IMG/VR virus record: IMGVR_UViG_3300022562_000354
Coordinates: 1 to 64,000 of that record
DNA from: a virus
Length of the DNA stretch: 64,000 nucleotides
Reading direction: 5' to 3' (one strand)
Part shown: in pieces, positions 1 to 64,000 of the stretch
Position numbering within the stretch: the stretch's first letter is position 1
Layout of the letters: every line of letters starts with the position of its first letter
Made by a program: the position numbers and the translations under genes
The notes under the pieces: generated by a model
Databases searched by the model: none
Seen by the model: only the letters and a program-made list of their open reading frames with translations
What the model was told of the DNA's origin: nothing

Positions 1-235
1 TGGCCGCCTTGAGCCCGGCCCACTCCCAGTCGATCTGCCCCGTGTAGTCCCCCCAGACGCCGGAGCGGGGCTCCGGAACGAAGACCGCACCCAAGAAGCC
101 CAACTTCTCTAGGGCCTGGATCGCCTCCGGTCTCCAGCTCGCAACTTCCGGTGAGCGAGGCGTCGGACCTGCGAGGAAGATTGAGGATAGGTGCTTGTAT
201 TTCTCAAAGGGCTCTTGCGCGTACACGACGATCAT
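1..235 (-). CDS. Nucleoside 2-deoxyribosyltransferase-like protein (partial, runs off the left edge)
   Basis: Not in the ORF track. Manual translation from ATG 235 (ATGA overlap with the upstream stop): MIVVYAQEPF..SIFLAGPTPRSPEVASWR..VFVPE..QIDWEW. The IFLAG..SWR..QxxWE pattern is typical of this family. Confidence 0.75.
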   Translation of the reverse strand, partial: MIVVYAQEPFEKYKHLSSIFLAGPTPRSPEVASWRPEAIQALEKLGFLGAVFVPEPRSGVWGDYTGQIDWEWAGLKAA

Positions 236-1884
236 AGGTCCGTCCTTTCATCCATCATCGCAGCTTCCGCCTCCGCGATGTCCTCAGTCACCTTCCCCGA
301 CGCCGTGAGACGCGTCAGCAAGGTCCGGATGACCGCCTTCTTGTGCTCGTTGAGAGGCCCGGCCTTCGCTGGTCGTGGGAGCCGAAGGGCGAGGTAGAGC
401 GCATCCACGAGAGACAGGTTCATAGGCTCGATCGTTAGCAATTCCCTTGAAGCTGGTCCGATTCCGTAGAGGTCCGGCCCGTACTCAACCACGTTGAGGT
501 ACAGCTCAAGGATCTCCTCTTTGGTGAGGTGGCTCTCCAAGAGGATCGTGAGAAACGCCTCTTGGACCTTGCGACCGACGGTCTTCGAGCGGCGAAGCCA
601 GAGGTTCTTGGCGAGCTGCATCGAGATGGTGCTCCCGCCACGGATGGCCTTTCCTACCCGGAGGTTGTCCGCTAGCGAGTTTTCAATGGCCTGACGGATG
701 AAGCCCCGGTGCGAGAAGAAGCCGGGGTCCTCGGTCGTCAGGAGCGCCGTGACCATGTTCCGACTCACCCCTTCGATCGGAACCCAGTCGGTCGTACCCG
801 GCCCGGTCTTGCGGGTGAACTCCTGCCGATCCTTGGTGTAGGCCACGTAGGTAAACGGCTTGCGGAGCGCCGCGATGACGGCTGGCTCAGGCTTGGGGCT
901 CTTACAGGTGAGCTTCCAGTCGAGCTTGACCGGCTTGGCTCGCAGGTCGAACTGGAAGTCCCCAGTGAACTTGAGCCCTTCGAGCGGCCCTTTGCGAAGC
1001 TCCACAGGGACGGCCTCGTACCAGGCTTGGCACGTCTCCGACCCCCACAAGTGCTGCTCCTTGAGGTTGAACCCGAGCGAAATCCCGTTCGCTCGGATGG
1101 TGTGATCTCCCTCAAGGGGCTTCGTTGGATCGATAGGGCCAAACTCGATGTTGGTGAAGGTCAGAGGCTCGGTATGTAGGCGAGGGTGCTTGAATTGAAC
1201 CGTCCCTACCTTGGCGGACACGAGGGAGTCCAAGTAGGTGACCTCTACCTTCGATGCCGTGACTCCGTGACACTCAGCCGACTCCGTCGAGAACAACCCA
1301 TCCTTGGGCTTGACCGTCGTAGACCCGAGGGCGACCTCCCCGATCTCATGGTCGAACAGCTTGATGAGGGGCTTTACGGTACCCCCTGCAAAGGTCGCGA
1401 GGGTACCGTCGCGGGTTGCCTTGATCGAGGTGACCGTGGCCTCAGCCTTCGGATGCTTGACCGTAGCCTGATCCGACCTGATCTCGACCTCCGTGACCGC
1501 CACATCGGAGAGGTCTGCTTGGATCTCCCCCTTGGTCACATGCAACGTAAGGTGGCTGGCTGTGACCTTGTAGCCCCCAGAGTTGTCGGTACCTTTGGCT
1601 CTCTTGTCCGGGAGAACCGTCAGCTCCCCGCCTTGGATGTCGAGCGTGTCGTCAGCACACACATGGGCCTTGGTGATCTGCCCCTTGACCCACCCCTTGT
1701 CCACGTTGACCCCGTAGAGGTCCAAACACTTGGCCCGGTAGTGGACGTCCACCTTTTCGACCCGGATCCCAGGCTTCTTGTTGATCTTCCCCCGGATGTA
1801 GGAGGGGATGGCAAACCAGAGAGCGAATCCGACGACCATCGCAATGACCGCGACGGCGATGAGCTTCTTACGTCCTGTACTCAC
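232..1884 (-). CDS. Monofunctional peptidoglycan transglycosylase (GT51) with N-terminal membrane anchor and beta-rich spacer
   Basis: GT51 motifs EDPGFFSHRG, GGSTISMQLAKNL, RKVQEA and KEEILELYLNVV; TM segment KKLIAVAVIAMVVGFALWFAI; no transpeptidase domain. Start placed at GTG 1884 (GTGA overlap) rather than 2286. Confidence 0.85.
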   Translation of the reverse strand: MSTGRKKLIAVAVIAMVVGFALWFAIPSYIRGKINKKPGIRVEKVDVHYRAKCLDLYGVNVDKGWVKGQITKAHVCADDTLDIQGGELTVLPDKRAKGTDNSGGYKVTASHLTLHVTKGEIQADLSDVAVTEVEIRSDQATVKHPKAEATVTSIKATRDGTLATFAGGTVKPLIKLFDHEIGEVALGSTTVKPKDGLFSTESAECHGVTASKVEVTYLDSLVSAKVGTVQFKHPRLHTEPLTFTNIEFGPIDPTKPLEGDHTIRANGISLGFNLKEQHLWGSETCQAWYEAVPVELRKGPLEGLKFTGDFQFDLRAKPVKLDWKLTCKSPKPEPAVIAALRKPFTYVAYTKDRQEFTRKTGPGTTDWVPIEGVSRNMVTALLTTEDPGFFSHRGFIRQAIENSLADNLRVGKAIRGGSTISMQLAKNLWLRRSKTVGRKVQEAFLTILLESHLTKEEILELYLNVVEYGPDLYGIGPASRELLTIEPMNLSLVDALYLALRLPRPAKAGPLNEHKKAVIRTLLTRLTASGKVTEDIAEAEAAMMDERTDL

Positions 1885-2396
1885 CAGGTAGGCTCCGGAA
1901 ACCCAACCAAGACAGATATAAGGCCAAAGATGGCCTTTTGCTTGGCTTCTTTGATAGACGGGGCTTGGACCACCCCTAGCTCGATATCGCGGAACTTCAC
2001 CTTCACTCGGAAGGTGGGCGCGGTTACCGGCCCTATCCTCTTCGTGTCGTGGACCGGGGGCTCCCAGCGGTTTACCTTCACAGCCAAGTTGAAGACGGTC
2101 ACTACGTCTTCGAGCCTCCCCCTCAGATGCCCAAGACACGCCTCTTGAATCGGCGACCACCCGAGCGTCTTCTTCGCCTCGAAAAATACGGACGGGTAGC
2201 ACACAAGGGGGATGCGGTTGTCGCGGAGCCGGTTGAGGAATGCCGTTTCGATCTCGGGCGGGACGTGGTTCTCGGACCGCGCCCACACCTTGATCACCTT
2301 CTCGAAATCCTTGGCATTTAGCCCTTCGAGGCGACGGCTATCCAGCGTGGCTTGAATCCGGCCCTCCGACTTGGGTTCTTTGTCTCGTTGGGCCAT
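1881..2396 (-). CDS. Protein with C-terminal double-stranded RNA-binding motif (dsRBD)
   Basis: PPVHDTKRIGPVTAPTFRVKVKF...VQAPSIKEAKQKA matches the dsRBD pattern GPxHxPxFxxxV...SKKxAEQxAA. CGGTGTA element 9 nt upstream. Confidence 0.65.
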   Translation of the reverse strand: MAQRDKEPKSEGRIQATLDSRRLEGLNAKDFEKVIKVWARSENHVPPEIETAFLNRLRDNRIPLVCYPSVFFEAKKTLGWSPIQEACLGHLRGRLEDVVTVFNLAVKVNRWEPPVHDTKRIGPVTAPTFRVKVKFRDIELGVVQAPSIKEAKQKAIFGLISVLVGFPEPTW

Positions 2397-2405
2397 GAGT
2401 TTAGT

Positions 2406-2412
2406 TACACCG
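2406..2412 (-). promoter_or_regulatory. CGGTGTA promoter-like element
   Basis: 9 nt before ATG 2396. Confidence 0.7.
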
Positions 2413-2455
2413 GGACCGCCTGAAATTCAGCGATCCCGGTGCCACCCTCCGTAGG

Positions 2456-4780
2456 CTAGAGCTTTTCCTCGATCTCTTTCATCTCGACCGTGCAGGCAAC
2501 CTTGGTGCCGTCCACGTCGATATCCAGCTTGTTCTCGTCGATTGACGAGAACTCCGAAAACCACGTCTGACCGACGACGAGGGAGAACGTCGTCTGAGCC
2601 ACGCGGTAGATGAGTCGGCGGCACTCCTCGGTGGCCGACTTCGCCTGACCCTTGAGCCAGGCTTCGAGGACTTGTTCCTTGGCCGCTGCCTTCGTGTAGG
2701 CGTCGGAAGCGAGGAACTTCTCCACCTCCTCGATGTACGGCTTCATGAGAGCCGTAGGCGGGTTGGGCTTGCCCGAAGCGATCTTGGCCTTGGCGTCCTT
2801 CAGGCTCGGGAGCGAAGAGTAGCCCTTGAGGCTCACCTTCAGTTGCTTCGCCATGTAGAAGTCCGTGGACTCGGCCACCGTCCCCTTCGGGTTGAATCCC
2901 GAGTAGTCCGTGAAGCCTTGGTCCTTGAGCCACGTGGCCGCCTCGTCCCCGTAGAGAGCCGCGAAGCCCTCCGACTTCTTCGCCGGGAGAAGCTCCTTGG
3001 CGAAGCCGTTGTAGACCTTCTGCGCTGCCTGAGCCTTCGTCAGCTCGAAGCTGAGCGTGAAGAACGTCTTGGCGCTCGTCTGCTTGACCATGTCCCGGTT
3101 GATGACCGGGAGGGCCTTCAGGTCGATCACGTAGTCGTAGTCCGCTCGGTAGTCTCCCGTGACGACACCCTCGGTCTTGAGGATCTTGAACGTCGCCTCG
3201 GAGAGTCGAACCGGGAGCTTCTCCACGTTCACGATGCCGTCCTTGATGACGGCGTAGTTGCGGAAGATGAACGTCTGGAGCTTCTCCGGGATCTTGCCCT
3301 TGTGTTCGGCCGGGAGCCGCGAGGAGAGGTCCACCGTTCCCGTCTTGCGGATCAAGATCGAGACGTTCGGACGGTCCTCGTTGAACGTCAGCGTGTTGAC
3401 CGGGTAACCCTCCGGCGACGGGTCCGCGATGAACTTGAGAGCCTCGCCCTTGTTGGCCGTGAGGGCGGACAGCTTCTCGTTCAGAGCCTTGATCTTCTTG
3501 ACGTCCTTCTCACCCGCCAGCTCGCTGGTGAGCTTCTCGAATTCCGCCTTCTCGTTGGCGTTCAGGTGCTCACTCGCATCGAGCTTGGCCCGACCGATGC
3601 GGTTGTACTTGAACTCCGAGTGGTCGAGGAGCACCTTGTTCCCCTCGTCTGCCTGGAGGAGATTCAAGAACTGGAGCACCGTGAAGGCGTCGTCACGCGG
3701 CACCTTCTTGGGGTCGTAGCCCTTGGTGAAGCGGGCCTTGGGATCGAACGCGGCCGTCTTGGCGGCGTCCATGAAAGCGCTGTACTTCTGCTTCCCGAAA
3801 CACCCGGAAAACTGCTCGATGAAGGTCACGTCCCCGAGCGCCTTGAGGAAAGGGAAGACGATCTCGGGCTTCATGCGAACCGAGAAGAGGCTCACCGCCG
3901 CGTAGGCTGCGTCGAAGTCATCCCCGGTCGTCCGAGAGCTGGCGGTTCCGTTGAGGTCACCCACCACGCTTCCGATGGGGGTCGGGGAGACGTAGTAGAG
4001 AACCGGGAGATCCTCCGGTACCGCTGCCGTACCCGCCGCTGCGAACGTGATGAGGTCGCCATCGTGGAGGGCGTAGGCGAAGCCTCCGACCGCATCCCCC
4101 TCGATCTTGACCTCGATCCGAGGGGCGCCGCTGATCTTCTTCTGCATGGCCGCCTCGAACTGAGGCGCGTACTTGTCGAACTGCTCGGCGAAGATGAAGT
4201 TACCGCCCGACTTCTCCGCCATCGCCGTGAGGAGCTGCCTGTCGGCGTAGTTGCCGTACTCGACGAACGTGGAGGAGGAGACGAACTTGGACGCCTTCTC
4301 GGCCGCCTTGAGCACGTCCGCCCGACTGGACTGGTTGTCCCAGCCGTCCGACATGAAGAACAAGGCGTTCGTGTTCTGGTTCTTCTTCGCGAGCTTCTTG
4401 GTGAGGTCTTCGATGCTCTCCAAGGGCTCCTTGAAGCCCGTGAGCCCCACGCACTTGAGCCAACGGTCGATCGCCGCATTGACATCGGAGAGGTCGGCCA
4501 GGGTCGCGACCGGCTCGCCTTCGAGGATGACGCCGTACTGACCCCGACCGGAGAACCACAAGAGGGAGAAGGTGTCCTTCTCTTTGAGGAGCTTCGGGAT
4601 TCGCTTCTTGAGCTGCTCCCGAATGTGGGGAAGCTCCGAGTACATCGACCCCGAACAGTCGATGACCGCGATGTGATTGGTGGGGACTTCTACGGGCTTC
4701 GCTGGCGCCGCTCCCTTAGCGACGGTCTGGCGAACGAGGTAGAGCTTGTCCGCGATCTTGTGCGACTGCGTTCCTGACAT
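2456..4780 (-). CDS. von Willebrand factor A (vWA) domain protein with a long C-terminal extension
   Basis: MIDAS motif VIDCSGSM, T in GLTGF, FFMSDG. Start at ATG 4780 follows an AAAGGA SD. Confidence 0.85.
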   Translation of the reverse strand: MSGTQSHKIADKLYLVRQTVAKGAAPAKPVEVPTNHIAVIDCSGSMYSELPHIREQLKKRIPKLLKEKDTFSLLWFSGRGQYGVILEGEPVATLADLSDVNAAIDRWLKCVGLTGFKEPLESIEDLTKKLAKKNQNTNALFFMSDGWDNQSSRADVLKAAEKASKFVSSSTFVEYGNYADRQLLTAMAEKSGGNFIFAEQFDKYAPQFEAAMQKKISGAPRIEVKIEGDAVGGFAYALHDGDLITFAAAGTAAVPEDLPVLYYVSPTPIGSVVGDLNGTASSRTTGDDFDAAYAAVSLFSVRMKPEIVFPFLKALGDVTFIEQFSGCFGKQKYSAFMDAAKTAAFDPKARFTKGYDPKKVPRDDAFTVLQFLNLLQADEGNKVLLDHSEFKYNRIGRAKLDASEHLNANEKAEFEKLTSELAGEKDVKKIKALNEKLSALTANKGEALKFIADPSPEGYPVNTLTFNEDRPNVSILIRKTGTVDLSSRLPAEHKGKIPEKLQTFIFRNYAVIKDGIVNVEKLPVRLSEATFKILKTEGVVTGDYRADYDYVIDLKALPVINRDMVKQTSAKTFFTLSFELTKAQAAQKVYNGFAKELLPAKKSEGFAALYGDEAATWLKDQGFTDYSGFNPKGTVAESTDFYMAKQLKVSLKGYSSLPSLKDAKAKIASGKPNPPTALMKPYIEEVEKFLASDAYTKAAAKEQVLEAWLKGQAKSATEECRRLIYRVAQTTFSLVVGQTWFSEFSSIDENKLDIDVDGTKVACTVEMKEIEEKL

Positions 4781-4811
4781 GGCCGGTCCTTTGTTGGGGT
4801 CCGGCCATGGG

Positions 4812-4818
4812 TACACCG
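4812..4818 (-). promoter_or_regulatory. CGGTGTA promoter-like element
   Basis: 31 nt before ATG 4780, with an SD in between. Confidence 0.65.
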
Positions 4819-4823
4819 ACGCT

Positions 4824-6194
4824 TTACCTGGGTAGAATCTCTACCCCGTGTGCAATTCCGACCTTGATTTTGTGGCGATCCCCGATCGTGAAATGTTGAA
4901 ACTCCGCATCTGACTTGGGTTCGTACTTGTAGGTATCCTTGTTGTAGGCAAGGGTCACCCGGTAATGTTCCGTACGGCCAGAGATGCGCTCTTGCTCACC
5001 TTGCCCTAATCCAACGCCCAAACGGATTTGTTCGTCGCTCGGCCAGTGGGTCTTCGTGCTCGTCCCGCTAGCCCGGACATCCCGGTTGTGGCCCCACTCC
5101 CAGACCTTCCAAGAGTACCAGTCTCGGTACCGGGGCTGGTCTTCGTAGTCGTCCACGGTGCGGTAGGCTGTCCGGTTGCAGTATTTGGGGGAACAGGACT
5201 TCGTGTCCGGGTTGCAGACTCGGTCCCCGCCCGTACAGGTCGCCGACCCGTTCTTGTTGCTCGTGCAACTTCGGGGCGTCGTGTAGCAGGAGCCTTTGAC
5301 GGTCGTACAGGTCTCCCCGCACTGGTACTGCTCCTGGTAGGACTCTTGGTGGCTCCCCACGCGAACATGGTCGTAGTGGTGAACCTTCCGGCCTTCGTCC
5401 ACTACGTCGAAGGCGCCAAGGTCCGGATCCCACCCCTCATGGCGGTAGACTTGGTAGCGCTCGACGGCCACACTCCGGTCCCAGGAGACCGCTGCGACTT
5501 GGGCGTCTATCACCTTCGTCCGGAAGATGAGATAGAGAGCTAGCCCTACCAGAATGGCCACCCCCGCTCCGATGAGAGTCCCACGGGAAGGGGTGTTGAA
5601 CCTCGGCACCCGAGGAGGCCGCATCATGTCCACCCTCCGGCTCACGTCGGCTGCGACGTCCGTGAACGAAGGGGGTGGAGTCACCTCTCGGTCGGGAGGA
5701 TCCCGGTACCCGCCCGTGTGCGGGACGAAAGGGGCCGGCTCCGGCCTCTGACGGGCTTGCTGCCGCTGCCTGAGCAACTCTTCGAGAGCTGGGTTGTGGG
5801 GGCGGTTCTTCCCCAACATCCTCTCGATGTCGTCTTTGGTCAGCTCCCCCCTGCACGCCTTGTCCTTGTCGGACATGTCCGTCTTGGGGTGAACGGCAGG
5901 CGTCTCGACCTTCTTGACCGAATCCCCCTGAGCCGACCCGCATTGAGCACAGTTGCCGTCCGCCCGGAACTGGGACGAGTCGCAGAAACGACACTTCCAG
6001 TCGGCCCCGGCCTTGAACTTGGCGAGCAACTCCGGGTCCTTGACCGCCGCCATCGGCGAGACGTCGTCCGGCATCCATTCGGGAGAGTCCTCCGAACGGG
6101 GTTTTCCGCAGTTCTGGCAGGTCTTGAAGCGACCCTTGTTGTCGGAGTTGCAGACAAGGCAACCCCAGAACATCTCGATGATGTCGGTCGGCAT
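4824..6194 (-). CDS. Double zinc-ribbon, single-TM membrane protein with a Cys-rich extracytoplasmic domain
   Basis: WGCLVC..CQNCG and WKCRFC..CAQCG; TM LIGAGVAILVGLALYLIF; an 8-Cys cluster after the TM. Confidence 0.7.
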   Translation of the reverse strand: MPTDIIEMFWGCLVCNSDNKGRFKTCQNCGKPRSEDSPEWMPDDVSPMAAVKDPELLAKFKAGADWKCRFCDSSQFRADGNCAQCGSAQGDSVKKVETPAVHPKTDMSDKDKACRGELTKDDIERMLGKNRPHNPALEELLRQRQQARQRPEPAPFVPHTGGYRDPPDREVTPPPSFTDVAADVSRRVDMMRPPRVPRFNTPSRGTLIGAGVAILVGLALYLIFRTKVIDAQVAAVSWDRSVAVERYQVYRHEGWDPDLGAFDVVDEGRKVHHYDHVRVGSHQESYQEQYQCGETCTTVKGSCYTTPRSCTSNKNGSATCTGGDRVCNPDTKSCSPKYCNRTAYRTVDDYEDQPRYRDWYSWKVWEWGHNRDVRASGTSTKTHWPSDEQIRLGVGLGQGEQERISGRTEHYRVTLAYNKDTYKYEPKSDAEFQHFTIGDRHKIKVGIAHGVEILPR

Positions 6195-6208
6195 GTGTCT
6201 GAAAGAGA

Positions 6209-7480
6209 CTACACCGAGAGGGTTTTGAAGCGCTCGGCCACTCTCTCAGTCAACGTAGCCACCTTCACAGCTCCCGGTAGAGCTGTTTCGAGCCACATGC
6301 GGACCTTTTCGTGAACAACTCGTGGCCCGTAGGCAACGAGCATCCCGATCGTCTCGCAGAACGCCTCTTCTTGGTTCTTGTTGGCGTACCCCGTGATCGG
6401 GTGCTTGGGGACTCGAATCTTCCGATCCCCCTGGTCGTAGAGCTTTTGAAACTCCTCTTTCTTCTGAAGCTCCCCGTAAGCGCGGTCGTAGCTGATCGCT
6501 TCGACCTGAAGGGCGAGGATGGGGTTCGTGTCCTTGAGCTTCGACGGAAACTCAAAGGCCCATGCGTCCCCAGGCCAGTTGTCGAGCAGCTCCTTGAGGT
6601 CGAGGTCGCCGTAGTCCCCTCGGATCGTCATCTGCCAAAAGTCCTGAGCCTCTTTACTCAAGTACGTTTTCCACAGGTGGTGCCCCATCTCGTGAGCGAG
6701 CGCGTGGACAACCCAATCGACGCCCTTGCTGCTCATCGAGGTCAGGTAGAAGTACACGACCCCGTTCTTGTACTCCCCACCCTGGTCTAGCTTCCCGTTG
6801 AAATGGGCAACGATGGGGCACTGCTTGCGGAGGAGAATGGGCGCAACGGCTGCCGCCCGTTGGCGGTATCGCTTCAGACCCTCTCGGAACATCGCGAGCC
6901 AGTCCGGGTGGTGATCGTCATCCGGCTCGTACCCTTGAACTTCAACCTTGAACCCCTCGATGACCGTGTTCTCGATGACCGGCATCTTCACGTCGAGGGT
7001 CTTTTTCTTCCACTCGGCAAACTCGACGATGACCTCTTTCATCTCCTTCCAGAAGACTTGAGCCTTCCGTTGGACGCGAGCCTTCCACTTGGGGGCTTCT
7101 TGCTCGAACTGCCTGAACTTTGCCTCTTCGCTGTAGTATTCGTCAGCGAAGCCGATGGGAGGTGACAGCTCGATCGAGAAGTCCCACGCCTTGGACCGGA
7201 GCCGCTTGTCGTAATACTTCGCGTCCCCCTCGGGGAGCCCCAACTCGTACTTCAAGTCGTGGTTGAGGAAGTGCTCGAAGAAGAGGTCGTTGAAGTTCTC
7301 GCGGTAGATGCGGAAGGCGTCCCTTAGCTCGTGGGCCGTCTTGTAGTCCTTCACCCTGGGGAGGTTCTTCCCAAGCGTGAGGAAGTCCTTTCGGAGCCCC
7401 TCAACCCACGCGAGGTCCAGCCGCCTCATGTTGGCGGCGTACCTGGCGACAACGGAAGGAACGAGCGGGTCCATACTCAC
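6209..7480 (-). CDS. Tagged zincin metallopeptidase (HExxH, anthrax-LF/MPTase-like), probable virion protein
   Basis: LAHEMGH...GYANKNQEEAFCET; N-terminal MDPLVPSVVARY and C-terminal KVATLTERVAERF tags. Confidence 0.7.
   Translation of the reverse strand: MSMDPLVPSVVARYAANMRRLDLAWVEGLRKDFLTLGKNLPRVKDYKTAHELRDAFRIYRENFNDLFFEHFLNHDLKYELGLPEGDAKYYDKRLRSKAWDFSIELSPPIGFADEYYSEEAKFRQFEQEAPKWKARVQRKAQVFWKEMKEVIVEFAEWKKKTLDVKMPVIENTVIEGFKVEVQGYEPDDDHHPDWLAMFREGLKRYRQRAAAVAPILLRKQCPIVAHFNGKLDQGGEYKNGVVYFYLTSMSSKGVDWVVHALAHEMGHHLWKTYLSKEAQDFWQMTIRGDYGDLDLKELLDNWPGDAWAFEFPSKLKDTNPILALQVEAISYDRAYGELQKKEEFQKLYDQGDRKIRVPKHPITGYANKNQEEAFCETIGMLVAYGPRVVHEKVRMWLETALPGAVKVATLTERVAERFKTLSV
6210..6216 (-). promoter_or_regulatory. 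CGGTGTA promoter-like element
   Basis: 15 nt before ATG 6194. Confidence 0.65.
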
Positions 7481-7734
7481 CGGGTCGGGAGTTTACGGGC
7501 CATCATGCGGAGCTGGTACGTCTCTTTTTGCGCATCCTGAATGGCGCCGATCGCCTTCAAACACTGGTCGTAGTAAGGGAGGAAGTTCTTGGGGATCTCC
7601 TCCATCACATCAAACCCGTTCTTGAACGTGAGCAACGACAGGTACGCCTTCGTGGCTGCCTCATCGGCCTGAGCGGGGGCATGATACGGGAAACCTCTGG
7701 CGGTCTTGCCCCTACGGTCGTAGTCGTGGCTCAT
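7477..7734 (-). CDS. Small helical protein with N-terminal HDYDRR motif
   Basis: MSHDYDRRGKTA...; TCTTTCGATA element 13 nt upstream; stop overlaps the start of the downstream gene. Confidence 0.6.
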   Translation of the reverse strand: MSHDYDRRGKTARGFPYHAPAQADEAATKAYLSLLTFKNGFDVMEEIPKNFLPYYDQCLKAIGAIQDAQKETYQLRMMARKLPTR

Positions 7735-7747
7735 ACCGAGCCGACCG

Positions 7748-7757
7748 TATCGAAAGA
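7748..7757 (-). promoter_or_regulatory. Putative late promoter TCTTTCGATA
   Basis: Upstream of the YDR and tagged-peptidase pair. Confidence 0.45.
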
Positions 7758-8066
7758 CTACGGCTCAATCCTCACGAGCTTACCGTAGATGCTCTTGGTG
7801 TTGATCCACCCGTTCTCGTGACCCCGGTTGTTCCCGATGAGGTACAGCCCGCCGTAGCGGATCGCTTTCACGAGGTGGAGGTATTGCTTGCCGTTCACCT
7901 TGCAGAGAACAATGTCACCCTCCCGCAAGGCGAGGTTTGGGTCCAGGGGCTCAACGGTGCAGAGCTGCCCGGACTTGATCTTGGGCATCATCGAGGACCC
8001 ACGGGGGCGGAACTGGACCGTCTCCCCCGCCTGGAGCTTCGCGATGTAGGGGGTTGCCCAGCTCAC
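7758..8066 (-). CDS. S24/S26 (LexA/signal peptidase-like) peptidase domain protein
   Basis: RGSSMMPKIKSG, GDIVLC, YLHLVK and IGNN motifs; GTG start at 8066 (GTGA overlap). Confidence 0.7.
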   Translation of the reverse strand: MSWATPYIAKLQAGETVQFRPRGSSMMPKIKSGQLCTVEPLDPNLALREGDIVLCKVNGKQYLHLVKAIRYGGLYLIGNNRGHENGWINTKSIYGKLVRIEP

Positions 8067-8251
8067 TTCGCCCTCTCGTCGATGACCCGGTTGATCAGCA
8101 CGTTGGTCTGCCAGAAGCTCAGGAAGCAACGGTCCTCTTGCTCCTTGGAGTGCTCGGCTTGGCTCTCGCCGCATGTCGGGCACCAGTCATCGGCAAGGGG
8201 CTTGGGCTCTTCAGGTTCGAGGTCTCGATCGTCATCCCAACGCGGCATCAA
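8063..8251 (-). CDS. Hypothetical protein (CxxC...H...C)
   Basis: ORF coupled to both neighbours. Confidence 0.5.
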   Translation of the reverse strand: MMPRWDDDRDLEPEEPKPLADDWCPTCGESQAEHSKEQEDRCFLSFWQTNVLINRVIDERAK

Positions 8252-8586
8252 TACTTCCCAAAAATGGATTCAAGCTCATCATCGGTGATCTCTGGCTTCT
8301 TCAGAGGTGGTGGGGCATCAACGACCTCTAGTGCCACCTCCACCTCAGCCATCTCAACAGAGAGACCGTTTTCTTTCACTCTCCGTTGAATCTCTTGCTC
8401 ATGATCCTTGAAGAATTTACCCGCCCACTTCCTCCGAACCTTTATGCCGGACGTGACCATTGCCTCGATGAAGGCTTGGACCCGCTTCTCATGGCACCAA
8501 GTACAAATGCCTGAGATCCACACATGCCCCGGAGACCTTAATCTGCCGCAACGCTCACACCGCTCGTAGACCTTCATAGGCTTCAT
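8248..8586 (-). CDS. Hypothetical zinc-finger protein
   Basis: CERC...CTWC; coupled to the downstream gene. Confidence 0.5.
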   Translation of the reverse strand: MKPMKVYERCERCGRLRSPGHVWISGICTWCHEKRVQAFIEAMVTSGIKVRRKWAGKFFKDHEQEIQRRVKENGLSVEMAEVEVALEVVDAPPPLKKPEITDDELESIFGKY

Positions 8587-8601
8587 AGAGGATCCTCTCG
8601 G

Positions 8602-8871
8602 TCAAAGCCCTTGGGGCGGCTTGGCGTCAGGGCTCGGATCGGAGATTCGCTGGACTCCAAACGGCCCCATGTCGTTGAAGCGGCTGCCGCAGTTAGGGTT
8701 GGCGCACTTGAAATTCTGCGACCCACCCCCGCAAGGCCCGGCGAGAAAGCCTTGCTGTTTGCAGTCAGGGCACATGACCTCACTGAGTCTCGTGCCCCGT
8801 CGCATCCCAGCCATCTCTTCTTCAGTCAGGTTCTCGCCGTTACGGCTGCTCATCGGCCCGAGGGAGACCAT
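8602..8871 (-). CDS. Hypothetical zinc-ribbon protein
   Basis: CPDC..GPCGGGSQNFKCANPNCG; TGATG coupling at 8871. Confidence 0.55.
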   Translation of the reverse strand: MVSLGPMSSRNGENLTEEEMAGMRRGTRLSEVMCPDCKQQGFLAGPCGGGSQNFKCANPNCGSRFNDMGPFGVQRISDPSPDAKPPQGL

Positions 8872-9449
8872 CAGAGCCCCTCGACAACCGGACGGGCTGC
8901 GATGGCCTCGGAAAGCCACTTTCGGAGCTGTTCTTGCTCATCGCGAATCTCGATCAATTCAAGCAACGGCACGATGTACTGGTTCGTCTCGTTGATGACC
9001 CGAGCCCACCGCTTGTCCTTGAAGACCGTCCTGCCTTCACGGAGGTTGCAGATTCGGTCAGCGAGCTTCACCTTCGCTTCCGCAAACCTCAAGGTCTGAC
9101 GCAGGCGAGCGAGGTAGGCGATCTTGGAGTCCGCCGCCTCGTCATGTGTGAGGCTCACGACACCGAAGACGATGTTGTAGTCTATACCCTCGGCCGTGAG
9201 ATCCGCCTCGATCACCCGAGACCCATCTTCTTTCCGGCCGTCCTCGATGAGATCGTGCATCCATGCCACGTCGATGCAGTGCTCATACGTGGCCTTCTCT
9301 CGCTCGCTAGGGGGTGGCGGGTGTGTCAAGCCCCAAAGCTCCGTCAAGAGACGCACGAGGTCTTGCGGGTGTTCCCACGCCGCTCTGTTTCCCGGCCCTT
9401 GCCGGGTACCCGGCATCCAGCGCCGGGCTAGTTCTTCACTTTTTCTCAT
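8871..9449 (-). CDS. HD-domain (RelA/SpoT/Mesh1-like) phosphohydrolase
   Basis: EHP, AWMHDLIEDG, VSLT and VKLADRICNL motifs; start ATG 9449, 9 nt after CGGTGTA. Confidence 0.8.
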   Translation of the reverse strand: MRKSEELARRWMPGTRQGPGNRAAWEHPQDLVRLLTELWGLTHPPPPSEREKATYEHCIDVAWMHDLIEDGRKEDGSRVIEADLTAEGIDYNIVFGVVSLTHDEAADSKIAYLARLRQTLRFAEAKVKLADRICNLREGRTVFKDKRWARVINETNQYIVPLLELIEIRDEQEQLRKWLSEAIAARPVVEGL

Positions 9450-9458
9450 GCTCGGTTC

Positions 9459-9465
9459 TACACCG
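9459..9465 (-). promoter_or_regulatory. CGGTGTA promoter-like element
   Basis: 9 nt before ATG 9449. Confidence 0.7.
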
Positions 9466-9754
9466 AAACGTGGCGCCTTCAACCAGCTCCTACCTTTTCA
9501 CCCAATTCTGCGTAGAAAAATTTGTCGGCCGCTCGGGATCATGTATCTTGAGAGGCGACTCGGCACCCCCTTGTCTCCGACCTCGCAATTCCGCAGGCGG
9601 TGAATGCCGTTGGGTCTACATACAAGCGATCAAAAAGGAAACTGCATGCGCACACGCGATTCGCCGTAGTTCCGATTTGATGAAACCGCGACTCTGCTGT
9701 CCTTGTCGCACATGCGAATGTTGGCGGGGTTTACATCGTACAAGTAGCGGTTTT

Positions 9755-9787
9755 GAAACCCGAAGGATTCCAAGTCCTTCGGGTTTC
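9755..9787. terminator. 13-bp perfect hairpin in the divergent intergenic region
   Basis: GAAACCCGAAGGA-ttccaag-TCCTTCGGGTTTC; only a weak U-tract, so function is uncertain. Confidence 0.45.
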
Positions 9788-9832
9788 GTGCATTTTGGGT
9801 CAAAACTTGACCCCTTCGATCGTCTACAGGGC

Positions 9833-10162
9833 ATGGAAACCACCTGTGGACGCTGCAACGGTAAGGGGGAGATCGCGGCTTTCCGCCATGTTCGTGGCGG
9901 CATCTGCTTCCGCTGCTGGGGTAGCGGGTTCGACACCCTCAAGGAGATCCGGGGCCTCGCAGAGTGGCTCGTTCGGGCTCGTCGGGAGTACCGGAACCGC
10001 AAGGCTGCCCTCCGTAGGGCCAAGACCCCGGCCGATCGGGCGAAGCTCCAGGCCGAGCTGGACAAGATTGAGAAGCTCGGAAAGAAGAACCGCCGACTCC
10101 ACGACGCCCTCGTGGCGGACCACAAGAACCTTGCCGACCGTGCGAAGGAGATGCACCCGTGA
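9833..10162 (+). CDS. DnaJ-type CxxCxGxG zinc-finger protein with coiled coil
   Basis: METTCGRCNGKG...CFRCWGSG; start at ATG 9833. Confidence 0.7.
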   Translation: METTCGRCNGKGEIAAFRHVRGGICFRCWGSGFDTLKEIRGLAEWLVRARREYRNRKAALRRAKTPADRAKLQAELDKIEKLGKKNRRLHDALVADHKNLADRAKEMHP

Positions 10163-10389
10163 ACAACACCGAAGCAACTGGCTGGCTCCTCGACACTCTC
10201 ACGGGCGCTACGGGAGGGGCACCTCTCTCCGAGCGGGAGATCCGCTCGGTCCCGACCTTTGAGATCGTTTCCACCCAGTTCAAGCCGGAGGTGGAGGGCA
10301 ACCGGCTCATCGTCCGTCTCCCGGTCGAACAGGGCGGGGAAGTCACGGAGGTCGAGTACCTCATCACCGTGGAGCGCGTGTTCAAATGA
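10159..10389 (+). CDS. Hypothetical protein
   Basis: GTGA coupling, AGGAG SD, high GC3. Confidence 0.6.
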   Translation: MNNTEATGWLLDTLTGATGGAPLSEREIRSVPTFEIVSTQFKPEVEGNRLIVRLPVEQGGEVTEVEYLITVERVFK

Positions 10390-10559
10390 GCGTCGCAAAC
10401 AAGATCGCCAACGACAGCCACGAAAACGCCGGGCGCTACACGACCCGTACCTACTCCCGTCACGGACTCTCCAAGGGAGCCCGCTACTACAAGCGGTACT
10501 ACAACCGCCTCGGCAAGCGAGCTGAGGCCCGCCTCGCACGCAAGGACTCTGAAGCATGA
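10386..10559 (+). CDS. Small basic hypothetical protein (57 aa)
   Basis: Below the ORF-track cutoff: MSVANKIANDSHENAGRYTTRTYSRHGLSKGARYYKRYYNRLGKRAEARLARKDSEA; ATGA overlaps at both ends. Confidence 0.65.
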   Translation: MSVANKIANDSHENAGRYTTRTYSRHGLSKGARYYKRYYNRLGKRAEARLARKDSEA

Positions 10560-11002
10560 GCTTCCGTCGCATGGTCGCTGAGGTCATCAACCACACGTTC
10601 ACCAAGGCGTGCGGGAAGAACCAGCTCAGCAAGCCCGAGCATGAACGCCGGGCTCTCCACATCACCTTCTCCGCTCGTATCGACTACGAGAAGGAAGAGG
10701 GTTACCGCTACATCGAGCTGGTCATCTACGGGCCGGCAAACTACGTCCAGGTCTGGACCCGCGACCGCTGGACGGTCATCCCAGTCGAAGACCTCGAAGA
10801 CGAGGACGATGGCGGCCCCAAGCCCGGCAAGGGCTACATCGAGGGGTCCTCCGCATGGGAGATGGTCGGATTTCACGACTCGGGATGGCGTAGCTCCGTC
10901 GAGAACCTTCTCTCTAAGAGGGAAAGGGACATCGACGGCTTCACTGGCTCCGACTGGTACAAGCTCGTGGACCCCAAGACTCTGGGTTTGGAGGGCGAAT
11001 GA
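10556..11002 (+). CDS. Hypothetical protein
   Basis: Coupled ORF, high GC3. Confidence 0.65.
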   Translation: MSFRRMVAEVINHTFTKACGKNQLSKPEHERRALHITFSARIDYEKEEGYRYIELVIYGPANYVQVWTRDRWTVIPVEDLEDEDDGGPKPGKGYIEGSSAWEMVGFHDSGWRSSVENLLSKRERDIDGFTGSDWYKLVDPKTLGLEGE

Positions 11003-11418
11003 ATCCCGGCATTCAAGAACGTATCCGCATGTGGGAGCACAACGCAACGGCCGCCATGATGGCGCTCCGTTCCGTCGAGCCTTCCGGTGACTGGTCGGAC
11101 CTCGTGGTCATCATCGCCGATCTCCGTGACCCGATCGCCCGGCAGCTCACCGAGGCGATGGCGGACGCCAAAGGAACCGACATCTCCAAGGAGGAGGCGA
11201 AGATCGAGCGCAAGGGGCAGATCGCCACGGCGACCCTCGTGTTTGACCTCGACACGACCCGGAAGCTCTTCCAGACGCTCGACCACCCTCTCGTGGCCAC
11301 CCACATCTCCAAGGTGCCGCCCCGTGGGCACGTCCGGGCGGTCGTGATCTCGTCCGGGGCCTGCTCCCTCATGCACCCGCCGATCATCGACCTGCCTGCG
11401 ACTTCGACCGGGAACTAG
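10999..11418 (+). CDS. Hypothetical protein
   Basis: Coupled ORF with GGAGG SD. Confidence 0.65.
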   Translation: MNPGIQERIRMWEHNATAAMMALRSVEPSGDWSDLVVIIADLRDPIARQLTEAMADAKGTDISKEEAKIERKGQIATATLVFDLDTTRKLFQTLDHPLVATHISKVPPRGHVRAVVISSGACSLMHPPIIDLPATSTGN

Positions 11419-11479
11419 AGAGTATTAAGCCTCCTTCAAGCTAGCCATTTCGAGGTAAACCGATCCCTCAGCGATCGGT

Positions 11480-11881
11480 TTAGGTCCCCTGAAGACAGTC
11501 GAGGACTTCCAGCTCTTCTTCGTACGTCATCGCATCGAAGTCGAGGTCGTCCTCCCCCAATTCCGGTCGCCGGTCTCCGTCATCGTAGACGATGAACTGA
11601 GGGTGCCAGCCGTCGTGGACCTCACGATGACACGTAGCGCATAACAGGACGCACTTGTCCAATTCCTTGCGGATCGCCGCGAAGGTCGTCATTCGCTTGG
11701 AGATGGTGAAGTCCTTGGTCCGTGGGTCGGTATGGTGGAAGTCAAACCCTGCGGCGCAGCGGTTGTAGCCACAAATTTGACACCGGCCGCCCTTGTAGTG
11801 GACCGCTTGGGCTCGGAGGTCTGAGCGGCGTTGTCGTTCGGCCTGTCGTCGTTCCCACCGGAGGTCTGCATCTGTTTTCAT
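11480..11881 (-). CDS. HNH endonuclease
   Basis: GGRCQICGYNRC..FDFHH.DP..K...ELDKCVLLCATCHREVH; start at ATG 11881. Confidence 0.85.
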   Translation of the reverse strand: MKTDADLRWERRQAERQRRSDLRAQAVHYKGGRCQICGYNRCAAGFDFHHTDPRTKDFTISKRMTTFAAIRKELDKCVLLCATCHREVHDGWHPQFIVYDDGDRRPELGEDDLDFDAMTYEEELEVLDCLQGT

Positions 11882-11953
11882 CTGCCAAGGGGTTACCGAT
11901 GAAAGGATCCCCAAACTTGGCCCACCTGAAACGCACCCTGTACCGAGGGGAGC

Positions 11954-12190
11954 ATGACCATGCTCAAAGGTGCGTTTCGTGTTATCAGTGCTGGCCCGTG
12001 GGACGCCGAAACGTTCGGCGTCGTTGACGTGGAGGTGACACAGGCCGACAAGGGCCTGAAAGTTCGTTTCCAAGAGCGTACCGGAGGCGCTCCCATCGAG
12101 TTTACGGCCGATACTTACGAGCGAAGGGGGCTTCTCGTATTCCTCCGCACCAACGCTGTCACCAAGTGGGTACTTCAAGCCCTGACGTAG
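11954..12190 (+). CDS. Hypothetical protein
   Basis: GAGGGGAG SD, compact ORF. Confidence 0.55.
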   Translation: MTMLKGAFRVISAGPWDAETFGVVDVEVTQADKGLKVRFQERTGGAPIEFTADTYERRGLLVFLRTNAVTKWVLQALT

Positions 12191-12196
12191 AGAGGC

Positions 12197-12424
12197 ATGA
12201 TGAACGAGCACGACTTCGAGAACATCCTGAGCCAAGCCCTCGCGGATTACGCGAAGAACAACGACCTACCCCTCAAGGCCGCTTCGGTCATCGAGAAGGG
12301 CTACGGCAAAGAGGCTGGGCTGATCGTCGAGGTAGGAGCCGAGGAATTTCACCTGTCGATCACTCAGACGGTGTTTGAGGATGGGGAGGGTGGTCCCCCC
12401 CTCTCTAACGGAAAGCACGCATGA
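12197..12424 (+). CDS. Hypothetical protein
   Basis: GAGG SD; ATGA overlap with dam. Confidence 0.55.
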   Translation: MMNEHDFENILSQALADYAKNNDLPLKAASVIEKGYGKEAGLIVEVGAEEFHLSITQTVFEDGEGGPPLSNGKHA

Positions 12425-13257
12425 CCCAACCCTTCGTCAAGTGGGCCGGGGGCAAGAGGCAGCTCCTCCCCGCCATCCTCAGCCGGCTCCCCATGGAGAT
12501 CGGCACATTCTACGAACCGTTCGTAGGAGGTGGCGCCGTCTTCTTTGCCCTCGCCCGCGAGGGGGCGTTCGATCGAGCCATCATCAACGACCTCAACGAA
12601 GAGTTGATGCAAGCCTACCGAACGCTCGCCACCAACGAAGGGGTTGGAGCGGTCATCACCCTCCTGAAGACCTACCCCTTCGATCGGACCTTCTTCGAGA
12701 CCATCCGGGCTCAGAGCCCGAAGGACTTGAGCGACGTTGCCAAGACAGCTCGGTTCATCTACCTGAACCGAGCTGGGTTCAACGGGCTCTATCGGGTCAA
12801 CAAGAGCGGGCAGTTCAACGTCCCCTTCGGTAAGTACACGAACCCGACCATCTGCGACGAAGACAACCTCCTCGCGGTATCCAAGTGCCTTCGTCAGCCG
12901 ATCGAGTTTCGGTGCGAGGACTTTGAGAAGTGTGTCGAGTCAGCCGGCGCCGGAGACGTGGTCTACTTCGACCCCCCGTACCTTCCAGTCTCCGAGACGG
13001 CCGACTTCACCGAGTACACGCCTGGAGGGTTCGGAGCTTTCGAGCACAAGCGGCTCGCTGAGACCTTCAAACGCCTGGCGGGTAAGGGCGTTGTCGTCCT
13101 TCTATCCAACGCCGACGTGCCGTTGACCCATTCACTCTACGAAGGATTCAAAATCGACATCGTAGAAGCTCGTCGGAACATCAACTCGGACGGGGACAAA
13201 AGGGGCAACGTCAACGAGGTCTTGGTCGGAGCCAACTTGCCCACCCACGAGGAGTGA
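12421..13257 (+). CDS. dam: Dam-family (D12 class) N6-adenine DNA methyltransferase
   Basis: PFVKWAGGK, EPFVGGGAV, NDLN, FNGLYRVN..GQFNVPFG, YFDPPY and LLSN motifs. Confidence 0.92.
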   Translation: MTQPFVKWAGGKRQLLPAILSRLPMEIGTFYEPFVGGGAVFFALAREGAFDRAIINDLNEELMQAYRTLATNEGVGAVITLLKTYPFDRTFFETIRAQSPKDLSDVAKTARFIYLNRAGFNGLYRVNKSGQFNVPFGKYTNPTICDEDNLLAVSKCLRQPIEFRCEDFEKCVESAGAGDVVYFDPPYLPVSETADFTEYTPGGFGAFEHKRLAETFKRLAGKGVVVLLSNADVPLTHSLYEGFKIDIVEARRNINSDGDKRGNVNEVLVGANLPTHEE

Positions 13258-13301
13258 GCTAGGACGAAATCACTCCCCTCGTTCGTTTCGACGGCGAGGT
13301 C

Positions 13302-13330
13302 AGGGCCACCTAGCGGATGCAGGTGGCCCT
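13302..13330. terminator. Hairpin between the convergent dam and DHH genes
   Basis: AGGGCCACCT-9 nt-AGGTGGCCCT. Confidence 0.6.
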
Positions 13331-13336
13331 TGGTCT

Positions 13337-14380
13337 TTAAGCGTGCGGATTGGGGAGCTTCCCCTCAGCCTCCAGGCTCCGCTCGTAACTCCCTAGAACC
13401 CTAGCGAACGCCGCGTAAGGATTCTCCATCGACCCGATCTCGAAGGGCTGGTTGAATCCGGCCGCCTTCGTGTGACCTCCGCCCCCGTGGGCCTTGCAGA
13501 ATGCTCCGCAGTCGAAGTTACCGCGTGACCGGGTCGAGAAGATGACCTTTGGGGTGCCGTTCTCGATCTCGAAGCTGAAACCGGCCACGAGGTCTGCCTC
13601 CGAGTCCAGGGCTTCGGCAGCGTCGCTGGTCGTGTGGAGGCTGTTGAGGATCACGACTCGGGTGCCGTACGGGGTCGTGTAGCGGTAGGACTTCTCGATC
13701 GACTTCTTGACCGACCGCTCGTGCTTCTCGACGAGAAGCTCCCCGAGCTTCATGCGCTCGGCCCACCACGAGTTGTTCTCGTAGCGGAACGGGTTGAAGA
13801 CGGAGAGCCAGTTGTCCGGGGGGTAGAACCGGAGCATCTCGGCTTGGATGCACGCCTTCCGCCAGTCCGGATGCTTGTTCTGCCAGGTGTCCCGGACCCC
13901 TGCGAGAGTGGCAAACGTGTCGGCCCTATGAACCAAGGCGTCGTACTCCCCCTTGATCCCGTTCTCATCGTCGATGCGATCGAAGCGGTTGAGGTCGTAC
14001 TGAGCCGACTTGAGCGGCTGCCACACGTGCCGGAAGGCGAGGACCGCCCCGCAGACCCCAGGCTGGGTCACCTCGTCGGCGAAGACCCCGTTACCCTCGA
14101 ACGCATCGACGATGGGCCTAGCGAACTTGTGGTGGTCGAGGACGAGGGCGCCCGCCGCTACGAAGTCCTTGACCCGACCCTCATGCGGAGAGAAGTCGGC
14201 GAAGAGCATCCCCGGCTCGGCCACCTGAGTCTTGTGGGCTTCCGTCTGGTACTGCATGAAGACGATCTTGGCGTCCGGCAACACGTCGTGGAGAAGGATC
14301 GCCGAGGCCATACCATCGGGGCAGTTCTCGTGCGTCACGACGGTCTTGATGGCCTTGAGCTGCGCGATGGTGAACGACAT
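13337..14380 (-). CDS. DHH/DHHA1 phosphoesterase
   Basis: HENCPDG, ADFS, LDHHK, STRS and GGGGHTKAAGF motifs. Confidence 0.85.
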   Translation of the reverse strand: MSFTIAQLKAIKTVVTHENCPDGMASAILLHDVLPDAKIVFMQYQTEAHKTQVAEPGMLFADFSPHEGRVKDFVAAGALVLDHHKFARPIVDAFEGNGVFADEVTQPGVCGAVLAFRHVWQPLKSAQYDLNRFDRIDDENGIKGEYDALVHRADTFATLAGVRDTWQNKHPDWRKACIQAEMLRFYPPDNWLSVFNPFRYENNSWWAERMKLGELLVEKHERSVKKSIEKSYRYTTPYGTRVVILNSLHTTSDAAEALDSEADLVAGFSFEIENGTPKVIFSTRSRGNFDCGAFCKAHGGGGHTKAAGFNQPFEIGSMENPYAAFARVLGSYERSLEAEGKLPNPHA

Positions 14381-14382
14381 GA

Positions 14383-14880
14383 TCAGTTCTCTTCCTTGGG
14401 CTGGAGGGCGTTCCGCTTGGCCCGAATCTGGTCGAATAGACCGTTCCGAAGAGGCTGCGTCACGATCCGCTCTTGGAGCGGCTTGGTGTCGACGTACCAC
14501 TTCTGGAGGGTGTCCCAGTCGTTGATCGCCTGAAGCTCCATGAGGAGCTTCTTCTGGATGTCATACTCGTGAAACTCGTTGGGCTCTTGGGTGAAGGCTT
14601 TGGCCGCCTTGCCCCGATGCTCCGGAGGGATCTCCTCGAACTTCTGCCCGATCTCGGTCGCCTCCCGCATGGCCTTGATCGACTTCTCGAAGGCGTCCCG
14701 ACACTCGGTCTCCCGAGCCTCGTTCTGCGAAAAGATAGAGTCCGCCAGAAGGCGGAAGGCGTCGAACCCAGCCATGAACGCCGTGAACTGAACCTGCGTC
14801 TTGAGGCTCGGCATCTGTTGCTTCATCGCCTGCGCCATCATGCGCATAACGTCGGGGTTGTTCGGGGGAAGGTTGCTCAT
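14383..14880 (-). CDS. Hypothetical helical protein
   Basis: Coupled ORF, high GC3. Confidence 0.6.
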   Translation of the reverse strand: MSNLPPNNPDVMRMMAQAMKQQMPSLKTQVQFTAFMAGFDAFRLLADSIFSQNEARETECRDAFEKSIKAMREATEIGQKFEEIPPEHRGKAAKAFTQEPNEFHEYDIQKKLLMELQAINDWDTLQKWYVDTKPLQERIVTQPLRNGLFDQIRAKRNALQPKEEN

Positions 14881-15164
14881 GGTTTTTTCGTCTTTTCGAG
14901 GAGTTGGTTCTTGAAGCCCTCAGCCAAAGCCTCCGCATTGGGGACGCCGAGGGCGGTGGCTTGGACCTGTACTACACCTTTCATCAGGTCCAAGGCCGTC
15001 GCTTGGTTCCGCATGATGCGAGTACACGGTCTGCAATAGACGATCCGTTCCTTCGGTTCGTCCCCCATCGCCACAAGGTACCGCTTCTCTTCCTCGGTCA
15101 GAACGAACACGGTGCAGTCCGCTTCAGGGCGCTCTCTACTGCAAATATCGCATTTCGCGTTCAA
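14877..15164 (-). CDS. Hypothetical zinc-binding protein
   Basis: CDIC...CRPC; TTG start after AAGGGG. Confidence 0.6.
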   Translation of the reverse strand: MNAKCDICSRERPEADCTVFVLTEEEKRYLVAMGDEPKERIVYCRPCTRIMRNQATALDLMKGVVQVQATALGVPNAEALAEGFKNQLLEKTKKP

Positions 15165-15167
15165 GGT

Positions 15168-15800
15168 TCACCCCTTATCCACGTACTCTTGGTACAGAAA
15201 GCGGTCGATGGCGCCGAGGTCGATGTCCTCGTTGCACAACTGCTCCGCCAAGAGCAGGGCGGTCCCGACTGGCATCGTCAAGAATTGGAGCTGGTGTCGG
15301 CGTAAGATTTTTTCTTGTTCCGCATGAAAAGTATTGGCCACGAGGGTTCGGTCCACGATCCTCGTAAGGGGTCCGAGTCGATGCGGGTGGCAGTAGTGGG
15401 GATCTCCCGCTGAGTAGTAGGTCCGACACGAGAACGGGCGAGCCTCGTAGACAGAACATTCCTTCTGGTCCGTCAGGAGAGGGCAGGGGATGAGCGCCAT
15501 CAACCAGACCTCGTAGCTGGTCCCGTATTGACGGTCGGCCGTGTCCTTGAGCTTCTCTCTGAGCTTAGTGGTCCACAAGTGACGGTCGACCAACCATCGG
15601 TAGAGCAGAACACCCTCGAAAATAGAGATGGTCACCGGGTGGTAACAGCATGAGGCGCAGCCCTTGGTGCAGGTGGTGCGCTTCAACTGCGTACGGACCT
15701 CCATCTCAAACTTGGATGCGATCTCGGTCCGAAGGGCCTGAACCGAACCGATCGAGTCCTCAATCAAGACAGGAAGCCGGCGCTTATTCTTCATCTTCAT
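15168..15800 (-). CDS. YkgJ/UPF0153 (CxxCxxCC) Fe-S/Zn cluster protein
   Basis: CTKGCASCCY, CPLL, CSVYEARPFSCR. Confidence 0.85.
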   Translation of the reverse strand: MKMKNKRRLPVLIEDSIGSVQALRTEIASKFEMEVRTQLKRTTCTKGCASCCYHPVTISIFEGVLLYRWLVDRHLWTTKLREKLKDTADRQYGTSYEVWLMALIPCPLLTDQKECSVYEARPFSCRTYYSAGDPHYCHPHRLGPLTRIVDRTLVANTFHAEQEKILRRHQLQFLTMPVGTALLLAEQLCNEDIDLGAIDRFLYQEYVDKG

Positions 15801-16284
15801 CGAGAATGTGGTTGAATCTGTTCCGGGGTTCCGGAGGGCGAGCTGCCGCTGCCGCTTGAGCGGCCTGCTTCTGGGCAACGGTGCCGTACGTCCGTGGAAC
15901 CGTCACCCGGACGGAGACCCCACTCCGATGTGTGGCGATAAGGACAACCCCAGGTAGGAGACGAACCTCGGGGCGTATAAACAGGCTCCCACCATCTCGG
16001 AGGGGGTCGCTCTGCACCCAGTCCACCCACGGCTCCAAAACCGTCTCAGGGCGCCCCAGGATGCCAGGAACGACCAGTTTCACGAAGGGGCCTCCTCCGT
16101 TCCGGGTGGGTGCTGCGAGGGTCGGCCAGCTCTCCGGGAGATTGGCGATGACCTCGCAGGCGTCATCGGCCAGCTCTTTGCGGCTACCGCTGCCGTCCAC
16201 AACGAGCCCTACCTTCACCGTTCGGTCGAAGTTGATGACCAGCCAGCGGCGGCCATCTTGCTCCACCAAGTCTCCGACCCTCAT
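15784..16284 (-). CDS. Hypothetical protein with C-terminal RNRFNHILDEDEE tail
   Basis: ATG 16284 (ATGA overlap); N-terminal MRVGDLV suggests an SH3-like start. Confidence 0.6.
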   Translation of the reverse strand: MRVGDLVEQDGRRWLVINFDRTVKVGLVVDGSGSRKELADDACEVIANLPESWPTLAAPTRNGGGPFVKLVVPGILGRPETVLEPWVDWVQSDPLRDGGSLFIRPEVRLLPGVVLIATHRSGVSVRVTVPRTYGTVAQKQAAQAAAAARPPEPRNRFNHILDEDEE

Positions 16285-16622
16285 GGGTTGAGCACGGGAA
16301 AGAGGTTCAGGTCCCAAGGCTTCAGAATGGCCTCGACCTCTGGGATGGTCTCATTCAGGAGGCTCGCGATGTCGGACTTAGCCTCTGCGCACACGGACTC
16401 CAAGACTGGACGGGTATCCTCGTCCAAGAGACGCAACTCATCGCGAACACCAAGCCACTCCTTCTTGGCCCCCAAAAAGAAGCCTTCTTCCACGGTAAGC
16501 ATGGGGCTCCATTGGCCGGGGGTGGCCTTGTTCTTGGTCTCGTAGACGTACCTCCGCATCACCGACTTGACGATGCGGAGGGCAGCGTGTCTTACACGGG
16601 ATATGTCGGGTTCAGGGATCAC
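16281..16622 (-). CDS. Hypothetical protein
   Basis: GTG 16622 lies 9 nt after CGGTGTA and downstream of a terminator hairpin. Confidence 0.55.
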   Translation of the reverse strand: MIPEPDISRVRHAALRIVKSVMRRYVYETKNKATPGQWSPMLTVEEGFFLGAKKEWLGVRDELRLLDEDTRPVLESVCAEAKSDIASLLNETIPEVEAILKPWDLNLFPVLNP

Positions 16623-16631
16623 GAGAAGGTC

Positions 16632-16638
16632 TACACCG
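16632..16638 (-). promoter_or_regulatory. CGGTGTA promoter-like element
   Basis: 9 nt before GTG 16622, just after a terminator. Confidence 0.65.
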
Positions 16639-16648
16639 TAAAGCACGA

Positions 16649-16676
16649 AAGGCGTTGGGCTTGCACCCAACGCCTT
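16649..16676 (-). terminator. Rho-independent terminator after the histone-like gene
   Basis: AAGGCGTTGGG/CCCAACGCCTT 11-bp stem followed by TCGTGCTTT on the minus strand. Confidence 0.65.
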
Positions 16677-16697
16677 CGCGCCGACCTACGGATCCGA

Positions 16698-17405
16698 TCA
16701 CTGACCGGGCAGCGGGCTCGCTCCCATGTCGATGCCAGCATCCTTGAGGATGTCGTTCGCGACGGTTGCCGGGTCTTCGTCCTCCCCAGCAGGCTTCGAG
16801 ACAGCGGGAGCCGGGGCCGGGGCCGCCACGACCGGCTTGCTCTCAGCGGCCGGGGGCACAACAGCCGGAGCACTCTTGGGCGCTGGAGGCGCCTTCGCTG
16901 CGGCCTTGGCCTGCGGCTTCGCCTTGCCCTTGCCGAGATGGTAGTGCCCCCGCTGACCCTCGATGCGGAGGAAGATGTCCTTCTCCTTGCTGAGCGTGTA
17001 GCGGATGTACCCGAGCGGATCATCCGAGTTGGGAAGCCAGTGACGCTTTTTCAGCTCGGCGTGGACCTGGATGGCCGTCATCGTGCTCGTACCCATGACC
17101 GTCTGGATCGAGTCGATGAGACGCGGGGGCTTCTTGCTCGTCCCCGTCTTCGTCGCCGCCTTGGCCTTCACCTTCGGCTTGGGGCCGGGCTTGTTGGCCT
17201 TCTTCGGCGGAGACACCTTCTTCGACGCTGCAACGGCCTTCTTCTTCGGGGCGGCGGTCTTCTTCGCTGACGCCTTGGCCGCTGGCTTGGTCAAGGATCC
17301 GCTGTGAACGATCCTCTCGACGCGATTGAACCTGGAGATGAGGTCGTCGAACGCCTTGTCGCGTTCCGCACTCGTCATCGTTGAGACTGACTTCTGCCTC
17401 GGCAT
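16698..17405 (-). CDS. Histone H1-like K/A/P-rich DNA-binding protein with a central winged-helix
   Basis: KPAAKASAKKTAAPKKK repeats flank RLIDSIQTVMG..MTAIQVHAELKKR..YIRYTLS...RGHYHL. Confidence 0.7.
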   Translation of the reverse strand: MPRQKSVSTMTSAERDKAFDDLISRFNRVERIVHSGSLTKPAAKASAKKTAAPKKKAVAASKKVSPPKKANKPGPKPKVKAKAATKTGTSKKPPRLIDSIQTVMGTSTMTAIQVHAELKKRHWLPNSDDPLGYIRYTLSKEKDIFLRIEGQRGHYHLGKGKAKPQAKAAAKAPPAPKSAPAVVPPAAESKPVVAAPAPAPAVSKPAGEDEDPATVANDILKDAGIDMGASPLPGQ

Positions 17406-17450
17406 CTTATCCGTTCCCTTTCTCATCCAATTTGGAGGGCTTGATCGACA

Positions 17451-17457
17451 TACACCC
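17451..17457 (-). promoter_or_regulatory. GGGTGTA variant element
   Basis: In the AT-rich gap upstream of the histone-like gene. Confidence 0.55.
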
Positions 17458-17555
17458 TTTTCAGATCAGATTCAACTGAACTTTCAAAAGGCGCCCTTCT
17501 TGCTCAATATGACCTTCCTACAGCGTAAACGCAAGGGGAACAGGGTGAGCGAAGT

Positions 17556-17851
17556 TTACGGGGTTCGGGTGAGACTTTGAATGAGCTTGCGCTGCAACGG
17601 CGTCTCCCCGCCCTCTTTGATGTGCCCGTAATCGCAGCGCTTTACCTGGAAGCATGTAGCTGCGACGCCAGGCCCAGCTCGAAGACCCGAGCAACCCTCG
17701 CAAACTTGGCTGCCAAAATTGAGACGGAAGCGGAGCCGTGAGCCTTCAAGCATGGCCTCACGGTACGCTTCCGTCAGATCCAAAGCCGCTCGGTAAGCGG
17801 CCTCGGGGTCGCCGTCTAGGAACCCTTGTAGGAGAGCCTCGGTAGGGTCTA
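17556..17851 (-). CDS. Cys-rich hypothetical protein (start uncertain)
   Basis: Coding-like frame DPTEALLQGF...CEGC...CFQVKRC, with no clear start codon at its 5' end. Confidence 0.4.
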
Positions 17852-18079
17852 CCGCCCGTTGACCGGGAATTCCCTGTCGATGTCCTTGTCGGAGAGGATG
17901 CCCATTTGCCGCAGGATCCTCTCCGACTTCCCCTCGGTCATGGCTCGCCGAAGACCCGCTAGCCTCGGGTCTCTCGTCAGCGTGGCCCGTTGGATCGTCT
18001 TGGACAGGAGTGTGTCCCACCCGTGCGGGCCTGCCGGGGTCTTCGTCTTGGTCGTTGGGGTGTGCTTTCGAGTTGCCAT
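17849..18079 (-). CDS. Hypothetical basic protein
   Basis: High GC3, GAGG SD. Confidence 0.55.
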   Translation of the reverse strand: MATRKHTPTTKTKTPAGPHGWDTLLSKTIQRATLTRDPRLAGLRRAMTEGKSERILRQMGILSDKDIDREFPVNGR

Positions 18080-18085
18080 GGGGCA

Positions 18086-18529
18086 TCATGCCTCTTTCGT
18101 AACGAGAAGGATGAGAGCTTGAATGGCGTCGTACTCCGCTCGGAAGGTCAACTCCAGTTCGAGAAGCTCTTGTGCTCGCTCATCCAACGTCTTCGTCGAT
18201 GACGTGTCGTAGACCCCCCACATGAGGAAGTGCTGGAGTCGAAGGCTGACGAACCGTTGCTTCGTCAGCTCGTACTCGAAGCCAGCGAACTCCTCTAGCG
18301 CCTTCGCTGCCACTTCTCTGGCGGCATCGATCTGACGGGAGAGAGCTTCCACCCCCTCGAATTGACGGGCCGCCTTCTTGATCTCCTCCGCTGCGTCCAT
18401 GAAGGTGCTCATCTGGGCCGAGACGGCACCGAGAGCGCCCCCCATGGACATCCCAGCTTGTCTACCGATGGGGACAACGGCCCCCTTCTTCTCCAGACGA
18501 CGTTCTCTTCGCGATGCGCTGCTCGACAC
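18086..18529 (-). CDS. Hypothetical coiled-coil protein
   Basis: GAGG SD, high GC3. Confidence 0.6.
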   Translation of the reverse strand: MSSSASRRERRLEKKGAVVPIGRQAGMSMGGALGAVSAQMSTFMDAAEEIKKAARQFEGVEALSRQIDAAREVAAKALEEFAGFEYELTKQRFVSLRLQHFLMWGVYDTSSTKTLDERAQELLELELTFRAEYDAIQALILLVTKEA

Positions 18530-18537
18530 GGGGACCT

Positions 18538-18870
18538 CTACCTGTTGTTCGTGTTGCCCTTGTAGATCGTATAGAACGGGAGACAGTCGTTCTGGTTGAA
18601 CCGCCTCTGTTGGACGTCATCCTCTTGCTGCGTCCCGAGGAGCGGAACGTCCTTTAGGAGCTGGAGAAGAGGCTCGCACGTCGTAACCCGCTTGAGGTCG
18701 TCTCGTGCTTTGGGGTTACGCTGGATCGTGTAGACGACCTGTGCTTTCGACATGGTGTCGAGCATGCAGACCCCTTCCTCGAACCAACAGTTGTTGGTGG
18801 TGTCCCCATCGCAGAGGGATGGGGGCGGGCAGTCTTCAGGGCACGTGTCGGCATCGTTGGGATCGCTCAT
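18538..18870 (-). CDS. Hypothetical Cys-containing protein
   Basis: AAGGAG SD; coupled ORF. Confidence 0.55.
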   Translation of the reverse strand: MSDPNDADTCPEDCPPPSLCDGDTTNNCWFEEGVCMLDTMSKAQVVYTIQRNPKARDDLKRVTTCEPLLQLLKDVPLLGTQQEDDVQQRRFNQNDCLPFYTIYKGNTNNR

Positions 18871-19136
18871 CGGGTGCTCCTTAGCCAGTCGGTACGAAAG
18901 ACTCGTTGCTGACCTTCCACCAAGATACGACAGTAAAGGATTCCGGCCTTGATACGCCGGTCGTAGTGGGGCTTACCTCCCACCTCCTTCACGAAGTCGC
19001 TCGCCTGCTTCACGAAGTCATCCATAGACGAGGTAGCCACGGCCGTCGAAACCTCGTCGTCCGTCAAGTCGGGCGAGTCCTCGTCGATGTTGATGCCGAG
19101 GTCTTCTGGGACGAGCGCCGGTTGGAGCTTCATCAT
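18867..19136 (-). CDS. Hypothetical protein
   Basis: ATG 19136 overlaps the DUF1848 stop. Confidence 0.55.
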   Translation of the reverse strand: MMKLQPALVPEDLGINIDEDSPDLTDDEVSTAVATSSMDDFVKQASDFVKEVGGKPHYDRRIKAGILYCRILVEGQQRVFRTDWLRSTR

Positions 19137-19975
19137 GGCGCCACCACGGGGAGACGGCGGGTCGTGTTGCGCTTCTTGTCGGCCATCGTCTTGTCCGACG
19201 CATAGCAGTAGGTGCAGCCCATGGTACAGGACTCGTTGATCGTGAACGGGTCCACCATGAGCACGCACCCACACCCCTCCGAAGCCGGGAGGTTCCGCCC
19301 AGCGAGCGCGAAGTCCTCGGGGGGCGCACACACCCCGGACCCCAAGTTGGGATGGTACCCTGGGTACTTGGCGAGGAGCCGGTCCTCGTTGCAAAGGAGT
19401 ACACGCACCCCTCGGTTGGCTCCAAGCTCGGCCGCCTGAGCCATGATGTTGAGCCGGTCCTGCTCCGAACGGGTCTCAGGTACCAAATCGTTCTCTTGGA
19501 GGAACGAAAGGTAGACGCTCTTGAGCCCTGCGTAAGCGGCCATCGCCAGGATCGTGTCAAATCTCCCCACCACATCCGGTACCATCGGGACAGGGGAGAA
19601 ACGCCACGTCACGTTCTCAGGCCCAAAGACGTGAGCCGCCATGGCGAGCTTGTTGGCCCCCTCTCGCAAACTCGGAGCCCCCTTCTCAACCTCTTCCCAG
19701 CCTGTCACGGTCACGTGGACCTTCGTGGGGCGGTCCGCCAGCCGTTCCTTGTCGAAGATCAGGTTGGTCGGGTCTTTCGTCCAGAACACGAGCCCGAGCA
19801 CGTCATCCGGACGCAACGACCATTGGGTAGGGATCCCCGTCGTGGGATCGAACGCGACCATGTAGCCCTGTTTCAACTGAGACAGGAACCAAGGCCACTT
19901 GGCAGCCGGAAGATCCGTCCACCTGGACAGGCTGTAGGGGAATCCGGCTTCTTTACCGCTGCGGATCATGCTCAC
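19133..19975 (-). CDS. DUF1848-family (radical-SAM-like) protein
   Basis: SLSRWTDLPA..WF, VFWTKDP, WRFSP and CGCV..D...SCTMGCTYCYA motifs. Confidence 0.8.
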   Translation of the reverse strand: MSMIRSGKEAGFPYSLSRWTDLPAAKWPWFLSQLKQGYMVAFDPTTGIPTQWSLRPDDVLGLVFWTKDPTNLIFDKERLADRPTKVHVTVTGWEEVEKGAPSLREGANKLAMAAHVFGPENVTWRFSPVPMVPDVVGRFDTILAMAAYAGLKSVYLSFLQENDLVPETRSEQDRLNIMAQAAELGANRGVRVLLCNEDRLLAKYPGYHPNLGSGVCAPPEDFALAGRNLPASEGCGCVLMVDPFTINESCTMGCTYCYASDKTMADKKRNTTRRLPVVAP

Positions 19976-19984
19976 CTTTCAATT

Positions 19985-20024
19985 TACACCGAGACGGAGA
20001 GATTCAAGGGTTGGTGCCGGTGTA
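19985..20024. promoter_or_regulatory. Back-to-back divergent CGGTGTA elements
   Basis: Minus copy at 19985-19991 is 9 nt before GTG 19975; plus copy at 20018-20024 is 9 nt before ATG 20034. Confidence 0.75.
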
Positions 20025-20033
20025 TGCCGGGAC

Positions 20034-20645
20034 ATGATCGACCTGAACAAACTCGCCGAAGTCTCGAACACAATCGCCTGTGAGAAGGGTTGGTGGGACG
20101 GGTCACCCCGTTCCGTCGCCGCTCTGACGCTCCTCATGCAGTCGGAGAACGCCGAAGCCCTGGAGGACTACCGAAACAACAAGGGGCTCAACGAAGTCTG
20201 GTACGAGGTCAAGTACGTGACGCCGAGTGAGGGTGCGGCCAAGAAGACGATGACCAAGGGGGACCTCGATGCTCTTCGGGCCGACCCCGTCATCACGGTG
20301 GCCGACGCGAAGCCTTGCGGAATCCCGATCGAGATCGCAGATACGCTCATCAGAGTAGCAGATTACGCGGCTCATCGGAGCCTGGACCTCAACGCTGAGC
20401 ACAAGAAGCTCCCGGTTGGACGCTCGGGCCAGGACTTCGAGGAAGCCTTGGCGGAGTCCAACTACTGGATTGCCCTCGCCTGGAAGCACCAGAAAGATGG
20501 GCCGATCGCGGAGTACATGACGAAGGCAGCCGACTGCCTGATCCTCATGTGCCAGAACAAGGGGATCGACATCGAAGGTGCGATCGAGGAGAAGACTGCT
20601 TTCAACCGCACTCGCCCCCGCCGTCACGGGGGGAAAAAAATCTGA
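20034..20645 (+). CDS. MazG-like nucleotide pyrophosphohydrolase
   Basis: LMQSENAEALE, GIPIEIADTLIR and DIEGAIEEKTAFNRTRPRRHGGK motifs; ATG 20034 is 9 nt after CGGTGTA. Confidence 0.75.
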   Translation: MIDLNKLAEVSNTIACEKGWWDGSPRSVAALTLLMQSENAEALEDYRNNKGLNEVWYEVKYVTPSEGAAKKTMTKGDLDALRADPVITVADAKPCGIPIEIADTLIRVADYAAHRSLDLNAEHKKLPVGRSGQDFEEALAESNYWIALAWKHQKDGPIAEYMTKAADCLILMCQNKGIDIEGAIEEKTAFNRTRPRRHGGKKI

Positions 20646-20647
20646 CC

Positions 20648-21310
20648 ATGGTTGAGGAGACGCCAGACTGGCGGGCGATAGCCAAGGACCGTACCCACGT
20701 CATCGGGGCTGACGAATGCGGATGGGGTTCGTGGGCGGGTCCGCTTGTTGTATGCGCCGCCGCCGTCCCTCACCCCTGGACCCCGCCTCGCGGGATGACC
20801 GACTCCAAGAAGCTCTCCAAAAAGGAGCATGAACGACTCTACTACCTGCTCGAAGGCGTGGTCCCATTCGAGATCGCCATGGCGAGCGCCAAAGAGATCG
20901 ACACGGACGGCCCTGGACCGTGCTTGAAGCGTTGCTTCCACAAGGCGGTGACGACCCTTCTCGTCAAGTTCCCTAGTGCGCTGGTCATCCTCGATGGGGA
21001 GGTCAACATCCGGCCGATGGGGGTCGACCATCTGAACTTCCCTCGTGCCGATGGGGAGGTGCCCGCCGTGTCCGTTGCCAGCGTCCTCGGCAAGTTCACC
21101 CACGACCGATTCATGTTGGGGCTCGCCAAGGAATACCCTGGTTATAATTTCGCCAAGAACGTAGGGTATCGGTCGGAGGAGCATGAGGCAGGTCTCAGGA
21201 AGAAGGGTTTGTGCCCAGAGCATCGACGTAGCTACGTGCCCTTGGACAAGCGCCGAACCGCAGAAGAGATCGCCCAAGCCGATGATGAAGGGATGGTAGT
21301 GGACGAATGA
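20648..21310 (+). CDS. rnhB: Ribonuclease HII
   Basis: GADECGWGSWAGPLVV, DSKKLS, ILDG, ADG..AVSVASVLGK, NVGY and HRRSY motifs. Confidence 0.9.
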   Translation: MVEETPDWRAIAKDRTHVIGADECGWGSWAGPLVVCAAAVPHPWTPPRGMTDSKKLSKKEHERLYYLLEGVVPFEIAMASAKEIDTDGPGPCLKRCFHKAVTTLLVKFPSALVILDGEVNIRPMGVDHLNFPRADGEVPAVSVASVLGKFTHDRFMLGLAKEYPGYNFAKNVGYRSEEHEAGLRKKGLCPEHRRSYVPLDKRRTAEEIAQADDEGMVVDE

Positions 21311-22125
21311 GCACGCTGACCCAATACCAAGCGTTCCTGGCAACGAACACGGCCGCTGCGACCGCCTACAAAGAGGTGATCGCGAAGCTGGAAGCGATGC
21401 GTGTTACCACGAGGGACAACCAAGGCGTCGCCACGACGTACATGCCCACATACGCCCTTCACGGCGGGGCCATCCGAGACATCACGGTGAGCGGAGCGGC
21501 GGCCGATCCGCGCAACTTCAACATCACGGTGGATGTGCGTTTGCTCCAGCTCCGAGAGGTTGTCCGAACCTTCCCCGACGCTGAGAGCCTACCCAACGGG
21601 TTGGTGTTCACCCACGGGGGCAAAGACTTCGTTGTCAACGCCCTCCGTCACGCCCCGGAATTCCGTAGGAACCTCAACCCCAAGACGTTCACGACCCTCA
21701 TGGACTCGGTCTTCTTGTCCCTGGAGGCGCTAGCCGTTACGGCACGAGCAGGGGGTCAAGGCGAAGACCCCATCGTCTACGAGGTCATCGACCAAGGGTA
21801 CTCTCAGTCGATCAGCTCCAACACAATCGAGATCAAGAACCCTAGATTGGGGGATCCGACGATTCAACTCGTACGGCTCGCTGAGTACGCAAAGAAGTAC
21901 CCATCCTTGAGCTTTGGAGAGAGTGTCGAGGACTTCGTGGCTGAATACGACTGGGAGGCCAGCAAGGACGAACGATTGTTGAAGGCCCAAGAGATTTACT
22001 ACAGAGGGTCATCCACAGCTTCGCCGGCTGAGGTACGAGCTACCTTGGACAACGCCATCATCGCCTCCCATGGGCGAAAGGCGCCGCCGCCCAGACACAA
22101 GCCGAACACCCCAGGCTCTCCCTGA
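21307..22125 (+). CDS. Degenerate CCA/poly(A) polymerase-like nucleotidyltransferase
   Basis: LHGGAIRD motif, but the expected DxD reads PRNFNI. Confidence 0.5.
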   Translation: MSTLTQYQAFLATNTAAATAYKEVIAKLEAMRVTTRDNQGVATTYMPTYALHGGAIRDITVSGAAADPRNFNITVDVRLLQLREVVRTFPDAESLPNGLVFTHGGKDFVVNALRHAPEFRRNLNPKTFTTLMDSVFLSLEALAVTARAGGQGEDPIVYEVIDQGYSQSISSNTIEIKNPRLGDPTIQLVRLAEYAKKYPSLSFGESVEDFVAEYDWEASKDERLLKAQEIYYRGSSTASPAEVRATLDNAIIASHGRKAPPPRHKPNTPGSP

Positions 22126-22392
22126 TCACTCCTTCGTGATGTAGTCGAGGGCGTCGTCGGCGTTCTTCACGAACTCGGCGAAGTTGGAGTGCAGCTCCCC
22201 GAGCTGCTCAACGATCCACTCCATCGAGCGTTCCGTTTGGAGTCGTCGGGCGAACTGGACGGCCCGGTGCATGTTGGCTTCCGCCGCCTGCATCTCCTCC
22301 AGCATGGCCTTGGCATTCCTGGCGACGTTTGGCTCCACGGGTCCTCGGGCAATCTTGTAGCGGGCAACGACGCGGTTGACGAGGGGATCCAT
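22126..22392 (-). CDS. Tagged small helical protein
   Basis: Begins MDPLVNRVVARYKIA. Confidence 0.7.
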   Translation of the reverse strand: MDPLVNRVVARYKIARGPVEPNVARNAKAMLEEMQAAEANMHRAVQFARRLQTERSMEWIVEQLGELHSNFAEFVKNADDALDYITKE

Positions 22393-22396
22393 AGGG

Positions 22397-22936
22397 TCAC
22401 CAATCCAGCTTCTTGTAGTCACTCAGCTCCCCACCACCTTCCATGGTTCGGCGAATGGCGATGAGCTTGTCTTCAGCGTCGTCCACGACGTCCCGACGCT
22501 TGATCTCCTTACGTAGATTCTCGACGATGGCCTTGGCCTTCTTCCCCGTGAGCTTGAGGTACTCGTCCTTGTCCGCGTAGGGGTTCCGCTTCAAGAGAAA
22601 GGCGTTCACCTTCTCAGGAACTTCGACCTCATCCCCAGACCCCCGGACGGCCTTCTCCAACTCGTCCGCCATCTTGGCGAGGGCTTTGCGGTCCCCGTAC
22701 GCAACCTCTTCCTGCTTGTGGGCGTGGAGGTAACCGATCGCGTGTTGGATGACCCCAAGGTCGTTCTTGGGTTTGAAAGCTGGCTTGCGGCCCCCCTTGA
22801 CCTGCATATCATCAAACACGGCTTTCACGTCATTCGGAACCGTGACGAGCTTCTTCGGCTTCTCCTTCGCCTCGACGAAACGAGCCACGACGTTACGGAC
22901 GATGAGAGTATCTTGGAAGTCTCGTAGTGGATCCAT
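22397..22936 (-). CDS. Tagged hypothetical protein
   Basis: Begins MDPLRDFQDTLIVRNVVARFVEA. Confidence 0.7.
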   Translation of the reverse strand: MDPLRDFQDTLIVRNVVARFVEAKEKPKKLVTVPNDVKAVFDDMQVKGGRKPAFKPKNDLGVIQHAIGYLHAHKQEEVAYGDRKALAKMADELEKAVRGSGDEVEVPEKVNAFLLKRNPYADKDEYLKLTGKKAKAIVENLRKEIKRRDVVDDAEDKLIAIRRTMEGGGELSDYKKLDW

Positions 22937-22937
22937 C

Positions 22938-23594
22938 TCAGTGCCTCCAGCTCTCATCGAGCTTCGTACCAGGGTCCTTGAGAACCTTGTCGAAGTCCTT
23001 GATCACCGCATCAAGTTGCTGAGCGTAGGCGTACGTGTTGGGAAGCTGCCGCATCTTCACGTTAACAGGGACGTTGTCCCCATCCGTCTCACGATGAGAA
23101 ATCACGTTCCCGTTCCACTGACGGACGCACCTTGAAAGCCAGTCTGAGGCGTCCTCCCCACCGTACTCCCGCAAGAGCTTCTCCCCAGCCTTCGACGCCG
23201 CCATTCCATTCTCGAACAGCTTGCCGTAGGCCCGGTCGAACTTCTTGGCCGCTGACTCGTCCGCGTTCTCGACCTTGCGACGGAGAGTCTCCATCTCACC
23301 AAGGAGCTTCTTGTTCTCGGCGTACCGTTTCTCCGCCTTCTTGGCTTCCGCCTTCGCCGTGTACTCCTGCATGACGCGGGCGACGACGTTGCGGATGATG
23401 ATGGCGTCTTGGAACTCGCGAAGGGCGGCCGACTTGCCCTTGAGGTACTCCCCCGCAGGCTTGTGACAGTGCTCCGAGCCGGGGTTCTTGTGCTTACAAT
23501 AGATGCTCCAGGCAGTTGCCCACGCCTGTTCGTCCGTGTAAGACGGGTTCTTTTCCTTCACGGACTTGAAATACTTGTCGACGGGGCTCGGCAT
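22938..23594 (-). CDS. Tagged protein with ChaB-like N-terminus
   Basis: EQAWATAWSIY helix followed by KSAALREFQDAIIIRNVVARV. Confidence 0.65.
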   Translation of the reverse strand: MPSPVDKYFKSVKEKNPSYTDEQAWATAWSIYCKHKNPGSEHCHKPAGEYLKGKSAALREFQDAIIIRNVVARVMQEYTAKAEAKKAEKRYAENKKLLGEMETLRRKVENADESAAKKFDRAYGKLFENGMAASKAGEKLLREYGGEDASDWLSRCVRQWNGNVISHRETDGDNVPVNVKMRQLPNTYAYAQQLDAVIKDFDKVLKDPGTKLDESWRH

Positions 23595-23598
23595 CGGC

Positions 23599-25650
23599 TC
23601 AACCCTTCATCTGCGCAGAGGCGGCAGCAAGAGCATCACGCGCCTTCGGGGGGAGCCCGGTGAACTTCTCGGACATCCACTGAAGGATCTTCTTCCCGTC
23701 CTTGGAACGGGTGAGGTTCTTGGACTTGCCGCCGTAGACGTACCGCCCAAAGACCTTCTCGTAGAGCCCACGCACCTTCATGAAGGTCGTGAAGTCCGCT
23801 TCGTTCAGGTCGAATTCCTTGGCGTTGATGATGAGCGTGAGCTGGTAGCGGGTGCTTTCCCAGTCGTGGGTCGGGTGCTTGAAGAAGCCGGGCTTCTCCC
23901 CTTCCGAGAAGCGGTCTTCCGTCGTCTTGATCTCGACGACCTGCTTGCGGGTGGCGACCGCCTCGTCGTCCTCATCCACCTCTTCGGCGTTGACGAGCCA
24001 GTGCTTGATCGACATCGCCGACCCGAACTGCACCGTGTCCTTACGCGTGGGGTGCCAGCCCTTCCCCTTGAGGTCGAAAACCTTGGAGTTGAACTTGGCG
24101 TCGCTCCCGCAAGCCTTGAGAGCCTTGACCACGTTGCCGTAGAGCCAAGCCGGGGTCTTGCCCTCGTCCCCAGAGATCGGGAACTCCCTCGACGCTACGA
24201 ACCACGTGTCGTCGTTTGCTCGACCACCGATGTAGTGCTCTTGGTAGACCTTGTGGCCCATGCCGAGGAAGACGTGCTTCGTCCCCGTACGGCCATACGC
24301 CACCTTGGCCGTGTTGGAGCGGGTGAACTCGTCCGAGTTGTACCCAGTCCCTCGCTGCATGTCCGTGATGAACAACCACTCGACGCCAGAGGGGACGCCA
24401 GCCGTCCCGTAGGCATCTTCAAAGGTGACAACCTTCGGCTTTGGGGGTTCGTAGCGAGTCCGAGGTGGCGAGTAGGACGAACCTCCGCCGCCGTAGGACG
24501 GAGCAGCGGGAGTCTTGCCGTCCAAGACATCCTTCGCCGCGTTCGCTTGGGCCATCTCCTCCGTTGTGTCACGGTCCCGGTTCAGGTCCGGGTGCAGCTC
24601 CATGACCTTCTTCTTGTGAGCAGCCTTGATCTCTTCCGGAGAGGCACCCGGCCGGACACCAAGGATCTTCTCAGCCTCCGGGATCGACATCCGAGCCCGC
24701 TTGAACCGGGCCACGACGTTACGGATGACACGGGCGTCCGCCGCCTTCTTGTTCTTACCCACTGGCTTCTCCTCGTCACCACCCATCTCAAGCGCTGCCT
24801 TGAGATCGTCGTCCTTGAGGTTCTTGATCTCTTTGGCCACCGCCGCTGCGATGAGATTGGCGAAGACCTTGTCCGGGTTGCCCTTGTCCTCGGCGGAGAG
24901 CTTCTCCATGACGTGAGCGATGCCGTGGCCGACGTGCCCCAGTTCCTCCAACACGTGCATGTGACCGAGAGCGTTCGAGACGGCTTTCATGGCCACGTGC
25001 TTGACCATGTTCTTGCCAAAGAGGCCGGCTGCGGCGAGAGGCCCCGTTGAGGTGAGGGCCGCCGCTGCGATGCCGATCGCCATGTGCGTGGCAACCGTCC
25101 TGACAGCCTTCTTCTGATGCTTGGTCATCTTTTTGCCGCTCAACACGGCCTTGATGCCCGCCCCAGCTTCCTTGTACTCGTGGACCTCTTCCTTGACCGT
25201 CTTGATGGCGTTCTTGACGATCTTCTCGGGAGCGTTCACCAACGAGTCGTGCGCCGACATGATCGTCTTGCGGCGGAAGGCGTCGTCGGAGACGAACTTC
25301 TTGACCTGCTTGGGAGCCGACTTCAGGAAGCCCGTGGCCTTGTCGCTCAGGCCCTTGAGGCGGTCCTTCCAGCTCTTCTTGGGCTTCTCCTCGTGATCAT
25401 CGTGACCCTCATCGTGGTCGTCCTCCCCTTTGTCCTTGGGAGGGGCCTTCTCAGGCTTCTCTTTCGGCTCAGGCTTCGGCTTGGGCTCCTTAGCCGGAGG
25501 CGCCTTCTGCTCCGTCTTCTTGACGGTGTGCTTGGACTTGTCCGCGTCTGGGTGCTTGCGGAGGTAGTCCTGAAGGGCCTCGGGGGTGTTGAACTCCCGA
25601 GCCTGCACCTGAAACCGAGCAACGACCTGGCGGATGAGGATGTCTTCCAT
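23599..25650 (-). CDS. Tagged multidomain protein: H/K-rich module, hydrophobic hairpin, second tag, DnaJ J-domain and C-terminal domain
   Basis: Tags MEDILIRQVVARF and KKAADARVIRNVVARFKRA; J-domain AEKILGV..ASPEEIKAAHKKKVMELHPDLN...MAQANAAKDVL. Confidence 0.75.
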   Translation of the reverse strand: MEDILIRQVVARFQVQAREFNTPEALQDYLRKHPDADKSKHTVKKTEQKAPPAKEPKPKPEPKEKPEKAPPKDKGEDDHDEGHDDHEEKPKKSWKDRLKGLSDKATGFLKSAPKQVKKFVSDDAFRRKTIMSAHDSLVNAPEKIVKNAIKTVKEEVHEYKEAGAGIKAVLSGKKMTKHQKKAVRTVATHMAIGIAAAALTSTGPLAAAGLFGKNMVKHVAMKAVSNALGHMHVLEELGHVGHGIAHVMEKLSAEDKGNPDKVFANLIAAAVAKEIKNLKDDDLKAALEMGGDEEKPVGKNKKAADARVIRNVVARFKRARMSIPEAEKILGVRPGASPEEIKAAHKKKVMELHPDLNRDRDTTEEMAQANAAKDVLDGKTPAAPSYGGGGSSYSPPRTRYEPPKPKVVTFEDAYGTAGVPSGVEWLFITDMQRGTGYNSDEFTRSNTAKVAYGRTGTKHVFLGMGHKVYQEHYIGGRANDDTWFVASREFPISGDEGKTPAWLYGNVVKALKACGSDAKFNSKVFDLKGKGWHPTRKDTVQFGSAMSIKHWLVNAEEVDEDDEAVATRKQVVEIKTTEDRFSEGEKPGFFKHPTHDWESTRYQLTLIINAKEFDLNEADFTTFMKVRGLYEKVFGRYVYGGKSKNLTRSKDGKKILQWMSEKFTGLPPKARDALAAASAQMKG

Positions 25651-25652
25651 GA

Positions 25653-25895
25653 TCAGTCCTCGGAGCGGTCGTAGTCGTAGCCGGCCTTCTTGTCCTTCTT
25701 CTCTGTCTTCTTGTCCTTTGGAGCTGACCAGCCCTTCATGTAGTCCTCCCAGGGCTTGATCATCTGGTCCTTCTTGCGGCGGATCTCGTCGAGCTTGTCC
25801 GGGTCCTTCGAGGCGGCATTCAACCCCTCCTCAAAGAGCTTGCGGATTCGGTCCAGCTCTTTCTTGTCCTTCGGCGGCATCTTGTTGTCGGCCAT
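25653..25895 (-). CDS. Small K/D-rich protein ending KKAGYDYDRSED
   Basis: GGAG SD; sits directly after the zeta-like gene. Confidence 0.65.
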   Translation of the reverse strand: MADNKMPPKDKKELDRIRKLFEEGLNAASKDPDKLDEIRRKKDQMIKPWEDYMKGWSAPKDKKTEKKDKKAGYDYDRSED

Positions 25896-25897
25896 GA

Positions 25898-27232
25898 TTA
25901 GTTGCTCTCCGATTCGCCGCTCTTCCAGGCCCGGCGTCCGATGGTAGCTCCCTTGTAGATGTAGTCGGGAAGTTCGTCCTTCTTCTCGTCGATGTACTTG
26001 GAGGCGTGCTGGTAGATGTCGTCCGCGTCGAGCTTCAACGCATCGTCAGGCATCTTGTCACCGATCTTGGCCGGCTTGCCTCGCCCCTGGAACTCCCCGA
26101 AGACGAAGTTGGCGTCGTCCTTGTGCTTCTCGTAGAAGTCGTTGAAGTTCTTGGCTCCTTGAGCATAGGAGTCCGCGAACAACTGGGCGTCGACCATACG
26201 ACCGATGCCCTTTGCTCGCTCAACAACCCCCGGCCACGACTGCTTTGGGTCGGCGTGAACAAAGAGGAACGTGGGGCGGATACCGCGCTTTTTGCATTCC
26301 TCCAAGAGCCACTCGTTCTCCGTGGCGTTCTGCTCCCCAGCGGCGTCCCACGTGGCTGCGGCACTCTTCGCAAGGTCTGGCTGAGCTGCGAGCGCGGAGC
26401 CCTTGCCGGCTGCCACACCACCAGAGGTCACGAGGATCTTCCGCTTGTCCTCGGGCATCTTCGCGATCTCATCCAGGCGGCTTACGAAGGCTCGCTTGGC
26501 GATGGCGTTGGCCGCTTGGTGAAGCACGGCGTTGTACTTGCCCCGGAACTCAGCTCGCTCCGGGTTGATGGGCTCCCCCTTGGCTTCCTTCGGAAGATCC
26601 GGCCGGGACCACTCGGGGAGAAGGTTTTTGGCAGCGTCGGTCTCAAAGACCCAGTCGTTCTTCTCCGCTGCCTCGGAGAACGCCTTGGCGGCCCCATCAG
26701 GGTTTTTCTCGAAGCTCTCGTTCATACGAGCTTCGTACTTCCGCTCGTCCTCGCTCAAGTTCTGGAGCTTGGGGAGCTTCTTAGGGGGCGGGGGGACCTC
26801 CTTACCGGAGACGCCCACGCGAGCCGCTTCCTTCGGCTTCGCCATAGGCTTCGAGGTCGGGACGTGCTTCGGACCCTTGGACTTGGAGCCGCCCTCGTCC
26901 TCCTTGCTACCCTTCTCTTCGTCCTTCTTCTTGACCGTGTGGTTACCAGGATCCGCCTGGGGGTGGTCATGAAGGTACTTCTTGCGAGCCTCGGGGGTCG
27001 CGTGCTCCATCGCTTGACGGAAGCTGGCGACGATGTTGTGGACGAGAATGGCGTCTTGAAATTCGCGAAGGGCGGCGGTCTTTGTGCCCTGCTTCTTCTT
27101 GACGTGGTGGTTCTTGGGGTCGGCATCCGGGAGGCCATGAAGGTATGTCTTCCTGGCCTCCGGGGTCGCGTGCTCCATCGCCCTTCGGTGGACAGCGGCG
27201 ACGACGTTGCGGACGAGGCGAAGGTCTTCCAT
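25898..27232 (-). CDS. Tagged zeta-toxin-like P-loop kinase
   Basis: Two tag + MEHATPEARK.YLH..P.ADP.NH.VKKK repeats, then ILVTSGGVAAGKGS, WDAAG and FLFVHADP..S...VERA...GRMV. Confidence 0.65.
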   Translation of the reverse strand: MEDLRLVRNVVAAVHRRAMEHATPEARKTYLHGLPDADPKNHHVKKKQGTKTAALREFQDAILVHNIVASFRQAMEHATPEARKKYLHDHPQADPGNHTVKKKDEEKGSKEDEGGSKSKGPKHVPTSKPMAKPKEAARVGVSGKEVPPPPKKLPKLQNLSEDERKYEARMNESFEKNPDGAAKAFSEAAEKNDWVFETDAAKNLLPEWSRPDLPKEAKGEPINPERAEFRGKYNAVLHQAANAIAKRAFVSRLDEIAKMPEDKRKILVTSGGVAAGKGSALAAQPDLAKSAAATWDAAGEQNATENEWLLEECKKRGIRPTFLFVHADPKQSWPGVVERAKGIGRMVDAQLFADSYAQGAKNFNDFYEKHKDDANFVFGEFQGRGKPAKIGDKMPDDALKLDADDIYQHASKYIDEKKDELPDYIYKGATIGRRAWKSGESESN

Positions 27233-27260
27233 TAGGCAGCTCTCTCTGCGTAGAGCCGCC

Positions 27261-27270
27261 TATCAAAGAT
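27261..27270 (-). promoter_or_regulatory. Putative late promoter ATCTTTGATA
   Basis: Heads the tagged-protein operon 27232-22126. Confidence 0.5.
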
Positions 27271-27281
27271 TCACCGCCCCA

Positions 27282-28559
27282 TCAGGCTTGCTTGGCCTCG
27301 TTTTCCGGGTTGCCTTCTCGGAGTGTCAGAACAGCCTTCCCGGACAGCTCCGTGATGAGGGCTCGCTCGATGTTTGAGCCCGGAATGTCGTAGGAGAGCT
27401 GACGGAGGGTGTCCTCCATGATGGAACGGAGGGCTCGGGCTCCGGTAGGGCGCTTCTTCGCCTCCAAGGCAATCGCCCGGATGACCTCTTCCTCGAAGTC
27501 CAGGTGGACCCCATCCATCTGGAAGAGAGCCTTGAACTGCTTCATGATGGCATGACGCGGTTCCGTGAGGACTCGGATCATCTCGCTCTCGGTCAGCTCC
27601 AGTGTCGTCGTGAGCACCGGGAGGCGCCCCATGAACTCGGGAATCAACCCAAATTCGAGGAGGTCTTCCTCACTCGTCACCGTGTAGCTCTTGGACTTGT
27701 CGATGGTCTCACGGTGCTTCGCCCCGAAGCCCAACGAGGCACCCTTGTTGATGCGGGACGAGACGATCTCCTCGATGCCAGCGAATGAACCAGCGCAGAT
27801 GAACAGGATGTTCCGCGTGTCGATGGTGTCGTAGGCCGCCGCCATGCCGTTCTTACCCGAACGGGGCACACTCACCTTGGATCCTTCGAGGAGCTTCAAG
27901 AGCGCCTGTTGGACCCCTTCCCCGGTCACGTCCCGGTACCCTGCTCGCTCGCGGCCACCTTTACGGGCGATCTTGTCGATCTCGTCGATGACCACGATGC
28001 CCCACTCGGCTCGCTGGATGTCCCCCTGAGCGTCCTGAATGAGCCCTTGGAGCAGGGTCTCTACGTCATCCCCCACGTAGCCCGCTTGCGTCAGCTTGGT
28101 CGCGTCCCCCACGTAGAAGGGGACGTTGAGCATCCGGGCGATCGACCGCGAGATGTGCGTCTTCCCGGTACCCGAAGGGCCGAGGAGCAGGATGTTGGAC
28201 TTGTCGATCTCGACCTCTTCTTTGAGGCCCCCGCTCACCGTGATCTCGACCTTGCCGTCTTTGAGCACCTTGCGGCGTTTGAAGTGGTTGTAGACCGCGA
28301 GGGCGATGTCGGTCTTCGCCTTCTCTTGGCCGATCACGTACTCATCGAGGTACGACTTGATCTCCTTCGGTGTCTTGAGCGGTTCCTCTTTCGGCTGAGC
28401 GGCGAAGTTCCCCTTGCGAGCACCGGCCTCGATCTCCTTGGAGGCCGTCTCCACGCAGCGATTGCAGATGAATGGCCCCTCGTCGGGGTGGGCGGCGACG
28501 AGGTTTTTGACTTCGTTACGGGGCCGCTTGCAAAAGCTGCAACAGACGGGAGCGCTCAT
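27282..28559 (-). CDS. clpX: ClpX ATP-dependent protease ATPase subunit
   Basis: CSFC/CNRC Zn domain, YVIGQ, GPSGTGKT, DATKLTQAGYVGDDVE, IDEIDK, RDVTGEGVQQALLKLLEG, LGF loop and TGARALR. Confidence 0.95.
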   Translation of the reverse strand: MSAPVCCSFCKRPRNEVKNLVAAHPDEGPFICNRCVETASKEIEAGARKGNFAAQPKEEPLKTPKEIKSYLDEYVIGQEKAKTDIALAVYNHFKRRKVLKDGKVEITVSGGLKEEVEIDKSNILLLGPSGTGKTHISRSIARMLNVPFYVGDATKLTQAGYVGDDVETLLQGLIQDAQGDIQRAEWGIVVIDEIDKIARKGGRERAGYRDVTGEGVQQALLKLLEGSKVSVPRSGKNGMAAAYDTIDTRNILFICAGSFAGIEEIVSSRINKGASLGFGAKHRETIDKSKSYTVTSEEDLLEFGLIPEFMGRLPVLTTTLELTESEMIRVLTEPRHAIMKQFKALFQMDGVHLDFEEEVIRAIALEAKKRPTGARALRSIMEDTLRQLSYDIPGSNIERALITELSGKAVLTLREGNPENEAKQA

Positions 28560-28568
28560 GCTCTAACA

Positions 28569-29744
28569 CTACACCGAGGCCAACGCCTCCCGTACGAGTT
28601 TTTGCAGGTGTTCAGGCAATTCGGGGCGTGTTGGCTCGTCACGTCCCACCATGAGGTTCTCGAAGCGCTCTTGCACCGCTCCGTCCCAAGAGCCCTTGAT
28701 TTTGAAGTGCCCGAGAGCAAACAACTCCGCGAAAGCCTCGCCTTCCTTGCGACTGTAAGGTGAGGTCCACCAGCGGGACTTGTCGAAGTCGTCGGGAAGA
28801 TTGTGCTTTCTCTCGTAACGGTGACCTAGCTCATGCACAAGGATGTAGTCGAGGGCGCCGTAGGACCCGTGGGTGCGCTTCAAGACTTTGGGGGTCGCCC
28901 GCACCATGAGCACGTCACCCGAGGACTTGTACTTGCCCCCTGCGGTACCTTGGAAGTCTCGTGGGCTCGCCAGGGCTACCTTGAGACCCCCCGATAGGGC
29001 CTTCCGGCGCCACCCTTTCAGGTCGTCCCAGATGGACTCCAGCGTGGTGACGTAGTGCCCGAGCTTTTTCTGGTCGAAGCCTACGAGGTTGAGGTAGGTG
29101 TTCCCGCCGACCGTCACCTCTTTGGGGACGATCTTCCCACCCTCGTTGGAGAAGTACCGGATCAGGTCGCCCGCCATAGGCTTGATGTCCTGCTCCCAGG
29201 CGCGTTTGGCCGCCCCCTCGCTGGCGGGGTTGCGGAAGGATTCCCCCTGGTAGTTCTTCTTGGTCCCCGCATCTTGCAGGAACCACCAAAGGGAATGCGC
29301 CTTGTTTTTCAGGTCCTTCTGGCCTTGAGGTGTCTTCGGGGAGTCGAAGCGGAAGGTATCCTTGAACCACTCGGCGATCTCGGCAGCCTCATCCGGGTCG
29401 AAGTGGGCGAACAGGCCGTCTATCTTCCGCATAAGCTCGTCGAGCAAGCTCGCTGAGAACATGAACCGAGCCGCCACCCGGCGAGCCATCCGGTCCTGGT
29501 AGAAAAAGGCGACCCGTTCTTCTATCGAGGCCCCGGACTTCTCGATCTTCTCCAACTTGTCGTAGTAATTGGGGTCTTCAGTCAGATGGTCGTACGCTAT
29601 CTCCCGAGCGATCTGAGGATCGTCGGTATGCTCCATCTCGACGCGAACCCCCTTCGCGACCTGAGCGGGGTCTACCCCTTCGGGTGGTCCCTTGTCCGCC
29701 AATCCGCCTGGGATTTTGTCTTCGAGTGAGGTGGGGAACATCAA
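28569..29744 (-). CDS. DUF5661-like N-terminal domain, tag and zincin metallopeptidase
   Basis: GVRVEMEHTDDP..AREIAYDHLTEDPNYYDKL; ASIEERVA..RMARRVAARF; LVHELGH...SPYSRKEGEAFAE. Confidence 0.7.
   Translation of the reverse strand: MMFPTSLEDKIPGGLADKGPPEGVDPAQVAKGVRVEMEHTDDPQIAREIAYDHLTEDPNYYDKLEKIEKSGASIEERVAFFYQDRMARRVAARFMFSASLLDELMRKIDGLFAHFDPDEAAEIAEWFKDTFRFDSPKTPQGQKDLKNKAHSLWWFLQDAGTKKNYQGESFRNPASEGAAKRAWEQDIKPMAGDLIRYFSNEGGKIVPKEVTVGGNTYLNLVGFDQKKLGHYVTTLESIWDDLKGWRRKALSGGLKVALASPRDFQGTAGGKYKSSGDVLMVRATPKVLKRTHGSYGALDYILVHELGHRYERKHNLPDDFDKSRWWTSPYSRKEGEAFAELFALGHFKIKGSWDGAVQERFENLMVGRDEPTRPELPEHLQKLVREALASV
28570..28576 (-). promoter_or_regulatory. CGGTGTA promoter-like element
   Basis: 10 nt before the clpX ATG. 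Confidence 0.7.
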
Positions 29745-30512
29745 TCACACATCCGCGTAAACAATGCAGTCCTCGCTCCACACGAGACCCTCGCAGTGGA
29801 CCTTGCCGCTCGGTTCGATGACGCAGATGCCGCCTTCACCGAAGTTGTTGTTTGCCTCCCGGCCGTAGCGGTTGGAGACGATCAAGGTAGTCTTGTTCTC
29901 CTCGACGAAGTCCATCCACGAGGTCGCCGGGAATGCTCCGTCCCCGAAGTTGGCTGACAAGCAAACGATGTCCGCATCACCCGGCTGGTACAGGTCCGTC
30001 CATGTCTTGGAGACCTTGTCCCTGATGTCCCGGCATACGAGTAGACCAACCCGCCGCTCGACCCCGTCAAAGTTGGCCTTCACAACGGGAGGGTTGGACC
30101 TCCCCGCTTCGGCCCAGAGGAAGTCGTTGGCCCAGCGGTTGATCTTCCGCATCGACTCCAAGTAGCCGAAGGGGTCCACGTAGACCTGACTGTTGAACAG
30201 CTTGTTGGTCTTGTCGTCCAGCTCCACCATCCCCCACACGAGGTGGACGTGGAGCTTGGCAGCGAGTTGCCCCATGAGCTTCACGGTGGGGATTTCGTCG
30301 ATGGCTCGAAGAGCCGGACCGAGGGTGATGACCTCAGCATCCACGAGAGCCTCACCCGGCCCCATGTACGAGTAGCCCGTCGTTGCCAGCTCAGGCATCA
30401 CGATGAGCTTCGCCCCACCGGCCGCTGCCTGCTCAACGAGCTTCACCAAGCGGCGTTGGTTCTCCCGCTTCTGACGGAAGGCCGGGGCAAACTGGATCGT
30501 GGCTACCTTCAT
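29745..30512 (-). CDS. Carbon-nitrogen hydrolase (nitrilase family)
   Basis: MKVATIQF; catalytic triad residues in PELATTGY, RKIN and VCRD; VSNRYG. Confidence 0.88.
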   Translation of the reverse strand: MKVATIQFAPAFRQKRENQRRLVKLVEQAAAGGAKLIVMPELATTGYSYMGPGEALVDAEVITLGPALRAIDEIPTVKLMGQLAAKLHVHLVWGMVELDDKTNKLFNSQVYVDPFGYLESMRKINRWANDFLWAEAGRSNPPVVKANFDGVERRVGLLVCRDIRDKVSKTWTDLYQPGDADIVCLSANFGDGAFPATSWMDFVEENKTTLIVSNRYGREANNNFGEGGICVIEPSGKVHCEGLVWSEDCIVYADV

Positions 30513-30549
30513 GGGTCACCCATGGGTAGCTTACAAGAAGAACCGGGAA

Positions 30550-31353
30550 TCAAAACAGCAACCCAAGCCGATCGAGGTTGTAGTAGACCGCCTTGAGGAT
30601 CTTCGCCTTGTTCGTTGGAGTCAGAACCCCTTCGACTTCCTTCCACGTAGTCGAGAGCCGAAGGGCTAGATTCACCAGCTCTTGATTGGAATTTCGAGCG
30701 TGGTTGCGGATGGCTTCCATCTTCGCGTAACGCGGAGTTTCATCCACGACTTGCTGCATCCACGCTCGAACCTCAGACGGGTGGTTGATGTACGCCCGGT
30801 ATTCGCTGTCCGAGAGGTCCCCTTGGGACGGGATTTCACTCTTGTTGGGGTTCTTTGCCGAGGGGTTCTTCTCTTTGAAGACCGAGTCGGCCGCATGCGT
30901 GGCTTCGTGGATGAGGATCGAAAACAGCGAGTACGGGAGACAGGTCTCGTGCGAACACGACCAGATTGGCTGGGTCATGCGCTCCGACTGGAAGTCCTCC
31001 GGAGTGAAGGCCCCGTTCAGTTCGAGAACGATGACCGGACCACCGTGCCACGTTCCGAAGCCCCCACCTAACAGCGCCGTCCCCTTGTTCCTCGATGAAC
31101 GGCTACGGACTAGGACTAGAACGTCAACGGTACCCTTCCCGTCAGCGGCATCGACACTCAGCCTTCGGCTGAGGATCTGATTGACGGACCCAAGAGGCTC
31201 ATCTTGAGGTTGGCGTCGTTTCATCCACGTGATGACATCGGGTGCCAACTCGTGTGTGACGAAGCGCTCGATCTCTTTCTTGTCGATCCCTACCGGACGA
31301 GCGGCAAGCCTAACGGCATACCTTCGAGCCACGCGGATCGCCATCGGGTCCAT
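30550..31353 (-). CDS. Tagged zincin-like metallopeptidase
   Basis: MDPMAIRVARRY; LIHEATHAAD...YINHPSEVRAW. Confidence 0.65.
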   Translation of the reverse strand: MDPMAIRVARRYAVRLAARPVGIDKKEIERFVTHELAPDVITWMKRRQPQDEPLGSVNQILSRRLSVDAADGKGTVDVLVLVRSRSSRNKGTALLGGGFGTWHGGPVIVLELNGAFTPEDFQSERMTQPIWSCSHETCLPYSLFSILIHEATHAADSVFKEKNPSAKNPNKSEIPSQGDLSDSEYRAYINHPSEVRAWMQQVVDETPRYAKMEAIRNHARNSNQELVNLALRLSTTWKEVEGVLTPTNKAKILKAVYYNLDRLGLLF

Positions 31354-31376
31354 GCTACCGATGGCGTAGAAGAGGA

Positions 31377-31736
31377 TTACCCGAACTGTCGATCCCAGTA
31401 GGGGTCCGAGGTGCCACGGAACGTCGTGGGGGGCTTGGAGGACACCTGCATCGTTGTCGAGGGAACCTCGCCCTTTCGGCTCCCGATCCGAATCAGGAGC
31501 TTCCCATCGGGTCCGGCCGATACAACCCCCCGACCAGCGGCAAACAGGGCCTCGATGACCGGGGACATGTCCACGGAACCAGCGTCAACGCGGTAGAACC
31601 TGGACGTTCCGATCCCGATGGGCTCCAGAAGGTCGAGCTTCGGGAACATGATCTTGAGCTGGTTGGCCTTACGAAGAACCGCCTCGGCGACCTGAAGCTC
31701 TGTCTCCCCAGCGAGGGCTTGTACTCCAAATCTCAT
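31377..31736 (-). CDS. Hypothetical protein
   Basis: ATGA overlap with the folA stop. Confidence 0.55.
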   Translation of the reverse strand: MRFGVQALAGETELQVAEAVLRKANQLKIMFPKLDLLEPIGIGTSRFYRVDAGSVDMSPVIEALFAAGRGVVSAGPDGKLLIRIGSRKGEVPSTTMQVSSKPPTTFRGTSDPYWDRQFG

Positions 31737-32242
31737 CGTACGTAGGTCCGGTGAATGAGGGTCGGGTCCTCCTCGTTTTGCTCTTCCTTGGCGACCTTGA
31801 AGCCCTCGACTTGTCCTCCCTTGAACCAGTCGATAACTGTAATCTTGAAAACGCCGTGCGGGTGAGGATGCTGGTACTCCTCGTTCACAATCGTCACGTC
31901 CAGCTCATCGCAAAGGGGGAGCGCCGCCTCGTAGACCTTGGCACCCCCTGCGATCCAGACCTGACCTTCCCCCGCTGCAATAGCAGCTTCGAGTGACTGG
32001 AAGACCCCAACCTTGTCATTCCACTCGGTAGACAGGTCAATAGCTCGCGTGGTGAGGATGTGCGTCTTACGGCCTGGGAGGGGGCGTCCAATCGAGTCCC
32101 ACGTAGCTCGCCCCATGACGAGCGTTCCCCCCATCGTCGTAGCCTTGAACCTCTTGAGGTCCGCCTTCTTCCGCCAAGGAAGGTTGCCGTCCACGCCGAT
32201 GAGTCCGTGTGGGCCAGAGGCCACGATGATCTTAGGTTTCAT
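31733..32242 (-). CDS. folA: Dihydrofolate reductase
   Basis: IVA..LIGVDGNLPW..DLKRFK..T..VMGRATWDSIGRPLPGR and WIAGGAKVY; start at ATG 32242. Confidence 0.92.
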   Translation of the reverse strand: MKPKIIVASGPHGLIGVDGNLPWRKKADLKRFKATTMGGTLVMGRATWDSIGRPLPGRKTHILTTRAIDLSTEWNDKVGVFQSLEAAIAAGEGQVWIAGGAKVYEAALPLCDELDVTIVNEEYQHPHPHGVFKITVIDWFKGGQVEGFKVAKEEQNEEDPTLIHRTYVR

Positions 32243-32771
32243 CGTCTGTGATCCTTTCAAAGCGTGTTCTGGGCGGTCCCTCGGGTCGGTACGGAAGACC
32301 CCCGCGCTCCCATAGGTCCGTATCCGGGATGTGCTTGAAAATCTCGCCTCGGATACCCCGTAGGGCATACTCGGAGGTCAAGCATCGGAACCGAATGAGC
32401 CCGCCTCGCTTGATCTGAATGTCCCGGATCGTCTCGTGCTCCACGAGAACGTTGGGTATGGCCGAACGAGTCCGGTGCCTCAGCGTTTCAGCGTGTACGT
32501 TGGTTTGAGCGGTGACGTAGACCTGCTCCCCTCCAACCGCCTTGGTGATGGCCTCGTGGATCATCTGAGCCTCGGATAGCAGGCCCTTGGTTCGGAAGAT
32601 CAAGGCACCACCATCCTTGAAGATGATGTGCCCCTCTCGCTCTTTGACGATTACATCCGAGATAAAGGGCAGGCAGCGAGCCTGAGCGACAACAGGGTGG
32701 TCGCATTCAACGACCACTTGTTCGCCCGCCTCGGCTCGGCGTACCAGCTCTTTTGCCTCGGCGTTGTTCAC
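32232..32771 (-). CDS. Hypothetical protein with terminase-ATPase-like fragments and a C-terminal RTRFERITDD tail
   Basis: VYVTAQTNVHA, GGLIRFRCL...ALRG and an internal repeat IFKDGGALIF. Confidence 0.5.
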   Translation of the reverse strand: MNNAEAKELVRRAEAGEQVVVECDHPVVAQARCLPFISDVIVKEREGHIIFKDGGALIFRTKGLLSEAQMIHEAITKAVGGEQVYVTAQTNVHAETLRHRTRSAIPNVLVEHETIRDIQIKRGGLIRFRCLTSEYALRGIRGEIFKHIPDTDLWERGGLPYRPEGPPRTRFERITDDET

Positions 32772-33064
32772 GAGGGGATGACGGCCTTCTTCAAGTGGGC
32801 GATGGGTCGGACCTTGACCTTCTTGGAGGCCGGCTTCGCGGCAACCTTCACCATCTGCTTGGTAAAGGGGTTCATTCGCTCACCCTCGGGCTGAGCCGGC
32901 GTGTCCTTGAGTGTGATCTTCACGAGCCCTGGGAGCGTAACCTCCCCTTCTGCTCGAAGCGCCTCCACGACCGCCGCTGCATAGTGGTCGACGTACTTGG
33001 AGGCGTCCGCCTTGGTGACCCCAAGGCGGGTGGCGATGGCTTCGATGAACTTGGACTTCGACAT
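32768..33064 (-). CDS. hup: HU family DNA-binding protein
   Basis: MSKSKFIEAIA..GVTKADA..GEVTLPGL...RMNPFT..VKVRP..LKKAV. Confidence 0.9.
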   Translation of the reverse strand: MSKSKFIEAIATRLGVTKADASKYVDHYAAAVVEALRAEGEVTLPGLVKITLKDTPAQPEGERMNPFTKQMVKVAAKPASKKVKVRPIAHLKKAVIPS

Positions 33065-33073
33065 GGGGTTTCT

Positions 33074-33253
33074 CTACACCGTTCTGTAGTTTTTCTGGAA
33101 GTTTCCTGCGTAGGATGGCGTCAGCTTGTGACACGGGACGCATAGAGTCCGCCCGTTTGCGATGTCCCACAGCGCTTCACAACGATAGGCGTCTTCGAGG
33201 GTTTGGATGTTGTGCTCCTTGAGCAGTAGGGCAAACGGCCTGAGATGGTCGGC
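33074..33253 (-). pseudogene. Headless HNH endonuclease remnant immediately after thyA
   Basis: Manual translation ADHLRPF...LWDIANGRTLCVPCHK...; an in-frame TGA lies 5 codons upstream and there is no start codon. Confidence 0.7.
33075..33081 (-). promoter_or_regulatory. CGGTGTA promoter-like element
   Basis: 10 nt before the HU ATG. Confidence 0.7.
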
Positions 33254-34086
33254 TAGACAGCTACCTCACCCCGAAGGGCTGGGTGACACTGGTACCCTTC
33301 GAGTTTGATTCCTTCGATGGTGAAGTCTTCGAGCTTTTCAGCCGAAGGGAGAACCAGTTTTGGTAGGGGGTAGGGGGCTCGGCTGATCTGCTCTCTGCAC
33401 TGAGGGATGTGATTCTCGTAGACGTGCAGGTCACCAAAGCTATGAACGAAGTGCCCAACACCCAAACCCGTGACTTGGGCGATCATGTGAGTGAGTAAGG
33501 CGTAGCTCGCGATGTTGAAAGGCACGCCAAGGAAGGCGTCAGCCGACCTCTGGTAGAGCAAGCACGAGAGCCTACCGTCCGTGACCGAGAACTGAAAGAG
33601 GGCGTGGCACGGAGGGAGGCCCATCTTCGGGATGTCCACAGGGTTCCAAGCGCTCACGATAAGCCGGCGACCCACGGACGCTGTAGGATCGGCCACCACC
33701 GCCCGAATGCCGTTCACCACCTGCTCGATTTGGTCGATAACTTGACCGTCTGGGGCGGACCAAGACCTCCACTGCTTTCCGTAGATCGGCCCGACATCCC
33801 CAGATTCAGGGTGAGCCCACTGGTCCCAAATGGTGACCCCTTGTGCTTGGAGACTCTTGGCGTTTGTATCCCCAGCCAAGAACCAAAGCAGCTCAGCCAC
33901 GATAGACTTCCAGGCGAGCTTCTTCGTCGTGACAGCGGGGAAGCCTTCATTCAGGTCGAACCGGGTCTGGTAACCAAAGACGCTGATAGCGTCGATGTTC
34001 TTGCCTGTTGACGCAAGTTTGGCCCGAGTCGGCTTGCGGGTGCCGGTCTCCAAGACGTGTCGAACGAGATCGCTGTACTGTTTCAA
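33253..34086 (-). CDS. thyA: Thymidylate synthase
   Basis: [56 protein letters not shown] and GDLHVY. Confidence 0.97.
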
Positions 34087-34107
34087 AGGTCACCTCTCCG
34101 GCATCCA

Positions 34108-34114
34108 TACACCC
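34108..34114 (-). promoter_or_regulatory. GGGTGTA variant element
   Basis: 21 nt before the thyA TTG, with GGAGAGG SD in between. Confidence 0.6.
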
Positions 34115-34149
34115 AGGTAGCCACGCATACCCGCTGAATAATATGCAGT

Positions 34150-34869
34150 CTAGATCACGTCGTCCCGGTCGAACCGGCTGGGGATCCTGTTCCGATCGAT
34201 AGGCTCACTGGACACTCGGATGTCCTCGAACAACCCCTTGCCAGTGAACCGGATGATGCAGCTCGGGGGCTCAGCATGAACGATATCGCGTACGTCCTTG
34301 GTGACCTTGACCGAGATACCGTCCTCTTCGAGCCTTTCAAGCAAGAGGGACACTGAAGCCCCATGGCCGAGCGCCAGAGGTTCGCCGAAGTTGGCCGACT
34401 TCTTCGTGACGGCTCTCCGAAGCTGCCAGCCAATGAGGATCATCGTGTCTGGCCGGTCCTCCAAAGCTCTTAGAGCCTTGGGCATCCAGTTGGTGAGCAT
34501 CCCCGAAACGGAGGCTACCGACCCTCGGGAAGACCCTAGAATGTTGGGGGAGTCGAGAACGATGAGGTTGGCATCTGTTGTAGACACGCCGGAAAGGGCG
34601 GTTTTCAAGCAATCTTCCACGCTGGTCGGGTTGAGCAGATGGAACAGGTCTTGACCCAAACCCAGGTTGAAAGTGGTGTCACGGGTGATACCACCCTCGC
34701 AGTCAAGGTAGAGGATCTTCCGTCTTTGCCGGGCTGCCACAATGGAAGCGGACAGAGCTAGGGTCGTCCGTCCCGTCCCGACTTCACCCATGATCGTGGT
34801 GATAGCCCCACCGGGGTAACCCCCTTGGATGAGCCGGTCGAGGTTCTTGCTTCCGGTCTTGAAGTTCAC
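34150..34869 (-). CDS. Degenerate RecA/RadA-like P-loop protein
   Basis: KTGSKNLD..GGYPGG.ITTIMGEVGTGRTT (Walker A K>R), YLDCEG, IVLDS and QLR; short, with C-terminal tail PSRFDRDDVI. Confidence 0.7.
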   Translation of the reverse strand: MNFKTGSKNLDRLIQGGYPGGAITTIMGEVGTGRTTLALSASIVAARQRRKILYLDCEGGITRDTTFNLGLGQDLFHLLNPTSVEDCLKTALSGVSTTDANLIVLDSPNILGSSRGSVASVSGMLTNWMPKALRALEDRPDTMILIGWQLRRAVTKKSANFGEPLALGHGASVSLLLERLEEDGISVKVTKDVRDIVHAEPPSCIIRFTGKGLFEDIRVSSEPIDRNRIPSRFDRDDVI

Positions 34870-35426
34870 GGGCGTCGAGCCTTCATCTTCTCGATGACCT
34901 CGGCCCATGAACGGACACGCAAGTCATCATGACCAAGGTTCCGGGTGTTCGGAATGTGCCATAGCATAGCCGTGCCCTTGGGGTGGTGATCCGCCCAAGC
35001 GCTGACGTGGTCAGGCTTGTCGTCGAGAAACCCGTCCCCTGTAACCCGGTACTTCGTGGACGTGTAGTGGATGTCTTTCTTGTCGAAGCCGAAGTGCTCT
35101 TTGAGCCACTCCGTCCGTTCGTAGGTCCAGTTGCGGGAGTGCTGGGGGGTTGTCACCGCAACCACGTGGACGAAGCCCCGAAGCTCCGCGATGGCGTCGA
35201 TCGCTTGCGGGTAGGGCTTGATGCCCATGCAGAAGCCGGGTCGCTCGAACATGGCGAAACACACCTTCTTCTGCTCGTCGTTGAGGATGGAGAAGATGTC
35301 CCAGACGTCGAAGTCCTCGGGCTGGTACCGTCTACCGAGGATGACAGCCATGATGTCCAAAGCCGGCGTCTGGAAGTCGCCTAGAACTTCGTCCACGTCT
35401 ACGAGGAGGACTTCACTTTTGAGCAT
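34866..35426 (-). CDS. 5'(3')-deoxyribonucleotidase (HAD, NT5C-like)
   Basis: VDVDEVLGDF, WLKEHF and FLDDKP motifs. Confidence 0.85.
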   Translation of the reverse strand: MLKSEVLLVDVDEVLGDFQTPALDIMAVILGRRYQPEDFDVWDIFSILNDEQKKVCFAMFERPGFCMGIKPYPQAIDAIAELRGFVHVVAVTTPQHSRNWTYERTEWLKEHFGFDKKDIHYTSTKYRVTGDGFLDDKPDHVSAWADHHPKGTAMLWHIPNTRNLGHDDLRVRSWAEVIEKMKARRP

Positions 35427-35713
35427 CCCAGGTCTACACCGTACTTGGCGATGACCTCTTTCAGCGAGGGCGGGTCGTCATCCTCGTCATCGTCATCGGC
35501 GTTCTGGAGTACCCGAGACATACGGTCGGTTCCCGTCTTCCACCCGTCGATGGCCGTGTGGACCGCCGCCGTGACCTGATCTTGCTCGGCTTCCGTACGA
35601 GCACGAGCGTACATGAGGCGAAAGGTCTCGACTTGCTCCGAGGTCAGCTCTTTAGCTAGTCCTCGTGCCCGTAGCGCCATGGTGAGTGAGTTTTTGCGCT
35701 GACGAAGACCCAT
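35399..35713 (-). CDS. Hypothetical protein
   Basis: CGGTGTA 10 nt upstream; acidic stretch. Confidence 0.55.
   Translation of the reverse strand: MGLRQRKNSLTMALRARGLAKELTSEQVETFRLMYARARTEAEQDQVTAAVHTAIDGWKTGTDRMSRVLQNADDDDEDDDPPSLKEVIAKYGVDLGCSKVKSSS
35435..35441 (-). promoter_or_regulatory. CGGTGTA promoter-like element
   Basis: 8 nt before ATG 35426. Confidence 0.65.
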
Positions 35714-35723
35714 ACCTTCGTCT

Positions 35724-35730
35724 TACACCG
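35724..35730 (-). promoter_or_regulatory. CGGTGTA promoter-like element
   Basis: 10 nt before ATG 35713. Confidence 0.7.
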
Positions 35731-35750
35731 GAAAATGCAGCGAAACCAGC

Positions 35751-35966
35751 TTACGCTTTCACGTAGGCGTGACGCACGCCCATGCCCCGTGCTTCCTCCG
35801 GGGTCATCAAGCGGATCAACCCCTCGGATTCTAGTTCGATGAGGTACCTCTCCGCATCATCGAGCGAGCACCTGCACATCGTAGCAACCCGGCCGATCAA
35901 GACGTACGGACGGTCCTCGAAGTACCGTAGAATCTCCTCTCGAAACTCGCTGGGTTTGCGGTACAT
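35751..35966 (-). CDS. Small winged-helix DNA-binding protein
   Basis: IGRVATMCRCSLDDAERYLIELESEGLI. Confidence 0.6.
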   Translation of the reverse strand: MYRKPSEFREEILRYFEDRPYVLIGRVATMCRCSLDDAERYLIELESEGLIRLMTPEEARGMGVRHAYVKA

Positions 35967-35969
35967 CGA

Positions 35970-36203
35970 TCACTTGAGTAGGGGTAGATCATCACCGGGG
36001 AGGTACTTGGGGGCCGGGATCGGCTCAAGCCCGTCGAGCTGGTGAACTTCAAGGACGGTCACCCCTTCGGCCTTCAAGCGGGCCATGAAGGCATCGAGGT
36101 CCGGTACCGTTGCGTTGAACGTGTCGAGACCCTCCCCGATCACGAGCAAGTGCTCTTTGATCGGCACATCTCGTTCGGAACGAACCACGAACGAGTAGTA
36201 CAT
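35970..36203 (-). CDS. Hypothetical protein
   Basis: Compact ORF directly after the upstream stop. Confidence 0.55.
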   Translation of the reverse strand: MYYSFVVRSERDVPIKEHLLVIGEGLDTFNATVPDLDAFMARLKAEGVTVLEVHQLDGLEPIPAPKYLPGDDLPLLK

Positions 36204-36362
36204 TCAGCGGGTCCGGTCGTAGGAGTAGGACTTTTTCAAAGAGAGCGTCTTGGCCGCCTGTTGAGCGATCTTAGCCGGGTCCTGATCGTGCTTGTCTCGA
36301 AGCTCCTTCAATGCCTCGACGAGCTTACGGTAAGCACTGTCGAACGAACTATGGCGGTCCAT
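36204..36362 (-). CDS. 52-aa protein ending KKSYSYDRTR
   Basis: Below the ORF-track cutoff: MDRHSSFDSAYRKLVEALKELRDKHDQDPAKIAQQAAKTLSLKKSYSYDRTR; fills the gap exactly. Confidence 0.6.
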   Translation of the reverse strand: MDRHSSFDSAYRKLVEALKELRDKHDQDPAKIAQQAAKTLSLKKSYSYDRTR

Positions 36363-36385
36363 GCTTTAGGTGAAGCATCGAAGCA

Positions 36386-37564
36386 TTAGACGACCTCCAC
36401 GCTCACCCCTGTCATCGGGATGTCCGTCAGCTCTACAGCGTACAGCTTGGACCAGTCGACCCAAAGGTTCGCCGCAACCTCGGTCTCGACCGTCCACTTG
36501 TCGTGGGCTTCCTTCGTTCGGCACCAGTAGCCGTTCGGGTCCACCTCAAGGTACCCAGCGGGCTCGGTCAAGTAGATGGCGACTTCAACCGCCATGCCGG
36601 TTGCGGGCAACACGAGCACCCTGGCTTGACCCTGGATACGCCTCGCTGCATTCGGCGTAGCAAGCCAAAGACCACTCGTGCGACCCATCAGGGCCTCCAT
36701 CACCAGGGACGACTTGGTGCGCCGCTGCTTCACGGCCTCTTCCACGAGGTACCAGGCGAACCCCCGGACCCAGCTTGTAGCCGTCGAGGAAAGGATGCTC
36801 TGCCGGGTGTCGAACCGGACGTTACGGGCTAGCGGGTCTTGGAGAAGGTGTCGGGTGTTCCCAAACGTCTTCAAGTCCTTGATGCAGTCAAAGCCTCCCT
36901 CGCCAGGCTTCCCCAACGGGAAGAAGTCCAGAAACCCCCTGGCAAGCCCCGTAGAGGACTCTAGGAGCGTTGGGAGAGCGTTTTGGACTTGGGTTGCCAT
37001 GAGGCGCCGACCCGCCCTTGAGGCCATGAGAAGCCTCCCATCGCCTTCCGCACGGAGCAGTTCCGTCTGAGGTGGAAGGCGGTCGAGGAGCTTCTCTACA
37101 ACATCCCGCTCACGCCCTTGGTCGAAGGACCACTGGACGATGAAGCCCTCGATCTCCGGCCGAAGACGCTTGGCTGGCATCGCCATGTTCCCGCTCTCGC
37201 GGGGTACCGGAGCCGGCTGGTAGAGATCGTCTTCCGTGATACGGGCAAGGGCTCGCCCCGTCTCAGCCGAAACCAAGAGAATGGAGTCCCCGATCTGGCT
37301 GTACTCGTCGGCGAGGTAAGTAGCCTCTTGCTCGACACTCTCCTCGGGGAAGCACTTTTGAAGCTCCGGTACGAGCTTCTCTTTGAGCCACTCGGCGGGT
37401 CGACCCTCGGCCCGAGCCTGCTTGAAGAGGTCGCCGATCTCAGGGACCGTCTGGACAGCTACCCGAGCGAGGCGAAGAAGACCAGGGGCCGGGTTCGACT
37501 GCGAGAGGACTTTGACGTCCACCCGAGCGATCTCGGCTGCGGCTCCTTTCGTAAGGTCGCTCAT
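36386..37564 (-). CDS. Hypothetical protein (392 aa)
   Basis: Long coupled ORF. Confidence 0.65.
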   Translation of the reverse strand: MSDLTKGAAAEIARVDVKVLSQSNPAPGLLRLARVAVQTVPEIGDLFKQARAEGRPAEWLKEKLVPELQKCFPEESVEQEATYLADEYSQIGDSILLVSAETGRALARITEDDLYQPAPVPRESGNMAMPAKRLRPEIEGFIVQWSFDQGRERDVVEKLLDRLPPQTELLRAEGDGRLLMASRAGRRLMATQVQNALPTLLESSTGLARGFLDFFPLGKPGEGGFDCIKDLKTFGNTRHLLQDPLARNVRFDTRQSILSSTATSWVRGFAWYLVEEAVKQRRTKSSLVMEALMGRTSGLWLATPNAARRIQGQARVLVLPATGMAVEVAIYLTEPAGYLEVDPNGYWCRTKEAHDKWTVETEVAANLWVDWSKLYAVELTDIPMTGVSVEVV

Positions 37565-37815
37565 GGCTTGGGGTAATGACGGAGAAACCGACTACAAGCC
37601 ATGCAGAACATGACCTGATCGCCCTTCTTGACCAGGCCACGGTTGACGGTCTGCGTGTCAACGTGGACCGTCTGGATGCTGGCGTGATCCTTCGGGTGAG
37701 GGCACTTCTGCTGGGACTCCTCAACCATGTTCAAGAGCCGGGCGTGCTCATCCGCACGCCCGGCCTTGCGGGCACGTTCACAGTCCCGGATGAGTTGCCA
37801 GTTACGCGTCCCCAA
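37561..37815 (-). CDS. Small zinc-binding protein
   Basis: CPHP...CMAC. Confidence 0.55.
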   Translation of the reverse strand: MGTRNWQLIRDCERARKAGRADEHARLLNMVEESQQKCPHPKDHASIQTVHVDTQTVNRGLVKKGDQVMFCMACSRFLRHYPKP

Positions 37816-37821
37816 GGTGGC

Positions 37822-39393
37822 TCACTTACCACCAGAGATCATAAGGAAATGCTCGGAACGGTGGTTCGAGGCCAGACGGGCGCGGATCCCGTCGTCCGCC
37901 TCAGCGTCGTAGCCCACCCAATCGAGGATTTCCTTGATCTCGTCATTCATCGTCTTGATGATACGGGGGCGGCGGGCAAGCTCGTTTCCGAGGATCGCCT
38001 CATCGAGAGCAGGTTTTTTGGCGGCGAAGGAGTCGATCATAGCCGCCTTGATGGCCTGCTCGATCTCGCGTCCGACCAGGTTCTTGGCTCGGTCGGCGAG
38101 GTCGGCGAGGTTGAAGGACGACATGTCCTGGCTGGACTTCTTGGCATGGATCTTCAAGATGTCGATGCGGTCCTCTTCCGTGGGGAGGTCGAAGAAGAAT
38201 CGCTCGGGCATACGGTTGACCATCTCCACCGGAAGAGTCTTCAGGGAGTTGGCCGTCATGGCGATGCAGACTTGGGCCTTGGTTTCCTGAGACCACGTGG
38301 ACAGGATACCGAGGAGGCGGGACGTGGTACCTGCATCCGACTGCGCCGATGACTGGGTGCCTGCGAGGGACTTCTCAGCTTCATCGATCCACATGACGCA
38401 AGGCGAGATCCCCTCGATGATCTTGAGGGCTCGGTACATGTTGTTTTCCGAGTCGCCGACGCCGGAGGAGCGGAGCCGCCCCAACTCGAATTGTACCAGG
38501 GGGAGACCCCACTCTCGGGTCATCGCCTTGGCGCAGACGGACTTGCCGCACCCGTAGACGCCAACCAAGAGAACGCCTCGGGGCGGGGTAAGCCCGAAGG
38601 CTTGACCCTCTTTGGTCCAGCAAGCCTTGGACTTCCGTGCCCACTCTTTGAAGCGCTGGGCGCCGCCGATCGTGGCGAACGACTCATCGTCCGTGTTGGC
38701 GAACGAAACGAGGTCAGACTTACGGAGCTGGTTCCGCTTGTACTCGACGACGTGAGTAGGGTCGACACGGCGGGCATTGGTAGCCTCTTTCCGCGTACGG
38801 ACAACCGACTGCGTGATAGACGCCTCGATCTCGTACGAGGTCATCCCCTTGAAAAGATTGGTGACGTCCGGGGGCGGGGTGGCGCGGAGCTGCGTACAGA
38901 ACTGCTGGACGCATTGATTGATCTCCTCGCCCGTGAGCCCGGTGTCGTGGACGACCTCCATGTAGCGAGCGAGCTTTTCAGGTACCGACTTGCGGTGCCC
39001 CACGAAGATGAGGCACTTGACGATGCGGAGATCCTGATGGAGCTGGTGGATGATGTTGAGCGTACGCCGTACGACGTGCTCATCCTTGAACCAGCGCTCG
39101 GGGTCCGTGATGATGTAGAAGTTCTCGGTGTCCTTCGGATCATCTTGGTAAATCTTGATCATCGCATCGTTGATGCTCGCGGCATCCGAGGCGACGGAAT
39201 GGGCTCGGCTTGACCAGTCACGGACCATGTCCGCGATCGGCTTGAGCCCCATGGCGGCGTTGTACACCCACGTACGGGCCTCGTGCTTCTTCATGTGCTC
39301 GTGGAAGCGGACGATGAAGCGGTCCTCCTCATCCGTCACGAAGAAGATGGCTCGGGTCAGGGCGCGTAGTTGATGTACCAGTTCAGGCGTCAT
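37822..39393 (-). CDS. Ycf46-like AAA+ ATPase
   Basis: Inactive N-terminal domain (TDEEDR); PRGVLLVGVYGCGKS, MWIDEAEK, MTAN and ERFFFDLP motifs. Confidence 0.85.
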   Translation of the reverse strand: MTPELVHQLRALTRAIFFVTDEEDRFIVRFHEHMKKHEARTWVYNAAMGLKPIADMVRDWSSRAHSVASDAASINDAMIKIYQDDPKDTENFYIITDPERWFKDEHVVRRTLNIIHQLHQDLRIVKCLIFVGHRKSVPEKLARYMEVVHDTGLTGEEINQCVQQFCTQLRATPPPDVTNLFKGMTSYEIEASITQSVVRTRKEATNARRVDPTHVVEYKRNQLRKSDLVSFANTDDESFATIGGAQRFKEWARKSKACWTKEGQAFGLTPPRGVLLVGVYGCGKSVCAKAMTREWGLPLVQFELGRLRSSGVGDSENNMYRALKIIEGISPCVMWIDEAEKSLAGTQSSAQSDAGTTSRLLGILSTWSQETKAQVCIAMTANSLKTLPVEMVNRMPERFFFDLPTEEDRIDILKIHAKKSSQDMSSFNLADLADRAKNLVGREIEQAIKAAMIDSFAAKKPALDEAILGNELARRPRIIKTMNDEIKEILDWVGYDAEADDGIRARLASNHRSEHFLMISGGK

Positions 39394-39416
39394 TTGCTTG
39401 GGCTCCGAGATTAATC

Positions 39417-39423
39417 TACACCG
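39417..39423 (-). promoter_or_regulatory. CGGTGTA promoter-like element
   Basis: 23 nt before the AAA ATG, with GGAG in between; follows a terminator. Confidence 0.7.
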
Positions 39424-39435
39424 CTAGAAAGGCAA

Positions 39436-39468
39436 GAGGCCCACCCTTTTCAAAAAAGGGCGGGCCTC
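39436..39468 (-). terminator. Hairpin terminator between DUF1257 and the AAA gene
   Basis: GAGGCCCGCCCTTTT/AAAAGGGTGGGCCTC followed by TTGCCTTT. Confidence 0.6.
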
Positions 39469-39486
39469 AAGCTGCCCCTTCGGCGG

Positions 39487-39822
39487 TCACGCTCGCTGGA
39501 CGATCACGTAGGTATCGCCGTTCTTCTCCGTGCCGCTCTCGGTGATGATGTGACCTTCCTTGAAGGCCACAGCGCGGAACTCGGCTTCCGAGTACGCTTG
39601 GCGGAGAAGGCCGAGCTTGCTCGCGTCGGTGTTCCTGAAGTGGTCGACATCTCCACTCTGGATGCGCCCCGTGGCGAGGTTGATCGAAGCACCGTTGTAG
39701 GCGCCGGAGAGAAGATCGATAACGGTACCGTGCTCGCGGTACTCGATCTTCTGCTGCTTGAGAGCCGTGATGAGGTGCTCACGGTTCGTCATCTCCGACT
39801 CAATCGTAACTCGGTGAGACAT
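39487..39822 (-). CDS. DUF1257 (Ycf35-like) protein
   Basis: MSHRVTIESEMTNREHLITAL...LLRQAYS...GH; GAAAGGA SD. Confidence 0.7.
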   Translation of the reverse strand: MSHRVTIESEMTNREHLITALKQQKIEYREHGTVIDLLSGAYNGASINLATGRIQSGDVDHFRNTDASKLGLLRQAYSEAEFRAVAFKEGHIITESGTEKNGDTYVIVQRA

Positions 39823-39857
39823 AGTTCGTTCCTTTCGAGATGGCCGGGAGGTTGTTC

Positions 39858-40037
39858 TCAGCCGCCGCTGTTGACTTCGTGGACCGTGGGGCAATCCCCA
39901 TCGGGGATGTGCTCATCCGAGATGGTTCGCCCCAACTGCTGGGTGACCCTCGTGATTTCGTTGCAGTCGTGCTCCTGACGGTTGAGCACTTCCACAACCT
40001 TCTTCCCGTCCGTCTTGAATGAGACCTTGTAAAGCAT
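39858..40037 (-). CDS. DUF2997-like small protein (59 aa)
   Basis: Below the ORF-track cutoff: MLYKVSFKTDGKKVVEVLNRQEHDCNEITRVTQQLGRTISDEH...; AAGGAAAGG SD; position within the triad. Confidence 0.65.
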   Translation of the reverse strand: MLYKVSFKTDGKKVVEVLNRQEHDCNEITRVTQQLGRTISDEHIPDGDCPTVHEVNSGG

Positions 40038-40064
40038 CGTCGCGCCTTTCCTTGAGGGGCCTAC

Positions 40065-40733
40065 TCACTCTACACCGTTTCCACCTAGACGAACAGTAGC
40101 GCCACGTTTTACTACGACAACGCCTTGTTCTGTTTTTCGAGGCGGCTCGGGAGCGGCCCATGGGTCTTTGGGTGCCGTAGCGGGTTTTCCCGGCAACATT
40201 CGCCCACTTTGCTTGGGGGTGTTCATCTGAAGCAAGTCTGGGGACAACTTCGTCGTCGTAGCTTTCACCATAGGTTTGGTTGAAGCGGCGACGGGTTGTG
40301 GAGCCGGCTCGGGTGATTCTGGTACCTTGAGGGGCTCCTCGGGGATGGGAACAGGGGCGGGTTCCGTCTCCGGGATGGGCTCTTCCTCCTCTACGGCGGG
40401 GGGAGGCTCGCTATCTTGCGGCACCGGGTCCGGTTCTGCAAGGTCTCTTGGGTCCAACCATGCCGAGGGCGTCCCGATCGCCTGGACTGGAGGGTTGAAC
40501 ATCTTGAACTGTTTGGCTTGAATCTCACGGATCCTCGGGTCCGTAGGGTCCATTCTAGGTACCTTCGAGAAGAGGCGCTCCTCCCAGGTGGCGACCCGTT
40601 GGTCGAACTTGGTGGTACCATGCGCAGATCGGGTGCATTCCGGTTGAACGCAGCGAACGCAGAACGCCAACCGGAAGTCCTCAACCGGGACCTGTTGGTC
40701 GTTACATTCGCGGAGATAGTCCAGCCGTCGCAT
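40065..40733 (-). CDS. Hypothetical protein (Cys cluster and Pro/Glu-rich tail)
   Basis: ECN...FCVRCVQPEC. Confidence 0.6.
   Translation of the reverse strand: MRRLDYLRECNDQQVPVEDFRLAFCVRCVQPECTRSAHGTTKFDQRVATWEERLFSKVPRMDPTDPRIREIQAKQFKMFNPPVQAIGTPSAWLDPRDLAEPDPVPQDSEPPPAVEEEEPIPETEPAPVPIPEEPLKVPESPEPAPQPVAASTKPMVKATTTKLSPDLLQMNTPKQSGRMLPGKPATAPKDPWAAPEPPRKTEQGVVVVKRGATVRLGGNGVE
40071..40077 (-). promoter_or_regulatory. CGGTGTA promoter-like element
   Basis: 33 nt before ATG 40037, with an SD in between. Confidence 0.65.
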
Positions 40734-40758
40734 CTATCTTCTCGATCCCATAAGGACA

Positions 40759-43700
40759 CTAGAGGTTGTGGTCACGCATCCGACGCGCAAACTCATCCGG
40801 GTTGACCAAGAACCCTTCGCTTGGATCGATGAGGGTTTCATTGGAGATAGCGCAGATCAAATGTAGGGCTTTGCAGTCCCCATTGTCCATCGTGTTGACC
40901 AGAACACTCAGGACTTGGCGGGCGGATTGCTCTGAGAGCACGGGGAGTTGGTAGGTGAAGACTTCCCCCTTGACCACTACGTGCCCATTGGAGCCGTTTG
41001 GCTTGGCCACCGGGGGTGGCGGTGGAGTCGAAGGTACCGGAGTGGCTTGTGTCGGAGTGGCTTGTGCCGGAGTGGGGGCCGGGGATGGAGTCGCTACCGG
41101 CGCTTGAGGTTGAGCTGTGGGGGGCTTCGGAGCCTGAGTCGGAGCTGCTGTCTTGGAACCCCCAGTCGGGAACGGCTGCGCCAACCACTCGGCGAGACCA
41201 TCGGGCTGCGGCAGGTAGTCCGGGAAGATGACCCCTTCGAGCCACTGAGGTACCTTCGTGTAGACGCGGTCGCCGACCCGGATCTGGCTGTCCTTGAGCG
41301 GCTTGTCGCCTTCCTTCGGGGGCTTGTGCTCCCCCCGCATGACCTTGTGGTAGTCGATCTTGCAGTCCCAAGTCGTGTCGATGAGAGGCTCCACCTCAAG
41401 CGGTACCTCCCACTTCACGAGCCGACCAGGGAGCGTCATCAAAGCCTCGATGACGTGCATCGCCTTCTGGAAGAAGCCGGCCTCCACGCCCTCATGGCGG
41501 ATCTCGAAGACGATTTCGTCGTGAACCGTCATAAGCATCCGGATGAGATCCGCCTGGATCCACCCGAGCTTGTAGAACTCCTTGTGAAGTAGAACGAGCG
41601 CCATCTTCATGATGTCGGCGCCCGCCCCTTGGATCGGGTAGTTGATGGACCAACGCTCCGCCGCCGCGATGAGGGGCTTGTTCGGCGACCCGTCCGGGAG
41701 CTGCGAGTCGATCTCGGGGATGTAGATCCAACGGCCGAAAGGGGTCTTGATACCCTTCTTGGCCTTGACGAACGCCTTTTGCCCCTTCACCCACTGGGCG
41801 AAGACCGGCATCGCCTTGTCGAAGTTGGACTTCCTCCGAGCGCCTTCCTGCTGGCTGCACCCGGTCGCTCGCATGATGGCTTGAGCCCCGCCACCGTAAA
41901 CGAGCGAAAAGTTGGCGATTTTGCCTTGTTGTCGCTCTTGCTTCGTGATCTCCTGCTTGTTGAAGAACGCACGAGCCGTGATGCTGTGTAGGTCGCCTGT
42001 CCCCTCTTTGAACTCCTTGATCCACACGGGCTCTTTGGAGAGGTTGGTGACGATGCGAAGCTCCTCACCCGCGAAGTCGACCTTCGCCATCGTGTAGCCA
42101 GGTCGAGCCTTGAACGCTTGGCGGAGAGCTGTGGCGACCTTCGGCTTCTTCTCGTCGTAAGTACCGGGGATCCCGTGAGGTGGGAACCCGCAGAAGCCGT
42201 GCTCAGGCTTCCCAGCGGGAGCACTGATACGACCCGTAGCTGCTCCGTGCTGTTTGAACTGGATGCGAGCCTCATCGTTGGCATCGCAGTTCTTGGTCAT
42301 GCTTTCGAGGTAGGTCCCGATGACCTTCTCGACTTGCCGGTACTTGACGATGGTGAGGAGAACCGGGTTGACGTTGCTACCCTCGACGAGCCCCTCCAAG
42401 GTGTCCGCGTCCGTCTTGTGCCACCCAGACTTCTCGTTCACCTCGGGCTTCGGGGTGATGTTGAGACCGTTGGGGCTTGAGAAGAGAAACTCCGACAACT
42501 GCTGGGGAGACTGGGGGTCGAAGTTGTTGAAGCCGTGTTGCTCCGCCAACGTCACGATTTGGTAGCGGTACCCCTCGGCCTCCTTCTTGGCCGTCTCAAA
42601 CAACCCCTTCACATAAGGCAAGTCGAGAAACACCCGGTGCCGTTCCATGCCCCGAAGCGCCTGCGCCGCCTGCTTTTCAAGGCGGTACGTGTTGGCGTAC
42701 ATGGGGTCACGCACCATGGCCGCCATGACCGGGTTGTCACAGTGCATGAAGGTGCAGATGGCATCCGAGCACCCGTAACGTAGACCCTCCTCGGGGTGCA
42801 GTTCCGCAAACCGAATCTCACGTCGTTTACCGCTGGACGAGACGAACAGCTCTTTCAGCTCGATCATCTCGTAGGGGATCTCCATCCCCTTCTCGTCTTT
42901 GACGCGGTTCCCGTCGACCGTGACGAACAACTGTTTCGCCGACTTGGACTTGAGGTCGAGGTTCTTGTCGTTCGTGTACCGGCAGTAGTAGAGGAGCATC
43001 GCGTCCTCGAACGACTCCGGGTGCCACCAATCGATCCCCGTGACCGGGTATAGCATCTCTTGATCGTACTTCGCGTTCCAGAAGTACAACTTGACCTTGC
43101 CGGGCTCCTTGATCAGCGGACTGCTGAGAGGGTCTTGAACCAGACCCTCATCCGTGAGGACCGGCTGCGCTGCGAGGCAAAGCCGTTGAATAGCCTTGCC
43201 GGCTGCCACTACATCGAGGTTCGGTGAGTCCTCGGCCGTGTGGCGGACAGGAACGTAGTAGCCCGTCTGCCCGTCTGGGCTGAGGCAGTAGCCGACGATC
43301 TTGTGGACCGTCTGAGGGATGCGCTCGGGTGTCGGACCGTCCCAATACTCCTCGAATGCCCCTTTGATTTCCTCGGGCTTCTTCCAGTAGATGCGCGTAT
43401 CGAGCCCGTGTGTCTCCAGGTCGAGGGCGCACTTTCCGGTGATTAGGGCCTTTTCGATGACTTCGTAGAGCTGCTCGATGGTCTTGACGAGGACGAAGTC
43501 GTGGTACCGCATCCACGGCTTGGTGATATCGGGCACCTCTCGCTGTTGCTTGAGCCCCATGTCCGCCATGAAGCTGAGAGGATCGTCGTCCCCGTCTATG
43601 GCGCTAACCGCTGGGGCGGTCGGTGCATCGGGTAGGTCGATTTCGAGGTCACCTCCGGGATCAGGCGCCTCCTCAACCTTGGCCAGACCTACAAGCATAT

Positions 43701-43848
43701 CGAGGGGATCGTCGTCCTCCTCCTCCTCAACAACGGGGGGAGGAGGCAGGATTTCCTCGATAGGCACGGGGAAAATGCCGTCCTCCCGGATCCACTCGTG
43801 GAGCCGGAACAGTTCCCCCAAGGACACGAAATCGCTATTGTTCGGCAT
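40759..43848 (-). CDS. polA: Family A DNA polymerase (3'-5' exonuclease and polymerase domains)
   Basis: Exo motifs LDLET, NAKYD and YGCSDA; ATGRIS; motif A DFAGEELR; motif B RQQGKIANFSLVYG; INYPIQG; motif C TVHDEI. Start at ATG 43848. Confidence 0.92.
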   Translation of the reverse strand: MPNNSDFVSLGELFRLHEWIREDGIFPVPIEEILPPPPVVEEEEDDDPLDMLVGLAKVEEAPDPGGDLEIDLPDAPTAPAVSAIDGDDDPLSFMADMGLKQQREVPDITKPWMRYHDFVLVKTIEQLYEVIEKALITGKCALDLETHGLDTRIYWKKPEEIKGAFEEYWDGPTPERIPQTVHKIVGYCLSPDGQTGYYVPVRHTAEDSPNLDVVAAGKAIQRLCLAAQPVLTDEGLVQDPLSSPLIKEPGKVKLYFWNAKYDQEMLYPVTGIDWWHPESFEDAMLLYYCRYTNDKNLDLKSKSAKQLFVTVDGNRVKDEKGMEIPYEMIELKELFVSSSGKRREIRFAELHPEEGLRYGCSDAICTFMHCDNPVMAAMVRDPMYANTYRLEKQAAQALRGMERHRVFLDLPYVKGLFETAKKEAEGYRYQIVTLAEQHGFNNFDPQSPQQLSEFLFSSPNGLNITPKPEVNEKSGWHKTDADTLEGLVEGSNVNPVLLTIVKYRQVEKVIGTYLESMTKNCDANDEARIQFKQHGAATGRISAPAGKPEHGFCGFPPHGIPGTYDEKKPKVATALRQAFKARPGYTMAKVDFAGEELRIVTNLSKEPVWIKEFKEGTGDLHSITARAFFNKQEITKQERQQGKIANFSLVYGGGAQAIMRATGCSQQEGARRKSNFDKAMPVFAQWVKGQKAFVKAKKGIKTPFGRWIYIPEIDSQLPDGSPNKPLIAAAERWSINYPIQGAGADIMKMALVLLHKEFYKLGWIQADLIRMLMTVHDEIVFEIRHEGVEAGFFQKAMHVIEALMTLPGRLVKWEVPLEVEPLIDTTWDCKIDYHKVMRGEHKPPKEGDKPLKDSQIRVGDRVYTKVPQWLEGVIFPDYLPQPDGLAEWLAQPFPTGGSKTAAPTQAPKPPTAQPQAPVATPSPAPTPAQATPTQATPVPSTPPPPPVAKPNGSNGHVVVKGEVFTYQLPVLSEQSARQVLSVLVNTMDNGDCKALHLICAISNETLIDPSEGFLVNPDEFARRMRDHNL

Positions 43849-44269
43849 CGACCACCACGACTGTATACACCCCCTCACGCCAGAACTTGACCAGCTCCGC
43901 GATGAGCCGACGAGCATTGGGGTCTTCAATCCCAGATGGCTCGAAGCACCAAGGCATCTTGGAGTGCAGAGGTACGCACTCTTTCGGCCGATAGAAAGGA
44001 CATGGATCCCGCCGCTCGCACACCCGGTTGCCCACAGGGAGCTTCCGGAGGGCTCCCTCGGGTGGGATGCCGAGCGCCTTCACCAAGGGGGAGGACCAGC
44101 CGGCGAGAGCGTGGTCCATCACCGCCTTGTCTACGACCGTAAGCAGGTTGGTTGCCTCCAACCCCTGAGCCGGTACCCACGTCTCTTCCCAACGTTGGCC
44201 GTACTGATAGATGAGGTACAGCTCAAGGTCCCCCATCTCCGCCGTCTTGACCTTGAGTCGTCTAGGCAC
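43835..44269 (-). CDS. Hypothetical Cys-rich protein
   Basis: CERRDPCPFY..EC...PWCF. Confidence 0.6.
   Translation of the reverse strand: MPRRLKVKTAEMGDLELYLIYQYGQRWEETWVPAQGLEATNLLTVVDKAVMDHALAGWSSPLVKALGIPPEGALRKLPVGNRVCERRDPCPFYRPKECVPLHSKMPWCFEPSGIEDPNARRLIAELVKFWREGVYTVVVVDAEQ
43866..43872 (-). promoter_or_regulatory. GGGTGTA variant element
   Basis: 17 nt before the polA ATG at 43848. Confidence 0.55.
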
Positions 44270-44915
44270 CCCGGATCTTCTCCCCGATCTTGTCGAGGAT
44301 GAGCCGAGCCCTCTTGTCCGCCTCCTCGGGGTCGATCGTCCGGTTCGTGACGTTGAAGTGGAGCCCGTCGAGCAACTTCCCCACCGTCAAAAAACCCCGC
44401 ATATCGAAGTCAGACTTGGCTTGCCGCAAGCGGCTTTCACACACACGGAGGAGAGAAATTACGGCCTCTTCCTCCTCCGTAGGACCCGCTCGTCTCCGTG
44501 AAGACCAATCGACCTGCGGCCCCTCTGGGGTGATGATGCCAAACGCCTTCTCCAAACCGAGCAAGACAGCCGTAAATCGGGCATCCGTCTCGTTGTTGAA
44601 CTTCTTCCAAAGGGCGAAGATGTCCCACCGCTCTTGGCACACGAAGCACCAAACGTGAGACGCCGAGCGGGCACTCTCCGGATAGACGCGGGCAGAGGGG
44701 TCCGTGTCTCGTCCATGGAAGGGACACGAGATTTGCTCCTCCGCCTCCGAACCCCCATAACGAAGGTCTACCCCGAAGCGTCGAAGCACGTCATGAGCGG
44801 AAACGTTGGACTTCAGAGTGTCCGTGCGTTGACGCACCCACTCACGGTACTGCTCGTTACGCTCTGCATCACGTAGGGCGTCCTTGTAGTTCTCGCCGAA
44901 GTCGCGGGCCATCAA
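44262..44915 (-). CDS. Stand-alone CHC2 primase zinc-finger protein
   Basis: ISCPFHG.DTDPS...WCFVCQERWDIF; no TOPRIM domain. Confidence 0.8.
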   Translation of the reverse strand: MMARDFGENYKDALRDAERNEQYREWVRQRTDTLKSNVSAHDVLRRFGVDLRYGGSEAEEQISCPFHGRDTDPSARVYPESARSASHVWCFVCQERWDIFALWKKFNNETDARFTAVLLGLEKAFGIITPEGPQVDWSSRRRAGPTEEEEAVISLLRVCESRLRQAKSDFDMRGFLTVGKLLDGLHFNVTNRTIDPEEADKRARLILDKIGEKIRGA

Positions 44916-45112
44916 AGCTCCTCCGACTCCTCAACCACGGGGCTCCGGATGATCCGGCACTCACACGTCTCGTAAAGCGTAGAACCCCAGAAGACCCGAG
45001 TGTGATTGTCGTGAGGGTAGCCGGGAACGAGGTCCCCTTGCTGATGGACGACCCTCATCCCCGTACCCCCGCAAACGAAGCACTGGGTAGAGAACGTACA
45101 AGGGAGGTTCAC
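44912..45112 (-). CDS. Small zinc-finger protein
   Basis: CFVCGGTG...CECR; GTGA overlap. Confidence 0.55.
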   Translation of the reverse strand: MNLPCTFSTQCFVCGGTGMRVVHQQGDLVPGYPHDNHTRVFWGSTLYETCECRIIRSPVVEESEEL

Positions 45113-46590
45113 CCGAACATCCCTTGTACGGCCTTGTCGATCGAAAAGACAGAGGTGCGGTGGTCGTCGAGGCTCATACCCTTGTCCGACGTGGCCCCCG
45201 TGAGCTGGTCGTGGTTGAAGATGCGTCTCGTCTTCCAATCAACACCGGCCACGAAGTGAGGGAAAAACGGGCCGTCACGACGCTTCAGGCAGTCGAACAG
45301 CGTGGTACCCGCCGTCCGGTGCTCATCATTGAGGTACGTGGTCGTAACCACGTCGGCAGAACGCTCGGCTTCGTTGGCGTAGCTGAGCGCTCGGAGCTTG
45401 TAGCGACCTTCGTTCTTGTCCGCGTAGTCCTTGCCGTCACGGTTGATCTGGAAGAGCAACAAGACGGGGACCTTCTCGCCGTGATTGAAGTGAAGGGCCA
45501 GCTTTTTGGAGTCTCGGAGGACCGAGTTCAATTCGATCGTGTAGTCCTTACCGCGCTTCTTCTTGCGGGGCTCGACGAGTCCGCCGTGGTCGATGACGAG
45601 GAGGTGAACCTCGTTCTTCTGGTGCGACAGCTCGGCCGCCATCTTGATGTCGTCGGTCGTGACATCGTCGTCCGGGCTCCACACGTCGAACGAGCCGTAC
45701 TCCGGGTTGTTCACGAAGTCGTCGATGACGAGCTGGTAGAACTTCTCCTCTTCGGGGGTGAGCGTACCGGCGCAAATCCGGTCGTATTCGAGCGACTCGT
45801 AACCGAGGAGCTTGAACCTCGGGTTAGACGAGTGCATGGCGTAGATCATTGCCCGCACTTGCTCGTACGGCATCTCCAAGGTCACGTAGAAGACGTTGGA
45901 GCGGTACCGGGTCACGAGGTTGTAGGCCCAGTTGAGAGCGAAGCTGGTCTTCAACTCTCCGGTGAAGGCAGCGTGAAGCCAAAGCTCACCACGCTTGATG
46001 CCCCGGAGAACCTTGTCGATGTTGTTGAGGCCGCAGAACTTTCCCCAAGCGAGGCCCTTGTTGGCCTTGGCCTCTTGGTAGTTGTCCCAGACCTCTTGCC
46101 CATCCTCACGGATGTTGCCTTGGATCCGAGCGTTGTGCTGGTAGACGAGGAGCTTGTGGGCGTTCTGCGAGAAGTGAAGAACGCCATCCCGAAGACCTTG
46201 CTTCTTCTCTTGGCCGATGACCAGTCCCTTGGAGATGATCTCCTGCGACTCTTTGAGGATGGTGATCGCCTTGACCCGGTTCTGCTCCTCGACCGTGGTA
46301 GAGATCAGGTGGGCGTAGTTCGTACGGATGTACGGCTTTTGCCCCTCGTAGTCCTTGATACGCTCGACGACCTCTTGATCCCGCTTGGCCTCGAAGAAGT
46401 CTGCGAGGGTCTGCCTAGCTGGGATCTCCAGGCGTTGATGGAAGTAGTTGAGGACGAAGTCGTAGACCCGCTGGTCAGCCGGCTGCGTCCACTCAACATG
46501 GGAAGCGACGAGCTTCTGGAAGTTGGCGACGAGGTTCTCCTGAGAGACCCCACCATCCATGTCGATGACGGACCGTAGGAGGCCCTTCAT
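45109..46590 (-). CDS. DnaB-like replicative helicase
   Basis: AAFTGELKTS (variant Walker A), VTLEM, LVIDH, FQINR, AERSADVV and KRRDGP motifs. Confidence 0.85.
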   Translation of the reverse strand: MKGLLRSVIDMDGGVSQENLVANFQKLVASHVEWTQPADQRVYDFVLNYFHQRLEIPARQTLADFFEAKRDQEVVERIKDYEGQKPYIRTNYAHLISTTVEEQNRVKAITILKESQEIISKGLVIGQEKKQGLRDGVLHFSQNAHKLLVYQHNARIQGNIREDGQEVWDNYQEAKANKGLAWGKFCGLNNIDKVLRGIKRGELWLHAAFTGELKTSFALNWAYNLVTRYRSNVFYVTLEMPYEQVRAMIYAMHSSNPRFKLLGYESLEYDRICAGTLTPEEEKFYQLVIDDFVNNPEYGSFDVWSPDDDVTTDDIKMAAELSHQKNEVHLLVIDHGGLVEPRKKKRGKDYTIELNSVLRDSKKLALHFNHGEKVPVLLLFQINRDGKDYADKNEGRYKLRALSYANEAERSADVVTTTYLNDEHRTAGTTLFDCLKRRDGPFFPHFVAGVDWKTRRIFNHDQLTGATSDKGMSLDDHRTSVFSIDKAVQGMFG

Positions 46591-47471
46591 ACTGGTCCGC
46601 CCCCCGACCGTCGCTTCTTGGGGTTGAACTTGGACCGCCCCCCGCCAAGCACGGGATCGAGAATTGGGTCCAGATCAACCTCCGGTTCAGGCTCCGGAGC
46701 CGCCCTCTTTGGGCGTTGCTTGGGTTCGGCTACAGCCACGGCCTTGGTGGTCTCGTCATCGACGGACAGCCCGACGTCATCGTCGGTAAGCCCTGGGCCG
46801 CCGCCTTCGATGGGGAAGACCTCAAAACGGTCACGGATGTAGTCGGCCACGTCCCGGCTCCACGTGTAGTGACCTTCCTCAAAGGGAGAATCGGGCTCCT
46901 CCACGAGCCACGTGGGTAGCCTCAACGCTTGCCGTACCATGAGGGCCTCTTTCAAGATGCCGCCCATGGCTTGGTTCTTCCACCCGAGGAACCCCAGCCG
47001 AATGATGGCGAGGGTGTGCATCGGGCCAATGAGGTCTTCGATCGTGTTGTAGGTGGCGATCTCATCCGCCCGTTGCTTCTTGCTGCGGGCTTGGTTCGAC
47101 TCCTTGCCGAACCAGACGTTGCGGAGCTTCTCGTCCGTCACGACCGTAAACGAGAAGCCCTCCAGACCCACCGTGTTGAACTTGCAGATGAACGTCCACT
47201 TGAAGTGGGAGAGTATGGCAGACCACCACCCCTTCAAGATGAGGTTGTTCTTCGTCCTGTCGATGACCGGGGGCTCCCCGTGCTCCACGGCCGGCTGGTA
47301 GAGCGGGCTCTCCTGTCCGAGCTTTGCCATGGCAATCTCAGGCCCCAGCCGAAGCACCACCCGCTTGTTGTAGACGCACACGCAGGACTGCATCCGGTCC
47401 GCCTCGACCTCGATGCGATGACCTAGCCCGTGGCAATGCGGGCAGTCGGGATCCGGTGTTACTGAAGCCAT
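46587..47471 (-). CDS. Degenerate DnaC/IstB-like helicase-loader protein
   Basis: CPHCHGLG..CVC N-terminus, NNLILKG, IIRLG and R....LPTWL; no Walker A; lies upstream of the helicase. Confidence 0.5.
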   Translation of the reverse strand: MASVTPDPDCPHCHGLGHRIEVEADRMQSCVCVYNKRVVLRLGPEIAMAKLGQESPLYQPAVEHGEPPVIDRTKNNLILKGWWSAILSHFKWTFICKFNTVGLEGFSFTVVTDEKLRNVWFGKESNQARSKKQRADEIATYNTIEDLIGPMHTLAIIRLGFLGWKNQAMGGILKEALMVRQALRLPTWLVEEPDSPFEEGHYTWSRDVADYIRDRFEVFPIEGGGPGLTDDDVGLSVDDETTKAVAVAEPKQRPKRAAPEPEPEVDLDPILDPVLGGGRSKFNPKKRRSGGGPV

Positions 47472-47482
47472 CCGGGAATGCT

Positions 47483-47489
47483 TACACCG
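47483..47489 (-). promoter_or_regulatory. CGGTGTA promoter-like element
   Basis: 11 nt before ATG 47471 (head of the replication operon). Confidence 0.7.
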
Positions 47490-47500
47490 ACACCAATTCC

Positions 47501-49213
47501 CTACTTTTCACGGAGCGCGAGAACAAGGTCCCGTAGCTCGCCTTCCCCACGGTCAAACTTGAGCGCCCCTACGGCCGCCTCTCCGATGACCTGGTCGATA
47601 AGCCCCTTCTTTTTCCTCAGTTTTTTCACGACCTTATGGTCGATAGTCTCGCGATCCTTACCCTTCTTACCGGGACGCTCTGCGATGAGGTGGATGGCGA
47701 GCACCTTCTGGTGAGGGCTGCCGATGCGGATCATGCGTCCGAGGAGCTGGACGTAGTTCCCCCAGGACCACGGGGAGTCGAAGAAGATCATCCCAACGGC
47801 CGCCTGGAGGTTGATGGCCTCGCTGCCGGCGTCGGTGATGAAGATGACCTTCACGTCGCTGTTGAGGTCTTGGAACTTGTCCTGAGCCTTCTTGCGGTCG
47901 GAGTCCTTGTTGATCTTCCCCGTGATGGCGACGCTCTTGATGCGCTCCGCCGTGAGGAGCTTCTGGAGCCTCCCTACGAGCTTCTCGAAGCGGGTGTAGA
48001 TGATGACCTTCTCGCCCTCAAACTCCTCTTTCAGAAGGTCGATGAGAGCCTGCTCCTTAGCGCTCTTGCCCTCGAAGTGCCCAACCCCGATGTCCCCCTC
48101 CTCGAACTTGAGGAGCCCGATCGAGTCGACGACCTCTTGCGTGTAGATGAGGCTCGTTAGCTCCTTCGTTTCCTTGTAGTCCCTCACGTCCCCGTCCCCA
48201 AATTCGAGGATGCCAGTGAGGGCCTCTTGGTACTTCTTGTCCTCCGCTGGGCTCAGCTCGCAAAGGACTTCGCGGGTCGTGAGGGAGGGTAGCTCGTCGC
48301 TAACCAAGTGCTTGGGTCTTCCGTAGAAGTAGGGGTCGATGGTCTCTCGAAAGTGGTTCAGGTTCTTGTACCCAACCACGATGGGGATCTTGGCGCCGCC
48401 CTTCACCCGCTGCATCTCGGTGACGCAGTAGACGTTGATGAAAGCGGTCTTGGACGAGAACGTACCCGGTCGGATGACTTGGTAGATTCCGAAGCCTTCC
48501 ATGAGGTTGTTCTTCAGGAGGGTCGCCGTCAGACCCCAACATCGGAACGAACGCTCCGAAAGAAACCTGCACGTCTGGTGCGTCTTCGTGCTCGGATTCT
48601 TGAAGGCGGTCGCCTCGTCGAAGATGGTGACGACCTTGGGGATCCGGTGAGTCAGAGCGTCCAGGTAGCCTCGGCCGGTCACCGCTTGCGTACCCGGCTT
48701 GGAGCCCGGCGCTGGGGGTGTCTTGGTGATGCCCTCGTCCCAGTCCTTGACCATCGAGTGGTAGTTCGTGATGAGGACCGAAGGACCCTCGCTCTTGAAC
48801 CATGCTTGGTAGGACTCTTTGCGTTGTTTTGGGGTGCCGGTCCCGATGTACGTCGTGATCCCGGTCGTGAACTTCTCGATCTCGCTGGCCCACTGGCGAA
48901 TGGCCGACTTGGGACAGACGACGATGACCTTGATCGAGGAGTCACGCTCCCAGAGATAGCAAAGGGCTCCGATGGCCTGGACGGTCTTGCCGAGTCCGGT
49001 GCCATCACCAAGGACCATCCGGTTGACCATGAGCAGGTGGAAAATCCCCTGGCACTGGTAGTACCGGAGCTTGAAAGGCTGCGGTGTCCCGTCGAGACCT
49101 ATGAACTCCTGACGAAACATCTTCGTCGGGTTCAAAGCCATGGTCTTGGAAGCTCGGACTTGCTTGAGCTGCTCGTAGACAGGGTTCGTTGTAACAGAGG
49201 CCGTCATGGTCAA
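47501..49213 (-). CDS. SNF2-family helicase/ATPase
   Basis: GDGTGLGKT, VCPKS, FDEAT, LTAT, AGSEAINLQ and QLLGRMIRIG motifs. Confidence 0.9.
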   Translation of the reverse strand: MTMTASVTTNPVYEQLKQVRASKTMALNPTKMFRQEFIGLDGTPQPFKLRYYQCQGIFHLLMVNRMVLGDGTGLGKTVQAIGALCYLWERDSSIKVIVVCPKSAIRQWASEIEKFTTGITTYIGTGTPKQRKESYQAWFKSEGPSVLITNYHSMVKDWDEGITKTPPAPGSKPGTQAVTGRGYLDALTHRIPKVVTIFDEATAFKNPSTKTHQTCRFLSERSFRCWGLTATLLKNNLMEGFGIYQVIRPGTFSSKTAFINVYCVTEMQRVKGGAKIPIVVGYKNLNHFRETIDPYFYGRPKHLVSDELPSLTTREVLCELSPAEDKKYQEALTGILEFGDGDVRDYKETKELTSLIYTQEVVDSIGLLKFEEGDIGVGHFEGKSAKEQALIDLLKEEFEGEKVIIYTRFEKLVGRLQKLLTAERIKSVAITGKINKDSDRKKAQDKFQDLNSDVKVIFITDAGSEAINLQAAVGMIFFDSPWSWGNYVQLLGRMIRIGSPHQKVLAIHLIAERPGKKGKDRETIDHKVVKKLRKKKGLIDQVIGEAAVGALKFDRGEGELRDLVLALREK

Positions 49214-49746
49214 TCCCTGGTCCGCCAGAGGTCCGCCGAGATAGGTGGAAGCCGCTCGCCAGCCGCAATGGCTTCAAGCCGCTCAGCCTCCATTCTAGCC
49301 TCTATCTCCTGCATTCGCCTCAAGTCCTCTTCCGTGGGCTCAGGCTCCGCGAAGCGTCGGTCCTCATCGGCGAGTACCCGCTTCACGTGGTCGATGAAGG
49401 CTTGAGGGGGCTTGACGTTGTGGGCCTCGATGTAGTGAACGAACCCTTGCGGCCAAATGAAAGCCGCATCCCCTTGGCACGTAGAACCGTTGTGGGTGCC
49501 GCAAATACGGCAAGATGACCAACCACGCCATTGAATGAGGTCCGGCTGGTTCTTGACGTAGGACAGCACGATGGCCTTTTCTTCGGGATCCCAAGACGGG
49601 TCCACGAAGTCCCTTGGATCTGGAAGAAAGTCGTACCTCTTGTCATGGTACGACCCTTCTGCGGATCTCCAGTAGCCGAGCGCTTGACGACCCTGAGCTT
49701 CGCGGGGAGTGTTGGGGTGAGCGACGAACATGGAGGGAAGAGACAT
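49210..49746 (-). CDS. Hypothetical protein (CRIC, WPQGFVHYIEAHNVKPP)
   Basis: CGGTGTA 11 nt upstream; conserved-looking Zn/His motif. Confidence 0.6.
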   Translation of the reverse strand: MSLPSMFVAHPNTPREAQGRQALGYWRSAEGSYHDKRYDFLPDPRDFVDPSWDPEEKAIVLSYVKNQPDLIQWRGWSSCRICGTHNGSTCQGDAAFIWPQGFVHYIEAHNVKPPQAFIDHVKRVLADEDRRFAEPEPTEEDLRRMQEIEARMEAERLEAIAAGERLPPISADLWRTRD

Positions 49747-49757
49747 CCCTCGCTTAC

Positions 49758-49764
49758 TACACCG
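49758..49764 (-). promoter_or_regulatory. CGGTGTA promoter-like element
   Basis: 11 nt before ATG 49746. Confidence 0.7.
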
Positions 49765-50376
49765 TCACCAGAAGGCGAAGTACAACCCAGCTTGGGGGTT
49801 GTGGAGGAGCGTCCACCACGAGAATGCGTAGCCACCGTACGCCCCGAAGTTCTTGGTGAGGTCTACCCCAACGCCAGCTCCGACCGAACGGAAGCCAGTC
49901 GCCACGTTCAGGTTGAACTGGCGGTAGTGAACGAAGTCCCAGAGGATGCCAACGTCCACGGCTTCTCCAGCCGTGTCCTGCTTGAAAGCATCGACGAAGA
50001 GGAAGCTCCCCGCGAACTTGGGTCGGAATCGGAAGCCCCAAACGGGAGGCTCTCGCTTGGCTACAGCTACATCGAGCTTCCCTTGAGCTTCGACTTCGTA
50101 GTTGCACCACGACATCTTCACGGTGTACGGACGTGGCTGCGCTCCCGAATAGTAGACGCGACCCTCTACGTCCGTGACGATGACAACCGGATCAAGCTGA
50201 AACTTCGGCTTTTCCGTCTGGAGGCACTTCTTCTCGCGGAGGACTTGGAGGAGGACTTCCATGTCCTCCTTGGGCACGCAGGTAGCTCCGTCAGGACAGG
50301 TCTCTTGGGCTTGCGCGTCCACGGGCAGCGTGAAGGGGGCGATCATCGACACGAGAAGAGCCCTCCAGCGCATCAC
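49765..50376 (-). CDS. Secreted protein with a C-terminal amphipathic beta-strand region (outer-membrane-protein-like)
   Basis: Signal peptide ending AQA; alternating hydrophobic strands; C-terminus AGLYFAFW. Confidence 0.55.
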   Translation of the reverse strand: MMRWRALLVSMIAPFTLPVDAQAQETCPDGATCVPKEDMEVLLQVLREKKCLQTEKPKFQLDPVVIVTDVEGRVYYSGAQPRPYTVKMSWCNYEVEAQGKLDVAVAKREPPVWGFRFRPKFAGSFLFVDAFKQDTAGEAVDVGILWDFVHYRQFNLNVATGFRSVGAGVGVDLTKNFGAYGGYAFSWWTLLHNPQAGLYFAFW

Positions 50377-50933
50377 CCACCGTACTTTGCAAGTAGGTCA
50401 TCAACCTTGGCGGCGGGGATGCCCGACTTGTCCTTGACCGTCACGATGTGGACATCCGGCTTGACCACGACGACTTGGTCCACGTCCTTGTTGGTGACCC
50501 CGTCAGGCAAGACGATCTCGGTAGGCTTGTCTTTGCCAGGCTCCGTGAAGACCACCTTCTTGGGGTCGGAGAAGAGCCCCGGCTCCGTGATGGGCACCAC
50601 GACCGCCTGAGTCATCCCCTTCGAGTCCGGGGTGCCTGGCTGGATGAGCTTTCCGTCTGGGCCAACACGGTCTGGATCGACCGTGTTGGCAACGTCTACG
50701 ACGGACCCTTCACCCTCCGGGTCCTTCTTCCCGAGGAGCTTCCCGATGAGCCCACCGATCTGAAGCTCCTTGAAGCCCATCGAAACGAGCACGATCGCCA
50801 CGATGACGAGCACCACCACGAGGATGGGACCGATCGCCTTCGAGGTGACCCACGAGAAGGACGACTTGATCGACTCCCAAGCACGGGAGCCCCAAGAGGG
50901 CTTCTCAGGGGCGGGAGCGGGGGACGGAGCCAT
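50373..50933 (-). CDS. Single-TM membrane protein
   Basis: ILVVVLVIVAIVLVSMGF; start at ATG 50933. Confidence 0.6.
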   Translation of the reverse strand: MAPSPAPAPEKPSWGSRAWESIKSSFSWVTSKAIGPILVVVLVIVAIVLVSMGFKELQIGGLIGKLLGKKDPEGEGSVVDVANTVDPDRVGPDGKLIQPGTPDSKGMTQAVVVPITEPGLFSDPKKVVFTEPGKDKPTEIVLPDGVTNKDVDQVVVVKPDVHIVTVKDKSGIPAAKVDDLLAKYGG

Positions 50934-50935
50934 GC

Positions 50936-51418
50936 TCAGTCCTCGTTGCCAACCCCGCCGACCTTGGGCTCGTCCTTGGCCTCTTCCGCCTTGGGCTCTT
51001 CCTCTGCCACCGGGCCGGGGGGATCCGAGGTCATCGGAGGAATCGAGGGCGTCTCGACCTTCACTCCCTTCACGCCAACCTTCACCCCCTTCATGGGACC
51101 GCTCTGAACCCACGACCGAACACGGGCGTAGATCAAGGCGGAGAAAGCCCCGCAGATGGCTCCGTAGGCGATCCGACCCGAGAGCGAGCCATGAACCACG
51201 GCAGGCCACACAAAGGTCTTCATGACGACCCCGAGAATGGCGCCGTTGGCGATGGGGCCGATGGGGAGCCACACCTCTCGCCAGATCCGGTTCTGCTTGG
51301 CGTCCTTCCAGAAGCCCTCGACAACCTTACGGATTACGTAGGTCATCAAGTAGATGGCGAGGCAGAGAATGAGAGTCTGTGAATTGACGAAAGACTCTAC
51401 GATGTTGTCAAGGTCCAT
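50936..51418 (-). CDS. Holin-like 3-TM membrane protein
   Basis: Three hydrophobic segments, charged C-terminus, GAGGAGG SD, position next to tail genes. Confidence 0.5.
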   Translation of the reverse strand: MDLDNIVESFVNSQTLILCLAIYLMTYVIRKVVEGFWKDAKQNRIWREVWLPIGPIANGAILGVVMKTFVWPAVVHGSLSGRIAYGAICGAFSALIYARVRSWVQSGPMKGVKVGVKGVKVETPSIPPMTSDPPGPVAEEEPKAEEAKDEPKVGGVGNED

Positions 51419-51442
51419 AAGACCCTCCTCAAGTGCCGAGCG

Positions 51443-51452
51443 TATAAAAACA
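51443..51452 (-). promoter_or_regulatory. Putative late promoter TGTTTTTATA
   Basis: Upstream of the holin-like gene. Confidence 0.4.
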
Positions 51453-51463
51453 AACCGGCGAAA

Positions 51464-51772
51464 CTACCCGGCCTTCACGTCTACCGAGAGGGTCTCTGCT
51501 AGCTCGACAGAGTGGTTTTGGGGCGTTCGAGCCGGTTGTGCAGGCGGAGCTGGCGGGGGAGGCGGGGCCTCGGGCTTCGGGCAGATGTCATCCACCTTCC
51601 CGGACTCCCACCGAGAGACCCAAGCCAGTCTCTCGTGGAGGTCTTTCCTCTGGGGCTCCGTAAGGTGCGGATTAGAGAGGAGGATGTGGAGTTGCTGCCT
51701 GGCTTGGGCCGCCCCCTTCGCTCGAATGTCCGCAGGGACCTCGTGAATGGTGATCCTACCCCTCGCCATCAC
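51464..51772 (-). CDS. Hypothetical protein
   Basis: Coupled to the 1521-aa gene. Confidence 0.55.
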   Translation of the reverse strand: MMARGRITIHEVPADIRAKGAAQARQQLHILLSNPHLTEPQRKDLHERLAWVSRWESGKVDDICPKPEAPPPPPAPPAQPARTPQNHSVELAETLSVDVKAG

Positions 51773-54700
51773 AAGCTCCCAGGCGGCAACTTGTTGGACA
51801 GCGTGATCGTGGCCGGGTCAACCTCGTACTTCACGTGGTTCATGACGAGAGGGTGGCCTTCGATGCGGTAAAGCTCGGCGGCTGAAACACCCTCGCCGGT
51901 CCCGTTCGTCCCGATGTACAGCGAGGACGAACGAGGAACGTTGGGTTCCAACGTGTGTGTCGTGGTCACGATCGCCATCATCAACTCATCACCAGCCGAA
52001 GCCTCGTTCCCACCCACGTTGGTAACCGAGTTGCGGACCAAGAAGGCGCGACCGACGATGACCCTGGACGAAGGGTTGATAACGTCGAGGTTGTCGTAGA
52101 CCGTGAAGACCTCACCGCCCGGCCGGTCCCCGCTAGCCGTGAAGGCCGACCCTCCTCGGAAGGTCCGGAAGTTGGTGAGGAGCGTGTAGTTGCCCGACTC
52201 CCCGTCCACTTGGACCATCACCTCACCCGCCTGACCCGACGAGAGCGAGGCAGGGAGGAGGTTGATCTCCTCTTGCTCCAAGAGCTTCGTCTTCGCCAAG
52301 CTCGTCGTACCGAAGCCCGCCCCTACCTTGTCGAGATAGGTGAGCGAAGCCTTGCTGACGTTGGTGAAGAAGCCTCCCCGGAAGTCCTTGTCCTTCCAGA
52401 AGCCACCGATGGGGAGTCGCTCCGAGCAACCGAGGTACTCAGGGTTGACCTCCGAAGCTGTCGCCCCGGTGAGAGCCCCCATGAGGATCCTTGGACGCGG
52501 ATCGATGCCGGTAACCGGGGGGTAAGCCCCTTGGTCCTCAAAGCCTACGTTTCGGATGTCGTAGGCGTTCGCAGGAACCACGTCCCCAGAGAGTCGGCCG
52601 GTCCCCAACGTCGTGATGAAGCCGACCGAGGCTAGGATCTCCAGAGCCTTTTGGTTCGGCCTGGTGAGGCTGGCTTCGTCGAGCTGTGCCGAGGCGAGTT
52701 GGTAGGCCGTCGTCGTTTGGAACGGACCGGGGCTGTACCCAAGGTCAAGGTACGTAGACTGGCTGCCCCACGGGTCGCCCATGTACGGCGTACGAGAGTA
52801 GTTGATGAGAGCCGTATCCGAGGCGCTCATCGGCCCCGGCAAGATCGACACGGGACCAAAGATGGCGACGTTCGTGTTCGTCGCCCGGACGCCCGTGTTG
52901 GCCTGCGTACGGTCTCGGGAGAGAATCAACCGGAAGGGTTTGTTGAGGTCGAACGACCCTCGGTCAAACCCGAACAGCGACGCCTCGATGACGTAGTGCT
53001 TCGACGAGAAGGTCGGGATCGGAACGGGAGACTTGCTGAGATCCAGAGCGTCCGCGTTGATGATGAACGTCGAGTCACCGTCGTCGTCGATCTCGATCCA
53101 GAAGGTCGGCCCCTTGAAGTTCTGCCGGAGCAAGTTGACCGCCCCGACACCCAGCGACTCACGGGTCGAGGCGTTGACCCCCGATCCGTTGGCCTTGTAG
53201 TCGCTGGCCTCGTACACGGCAAAGAGCCGGGCGATGCCGTAGAACGGCGGAAGCTCCAACCCTTGTCGACCAAGACCGCGAGAGTCCGTGAAGAACCGGG
53301 CGCCCGCGTGGGTGATACCGCCGAACGAGAACGTCGAGTTGTACGTCGCAGGAACGATGGTCAAACCGGAGAAGTTGCCGGTGGACATCGAGGCGTACGA
53401 GAGGGGGACGTTCGACGTGTAGTTGATGTACTGCTTGCAGTGGTCGGAGTCCGTGACCGACGTGTTCAAGCCTTCACGCGACTGAAGCATGAAGTTGAGT
53501 CCACGGTGGAACACCGTCCCGTTTTCAGGGAGAATGGGAGCGTGAACCGCACCCCAGCCGGGCACCAAGTGCCTTGGGAGGGTCACGTAGAAGTTCTTGC
53601 GCTCCGCATCGGAGTCCCCGGACCCGGAGAAGAGTCCAAGGGGGTCGACCGTTCCCCACTTGGCCGTCGTTCCGTCCAGCTTCTTCAAGGGCATGAGCCC
53701 TTGCGTGTGGTAGACGGAGTAGGTGATGTTCGTGTCGGTCGGGATGGGTCGATCGACGTCGATGGTTGTACCCGTGAAGCTCACGACTCGGTAGTGACCC
53801 TGAGCCACCCCACTTGGGATGTAGAGCAGGTCGTCTTCTACGATGCCCGCAGCGATGAAGCTGGCCGCACCGTCCGTGAACGTCGTGGACCCAACCGAAG
53901 ACCCCGTCGTACCCGTCGCGAACGAGGACGTGTAACGGTTCGTGTTGGACCCATCCTGAGTCCTGATGCCGGTTGGCGTCGCCGGGTAGGCGATACGACG
54001 GAACGGGGTGACGATGACCGTCTTGCTCCCCAAGTCCGCGTACGCCTCAGCCGTGACCGGGAGAAGACCCTTGAAAGTCTCGTTCCGGAACTTGCTCCAG
54101 AGAAGTGCCCACCCCGTACGCATCGGGAAGTTCGTAGAGGGCACCGCGCTCGGTTGAATCAGGAGGTCCGAGTTGGGGTTGAACAGGGTGATGTTGTGGA
54201 TCGAGTCCGGCCGCCTCGATAGACCACGCCCCGGCCCGTACTGGAGATGGGCCGTGATGTAGAGGGTCTGGGCGAAGGGGAAGGGTACACCCGCCCCCTT
54301 GAACTCGATCACGACGTCATCGACCGCATCCGGGTTGGACGGGGTGATGGAGTACCGATGGGGCGGGAGAGGCTCCTCGTACCCGTCGATCCGAATTTCA
54401 ATGGCCCCACGGCCCTTTCGGATGACGTACGTGCTCGTAGTGGCCGGAACGACTCGGTCTACAACGAGAGCATTTGCGTCAGTAACACTCTCGACGCGGT
54501 AGTCTCCCTTGGCGGCACCCGTGAAGATGACCAGCGTGTCACCCGGCTCTACCCCAGGAACGAGGAAGTCCACGGTGGAATCCGTGAACGTCGTAGACCC
54601 ATCAGAGATGCCGTTGGCACTCTCAGCGGGCACCTCGTTCAAGAAGCGGACTTGGTCGGCATCGGCGCCAGGGACCGTGTTCTTGAACTGAGAGACGGTG

Positions 54701-56334
54701 ACCTTGATGCGGTCACCAAGTCCATCCCCATCCGCCAGCTCAGTGTCCCACTGATTTGCGGCTCGCTGCCGCGTTGTGAGGGCGTTGATGCTGAGCGACC
54801 ACGAGGTACCGACCGGCTGTTGCGCCGGAATGACGACCGGGGCCGTGAACGGGGTGCAGAGGATCTCCACCTTCTGCTGGACCGCTGCATCGGAGAAGAC
54901 CATGCGGACGTTGTCGGGGGTATCGAGCCCCGTAACACCCAACCCGGCCGCCGAACTGCTGATCTTGTCCTCGTAGAAGACGATCGGACCTTGGGGGCCG
55001 ACACCTGAACGCTTCCAGTTGGACCTGAGCTGCCCCTTGAGGAGCTTGTCCAGGTTCGCCGACAGGAGCGTCTGGTAGTCGAAACCAGCCGGGTTGACGA
55101 TGTGCCGCAGGTCGAGAACGTCCGTGGCAGCGATCTGATCCGAGAAGAGCCCATCCGGACGGCCGGAGAGGATCTTGATGGTCGAGCCAGCCGCGTGAGC
55201 CTCGGCGATCGAGCCGTTTACCCCTCGTACGAGGCCCTGAACGGCGGTCCCGCTGATCGACGAGTACGTCATGTACTCGTCGTTGATCTGAATCAGGACC
55301 GGCGAGGCAGGAGCCAAGGGGAGGGCGATGTTGTCCGCTGAGATGAGAGCGAGGGCGGTCGAGCTTTCCGTGATGGAATTTAGAAGGGTCGGGACCGTAC
55401 TGAAGGTCTTGATCCCCGTCCTATCCGTCGCCGTTGGGTTACGGTTGAACGACCCGTTGAGATTCTGGCTGGGGTCACCGGCCCAAACGACCGAGTTGCG
55501 ACGGAACACGACGCAAAGGGGGATGGCGTACGAGTAACCATCCACGGTCCCAAGGTCGTTCGCCGTACCGTCACCAGCTCGCCAGAGACCGGGATCCCCC
55601 AATTCCTGACGCATGTTCGTGAACGTGTACGAGGTCGTAGCCGTAGCCGCCCCTTGAGCCTTCACGATCGTCGGGTCGAACCCGCTCGGGTACGTGGCAA
55701 GACCGATGAGGCCCTTCACGACTCGGATGCGATACTGGATCTGAACGCGCTGCGTCGTTTCGACCCCGATGGCCGGGTCTTGGATGTCGTCCGCGAGGAA
55801 GCTGAAACCACCCTCGACGTTGCCGTAGCGGTAGATGCCAGATGAGCTGGGCTTGTTGAGGCTGGAAGGCCCCGGTGGGATCCTCGCCTGCCAGACTTCG
55901 AGGAACACGAAGTCCGCTCGGAAGTCACCGCTGTTCGACGGGGGTGGGTCGAGTGCGATCTTGTTCCACGTGTCCGCGTTGTTTGGAGAGCCCGGAGGGG
56001 TGCCGGTCTTGGTGCCGGACACGGGGATGAGCCACCCGTTGACGTTGGCCCACATGATCGAACGGGTCTCACCCGTTCGTTGACGACCGAACTGGAACCA
56101 GTTTGACCAGATCGGGTTCGTGAGGAAGTCCTTGGACGGGTTGGTCTCGTTGCCGAGAAAGCCAGAAGGGCTCCCTCGGAGCACGAGCTGCTGGCGCCAG
56201 TCCTGCGAGAGCTGCTGTAGAAGGTTCAGCTCGCTGTCGAGCGGGGGCTTTCCTTGTTGCCACAAAACAAGCGAAAAGTTCGCTTGCTTCGGGTCCAAGA
56301 CCCGCGAAACCCCCGTGCCGAAGTTATCACCCAT
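51769..56334 (-). CDS. Large virion structural protein (baseplate/tail-associated)
   Basis: N-terminal WQQGKPPLDSELN and DFVFLEVW...ETTQRVQIQYRIRV, typical of baseplate/fibre-attachment proteins; repeated TTFTD modules. Confidence 0.7.
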   Translation of the reverse strand: MGDNFGTGVSRVLDPKQANFSLVLWQQGKPPLDSELNLLQQLSQDWRQQLVLRGSPSGFLGNETNPSKDFLTNPIWSNWFQFGRQRTGETRSIMWANVNGWLIPVSGTKTGTPPGSPNNADTWNKIALDPPPSNSGDFRADFVFLEVWQARIPPGPSSLNKPSSSGIYRYGNVEGGFSFLADDIQDPAIGVETTQRVQIQYRIRVVKGLIGLATYPSGFDPTIVKAQGAATATTSYTFTNMRQELGDPGLWRAGDGTANDLGTVDGYSYAIPLCVVFRRNSVVWAGDPSQNLNGSFNRNPTATDRTGIKTFSTVPTLLNSITESSTALALISADNIALPLAPASPVLIQINDEYMTYSSISGTAVQGLVRGVNGSIAEAHAAGSTIKILSGRPDGLFSDQIAATDVLDLRHIVNPAGFDYQTLLSANLDKLLKGQLRSNWKRSGVGPQGPIVFYEDKISSSAAGLGVTGLDTPDNVRMVFSDAAVQQKVEILCTPFTAPVVIPAQQPVGTSWSLSINALTTRQRAANQWDTELADGDGLGDRIKVTVSQFKNTVPGADADQVRFLNEVPAESANGISDGSTTFTDSTVDFLVPGVEPGDTLVIFTGAAKGDYRVESVTDANALVVDRVVPATTSTYVIRKGRGAIEIRIDGYEEPLPPHRYSITPSNPDAVDDVVIEFKGAGVPFPFAQTLYITAHLQYGPGRGLSRRPDSIHNITLFNPNSDLLIQPSAVPSTNFPMRTGWALLWSKFRNETFKGLLPVTAEAYADLGSKTVIVTPFRRIAYPATPTGIRTQDGSNTNRYTSSFATGTTGSSVGSTTFTDGAASFIAAGIVEDDLLYIPSGVAQGHYRVVSFTGTTIDVDRPIPTDTNITYSVYHTQGLMPLKKLDGTTAKWGTVDPLGLFSGSGDSDAERKNFYVTLPRHLVPGWGAVHAPILPENGTVFHRGLNFMLQSREGLNTSVTDSDHCKQYINYTSNVPLSYASMSTGNFSGLTIVPATYNSTFSFGGITHAGARFFTDSRGLGRQGLELPPFYGIARLFAVYEASDYKANGSGVNASTRESLGVGAVNLLRQNFKGPTFWIEIDDDGDSTFIINADALDLSKSPVPIPTFSSKHYVIEASLFGFDRGSFDLNKPFRLILSRDRTQANTGVRATNTNVAIFGPVSILPGPMSASDTALINYSRTPYMGDPWGSQSTYLDLGYSPGPFQTTTAYQLASAQLDEASLTRPNQKALEILASVGFITTLGTGRLSGDVVPANAYDIRNVGFEDQGAYPPVTGIDPRPRILMGALTGATASEVNPEYLGCSERLPIGGFWKDKDFRGGFFTNVSKASLTYLDKVGAGFGTTSLAKTKLLEQEEINLLPASLSSGQAGEVMVQVDGESGNYTLLTNFRTFRGGSAFTASGDRPGGEVFTVYDNLDVINPSSRVIVGRAFLVRNSVTNVGGNEASAGDELMMAIVTTTHTLEPNVPRSSSLYIGTNGTGEGVSAAELYRIEGHPLVMNHVKYEVDPATITLSNKLPPGSL

Positions 56335-56370
56335 TGGCGCTCATCTCCATCTCGTCTAGCCCTTGGGGTC

Positions 56371-56380
56371 TATCAAAAGA
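56371..56380 (-). promoter_or_regulatory. Putative late promoter TCTTTTGATA
   Basis: Upstream of the 1521-aa structural gene. Confidence 0.5.
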
Positions 56381-56388
56381 ACCGGGGT

Positions 56389-57072
56389 TCAGAAGAGGAC
56401 CGCCCACGAGCCGATTAGGACCCGGTCAGGTACACCGCCTCCGTGAGCGGTCAGCCGTGTGAACCTCAAAACAACGCTGGTTCCACGACTGGGGATGGGA
56501 ACCGAGATGAGAGCCTTGTCGGTGGTGGCGACGAAAGAGCTACCTCCGTTGAAACTGACCTCGACGGAAACATCAACGTCGGGGGTCAGCTCCTTGTAGG
56601 AACGAACGTAGGCGGAGTCCTTGTCATCCGTATCGACGTACGTGAAAAGCTCGTACGTCAGGAGAGCCTGCGCAGGCCCCGGAGGGGCTCCGCCCCAGAT
56701 GATCGCCTCGGGCGTCGTGGTGAGCATGGGGGTATGAGGGGTTGGGTTCGAGAGGCTCGTGTGATAGAGCCCGATGGTCCCCTTGTCCCCAAGCGTGACG
56801 CCCGTGGTGAGAAGCTCGCTTGTATTGTCGACCCCGGTGGCGTCCAACATCGTATCGTAGACGACCTGCGTGAACGACCCGTACGTCCCAAGTATGCCTT
56901 GGTACTTCTTGGTGAGAAGGTTCGCGAGGCTCGTCGGGTTCTTGACGGACACGTCGTCGGGGATCCGAACAACGTAGTTGCCGGTGATGTCCGTCTGAGG
57001 GTTGACTCCCGTGGCGGCAACAACGCCGTTGATCTGGTCGTCGAAGTGACTGATGAGGTAGTGGGTCGACAT
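56389..57072 (-). CDS. Virion structural protein
   Basis: Beta-rich (VSVEVSFNGG); lies between the two large structural genes. Confidence 0.55.
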   Translation of the reverse strand: MSTHYLISHFDDQINGVVAATGVNPQTDITGNYVVRIPDDVSVKNPTSLANLLTKKYQGILGTYGSFTQVVYDTMLDATGVDNTSELLTTGVTLGDKGTIGLYHTSLSNPTPHTPMLTTTPEAIIWGGAPPGPAQALLTYELFTYVDTDDKDSAYVRSYKELTPDVDVSVEVSFNGGSSFVATTDKALISVPIPSRGTSVVLRFTRLTAHGGGVPDRVLIGSWAVLF

Positions 57073-57075
57073 AGC

Positions 57076-60000
57076 TCACTTCCTCTGGTTGGAGCTAGGT
57101 AGGATGTTTCGTTCTTGAGAGCCGTTTGGATTGAGCTTCCAACCGTACTTACCAAGTGCGGTCGAACGAACGTTCGTGAGCGTCAAGGTGTCTACCTTCC
57201 CAGCGGGGGTCGAGAGTTGGACCCCGACCTTCGGACGACGGATGTACCGGATGGCGGTTGCCGAGTCAGCCGTCACCTCCCCGATCTCAACACCCCCGCT
57301 CTTGTGAACCTGGCGTGCGAGGTTGATGTAGCACTCGGAGATGTCAGCAACACCGGAGAACCAGACGTTGTCGATCGACACCCCATCGGCGTCCAGAACC
57401 TCTACGGCAGGGAGTCCTGAAGAGAACGTGAGCAAGAAGGTGTCCTCGCGAGGAAGGATCCACTTCTTGAAGTCTGCTTGGTTCGAGATGAAGCCAGCAA
57501 CATCGCTGACCTCCGTAGAGTCAACATCCGTGAACGACTGATTGCCGCTCCGCGACAAGACGTTCCACCAGTAATACGTTTGCGGTCTGACAATCGTGTA
57601 GCTCTCGAACGTGACCGCCGTACCCGGTGGATCGTAGTAGGGGAGGTTGATCGAAAGGTGCGTGGCATCGCGCACCTTCTCAACGATCCGGTACATATCC
57701 CCCCAAGGACCGCTGAACCAGATGGAGTCCCCCACGGCGACGCTATCGGCGATGAAGTCGTCACCGGCAGCAAACATGGACATGTAGTTCGGGTTGGAAA
57801 AATCTGCCGTACCAGAGGTGATAGGTTCCTCCCAGGTGGCGACGTACCGAAGGCCAGCTATGTAGTCATTGGGAGACCCCGCTCCGTGGGTCATGGTTCG
57901 ACCAGACCACGCGGTCACGTCGTAGTTCCAGTAGGTGTACGGCGTGCCGGCGGTGCCGTATTCGTAGTTCTTCACCCAATCGAAGTAACCGCCGACCCAA
58001 CTGACCGATACCGACCACTTGTTGAGCTTGTCGTTCCAAACGACGTGAACACCGAAGCAGTCGGCCCAAATACCTGAACCATACTGCGGACCCGGCCACG
58101 TGCCGTTCGTGTTCCCGAGGAAGTGTGGGTTACCGTCGAACCAGATGTCTTCCCCGAAGTTATCGTTAGACAAGACCTGGAAGTCTCTCGTAACGTGATA
58201 AAAGGTGATGAAATTGTAGTTTGCCGTAACAACGAGGAAGGTGTCCCCGTTGAAGGCCATCGCGTGGCTGGCTCCCGTCCCTGAGAAGAACAGGGCCACG
58301 GGCTCCCGGCACCTCCCCTCGGGCAACGTGAAGGAGGTGATGTAGAGGTCGTCGAAGTAGCCATCGTGGTAGAGGATGATGTACTCGCCGGTCTTCCAGT
58401 CGTACTCCATCGCCACGATGCGGCTGACGTCGAGCGGTTGAGGGGCTCCGCTGATCCAACCCTTCCAGACGATAGGCTGAGCCATCGTCGCCAGCGCTGT
58501 AGCCGGAACGTCAACACCCGCAGGCAGAGGTAGCGACGTCTTGATGGAGGGGTTCAGAACTCCCCCAGAGGGACCTCCGATGGCTTGGTGACCAGCCGGC
58601 AACCCTCCGCTTTGGATGTGTCCGTACGCATCGATCGGACCCCCTTGGAGGTCCGTGGACAGGTATACCGTTCGGGTTCTCGGATTGAAGCTAACGATAC
58701 CGTAGGTACCAACGTTGAGGTTGGTACCCGTATCCTTCGTGATAACGAGAAGGTCCCCTGGTAGGGGGAGGGCGATGTTAACGTTGTCGAGAACGAGGGA
58801 GCTGTTGTTAATAACCCCCAAGCGCAGCTCGGAGCTGTCACCCATGTTCTTGATGACGTTATCCGCTCCGATCGCCTTGATTTGTTGCTTGTGACCAAAA
58901 CCCTCCTCGGGTACACACACGCACTTCGGGATGTTCCGACGCGTGGCCGTGGAGAGCCCCCCGTCCTCCAAGTTGTCCATATGGGCGAAGGTGATCACAA
59001 ATTGGTGACCATCCCAAACTACCTTCGGTGAGCTAAACACCGACTGGTCAGCGTAGGACGCATTGATCGCGTCAACGTCGATGGTGTGCGCTGGCACACC
59101 CATCCCCTTCACGGGATACAGGTCAGATGCGAACGTGGTGTCTGACGGAGGATTGGCTGCAACTGGGAAGAGGCTGTAGCCGATCATGGACCCACCAGCC
59201 GCTACCTGATAGTTGGTATGGTTGGTGTTCATCAGACCCATCGTCCAAACAACACAGAAGACCTTACCGCTGAAGGCCACGTCAATCAGGATCATCTGAC
59301 GAGCCTCTCCATCCCCAGACATGCTGTGGAGGATGGACGAGGCGACAACGCGAGGAGCGTTCGGCCTTGAAACCATAACGGCGGGAGTGGTGTTACCCTC
59401 AACCACGTTGATTCCAGTCAGCTCGTTCGGGATCCAATCCGTGCCTTCGCTTCCGGGGAAGCGAACCATGGAGACGACCCCACGGACCTTCGGTTGAACC
59501 TCAACGTTGTTTGCACCGATCCACGGAGTAGCGCCCGCGTGATCAGGGTCATGGGCGCATTGGATCACGTGGTGAGCGTAGAATGCGACGAAGTCCTTAC
59601 CATCCCAAATGACCCGTGGTGCATGCGCTTGGGCCGGGATGATGTAGTTTCGGTCTATGTTGTAACCCCATTGGTTCTGCGCGGGTTCTGTAGAAGGCGG
59701 GCCGGGGATGATCGGACCACGGATCCGAAGGGCGTCCGAACCAAGAGCGTTCGTGTAGACACCGTTTACCCCACCTCGGTACGAGGACTCCTCGTATGGG
59801 TTCGCCCTGGCGTAGCCAACGACCCCGGCTGTGTCATTGAACCCATCGAAGTTGATGTGAGCGAAGAAGTTGCGGAACCCGTCCGTAGCGAAGAAGGGGT
59901 TGCCTCCAGTGAGCCAACCGTGCCTCGTAAAGATGTGGTTTCGAGCTTCCAGCCGGAACTTCTGCTGTTGGGCGCCTCGGATCGCCATGTCCTTGAGGCC

Positions 60001-63000
60001 GCTACCCCAAGGACCAAAACTCTGACGGTAGAAGCACGTGAGGTTGTTGAGCGTGTTGAAGGGGGCGTTCACGCTTCCCGTCAGAACACGATCCACGAAG
60101 CCGTAGAAGTTGTCGCCCCACGAGATCGCCAGCATGGGGAACTCGTCCGGTCGAACTTCAGAGCACCCCTTGGGGGATCCGACAGCTACGCCTCGGTAGT
60201 GTAGATCGAGGTCAATTCGACTCCCAGGGATGAGGTCGTTCCAATTAATTTTGGAGCCGGGTGTGGTGCGATCATCCCCAAAGAGGAGGGTACCGCCCCC
60301 GCTCTTGTCGTCGTCACCCCACATACCCGCTCGATAGATGACTTCCGAGCTTCGATAGAATGCGGGGTACGTGTCTGGGGCGATGACGGCAACGTCTCGG
60401 GGCTCCTCCGCAAACGTCCAGAAGTTGGTGGAAACGGTGACTTCACCGTCTGGGTTGACACGGTAACCGGGGTTCTTGATCCCGCCCTTCGTCACGTTGT
60501 AGGACTGCTCCGGGGTGCCGGAACCGCCCATGACCAACCGCCACGTATAGACGTTCCCGATGGTAAGACCGGGAACCGCACCCGAGAGCTGGATGACGTG
60601 CTCCGAGTGCGTATTGGACGCATTGGTGACGATCGACGCGTATTGGTCGACCGCTGGGAAGTAGGCGTACCCTCCGGCAACGGTACCAGGGAGCGGAGTC
60701 CCGTCGATCCCATTGTCTTGGAAGGTGGTCCCACCCCAGATCATCGTGGGGTCCGAGAGATAGTAGTTACCGCCCGTGAAGATGTACTGCCCCGTGTCCG
60801 ATTCAATTCGGTTGACGGAGGGGCTCACCACCGTCCAGTCCTGACCGGACCACGTGACATCCGGGATGAACGAGCACGGGCGGGTTTCGGACCAAGGGAT
60901 CGAGTAGAACCTAGCTCCGATCGACATCTCCCAGTTTTCGGCCGTGGAGACCGTGATGCCGTTGTTGTTGGGGAGCGCCATGACCCGACCACCCAAAGCT
61001 CGCTGGGAGGTCGTGGAATCGGACGCAGCACGCGTGTAGAAGTGGTTGGGGGTTGTTACGAAGTTGGTAGACAGACCCGAGTACCCGGTGTTCTGCCAGC
61101 CACCAAGATTGGTGGCTCCCGGACCCTTGATGTAACCCTGCGCTCCGATCAATACGAAGCAGGTACTCAAGTGCAACCGATGAGCCGACTGGCTGAGGGC
61201 AACCCCGCCCGTCTGGTCGATGAGGTTCGTATTGAAACCCCCGTCCCAGTTCTTGATCGTGTTCTTGGACAAGAACGTGTTTGTGTCGAACGACTGGTAC
61301 ACGAGGATCCAGCCGTCATCCCCCTTCGAGAGCCTCGGGAAGTCCGGCTCTCGGATATCGTTGAGGTAGACGTTGGCCAAGGTGGTAGCAGGGACCGTCT
61401 TGGGAGTTCCTCGTCCTCCAACCGCCGCACGAGGAACTTGGGCAGTCGCTCCATTGTGCCAGATCGTATAGATCGTTGAACGTGGGATGATGTAGTAGTC
61501 GAACGTACCTACCACATTGGAGAGGGTTTCGTTGTTGTCCCATCGAACGTTCAAGGTGCCTACAGAGACCGCCTGAACGACACCTCGGTACCCACGATCC
61601 GCTGCCGTTGGTCCAACGACCAAGACCCGAGATCCAACGGCCACACCCACTGCGGCGAAATCCGGGTAGGCTGGGTCCGTCAACGTGCAGTTCGGGGAGC
61701 CGTGAATGTACACTCCGGTCGTACCGTGAATCACGGCATGGCGGCGAGCGGACCAGCAGAAGAGGAACCCGGATTCCCCATCTTCGGAAACATCCGAGCC
61801 TGAAATGACATGCCCACCGCTAAGTCCGAGGTCCCCGCTGTAAGTCTCGGTACCTGTTGTGGCGTCGAAGATGCGCCACCGGCCGGACATGTTCGTCCCG
61901 CCTGGCGTGAACGAATTTGAGGAGGAGATTCCGATCGTGTACACACCCCCCGAAACTTGAGGACTTGACGCAATCGAAGGTTGCGTCGTGAGACCCCCTG
62001 GGGCCACGTCGATCGAGTTGGGGAACCGCGTGGCGAACGAGACGGCTCCTTGGGCGAAGGTGGGGACAACGACATTCCAATGGACCGCAGGGCCGTCCGG
62101 AGCAGATCGCTCCTCTACCCATACGACGGCGTACTCGTCCGTGAAGGGTTGGTGCGAGATACGAGGGTAGTGAGCCGGAGTGTACTCCGCCACATTGGTC
62201 AAGGCGCCCGTAGCGTACGTGAACAGATTGGCAGATCCGTCCTTGACGTTGAGCATGTTAGGGCCGAGGACCGAAGTACCGTCCGGGTTGATCTCGTCGA
62301 ACCAAATTGAATTGGTATCGAGATCCGCGTAAACAACACCCCACACTCGACGAGTCGGGTTCCAGACGCAATCGAGCCCTTCCAGGTTTCCGGTTGAGCC
62401 CCAGTCGCGGTAAGGAGCCGTACACTGCGGCGTGGACCCCTGAACGAACGGGGTCTCCACAGCGGCCGGGCTTGCCCCAACTTCGTCCGTGTCGAAGTCG
62501 TAGACACCCCAGGACGTGTTCGGCCCGAACTTGAAAACGGTAGGCCAGTAGAAGTGGTAACCGCTGATGAACTTGGATTCGAGCTGGGTGGCCCGTCCTT
62601 CACCTTCCACCATGACGCCGGGGGGCACGTTCACGGTCTTGGCGATGAAATACTTACCCTTGCGGAGATGGACCGTACCGTAGCCTTCGATGGCCGACGC
62701 GATGAAGGCCGCCCGAAGTGTCTGGGCTTGCTCCGTGGTATCCCCAACGAAGCCGATGTACTTGGCGGTCGGGTTGTAGTCACCGCCAGGGCTCTGCGCG
62801 GGGGTCTCACCGCCGCCGACCGTGATTGCCGTCTTGTCGGCAATCACAAGCTCCCTTGCACTGGTTGGGTGGCCTCCACCCAACCCACGACCCTGACGGA
62901 TCATGGTGGGGGTGACTTGAGGCTCCCCGCTAGAGGTCCCGTCCTCTTTCAGACGGAAGCCTCGGAAGGGGTTGGAGCTGCCGAAGTAGTCGTGCTTGAA

Positions 63001-64000
63001 GCCGAACCCGAGCTTGGTTCCGGGATCCCATGACGGCCAGTTGGAGCTGTCACCGAGGGCTTCGAGAGCCATCGAATAGGTCTTGTCCGCGTCGAGCGTA
63101 CCAACCTGACCCATTCGCCAGACATCGTAGACGGGGTCGTAGAGGATCGCTGCGCCGAGCTTTGTCGCCTCTCCCGTGGTTCGCTGGTCATAGAGCGCTC
63201 GAACCGCACCGGCCGGGGTGAGGTCCCCAGCCAAGATGTCTACGATCTGAAAGAAGACCGCGTAGAGCTGGAGGCGGCCCGTAGACGGGTTGACCCCTTC
63301 GATACCCCCGGTGGGTTTGAAGTCGTCACCGGCTCGGGGGGCGACCGAAAGGCGGAGAATCCCGGCCTTGTAGTCGATCGTCATTCGTTGGTCGCCGATA
63401 TCGATCGTTGAGTCGATGATCGGGTTCAACGTGGCGATCGGAGACAACAGGTCCGGGTCGGTTCCCGCAGCGTTGCTCCGGTAGAAAATGGGGCGGTACC
63501 CGAGTTGTTCGAGGTTGCCCGCAGGACCCGCTCCTCGAAAGACCGCATCCGCACGGTCTGCGACCGAGGTAAAGCTGTCGACCTTGTTGATTCGAGGGTG
63601 GGCTACGTTTTTGACATGCCCGTAGTAGACATCGTTCGCATTGGGAACCGTCGCATCGTGCGTGGTGACCCCAGCGAACCAATCGTCGAAGAACAGGAAG
63701 CTCTGCTCCTGCCCGAGCGGTCCCGAACCGGGGATCGCGAAAAGTTGGACAGGCCGTGGCCGAACAACCGTGAACCTGTAGTAGTAGCTATCGACGGTGA
63801 GTTGGGTGGTAGGAGACCCGTACGGAGCGTTGATAGACGACAGAGTCAACGTCGTGGCGGTCGCCGAATCGACAACCGCCGTTGTCCAACGGTTGGAGGC
63901 GAACCCAACCGAGGACGCGACGATGAGGAGGATGTCGCCAGGTAGGACGCTACCGAACCCGGAATTTGCGTCCTCAAAGGTCGTCGCAGTCGCAGCGTAA
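57076..64000 (-). CDS. Giant tail fibre/tailspike-like protein (>2300 aa, 5'-truncated by the window)
   Basis: Frame stays open to 64000 (YAATATTFEDANSGFGSVLPGDILLI...); beta-helix start GTVHLRKGKY..VPPGVMVEGEG; repeated WDG/WNG propeller-like strands. Confidence 0.75.
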   Translation of the reverse strand, partial: YAATATTFEDANSGFGSVLPGDILLIVASSVGFASNRWTTAVVDSATATTLTLSSINAPYGSPTTQLTVDSYYYRFTVVRPRPVQLFAIPGSGPLGQEQSFLFFDDWFAGVTTHDATVPNANDVYYGHVKNVAHPRINKVDSFTSVADRADAVFRGAGPAGNLEQLGYRPIFYRSNAAGTDPDLLSPIATLNPIIDSTIDIGDQRMTIDYKAGILRLSVAPRAGDDFKPTGGIEGVNPSTGRLQLYAVFFQIVDILAGDLTPAGAVRALYDQRTTGEATKLGAAILYDPVYDVWRMGQVGTLDADKTYSMALEALGDSSNWPSWDPGTKLGFGFKHDYFGSSNPFRGFRLKEDGTSSGEPQVTPTMIRQGRGLGGGHPTSARELVIADKTAITVGGGETPAQSPGGDYNPTAKYIGFVGDTTEQAQTLRAAFIASAIEGYGTVHLRKGKYFIAKTVNVPPGVMVEGEGRATQLESKFISGYHFYWPTVFKFGPNTSWGVYDFDTDEVGASPAAVETPFVQGSTPQCTAPYRDWGSTGNLEGLDCVWNPTRRVWGVVYADLDTNSIWFDEINPDGTSVLGPNMLNVKDGSANLFTYATGALTNVAEYTPAHYPRISHQPFTDEYAVVWVEERSAPDGPAVHWNVVVPTFAQGAVSFATRFPNSIDVAPGGLTTQPSIASSPQVSGGVYTIGISSSNSFTPGGTNMSGRWRIFDATTGTETYSGDLGLSGGHVISGSDVSEDGESGFLFCWSARRHAVIHGTTGVYIHGSPNCTLTDPAYPDFAAVGVAVGSRVLVVGPTAADRGYRGVVQAVSVGTLNVRWDNNETLSNVVGTFDYYIIPRSTIYTIWHNGATAQVPRAAVGGRGTPKTVPATTLANVYLNDIREPDFPRLSKGDDGWILVYQSFDTNTFLSKNTIKNWDGGFNTNLIDQTGGVALSQSAHRLHLSTCFVLIGAQGYIKGPGATNLGGWQNTGYSGLSTNFVTTPNHFYTRAASDSTTSQRALGGRVMALPNNNGITVSTAENWEMSIGARFYSIPWSETRPCSFIPDVTWSGQDWTVVSPSVNRIESDTGQYIFTGGNYYLSDPTMIWGGTTFQDNGIDGTPLPGTVAGGYAYFPAVDQYASIVTNASNTHSEHVIQLSGAVPGLTIGNVYTWRLVMGGSGTPEQSYNVTKGGIKNPGYRVNPDGEVTVSTNFWTFAEEPRDVAVIAPDTYPAFYRSSEVIYRAGMWGDDDKSGGGTLLFGDDRTTPGSKINWNDLIPGSRIDLDLHYRGVAVGSPKGCSEVRPDEFPMLAISWGDNFYGFVDRVLTGSVNAPFNTLNNLTCFYRQSFGPWGSGLKDMAIRGAQQQKFRLEARNHIFTRHGWLTGGNPFFATDGFRNFFAHINFDGFNDTAGVVGYARANPYEESSYRGGVNGVYTNALGSDALRIRGPIIPGPPSTEPAQNQWGYNIDRNYIIPAQAHAPRVIWDGKDFVAFYAHHVIQCAHDPDHAGATPWIGANNVEVQPKVRGVVSMVRFPGSEGTDWIPNELTGINVVEGNTTPAVMVSRPNAPRVVASSILHSMSGDGEARQMILIDVAFSGKVFCVVWTMGLMNTNHTNYQVAAGGSMIGYSLFPVAANPPSDTTFASDLYPVKGMGVPAHTIDVDAINASYADQSVFSSPKVVWDGHQFVITFAHMDNLEDGGLSTATRRNIPKCVCVPEEGFGHKQQIKAIGADNVIKNMGDSSELRLGVINNSSLVLDNVNIALPLPGDLLVITKDTGTNLNVGTYGIVSFNPRTRTVYLSTDLQGGPIDAYGHIQSGGLPAGHQAIGGPSGGVLNPSIKTSLPLPAGVDVPATALATMAQPIVWKGWISGAPQPLDVSRIVAMEYDWKTGEYIILYHDGYFDDLYITSFTLPEGRCREPVALFFSGTGASHAMAFNGDTFLVVTANYNFITFYHVTRDFQVLSNDNFGEDIWFDGNPHFLGNTNGTWPGPQYGSGIWADCFGVHVVWNDKLNKWSVSVSWVGGYFDWVKNYEYGTAGTPYTYWNYDVTAWSGRTMTHGAGSPNDYIAGLRYVATWEEPITSGTADFSNPNYMSMFAAGDDFIADSVAVGDSIWFSGPWGDMYRIVEKVRDATHLSINLPYYDPPGTAVTFESYTIVRPQTYYWWNVLSRSGNQSFTDVDSTEVSDVAGFISNQADFKKWILPREDTFLLTFSSGLPAVEVLDADGVSIDNVWFSGVADISECYINLARQVHKSGGVEIGEVTADSATAIRYIRRPKVGVQLSTPAGKVDTLTLTNVRSTALGKYGWKLNPNGSQERNILPSSNQRK

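Follow-up and report, generated by a model that had tools for sequence, protein, structure and literature searches.

A (C/T)GGTGTA motif at gene starts of huge phages as a probable -10-only promoter element for leaderless mRNAs

A seven-base motif, (C/T)GGTGTA, recurs upstream of gene starts in the analysed window (64 kb, the first part of a 110-kb contig of a huge phage, here G000) and, with a probability that we put at about three in four, represents a -10-only promoter giving rise to leaderless mRNAs. The same signal is shared with distant relatives of the phage. The G000 genome was estimated at ~0.5 Mb by CheckV, and the relatives carrying the motif (G001, G004 and G005) have 250-320 kb. 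In the proposed mechanism, a clade of huge phages of ~0.3-0.5 Mb would use throughout a compact promoter whose sole sequence-specific part is (C/T)GGTGTA; located in the -10 region, this motif alone would position RNA polymerase, without a -35 element, and transcription would start ~9-11 nt after its final A. For roughly one copy in two, an ATG, less often a GTG, would sit exactly at this start, leaving a leader of 0 or 1-2 nt and no SD, and such mRNAs would be translated as leaderless messages. Downstream of the remaining copies, the mRNA would have a short leader containing a conventional SD.

To our knowledge, huge phages are known almost solely from metagenomes, and we know of nothing on the transcription of their hundreds of genes. 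A seven-base box marking the transcription units would serve as a practical rule for annotating the entire clade, as start codons can be fixed with it, small genes missed by callers are revealed and operons are delimited. The system is testable without cultivation, using synthetic templates, a recombinant phage sigma and core RNAP. If transcription does start at the start codon, it would constitute large-scale viral use of leaderless mRNAs and bear on the independence of phages from host translation-initiation signals.

Megablast of 20 kb of the window against the phage collection gave no match. The nearest record by tblastn was a 485-kb unannotated uncultured phage (32% PolA identity). A full-text literature search for the heptamer returned unrelated papers only. 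Approximately three quarters of the G000 genome lie outside the contig.

Copies of the motif and their distance from start codons

The copies of the motif in the window, together with the intrinsic terminator next to one of them, were as follows.

2406..2412, minus strand: CGGTGTA, 9 nt before ATG 2396; 171-aa dsRBD protein (1881-2396)
4812..4818, minus strand: CGGTGTA, 31 nt before ATG 4780, with AAAGGA between; VWA protein (2456-4780)
6210..6216, minus strand: CGGTGTA, 15 nt before ATG 6194; 456-aa protein
9459..9465, minus strand: CGGTGTA, 9 nt before ATG 9449; 192-aa protein, shortening ORF 8871-9482
16632..16638, minus strand: CGGTGTA, 9 nt before GTG 16622; 113-aa protein, strong hairpin (16641-16690) just upstream
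17451..17457, minus strand: GGGTGTA, 24 nt before ATG 17426; 242-aa protein, CGGTGTA upstream of the G001 orthologue
19985..19991, minus strand: CGGTGTA, 9 nt before GTG 19975; DUF1848 protein, one half of a divergent pair
20018..20024, plus strand: CGGTGTA, 9 nt before ATG 20034; 203-aa protein, divergent partner of the preceding copy, conserved in G001
28570..28576, minus strand: CGGTGTA, 10 nt before ATG 28559; ClpX
33075..33081, minus strand: CGGTGTA, 10 nt before ATG 33064; HU, TGGTGTA at 11 nt in G001
34108..34114, minus strand: GGGTGTA, 21 nt before TTG 34086, with GGAGAGG between; ThyA, same layout in G001
35435..35441, minus strand: CGGTGTA, 8 nt before ATG 35426; NT5C-type 5' nucleotidase, TGGTGTA at 8 nt in G001
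35724..35730, minus strand: CGGTGTA, 10 nt before ATG 35713; 104-aa protein, CGGTGTA upstream of the G005 orthologue
39417..39423, minus strand: CGGTGTA, 23 nt before ATG 39393, with GGAG between; AAA ATPase, 23-nt leader also in G001
39426..39468, minus strand: intrinsic terminator, 15-bp stem (39468-39436) and T-rich tail
40071..40077, minus strand: CGGTGTA, 33 nt before ATG 40037, with AAGGAAAGG between; 59-aa protein
43866..43872, minus strand: GGGTGTA, 17 nt before ATG 43848; PolA, identical layout in G001
47483..47489, minus strand: CGGTGTA, 11 nt before ATG 47471; 294-aa protein followed by a DnaB-like helicase, kept in G001 and G005
49758..49764, minus strand: CGGTGTA, 11 nt before ATG 49746; DUF7919 protein followed by an SNF2 helicase, kept in G001
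56431..56437, minus strand: CGGTGTA, within the 3' end of a 227-aa gene and 96 nt upstream of ATG 56334; 1521-aa tail-like protein

The 15 CGGTGTA and three GGGTGTA copies reported upstream of genes in the earlier note were all found where it had placed them. The predicted enrichment was evident, as CGGTGTA occurred 17 times in the window versus 3.95 ± 1.99 times in shuffled sequences, with none of 100 shuffles reaching 17, and 15 of the 17 copies faced a gene start. The other two, at 56431 (minus strand) and 50121 (plus strand), were absent from the earlier list; the former may be a functional internal promoter, and the latter, antisense inside a gene, is probably due to chance. A further copy on the contig, at 99141, lies ahead of a giant virion-region gene. 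GGGTGTA was not enriched as a word (6 copies versus 3.9 expected); its three upstream copies are still regarded as real, because the ThyA and PolA orthologues in G001 keep GGGTGTA in place. The words GCGGTAA, TTGAAT and TCGCGAA were also over-represented in G000, and their location in coding sequence indicates that they reflect codon usage.

Pfam analysis confirmed the labels ClpX, HU, ThyA, PolA, DnaB-like and SNF2 helicases, NT5C, AAA ATPase, VWA, dsRBD and DUF1848. The clpX, HU, thyA, polA and helicase genes named earlier as targets were thus verified, and MazG and HD domains were not found among the motif-adjacent genes scanned.

Eleven copies were located 8-11 nt from the start codon, in agreement with the original count. 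Nine of these starts are ATG (2396, 9449, 20034, 28559, 33064, 35426, 35713, 47471 and 49746) and two are GTG (16622 and 19975). Among permutations of the heptamer (n = 420), CGGTGTA ranked first with nine ATG matches at 8-11 nt; the runner-up had four and the mean was 0.49. GTG accounted for 16% of the start codons at the fixed offset. In E. coli-type systems GTG is a less favourable start for leaderless translation, which counts against the leaderless reading. An SD was present in none of ten motif genes of the window, compared with 52 of the 79 other genes (p = 7e-5). In the motif genes of the three relatives it was found in 6/39, 4/21 and 9/42 cases, compared with 64-70% of other genes across the four phages. 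Each of the four phages showed this depletion (p down to 5e-9). SD-like words were indeed present between motif and start in the longer-spaced copies of the window, and the majority of copies at 13-60 nt (n = 42) had an SD of their own.

GGTGTA ranked first among upstream hexamers in G000, G001, G004 and G005 (p = 3e-12, 6e-25, 3e-33 and 5e-40, respectively), phages of the clade whose PolA proteins share 41-70% identity and in which GGTGTA is invariant. The distance to ATG was sharply peaked, at 9 nt in G005 (34 sites), 10-11 nt in G004 and 8-10 nt in G001. Positions 2-7 of the motif were invariant, and position 1 showed the preference C>T>A>G. Twelve of 13 orthologues in G001, the nearest relative, keep both the motif and the layout, with diverged spacers. 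The clpX copy recurs in G001 at 10 nt and in G005 as TGGTGTA at 9 nt, again with a diverging spacer, and the copy at 40071..40077 also recurs in G001, G004 and G005, farther from the start. The back-to-back pair at 19985-20024, in which 58 nt separate the two start codons, proved real and is conserved in G001. Among the gene starts that the motif had been proposed to correct (9449, 16622, 20034 and 43848), those at 20034 and 43848 were backed by the G001 orthologues, and the genes starting at 9449 and 16622 had no orthologue for comparison. The start at 19975 was likewise backed, the G001 DUF1848 orthologue having a GTG at 9 nt only and no downstream ATG. tRNA genes had the motif directly upstream in only 4 of 141 cases, at 20-34 nt.

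Promoter element versus translation signal or operator

The arrangement of the copies argues for a promoter element, as the earlier note had proposed, and not for a translation signal. The terminator described next to the 39417 copy was recovered, with its 15-bp stem and a T-rich tail that reaches to within 2 nt of the motif. The motif copy at 39423 starts 12 nt past the terminator and 2 nt past its tail, so that there is no room for another promoter between them. For the second terminator proposed, at the 16632 copy, the strong hairpin was supported (-35.7 kcal/mol, z -6.4) and the T-tail failed the scanner rule. In G005, TGGTGTA is located 20 nt ahead of the mature 5' end of the tmRNA. In the same phage, five GGTGTA copies are preceded by a CTGAAC -35 box whose end is exactly 16 nt from GTA, compared with 0.06 such copies expected by chance, and these five hybrids share the register with 25 ECF-type CTGAAC/CGTAG promoters. 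The ECF-type -35 box at fixed spacing defines a distinct class in G005 and G004, in addition to the five G005 hybrids, and does not accompany GGTGTA sites generally. This second promoter class was not found on the 110-kb contig.

Alternatively, the motif could be a non-SD translation signal on the mRNA (-16 to -10), bound by the ribosome or a phage translation factor, for which the fixed start-codon distance and the absence of an SD would speak, as would the ability of GGUG to pair with CACC of the 16S rRNA 3' tail. We consider this very improbable, since the GGUG-AUG distance of 11-13 nt is too long for such pairing and in the copies at 13-60 nt an ordinary SD separates the motif from the start. 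Furthermore, the copy 2 nt past the terminator tail could not be transcribed from an upstream promoter, one copy precedes a tmRNA gene, others are in register with a -35 box, and the TA positions are as strict as GGTG.

A regulator-binding site appears even less probable. In that case, the motif would be the operator of a phage DNA-binding regulator and would overlap unrelated promoters; an HTH protein of ~210 aa with Sigma70_r4 domains, conserved in G001, G003, G004 and G005, is the candidate regulator. However, the motif is asymmetric, single-copy and strictly gene-oriented, no further conserved promoter element was found nearby, and its distance from ATG varies by no more than 1 nt, a precision that an operator would not require.

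(C/T)GGTGTA quite probably is a promoter element. The TA of the motif lies ~9-11 nt before the start in 11 window genes and likewise at 117 sites in four phages. The earlier reading of this TA as the beginning of a -10 hexamer held with respect to spacing, as TAnnnn ends 5-7 nt before ATG, compared with 6-7 bp in Deinococcus (PMC12340547). It failed as a canonical extended -10, since TG abuts TA instead of forming TGnTA, and three of the four phages lack the T at hexamer position 6 that primary sigmas require (frequency 0.17-0.19 in G000, G001 and G005, 0.48 in G004, with TA invariant). With no T at position 6 and TG one base too close, the motif fits no characterised sigma specificity exactly. 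The reported lack of a common -35 element was reproduced at the level of sequence, all upstream positions having ≤0.12 bits (117 sites, four phages). If +1 is the A of ATG, GGTGTA spans -15 to -10 at 9-nt spacing or -16 to -11 at 10-nt spacing. From this geometry only, we infer that transcription is fairly likely to start at the start codon. The proposed assignment to an early/middle class was not supported, as copies also precede giant virion-region genes (99141, 56431) and the tmRNA gene in a relative.

Candidate readers of the motif

A phage sigma factor or RNAP had been suggested as the reader. A candidate sigma was found in the relatives, and neither a sigma nor an RNAP gene was found on the 110-kb contig. 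The candidate (P0001, alignment A1) is a conserved 290-435-aa protein of G001, G003, G004 and G005, absent from the contig and not found in the G002 fragment. It matched the first 37 of 71 positions of Pfam Sigma70_r2, below the cut-off. Its homologues belong to the sigma-24 family by JGI name, and two carry PF04542. The best VIA matches of the structural model (pLDDT 72) were almost all sigma region-2 structures (Z 6.5-7.4, ~80 residues), and the gp55 complex 7d7d was among the structural matches. Foldseek against PDB gave no significant match, with sigma factors topping the list, and overall the structural support for a sigma is moderate (Z below 8). The profile search of the sigma alignment against PDB sequences yielded noise only. 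A C-terminal HTH is predicted from the alignment only. No second sigma paralogue was found with the A1 profile.

A phage-encoded sigma is our preferred candidate for the reader of GGTGTA, with roughly even odds; it would be a strongly diverged ECF-like sigma acting on the host core enzyme. The candidate sigma gene of G005 has an ECF-type (class 2) promoter upstream, which points to that sigma reading class 2. The class 2 promoter differs between phages, GGTGTA is invariant, and the bases preferred 3' of GTA are not the same in the two classes, which fits a different, more conserved reader of GGTGTA. Co-variation of the two classes 3' of GTA was not seen, and this comparison hence provides no link between GGTGTA and the phage sigma. 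We tentatively propose, with the odds against it, that one diverged sigma with an HTH-like insert inside region 2 might read both the -35-dependent class and the -35-less GGTGTA, starting transcription at the start codon and thereby bypassing host promoter and RBS rules for ~1 gene in 8 to 1 in 3. Much of gene expression in the clade would then depend on a self-sufficient minimal code.

Recognition by the host primary-sigma holoenzyme is a possible but less likely explanation. GGTGTA would then be an extended -10-like signal independent of -35, with -35 recognition perhaps abolished by a small phage protein. The invariance of GGTGTA despite 41-70% PolA identity would be expected of a conserved host enzyme, and the candidate sigma of G005, its gene being preceded by the other class, may serve class 2 only. 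Moreover, about half of the G004 sites have T at hexamer position 6, and host sigma A reads the middle/late promoters of P23-45, which have no -35 element (PMC3950348). On the other hand, this T is missing in G000, G001 and G005, and TG immediately abuts TA. Canonical TTGACA boxes, i.e., host-type signals, occur upstream of the sigma genes, unlike GGTGTA. Comparison of ClpX gave 45-51% identity to proteins scattered over many phyla and indicated no host.

It is improbable that the motif serves an unrecognised phage RNAP, either a giant protein packaged in the virion or a split beta/beta' enzyme as in phiKZ/AR9 or crAss-like phages. Enzymes of this kind, e.g., that of AR9, typically use short promoters with a single element and no -35. 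Pfam and PHROG searches of the giant ORFs of the contig identified Baseplate_J and one weak tail match, nothing more; several of these ORFs (1521-2421 aa) had no match and could harbour such a protein, as could the missing three quarters of the genome. Nevertheless, PF00940, PF00562 and PF00623 had no match in five phage records (53-73% of the genomes), in searches whose controls matched for the multisubunit (beta, beta') families and which, for T7-like enzymes, had no positive control. No ORF >300 aa contained the RNAP-type D[FY]DGD catalytic motif, apart from one irrelevant acidic stretch, and in G005 GGTGTA stands in register with a sigma-type -35 box.

Comparison with known systems

The phage sigma reading finds its closest parallel in phiEco32, whose middle/late promoters consist of a single AATGTA centred at -11.5 and are read by the phage sigma gp36 (PMC12276001). 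Both systems have a single hexamer in the -10 region with TGTA in common and no -35, and gp36 is a distant sigma homologue working on host core RNAP, as the candidate encoded by the relatives described here would be. They differ in the first two bases (AA versus GG), and phiEco32 is a 77-kb coliphage. In the huge phages about half of the copies are located 9-11 nt from ATG; we know of no report of phiEco32 promoters abutting start codons.

With regard to leaderless genes, TANNNT located 6-7 bp before the ORF in Deinococcus has been experimentally shown to yield leaderless mRNA (PMC12340547), and TA-like signals ~10-12 nt ahead of the start codon mark leaderless genes (PMC3160421). As in Deinococcus-Thermus and Actinobacteria (PMC12340547, PMC3160421, PMC4007540), the -10-type element of the phages ends 5-7 nt before the start without an SD, coexists with SD-led genes in the same genome and can be used to correct annotated starts. 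The bacterial element is TANNNT, read via the host primary sigma, whereas here the information lies 5' of TA (CGGTG), there is no T at position 6, and the element belongs to phage genomes.

A class of phage promoters without a -35 is also known from the Thermus phage P23-45, where it is favoured once the phage protein gp39 disables -35-dependent initiation (PMC3950348). Those promoters have the canonical TG-n-TATAAT used by host sigma A; in GGTGTA, TG abuts TA and there is no TATAAT-like hexamer. The late promoters of T4 (TATAAATA) are -10-only and are read by gp55, a minimal and highly diverged phage sigma. They resemble the proposed system both in lacking a -35 and in the type of reader. The T4 sequence is different and AT-rich, T4 late transcription needs gp33 and the sliding clamp, and T4 late mRNAs have leaders with an SD.

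Occurrence of the CGGTGTA motif in the window

The window is the opening 64 kb of an IMG/VR viral contig measuring 109,944 bp. CheckV estimates this contig to be 23% complete, so that the whole phage genome would be about 0.5 Mb in size. Its G+C content was 60%, almost every gene was located on the minus strand and the GC3 signal was strong. Megablast of 20 kb of the window against annotated phages gave no match, and the closest PolA identified by tblastn was encoded by a 485-kb uncultured phage (32% identity). Relatives of 250-350 kb were present in IMG/VR, namely G001 (PolA 70% identical), G002, G003 and G004 (41-45%) and G005 (ClpX 62%); G001, G004 and G005 were analysed from their full records.

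CGGTGTA was found 17 times in the window versus 3.95 expected, a number reached by no shuffle. As the earlier note had reported, 15 of these copies were located on the coding strand shortly before a gene start. The distances to the first ATG for nine copies were 8, 9, 9, 9, 10, 10, 10, 11 and 11 nt, and two further copies were followed by an in-frame GTG at 9 nt. When the heptamer was permuted in all 420 possible ways, CGGTGTA itself ranked top with 9 ATG matches at this spacing (second, 4; mean, 0.49). The proposed variant GGGTGTA was not enriched as a word; however, its three listed copies were counted because the ThyA and PolA orthologues in G001 conserve them.

Pfam analysis of the downstream genes confirmed ClpX, HU, ThyA, PolA, DnaB-like helicase and SNF2 helicase, and additionally assigned NT5C nucleotidase, AAA ATPase, VWA, dsRBD and DUF1848 labels, but did not confirm MazG and HD, which had also been named as targets. 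Most window copies preceded replication and nucleotide-metabolism genes, and only three more CGGTGTA copies were present in the 46 kb of giant virion-type ORFs beyond the window. The scarcity in the structural half may be an effect of very long genes and operons. The previously suggested early/middle class was not established, as copies also preceded virion-region genes: the 2070-aa gene at contig position 99106 (34-nt SD-bearing leader) and a 1521-aa tail-like gene (motif 96 nt upstream). These genes belong to the following run, in which family matches were limited to Baseplate_J for the 1164-aa protein and, for the 1521-aa protein, a weak match to a tail protein.

Window 51769-64000 and contig 64-110 kb (loci L009-L012): giant ORFs of 1521, 2421, 1804, 2070, 1164 and 1127 aa

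The coding strand carried the words AAAGAGG and GAAAGAG, found among those of SD-led window genes, at 3.4-4 times the expected frequency, and the host anti-SD is therefore canonical.

Conservation of the motif in related phages

In each of the five relatives, the CGGTGTA heptamer was more frequent than its reversed control (e.g., 81 vs 21 in G005 and 61 vs 16 in G004). When all hexamers were tested without bias in four phages, over the 80 nt that precede self-called genes, GGTGTA was the top hexamer in every one of them (p = 3e-12, 5e-40, 6e-25 and 3e-33). The spacing to the ATG was very sharp and phage-specific: distances of 9 and 10 nt accounted for 34 and 17 sites in G005, respectively, distances of 10 and 11 nt for 19 and 24 sites in G004, and G001 had its peak at 8-10 nt. 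Any single substitution at motif positions 2-7 abolished the association with gene starts, while position 1 showed a preference for C, then T, A and G. No information content was detected at any position upstream of the motif (117 sites), and the spacer to the start codon was not conserved. SD words were found in 0/10, 6/39, 4/21 and 9/42 motif genes of the four phages, versus 64-70% of other genes.

The motif is a phylogenetic footprint at orthologous genes: it was retained with the same layout in 12 of 13 G001 orthologues, with differing spacer sequences. The retained elements included the distances at ClpX (10 nt), HU (11 nt) and NT5C (8 nt), the 23-nt SD-bearing leader of the AAA gene, the 17-nt gap before PolA and the divergent motif pair. 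The sole start option for the G001 DUF1848 gene was a GTG at 9 nt, which supports the corrected start GTG 19975 in the window.

The relatives also carried large tRNA arrays (39-55 genes):

G005, 62-88 kb (L023-L024): tRNA array, besides a tmRNA
G001, 187-204 kb (L043-L044): tRNA array
G004, 21-31 kb (L050): tRNA array

One or two tRNAs per relative had the anticodon CUA (tRNA-Pyl according to ARAGORN) and are possibly amber suppressors; CGGTGTA was located 25 nt upstream of one of those in G001.

Probable transcriptional nature of the signal

A second promoter class was identified in two relatives, mostly ahead of small-ORF clusters, and none of its members was found on the contig of the window:

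G005 (L025, L026, L027, e.g., L027:9999-19200): GGCTGAAC, 15-16 nt, (A/G)CGTAGTA, ATG after a further 7-8 nt; roughly 30 sites
G004 (L054, L061-L064): TGAATC, 16 nt, GCGTAAGAG(G), ATG after a further 8 nt; roughly 13 sites

The class has an ECF architecture, a typical one in G005, and the small ORFs that it precedes would be leaderless too.

Five observations favour a transcription over a translation signal. The motif copy at 39423 begins 2 nt past the T-tail of a terminator with a 15-bp stem, in agreement with the terminator-adjacent site previously noted at 39417; the promoter of the AAA gene therefore is, or overlaps, the motif. The start codons of the divergent pair are separated by only 58 nt, and 26 nt lie between its two motifs. 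Most copies located 13-60 nt before a start were followed by an ordinary SD ahead of that start, which would be predicted if the motif sets the 5' end, whether or not the gene abuts it. The G005 tmRNA has TGGTGTA 20 nt upstream of its mature 5' end. Finally, five GGTGTA copies of G005 stood behind a CTGAAC box with a box-to-GTA distance of 16 nt (0.06 expected), the same as in 25 class-2 promoters, and GGTGTA thus occupies the -10 slot.

Another motif copy was directly preceded by a strong intergenic hairpin, which the terminator scan did not accept owing to its weak T-tail:

Window 16641-16690, minus strand: hairpin, -35.7 kcal/mol, z -6.4

A hexamer starting at the TA of the motif would end 5-7 nt before the ATG. 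This geometry agrees with Deinococcus, whose leaderless genes were experimentally shown to have as their -10 element a TANNNT hexamer placed 6-7 bp ahead of the ORF (PMC12340547). The accepted mark by which leaderless genes are recognised computationally is a TA-like signal about 10-12 nt upstream of the start (PMC3160421).

Candidate reader and comparison with known systems

The earlier note had proposed reading by a phage sigma factor or RNAP. No RNAP genes were detected in the five phage records, which cover 53-73% of the genomes. A sigma-like protein of 290-435 aa was common to four relatives and was not found on the contig of the window:

L027:2005-2874, minus strand: sigma-like protein of G005 (P0001)
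L044:18448-19752, minus strand: sigma-like protein of G001
L066 and L068: further sigma-like genes

Its N-terminus matched the first half of Pfam Sigma70_r2; some homologues were named sigma-24 family and two carried PF04542. In the alignment, an HTH-like insert between regions 2.2 and 2.3 of this strongly diverged family was followed by a region-2.4-like block, and a C-terminal HTH was also visible. Foldseek gave no significant match for the structural model (pLDDT 72), while a Foldseek-independent search matched almost exclusively sigma region-2 domains (Z 6.5-7.4). A perfect TTGACA box was present upstream of the G005 and G001 genes, and the G005 gene additionally had a class-2 promoter, an arrangement suggesting that a host sigma acts first and ECF-style autoregulation comes afterwards.

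The relatives also share a conserved protein of about 210 aa, with Sigma70_r4 HTH domains and no region 2, whose gene adjoins a 5'-3' exonuclease gene and which is possibly a transcription regulator:

L029:14122-14757, minus strand (G005)
L042:1402-2028, minus strand (G001)
L052:1756-2400, plus strand (G004)

As a target of the phage sigma, class 2 is the safer assignment, because it varies by phage (CTGAAC/CGTAGTA in G005, TGAATC/GCGTAAGAG in G004) while GGTGTA is invariant, and because the two have different base preferences 3' of GTA. For GGTGTA itself, a phage sigma is the favoured candidate reader with a probability of roughly 0.5, based on the G005 hybrids and the precedent of phiEco32, in which AATGTA at -11.5 is read by gp36 (PMC12276001). 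Reading by the host holoenzyme in a -35-independent mode has its own precedent at middle/late promoters of P23-45 with gp39 (PMC3950348), but seems less likely, since primary sigmas require a T at hexamer position 6 that is missing from the motif; the same absence favours the phage sigma.

Our literature search found no paper describing the GGTGTA box. Precedents exist for single-element phage promoters as well as for -10-adjacent leaderless genes; what would be new is the box itself, its host range (huge uncultivated phages) and the combination of both principles at large scale.

Follow-up and report, generated by a model that had tools for sequence, protein, structure and literature searches.

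What is a short peptide centred on RNVVARF doing on a series of otherwise unrelated proteins of one huge phage, and is it, as the original prediction had it, a code that loads effectors into the capsid and is then cut away? The window, i.e. the whole stretch of 64,000 nucleotides analysed, lies in a contig of 109,944 bp, and this DNA is about 23% of a phage G-like megaphage of ~480 kb. The tag is real: it forms helix 1 of a small domain, not described before, that many unrelated enzymes bear.

The recurring peptide

The tag is present in seven strong copies and three or four weak ones, all of them in frame in genes of the minus strand, within 22.1-31.4 kb and 6.2-7.5 kb. The predicted number of about ten holds, as does the predicted placement at N-termini, at domain junctions and at a C-terminus (6212-6268). 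The copies are:

27083-27232, minus strand: complete mini-domain, N-terminal copy in a 444-aa zeta-like kinase protein, MEDLRLVRNVVAAVHRRAMEHATPEARKTYLHGLPDADPKNHHVKKK (P0001, domain 1-47, 87 bits)
26924-27082, minus strand: complete mini-domain, internal copy, residues 51-103 of the same 444-aa protein, consisting of tag helix KTAALREFQDAILVHNIVASFRQ, then A-M-E-H, then ATPEARKKYLHDHPQADPGNHTVKKK (HMM 23.1 bits)
25504-25650, minus strand: complete mini-domain at the N-terminus of a 683-aa J-domain protein, MEDILIRQVVARFQVQAREFNTPEALQDYLRKHPDADKSKHTVKK (P0011, 1-49, 93 bits)
24685-24753, minus strand: helix-only tag at a junction in the 683-aa protein, directly before the J domain, NKKAADARVIRNVVARFKRARMS (HMM 12.4 bits)
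23361-23432, minus strand: helix-only tag at a junction in a 218-aa protein, SAALREFQDAIIIRNVVARVMQEY (HMM 23.7 bits)
22865-22936, minus strand: N-terminal tag of a 186-aa protein, MDPLRDFQDTLIVRNVVARFVEAK (HMM 24.3 bits)
22342-22392, minus strand: N-terminal tag of an ~88-aa protein, MDPLVNRVVARYKIARG (HMM 24.3 bits)
29451-29492, minus strand: weak 'RVAARF' variant between DUF5661 and the HELGH zincin body of a 391-aa protein (regular expression)
31300-31353, minus strand: weak N-terminal variant MDPMAIRVARRYAVRLAA of a 267-aa HEATH protein (orthologues)
7433-7474, minus strand: N-terminal tag MDPLVPSVVARYAA of a 423-aa HEMGH protein, outside the cluster (HMM 7.0 bits)
6212-6268, minus strand: weak C-terminal tag-like stretch VKVATLTERVAERFKTLSV of the 423-aa HEMGH protein (sequence reading)

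For both the 186-aa and the ~88-aa proteins the true start is likely the ATG at the tag. The copy at 7433-7474 is 83% identical over 12 residues to that at 22342-22392. An N-terminal look-alike at 69260-69931 was left out, its orthologue being without it.

Chance resemblance, or the functionless trace of a recent duplication, is scarcely credible as a general account and is refuted for the strong copies. The expression [RHQ][NQRS][VI]VA[RSA][FYV], run on the six-frame translation of the 109,944-bp contig, gave six matches, each in the coding frame of a minus-strand ORF at 22.4-27.2 kb; the other five frames and the rest of the contig hold nothing comparable, and a six-frame scan of the whole contig found no tag copy outside the two intervals given above. 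A profile HMM built from seven copies scores these sources at 12-24 bits, after which come a related-phage orthologue at 12.3 bits and, at 7.0 bits, the N-terminus encoded by the 6209-7480 gene, with a background of at most 4.6 bits. It misses the copies in the genes at 28569-29744 (RMARRVAARF) and 30550-31353 (MDPMAIRVARRY), which are too weak, and what the chance reading has in its favour is that the stretches at 29451-29492, 31300-31353 and 6212-6268 have no HMM score. The copies of those two genes do fit an 'LRVAARY' variant that is N-terminal on about nine proteins of the relative G001 and is kept in orthologues: at 31300-31353 the orthologues in G001 and G004 retain MTLTLRVAARY and MDVLTLRVAARF, respectively. 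When tag copies are compared, codons are identical at 93 of the 176 identical residues, and this divergence points to selection on the peptide and not on a DNA signal. Also against chance is conservation of the tag in orthologues at 37-76% identity and in the 1,082 clusters described below.

The first 30 residues of proteins are enriched for the core motif (binomial P = 6e-4 in G000 and 4e-4 in G001), half of the ten matches in G000 being N-terminal. The description of the helix as amphipathic did not survive: Eisenberg moments of the tags (0.11-0.58) do not exceed those of shuffled sequences, 13%-84% of which reach the observed value, and the helices are hydrophobic on every side.

A mini-domain with the tag as its first helix

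In complete form the tag is helix 1 of a mini-domain of ~50 residues with the layout helix, [A/S/G]-x-E-[F/H], x-S/T-PEALKKYL-H-D/E-HP-x-AD-KSKH-T-VKK and charged linker. The elements are, in order, helix 1, a short strand with [A/S/G]-x-E-[F/H], helix 2 (S/T-PEALKKYL-H-D/E-H) and a second strand (P-x-A-D-x-x-x-H-x-V-K-K), downstream of which come a long, charged, disordered linker and then variable cargo. AlphaFold2 models a window copy with mean pLDDT 88.6 (helices at 2-23 and 30-39, strands at 25-27 and 48-50), and two runs gave 88-97 over the module. In a logo of 109 copies P, Y, P and A are invariant, E, H, D, H and V nearly so, and the tail behind is rich in K, E and G. The position before x-E (P3) is filled in 107 of the 109 aligned copies, by A in 88, S in 13 and G in 6, and Glu is at P1 in 104; RAME|H, QAME|H and QARE|F are examples from the window.

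At least 304 proteins with the mini-domain were found by word search, and a full HMMER search gave 1,082 clusters at 50% identity, 244 of them at E<=1e-10. It is N-terminal in about 85 of 122 proteins and present in two or three copies in 23 of the 122. Helix-only versions are placed N-terminally, at fusion points or, in some proteins, C-terminally, and C-terminal ones recur elsewhere (e.g. P0047 and P0003). There are several helix flavours, each common to several genes of one contig, as in L051, where five genes upstream of the major capsid protein (MCP) gene have one in common.

That the tag is uncharacterised, modular and portable is borne out by its presence on unrelated proteins and at fusion points. 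The mini-domain matched no Pfam, NCBIfam or PHROG model and no PDB fold, and no paper, cultured phage or GTDB genome with it was found, its source in these searches being viral and metagenomic contigs only. Two family assignments were tried and rejected. The mini-domain is not a J domain, for while HP is invariant the third position is D in 38, G in 23, N in 21, Q in 17 and K in 10, and the Pfam DnaJ model matches nothing but the genuine J domain of the 683-aa protein (residues 328-377). Nor is it Haemophore MHB (PF16525), whose matches overlapping the module occur in 2 of 120 members and, at 17-20 bits, stay below the cut-off of 27.4; the mini-domain profile finds no PDB relative of that family. 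The mini-domain was not found in the close relative LR745208.1 (MCP 82% identical), phage G or Tunturi_5, which makes it an accessory module and not a core assembly signal.

Might it simply be an autonomous domain with its own biochemistry, binding metal through its invariant Glu, His, Asp and His, or nucleic acid with the help of its Lys-rich tail? The tag would then be no more than helix 1, and its portability the easy shuffling of small domains in huge phage genomes. The confidently modelled compact fold, the (near-)invariant E, H, D and H with the spacing H-P-x-A-D-x-x-x-H, the K/E/G-rich tail, the low number of full mini-domains per genome (1-4 in ten records of 230-437 kb) and the position of the module between domains in proteins that work on DNA or RNA (topoisomerase IB, Dps, RtcB-like) are all in keeping with this. 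Nevertheless we consider it unlikely: helix-only forms, devoid of the invariant polar residues, are kept in orthologues on about nine N-termini per genome, the N-terminal bias is strong, and no known metal- or DNA-binding fold matches.

Self-association is a rather improbable further alternative, in which helices would pair and multi-copy carriers on disordered linkers would knit enzymes into a complex or condensate, inside or outside the virion. In the model helix 1, at 22 residues, exceeds in length the elements against which it packs, which probably leaves some of it free; to this may be added its all-round hydrophobicity, the carriers with two or three copies and the helix flavours common to neighbouring genes, those upstream of the L051 MCP gene among them. 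Against it are the single copy in most carriers and the confidence with which the monomer is modelled without a partner.

Cargoes, neighbouring genes and expression

Three further features of the window bear on what the module might do:

25898-26923, minus strand: in the 444-aa protein, a charged linker with the zeta-toxin-like P-loop kinase that is its cargo (PF06414 at E 0.003, short of the cut-off)
27282-28559, minus strand: untagged clpX within the cluster, with zinc-finger N-domain and LGF loop (PF07724, E 5.7e-31; PF06689, E 8.2e-10)
27245-27260, minus strand: promoter-like, T-rich element GGTGAATCTTTGATAG, with the tagged operon (27232 down to 22126) 28 nt downstream of it

The cargoes are as unrelated as had been supposed, BLASTP of carrier against carrier confining likeness to the tag or mini-domain region; the 218-aa protein, for instance, resembles the kinase protein at residues 37-86 only. 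Among the predicted cargoes the J domain (PF00226, E 4.7e-10), DUF5661 (E 1.6e-10) and all three HExxH motifs (HELGH, HEATH and HEMGH) are present, the zeta-like kinase is matched weakly and under the Pfam cut-off, and the 'ChaB-like' protein has no Pfam match. This kinase cargo shares 62% identity with the C-terminal domain of portal-adjacent proteins of 1606-1930 aa, its closest relatives being C-terminal domains of portal-adjacent polyvalent proteins (SNF2-intein polyvalent protein), a class predicted to be packaged and injected (PMC5512222). Across the family the cargoes include zeta kinase (P0181, E 1.4e-20), topoisomerase IB three times, Dps/ferritin, RelA/SpoT, DRAT, HEPN, RtcB-like and NlpC/P60 proteins. 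The zeta-like kinase, topoisomerase IB, Dps, RelA/SpoT and ADP-ribosyltransferase resemble known virion-delivered effectors. The recognised replication enzymes of G000 and G001 are free of the tag, as had been expected.

Most carriers are small. They lie between portal and MCP genes in at least five contigs (L045, L048, L051, L055, L059) and adjoin phrog_240 head-protein genes in at least nine (L030, L031, L033, L035, L041, L044, L046, L056, L062), there also beside a 2773-aa giant protein. Those adjacent to the portal include multi-domain carriers in L045 and L048 (937 aa) and in L055 (topoisomerase IB plus module), and in G001, L045 and L048 a small tagged protein is encoded upstream of the terminase genes. 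In the carriers scanned Pfam reports no MuF domain.

The T-rich element heads the tagged operon, as had been noted, and recurs ahead of genes for tail, lysis and nitrilase proteins, at a distance of 19-36 nt; it was not found in G001. The claim that tagged genes lack CGGTGTA is partly right: the motif occurs at 28576, inside the tagged zincin gene, and there it is directly upstream of clpX.

The presence of clpX in the cluster raises the thought of a handle for unfolding, the N-terminal module and disordered linker being recognised by the phage ClpX, or by host DnaK via the J-domain carrier, so that accessory proteins would be unfolded, degraded or remodelled at a set time. An N-terminal tag, a long disordered linker and a folded cargo make the usual degron layout, ClpX has the LGF loop for docking to ClpP, and the V/I-rich basic core of the tag has what we take to be a resemblance to the SspB tail LRVVK and to DnaK-binding motifs. 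Moreover, in at least six divergent contigs (L032, L036, L037, L047, L049, L060) clpX has a small tagged gene and a gene with the mini-domain as neighbours, and it is present in all five near-complete genomes having the mini-domain. Yet the adjacency falls in a generally syntenic block, the domain genes of G002, G006 and G007 are far from clpX, phage G has clpX and no mini-domain, clpP was not found in G000 or G001, and clpX has a CGGTGTA element of its own, the tagged operon having the T-rich one. With internal and C-terminal copies and head-module carriers left unexplained as well, we think this improbable.

Proposed docking on the assembling head

Our tentative preference, held at short of even confidence, is that the mini-domain is a portable docking module taking unrelated enzymes to one common phage structure, most likely the assembling head. 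The enzymes would then be packaged and delivered with the DNA, in the manner of T4 internal proteins, the Dar proteins of P1 and polyvalent proteins encoded beside the portal. The carriers near portal, capsid and head genes, the effector-type cargoes, the portal-adjacent relatives of the kinase, the T-rich element and a head maturation protease gene back head loading circumstantially, and N-terminal capsid-targeting signals have precedent in T4 and P1 (PMC9024508). Counted against it are the few full mini-domains per genome, their absence from LR745208.1, phage G and Tunturi_5, the T-rich element not being found in G001, and the most conserved carrier, the 23599-25650 family, which lies with clpX, thyA and folA as neighbours in a block of non-structural genes.

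Cleavage after Ala, splitting polyproteins into domains, had also been proposed. This is not upheld, the conserved site-like feature being [A/S/G]-x-E-[F/H], which AlphaFold2 places in a beta-strand, paired with H-T-V-K, of the folded mini-domain. Internal copies would have come not from a polyprotein design but from the fusing of small domains (DUF5661, a Cys/His-rich domain) ahead of already tagged proteins; the G003 orthologue of the 28569-29744 zincin starts directly at the tag, and in G005 DUF5661 is a separate gene. Trimming at A-x-E by the head maturation protease is conceivable by analogy, and may or may not occur: the head maturation protease family phrog_18299 matches G001 217200-218711 (E 1.8e-9) in the head module, and giant-phage proteases cut after A-X-E, removing N-terminal propeptides of 20-24 residues (PMC10052503). 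In the model the confidently predicted strand does not look an obvious protease site, though such placement would argue neither way on cleavage in the prohead. Conservation runs 26 residues beyond A-x-E, far exceeding the needs of a cleavage site, and helix-only copies at C-termini and internal positions cannot be N-terminal propeptides.

Somewhat less likely again is the fuller proposal that phage G-like megaphages have a sequence-recognisable address system, made up of the folded HP-x-AD mini-domain and helix-only flavours. Through it a varying complement of enzymes would enter the head and be injected, among them kinase, topoisomerase IB, Dps, RelA/SpoT, ADP-ribosyltransferase, peptidases and a J-protein, and the head protease might, as an option, trim at [A/S/G]-x-E. 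Were it true, sequence would suffice to tell which proteins uncultivated huge phages inject, and the module could be used as a cargo-loading handle.

Several known systems are akin to head loading by such a module. The T4 capsid-targeting sequence of IPI-III and Alt, removed by gp21, is likewise short, N-terminal and common to enzyme-like or anti-host proteins that are unrelated in other respects, with an x-E motif after the signal and ADP-ribosyltransferase among the cargo classes. However, it is a peptide of ~10 residues with no sequence similarity to the folded domain of ~50 residues or helix of ~20 here, which also has internal and C-terminal copies, and the gp21 family (PF03420, Peptidase_S77) had no match in G000, G001 or any control genome. 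Comparable in spacing are the AXE propeptides of phiKZ/SPN3US-like phages, those of SPN3US gp45 and gp225 having 20 and 24 residues (PMC10052503), [A/S/G]-x-E here being 18-27 residues from the N-terminus with a head maturation protease gene likewise in the head module; but the phage lineage here is another, with a phage G-like MCP, and the motif is embedded in a conserved folded module.

With polyvalent and MuF-linked polymorphic toxins (PMC5512222) there are in common effector domains (zeta-like kinase, RelA/SpoT, ART, peptidases, InPase neighbours), adjacency to the portal and modular shuffling, whereas their delivery handles are MuF or portal fusions and here there are a new mini-domain and many small single-cargo carriers. 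Encapsulin and microcompartment peptides are short and portable too, and stand at one or other end of unrelated enzymes, ferritin-like ones included, or between their domains, joined by flexible linkers; they are amphipathic helices or extended peptides binding a shell protein encoded nearby, unlike the non-amphipathic tags here, for which the sole shell is the phage capsid. Lastly, in P1 an N-terminal signal of less than 30 residues sends a large anti-host enzyme, a Dar protein, into the head, and its authors suspect a role for N-terminal tertiary structure; the P1 proteins have no consensus N-terminus, whereas here a recognisable consensus extends across many proteins and genomes.

The tag, its genes and its copies

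The recurrent 'RNVVARF' peptide (the tag, some 12-20 aa) is concentrated in one minus-strand gene run.

Genes of the tag-bearing run
22126-22422, minus: ORF of 98 aa
22397-22957, minus: ORF of 186 aa
22938-23594, minus: ORF of 218 aa
23599-25650, minus: ORF of 683 aa
25653-25895, minus: ORF of 80 aa
25898-27232, minus: ORF of 444 aa
27282-28559, minus: clpX
28569-29744, minus: ORF of 391 aa
29745-30512, minus: CN-hydrolase
30550-31353, minus: ORF of 267 aa

That the peptide genuinely recurs, as first proposed, is borne out from several directions. Translated in all six frames, the 109,944-bp contig as a whole gives six matches to a strict peptide pattern, all of them in frame in this run (22126-31353). 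A seven-copy HMM scores its own copies at 12-24 bits, the next best being another phage's orthologue (12.3 bits) and the N-terminal end of the gene at 6209-7480 (7.0 bits), with all remaining sequence at 4.6 bits or less. When the tag-bearing proteins (carriers) are compared with one another by BLASTP they resemble each other at the tags only, and the core motif is overrepresented within the first 30 residues, for the contig itself (P = 6e-4) as for its relative G001 (P = 4e-4). Since codons are identical at only 93 of the 176 identical residues among the copies, the constraint acts on the peptide, and origin as a DNA-level repeat is rejected on the same grounds. An N-terminal 'RVASRF' at 69260-69931 was dropped as a tag because the orthologue is without it. 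By hydrophobic moment the tag helices are not amphipathic, contrary to the original prediction, and an amphipathic encapsulation peptide is rejected accordingly.

As to the cargo, i.e. the rest of each carrier, Pfam matches uphold the J domain and DUF5661 (and identify ClpX and the CN-hydrolase of the run), and the HExxH motifs expected in three carriers are there. The zeta-like kinase does have a Pfam zeta-toxin match, albeit below threshold, and for the supposed ChaB-like protein Pfam gives no ChaB match. Directly downstream of the kinase gene, and beside it also in G001 (73% identity), the highly charged 80-aa ORF at 25653-25895 (minus) is a possible partner or antitoxin-like protein. Internal copies of the tag coincide with fusion points: the G003 counterpart of the zincin of 28569-29744 begins at the tag, and in G005 DUF5661 is a separate gene (both are related phage records).

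A mini-domain with the tag as its first helix

A new mini-domain of about 50 residues has the tag as its helix 1, and there are also helix-only derivatives of it. Three copies in the window continue after the helix with A-x-E-[F/H]-x-[S/T]-PEA-[L/R]-x-x-YL-x-x-HP-x-AD-x-x-x-H-x-VKK and then a charged linker. A word-indexed search with the alignment of these three found at least 304 family proteins, the best 120 of which have E <= 7e-13, with many on contigs between 360 and 570 kb long. Scanning 1.84 billion representatives in full with HMMER gave 1,082 clusters (50% identity) with E <= 1e-3, 244 of them with E <= 1e-10, a family that merits a domain entry even should its function prove different from that favored below. 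Locus searches querying the 186-aa protein (the first attempt) or alignment A2 found no loci. In a logo of 109 copies P, Y, P and A are invariant and E, H, D, H and V nearly so, with helix 1 much less conserved (1-2 bits per column); A stands before x-E in 88 copies, S in 13 and G in 6. The module is N-terminal in about 85 of 122 proteins, and 23 of the 122 have two or three copies. AlphaFold2 models it with pLDDT 88-97, the window's 53-residue copy at 26924-27082 having a helix at 2-23 (the tag), a strand at 25-27, a helix at 30-39 and a strand at 48-50.

The mini-domain is recognisable, confidently folded and previously undescribed. It matches no Pfam, NCBIfam or PHROG model, and its motif strings are absent from 8.4 million papers. 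The model's best Foldseek hit against PDB has E 1.6 and its best VIA-align hit against 48,161 chains Z 3.3, so no fold is assigned, which is common with a model of 53 residues; ESM Atlas gave no usable match. Against PDB sequences the profile has a lone 13-residue, chance-level match, KEYLKQHPNADPK, to ankyrin-repeat proteins (E 0.8). Neither tblastn with the double module nor megablast with the region found anything in 50,697 phage records, no cultured phage record having the module, and a pattern scan of 185,579 GTDB species genomes found no relative. Within these searches the mini-domain is known from viral and metagenomic contigs alone. A J-domain relic was rejected as its origin because HPD is not conserved, and kinship with the MHB haemophore because the matches are sub-threshold.

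Helix 1 comes in flavours, LREFQDALIVRNVVAR, LRVAARY, LIRLAHxNPELRxxLLPLL and IAxELxRIAxxL (the last in one contig), each common to several genes of one genome. Some nine G001 proteins begin with a helix-only tag, which their orthologues retain at 37-40% identity.

Proposed head loading and its rivals

What might such a domain be for? Across 36 IMG/VR loci carriers occur in three kinds of neighbourhood. The first is the portal-to-capsid interval (L045, L048, L055, L059 and L051), where the carrier of L045 and L048 is a 937-aa orthologue of a 1347-aa G001 protein, and that of L055 (9044-12337), between the portal and capsid genes, is a 1097-aa topoisomerase IB protein. In the second, at no fewer than nine loci, carriers adjoin genes of phrog_240 head proteins and of a giant protein of 2773 aa; the third, at six or more, is a conserved block adjoining clpX, arranged much as in the window. 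Most cargo is without family assignment, the assigned being zeta kinase, topoisomerase IB, Dps/ferritin, RelA/SpoT, DRAT, HEPN, RtcB-like, NlpC/P60, HAD and J domain. The topoisomerase IB catalytic domains fused to the mini-domain (L055:9044-12337 and family proteins P0128 and P0184) are of eukaryotic type. At 62% identity, the kinase cargo is closest to the C-terminal domains of SNF2-intein proteins 1606-1930 aa long, which are encoded directly downstream of a portal and adjoin an InPase/poly(A)-polymerase protein; for portal-adjacent proteins of that type, packaging and injection have been predicted (PMC5512222). N-terminal capsid-targeting signals are in use in T4 and P1 (PMC9024508). From gene context, cargo type and this analogy, loading into the head is the best-supported use of the mini-domain, although we would put it at somewhat short of an even chance.

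The original prediction went further in envisaging a loading and maturation code for injected effectors, cleaved after Ala. A portable, uncharacterised address element is still a reasonable view, but there is counter-evidence to the simple code. Prohead proteases of giant phages cleave after A-X-E, and N-terminal propeptides of 20-24 residues are documented (PMC10052503). Cleavage after Ala finds no support; any site would lie directly after the E of [A/S/G]-x-E-[F/H]. A-x-E sits in a strand of the domain's modelled fold, whose conservation runs 26 residues further, and C-terminal and junction copies of the tag cannot be propeptides. In ten records of 230-437 kb, of which four are complete and have terminal repeats, each genome has just 1-4 full mini-domains. 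Near-complete genomes with the domain are in IMG/VR samples 3300044796, 3300020049 and 3300017991. The mini-domain is absent from LR745208.1 (L066; major capsid protein 82% identical), Tunturi_5 (L067) and phage G (L068), a capsid-protein positive control having worked on all three. Co-folding of the mini-domain with the major capsid protein, protease 1-290 and scaffold 1-160 scored 0.13 against a mark of 0.32, and counts neither way. The module may instead be an autonomous metal- or nucleic-acid-binding domain, or serve self-association.

Also against the simple code, the most widespread carrier family lies among nucleotide-metabolism genes adjoining clpX. A further alternative, that the module is a handle for ClpX or a chaperone, has in its favor that clpX is in all five near-complete domain-bearing genomes tested. 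LR745208.1 and Tunturi_5 lack clpX too, but phage G has it (46% identity) without the domain, so that the link is neither demonstrated nor dismissed. PF00574 (ClpP) has no match in G000, the whole contig of the window, or in G001. A CGGTGTA promoter-like motif at 28570-28576 (minus), within the 3' end of the DUF5661-zincin gene and some 10 nt ahead of the clpX start codon, makes it seem that clpX has a transcript of its own, apart from the tagged genes around it. A T-rich element (GGTT..TTT.ATAG) lies 28 nt upstream of the tagged operon (27232 down to 22126). On the minus strand this element is at window positions 27260, 30531, 51442 and 56370 and contig position 69959, preceding by 19-36 nt the tagged operon, the genes for the nitrilase, a holin-like protein and a 1521-aa tail protein, and a small tail-module gene, five in all; it was not seen near gene starts in G001. 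In G003 (C1:215735-218053) the clpX match falls into two parts, residues 1-132 and 130-416, within one 781-aa open frame, suggestive of an insertion, for instance an intein.

Huge phages (>200 kb) have hundreds of genes without known role, and almost none are cultured. The mini-domain singles out a particular set of their proteins that changes fast and includes many toxin- or effector-like ones, and so gives a handle for sorting them. If it does address proteins to the virion, injected proteins would become predictable from metagenomes, the T4 and P1 targeting principle would extend to a folded, conserved domain, and there would be a means of loading very large capsids with proteins.

Lineage and head module

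CheckV completeness of about 23% for G000 and 76% for its syntenic relative G001 (362,937 bp) points to a genome of about 480 kb. The head module, absent from the G000 contig, is present in G001.

Head-module proteins of G001
Terminase
Portal, 224889-226745
1347-aa protein
503-aa protein with a match to a PHROG named 'head maturation protease' (E 1.8e-9), 217200-218711
Q-rich scaffold-like protein, 215792-217180
Decoration-like protein, 215056-215682
293-aa major capsid protein, 214134-215015

Similarity of the capsid protein to those of uncultured phage LR745208.1 (485 kb; 82%), Tunturiibacter phage Tunturi_5 (47%) and Bacillus phage G (38%) places these among phage G-like megaphages. Its 81-94% identity among L021:14134-15015, L048:17459-18337, L055:16681-17562 and L059:18996-19868 is unusually high for a capsid protein, the protease and scaffold proteins of the same contigs being just 28-60% identical. 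The protease candidate (L021:17200-18711, alignment A7) has no relative among PDB sequences; its invariant Cys/His cluster (C178, C185, C188, C199, H201, C224, H226) looks like a zinc-binding insertion. The scaffold-like protein (L021:15792-17180 and orthologues, alignment A8) has a tag-like stretch, KKADLCVKVARQMLG, kept in four orthologues, which could be a related docking helix or coincidence. Among the virion-module genes there is also an actin-like 'Volactin' (PF25216, E 2.5e-74; L020:6698-7711, G001 186698-187711), whose gene is kept in many of the fetched loci.
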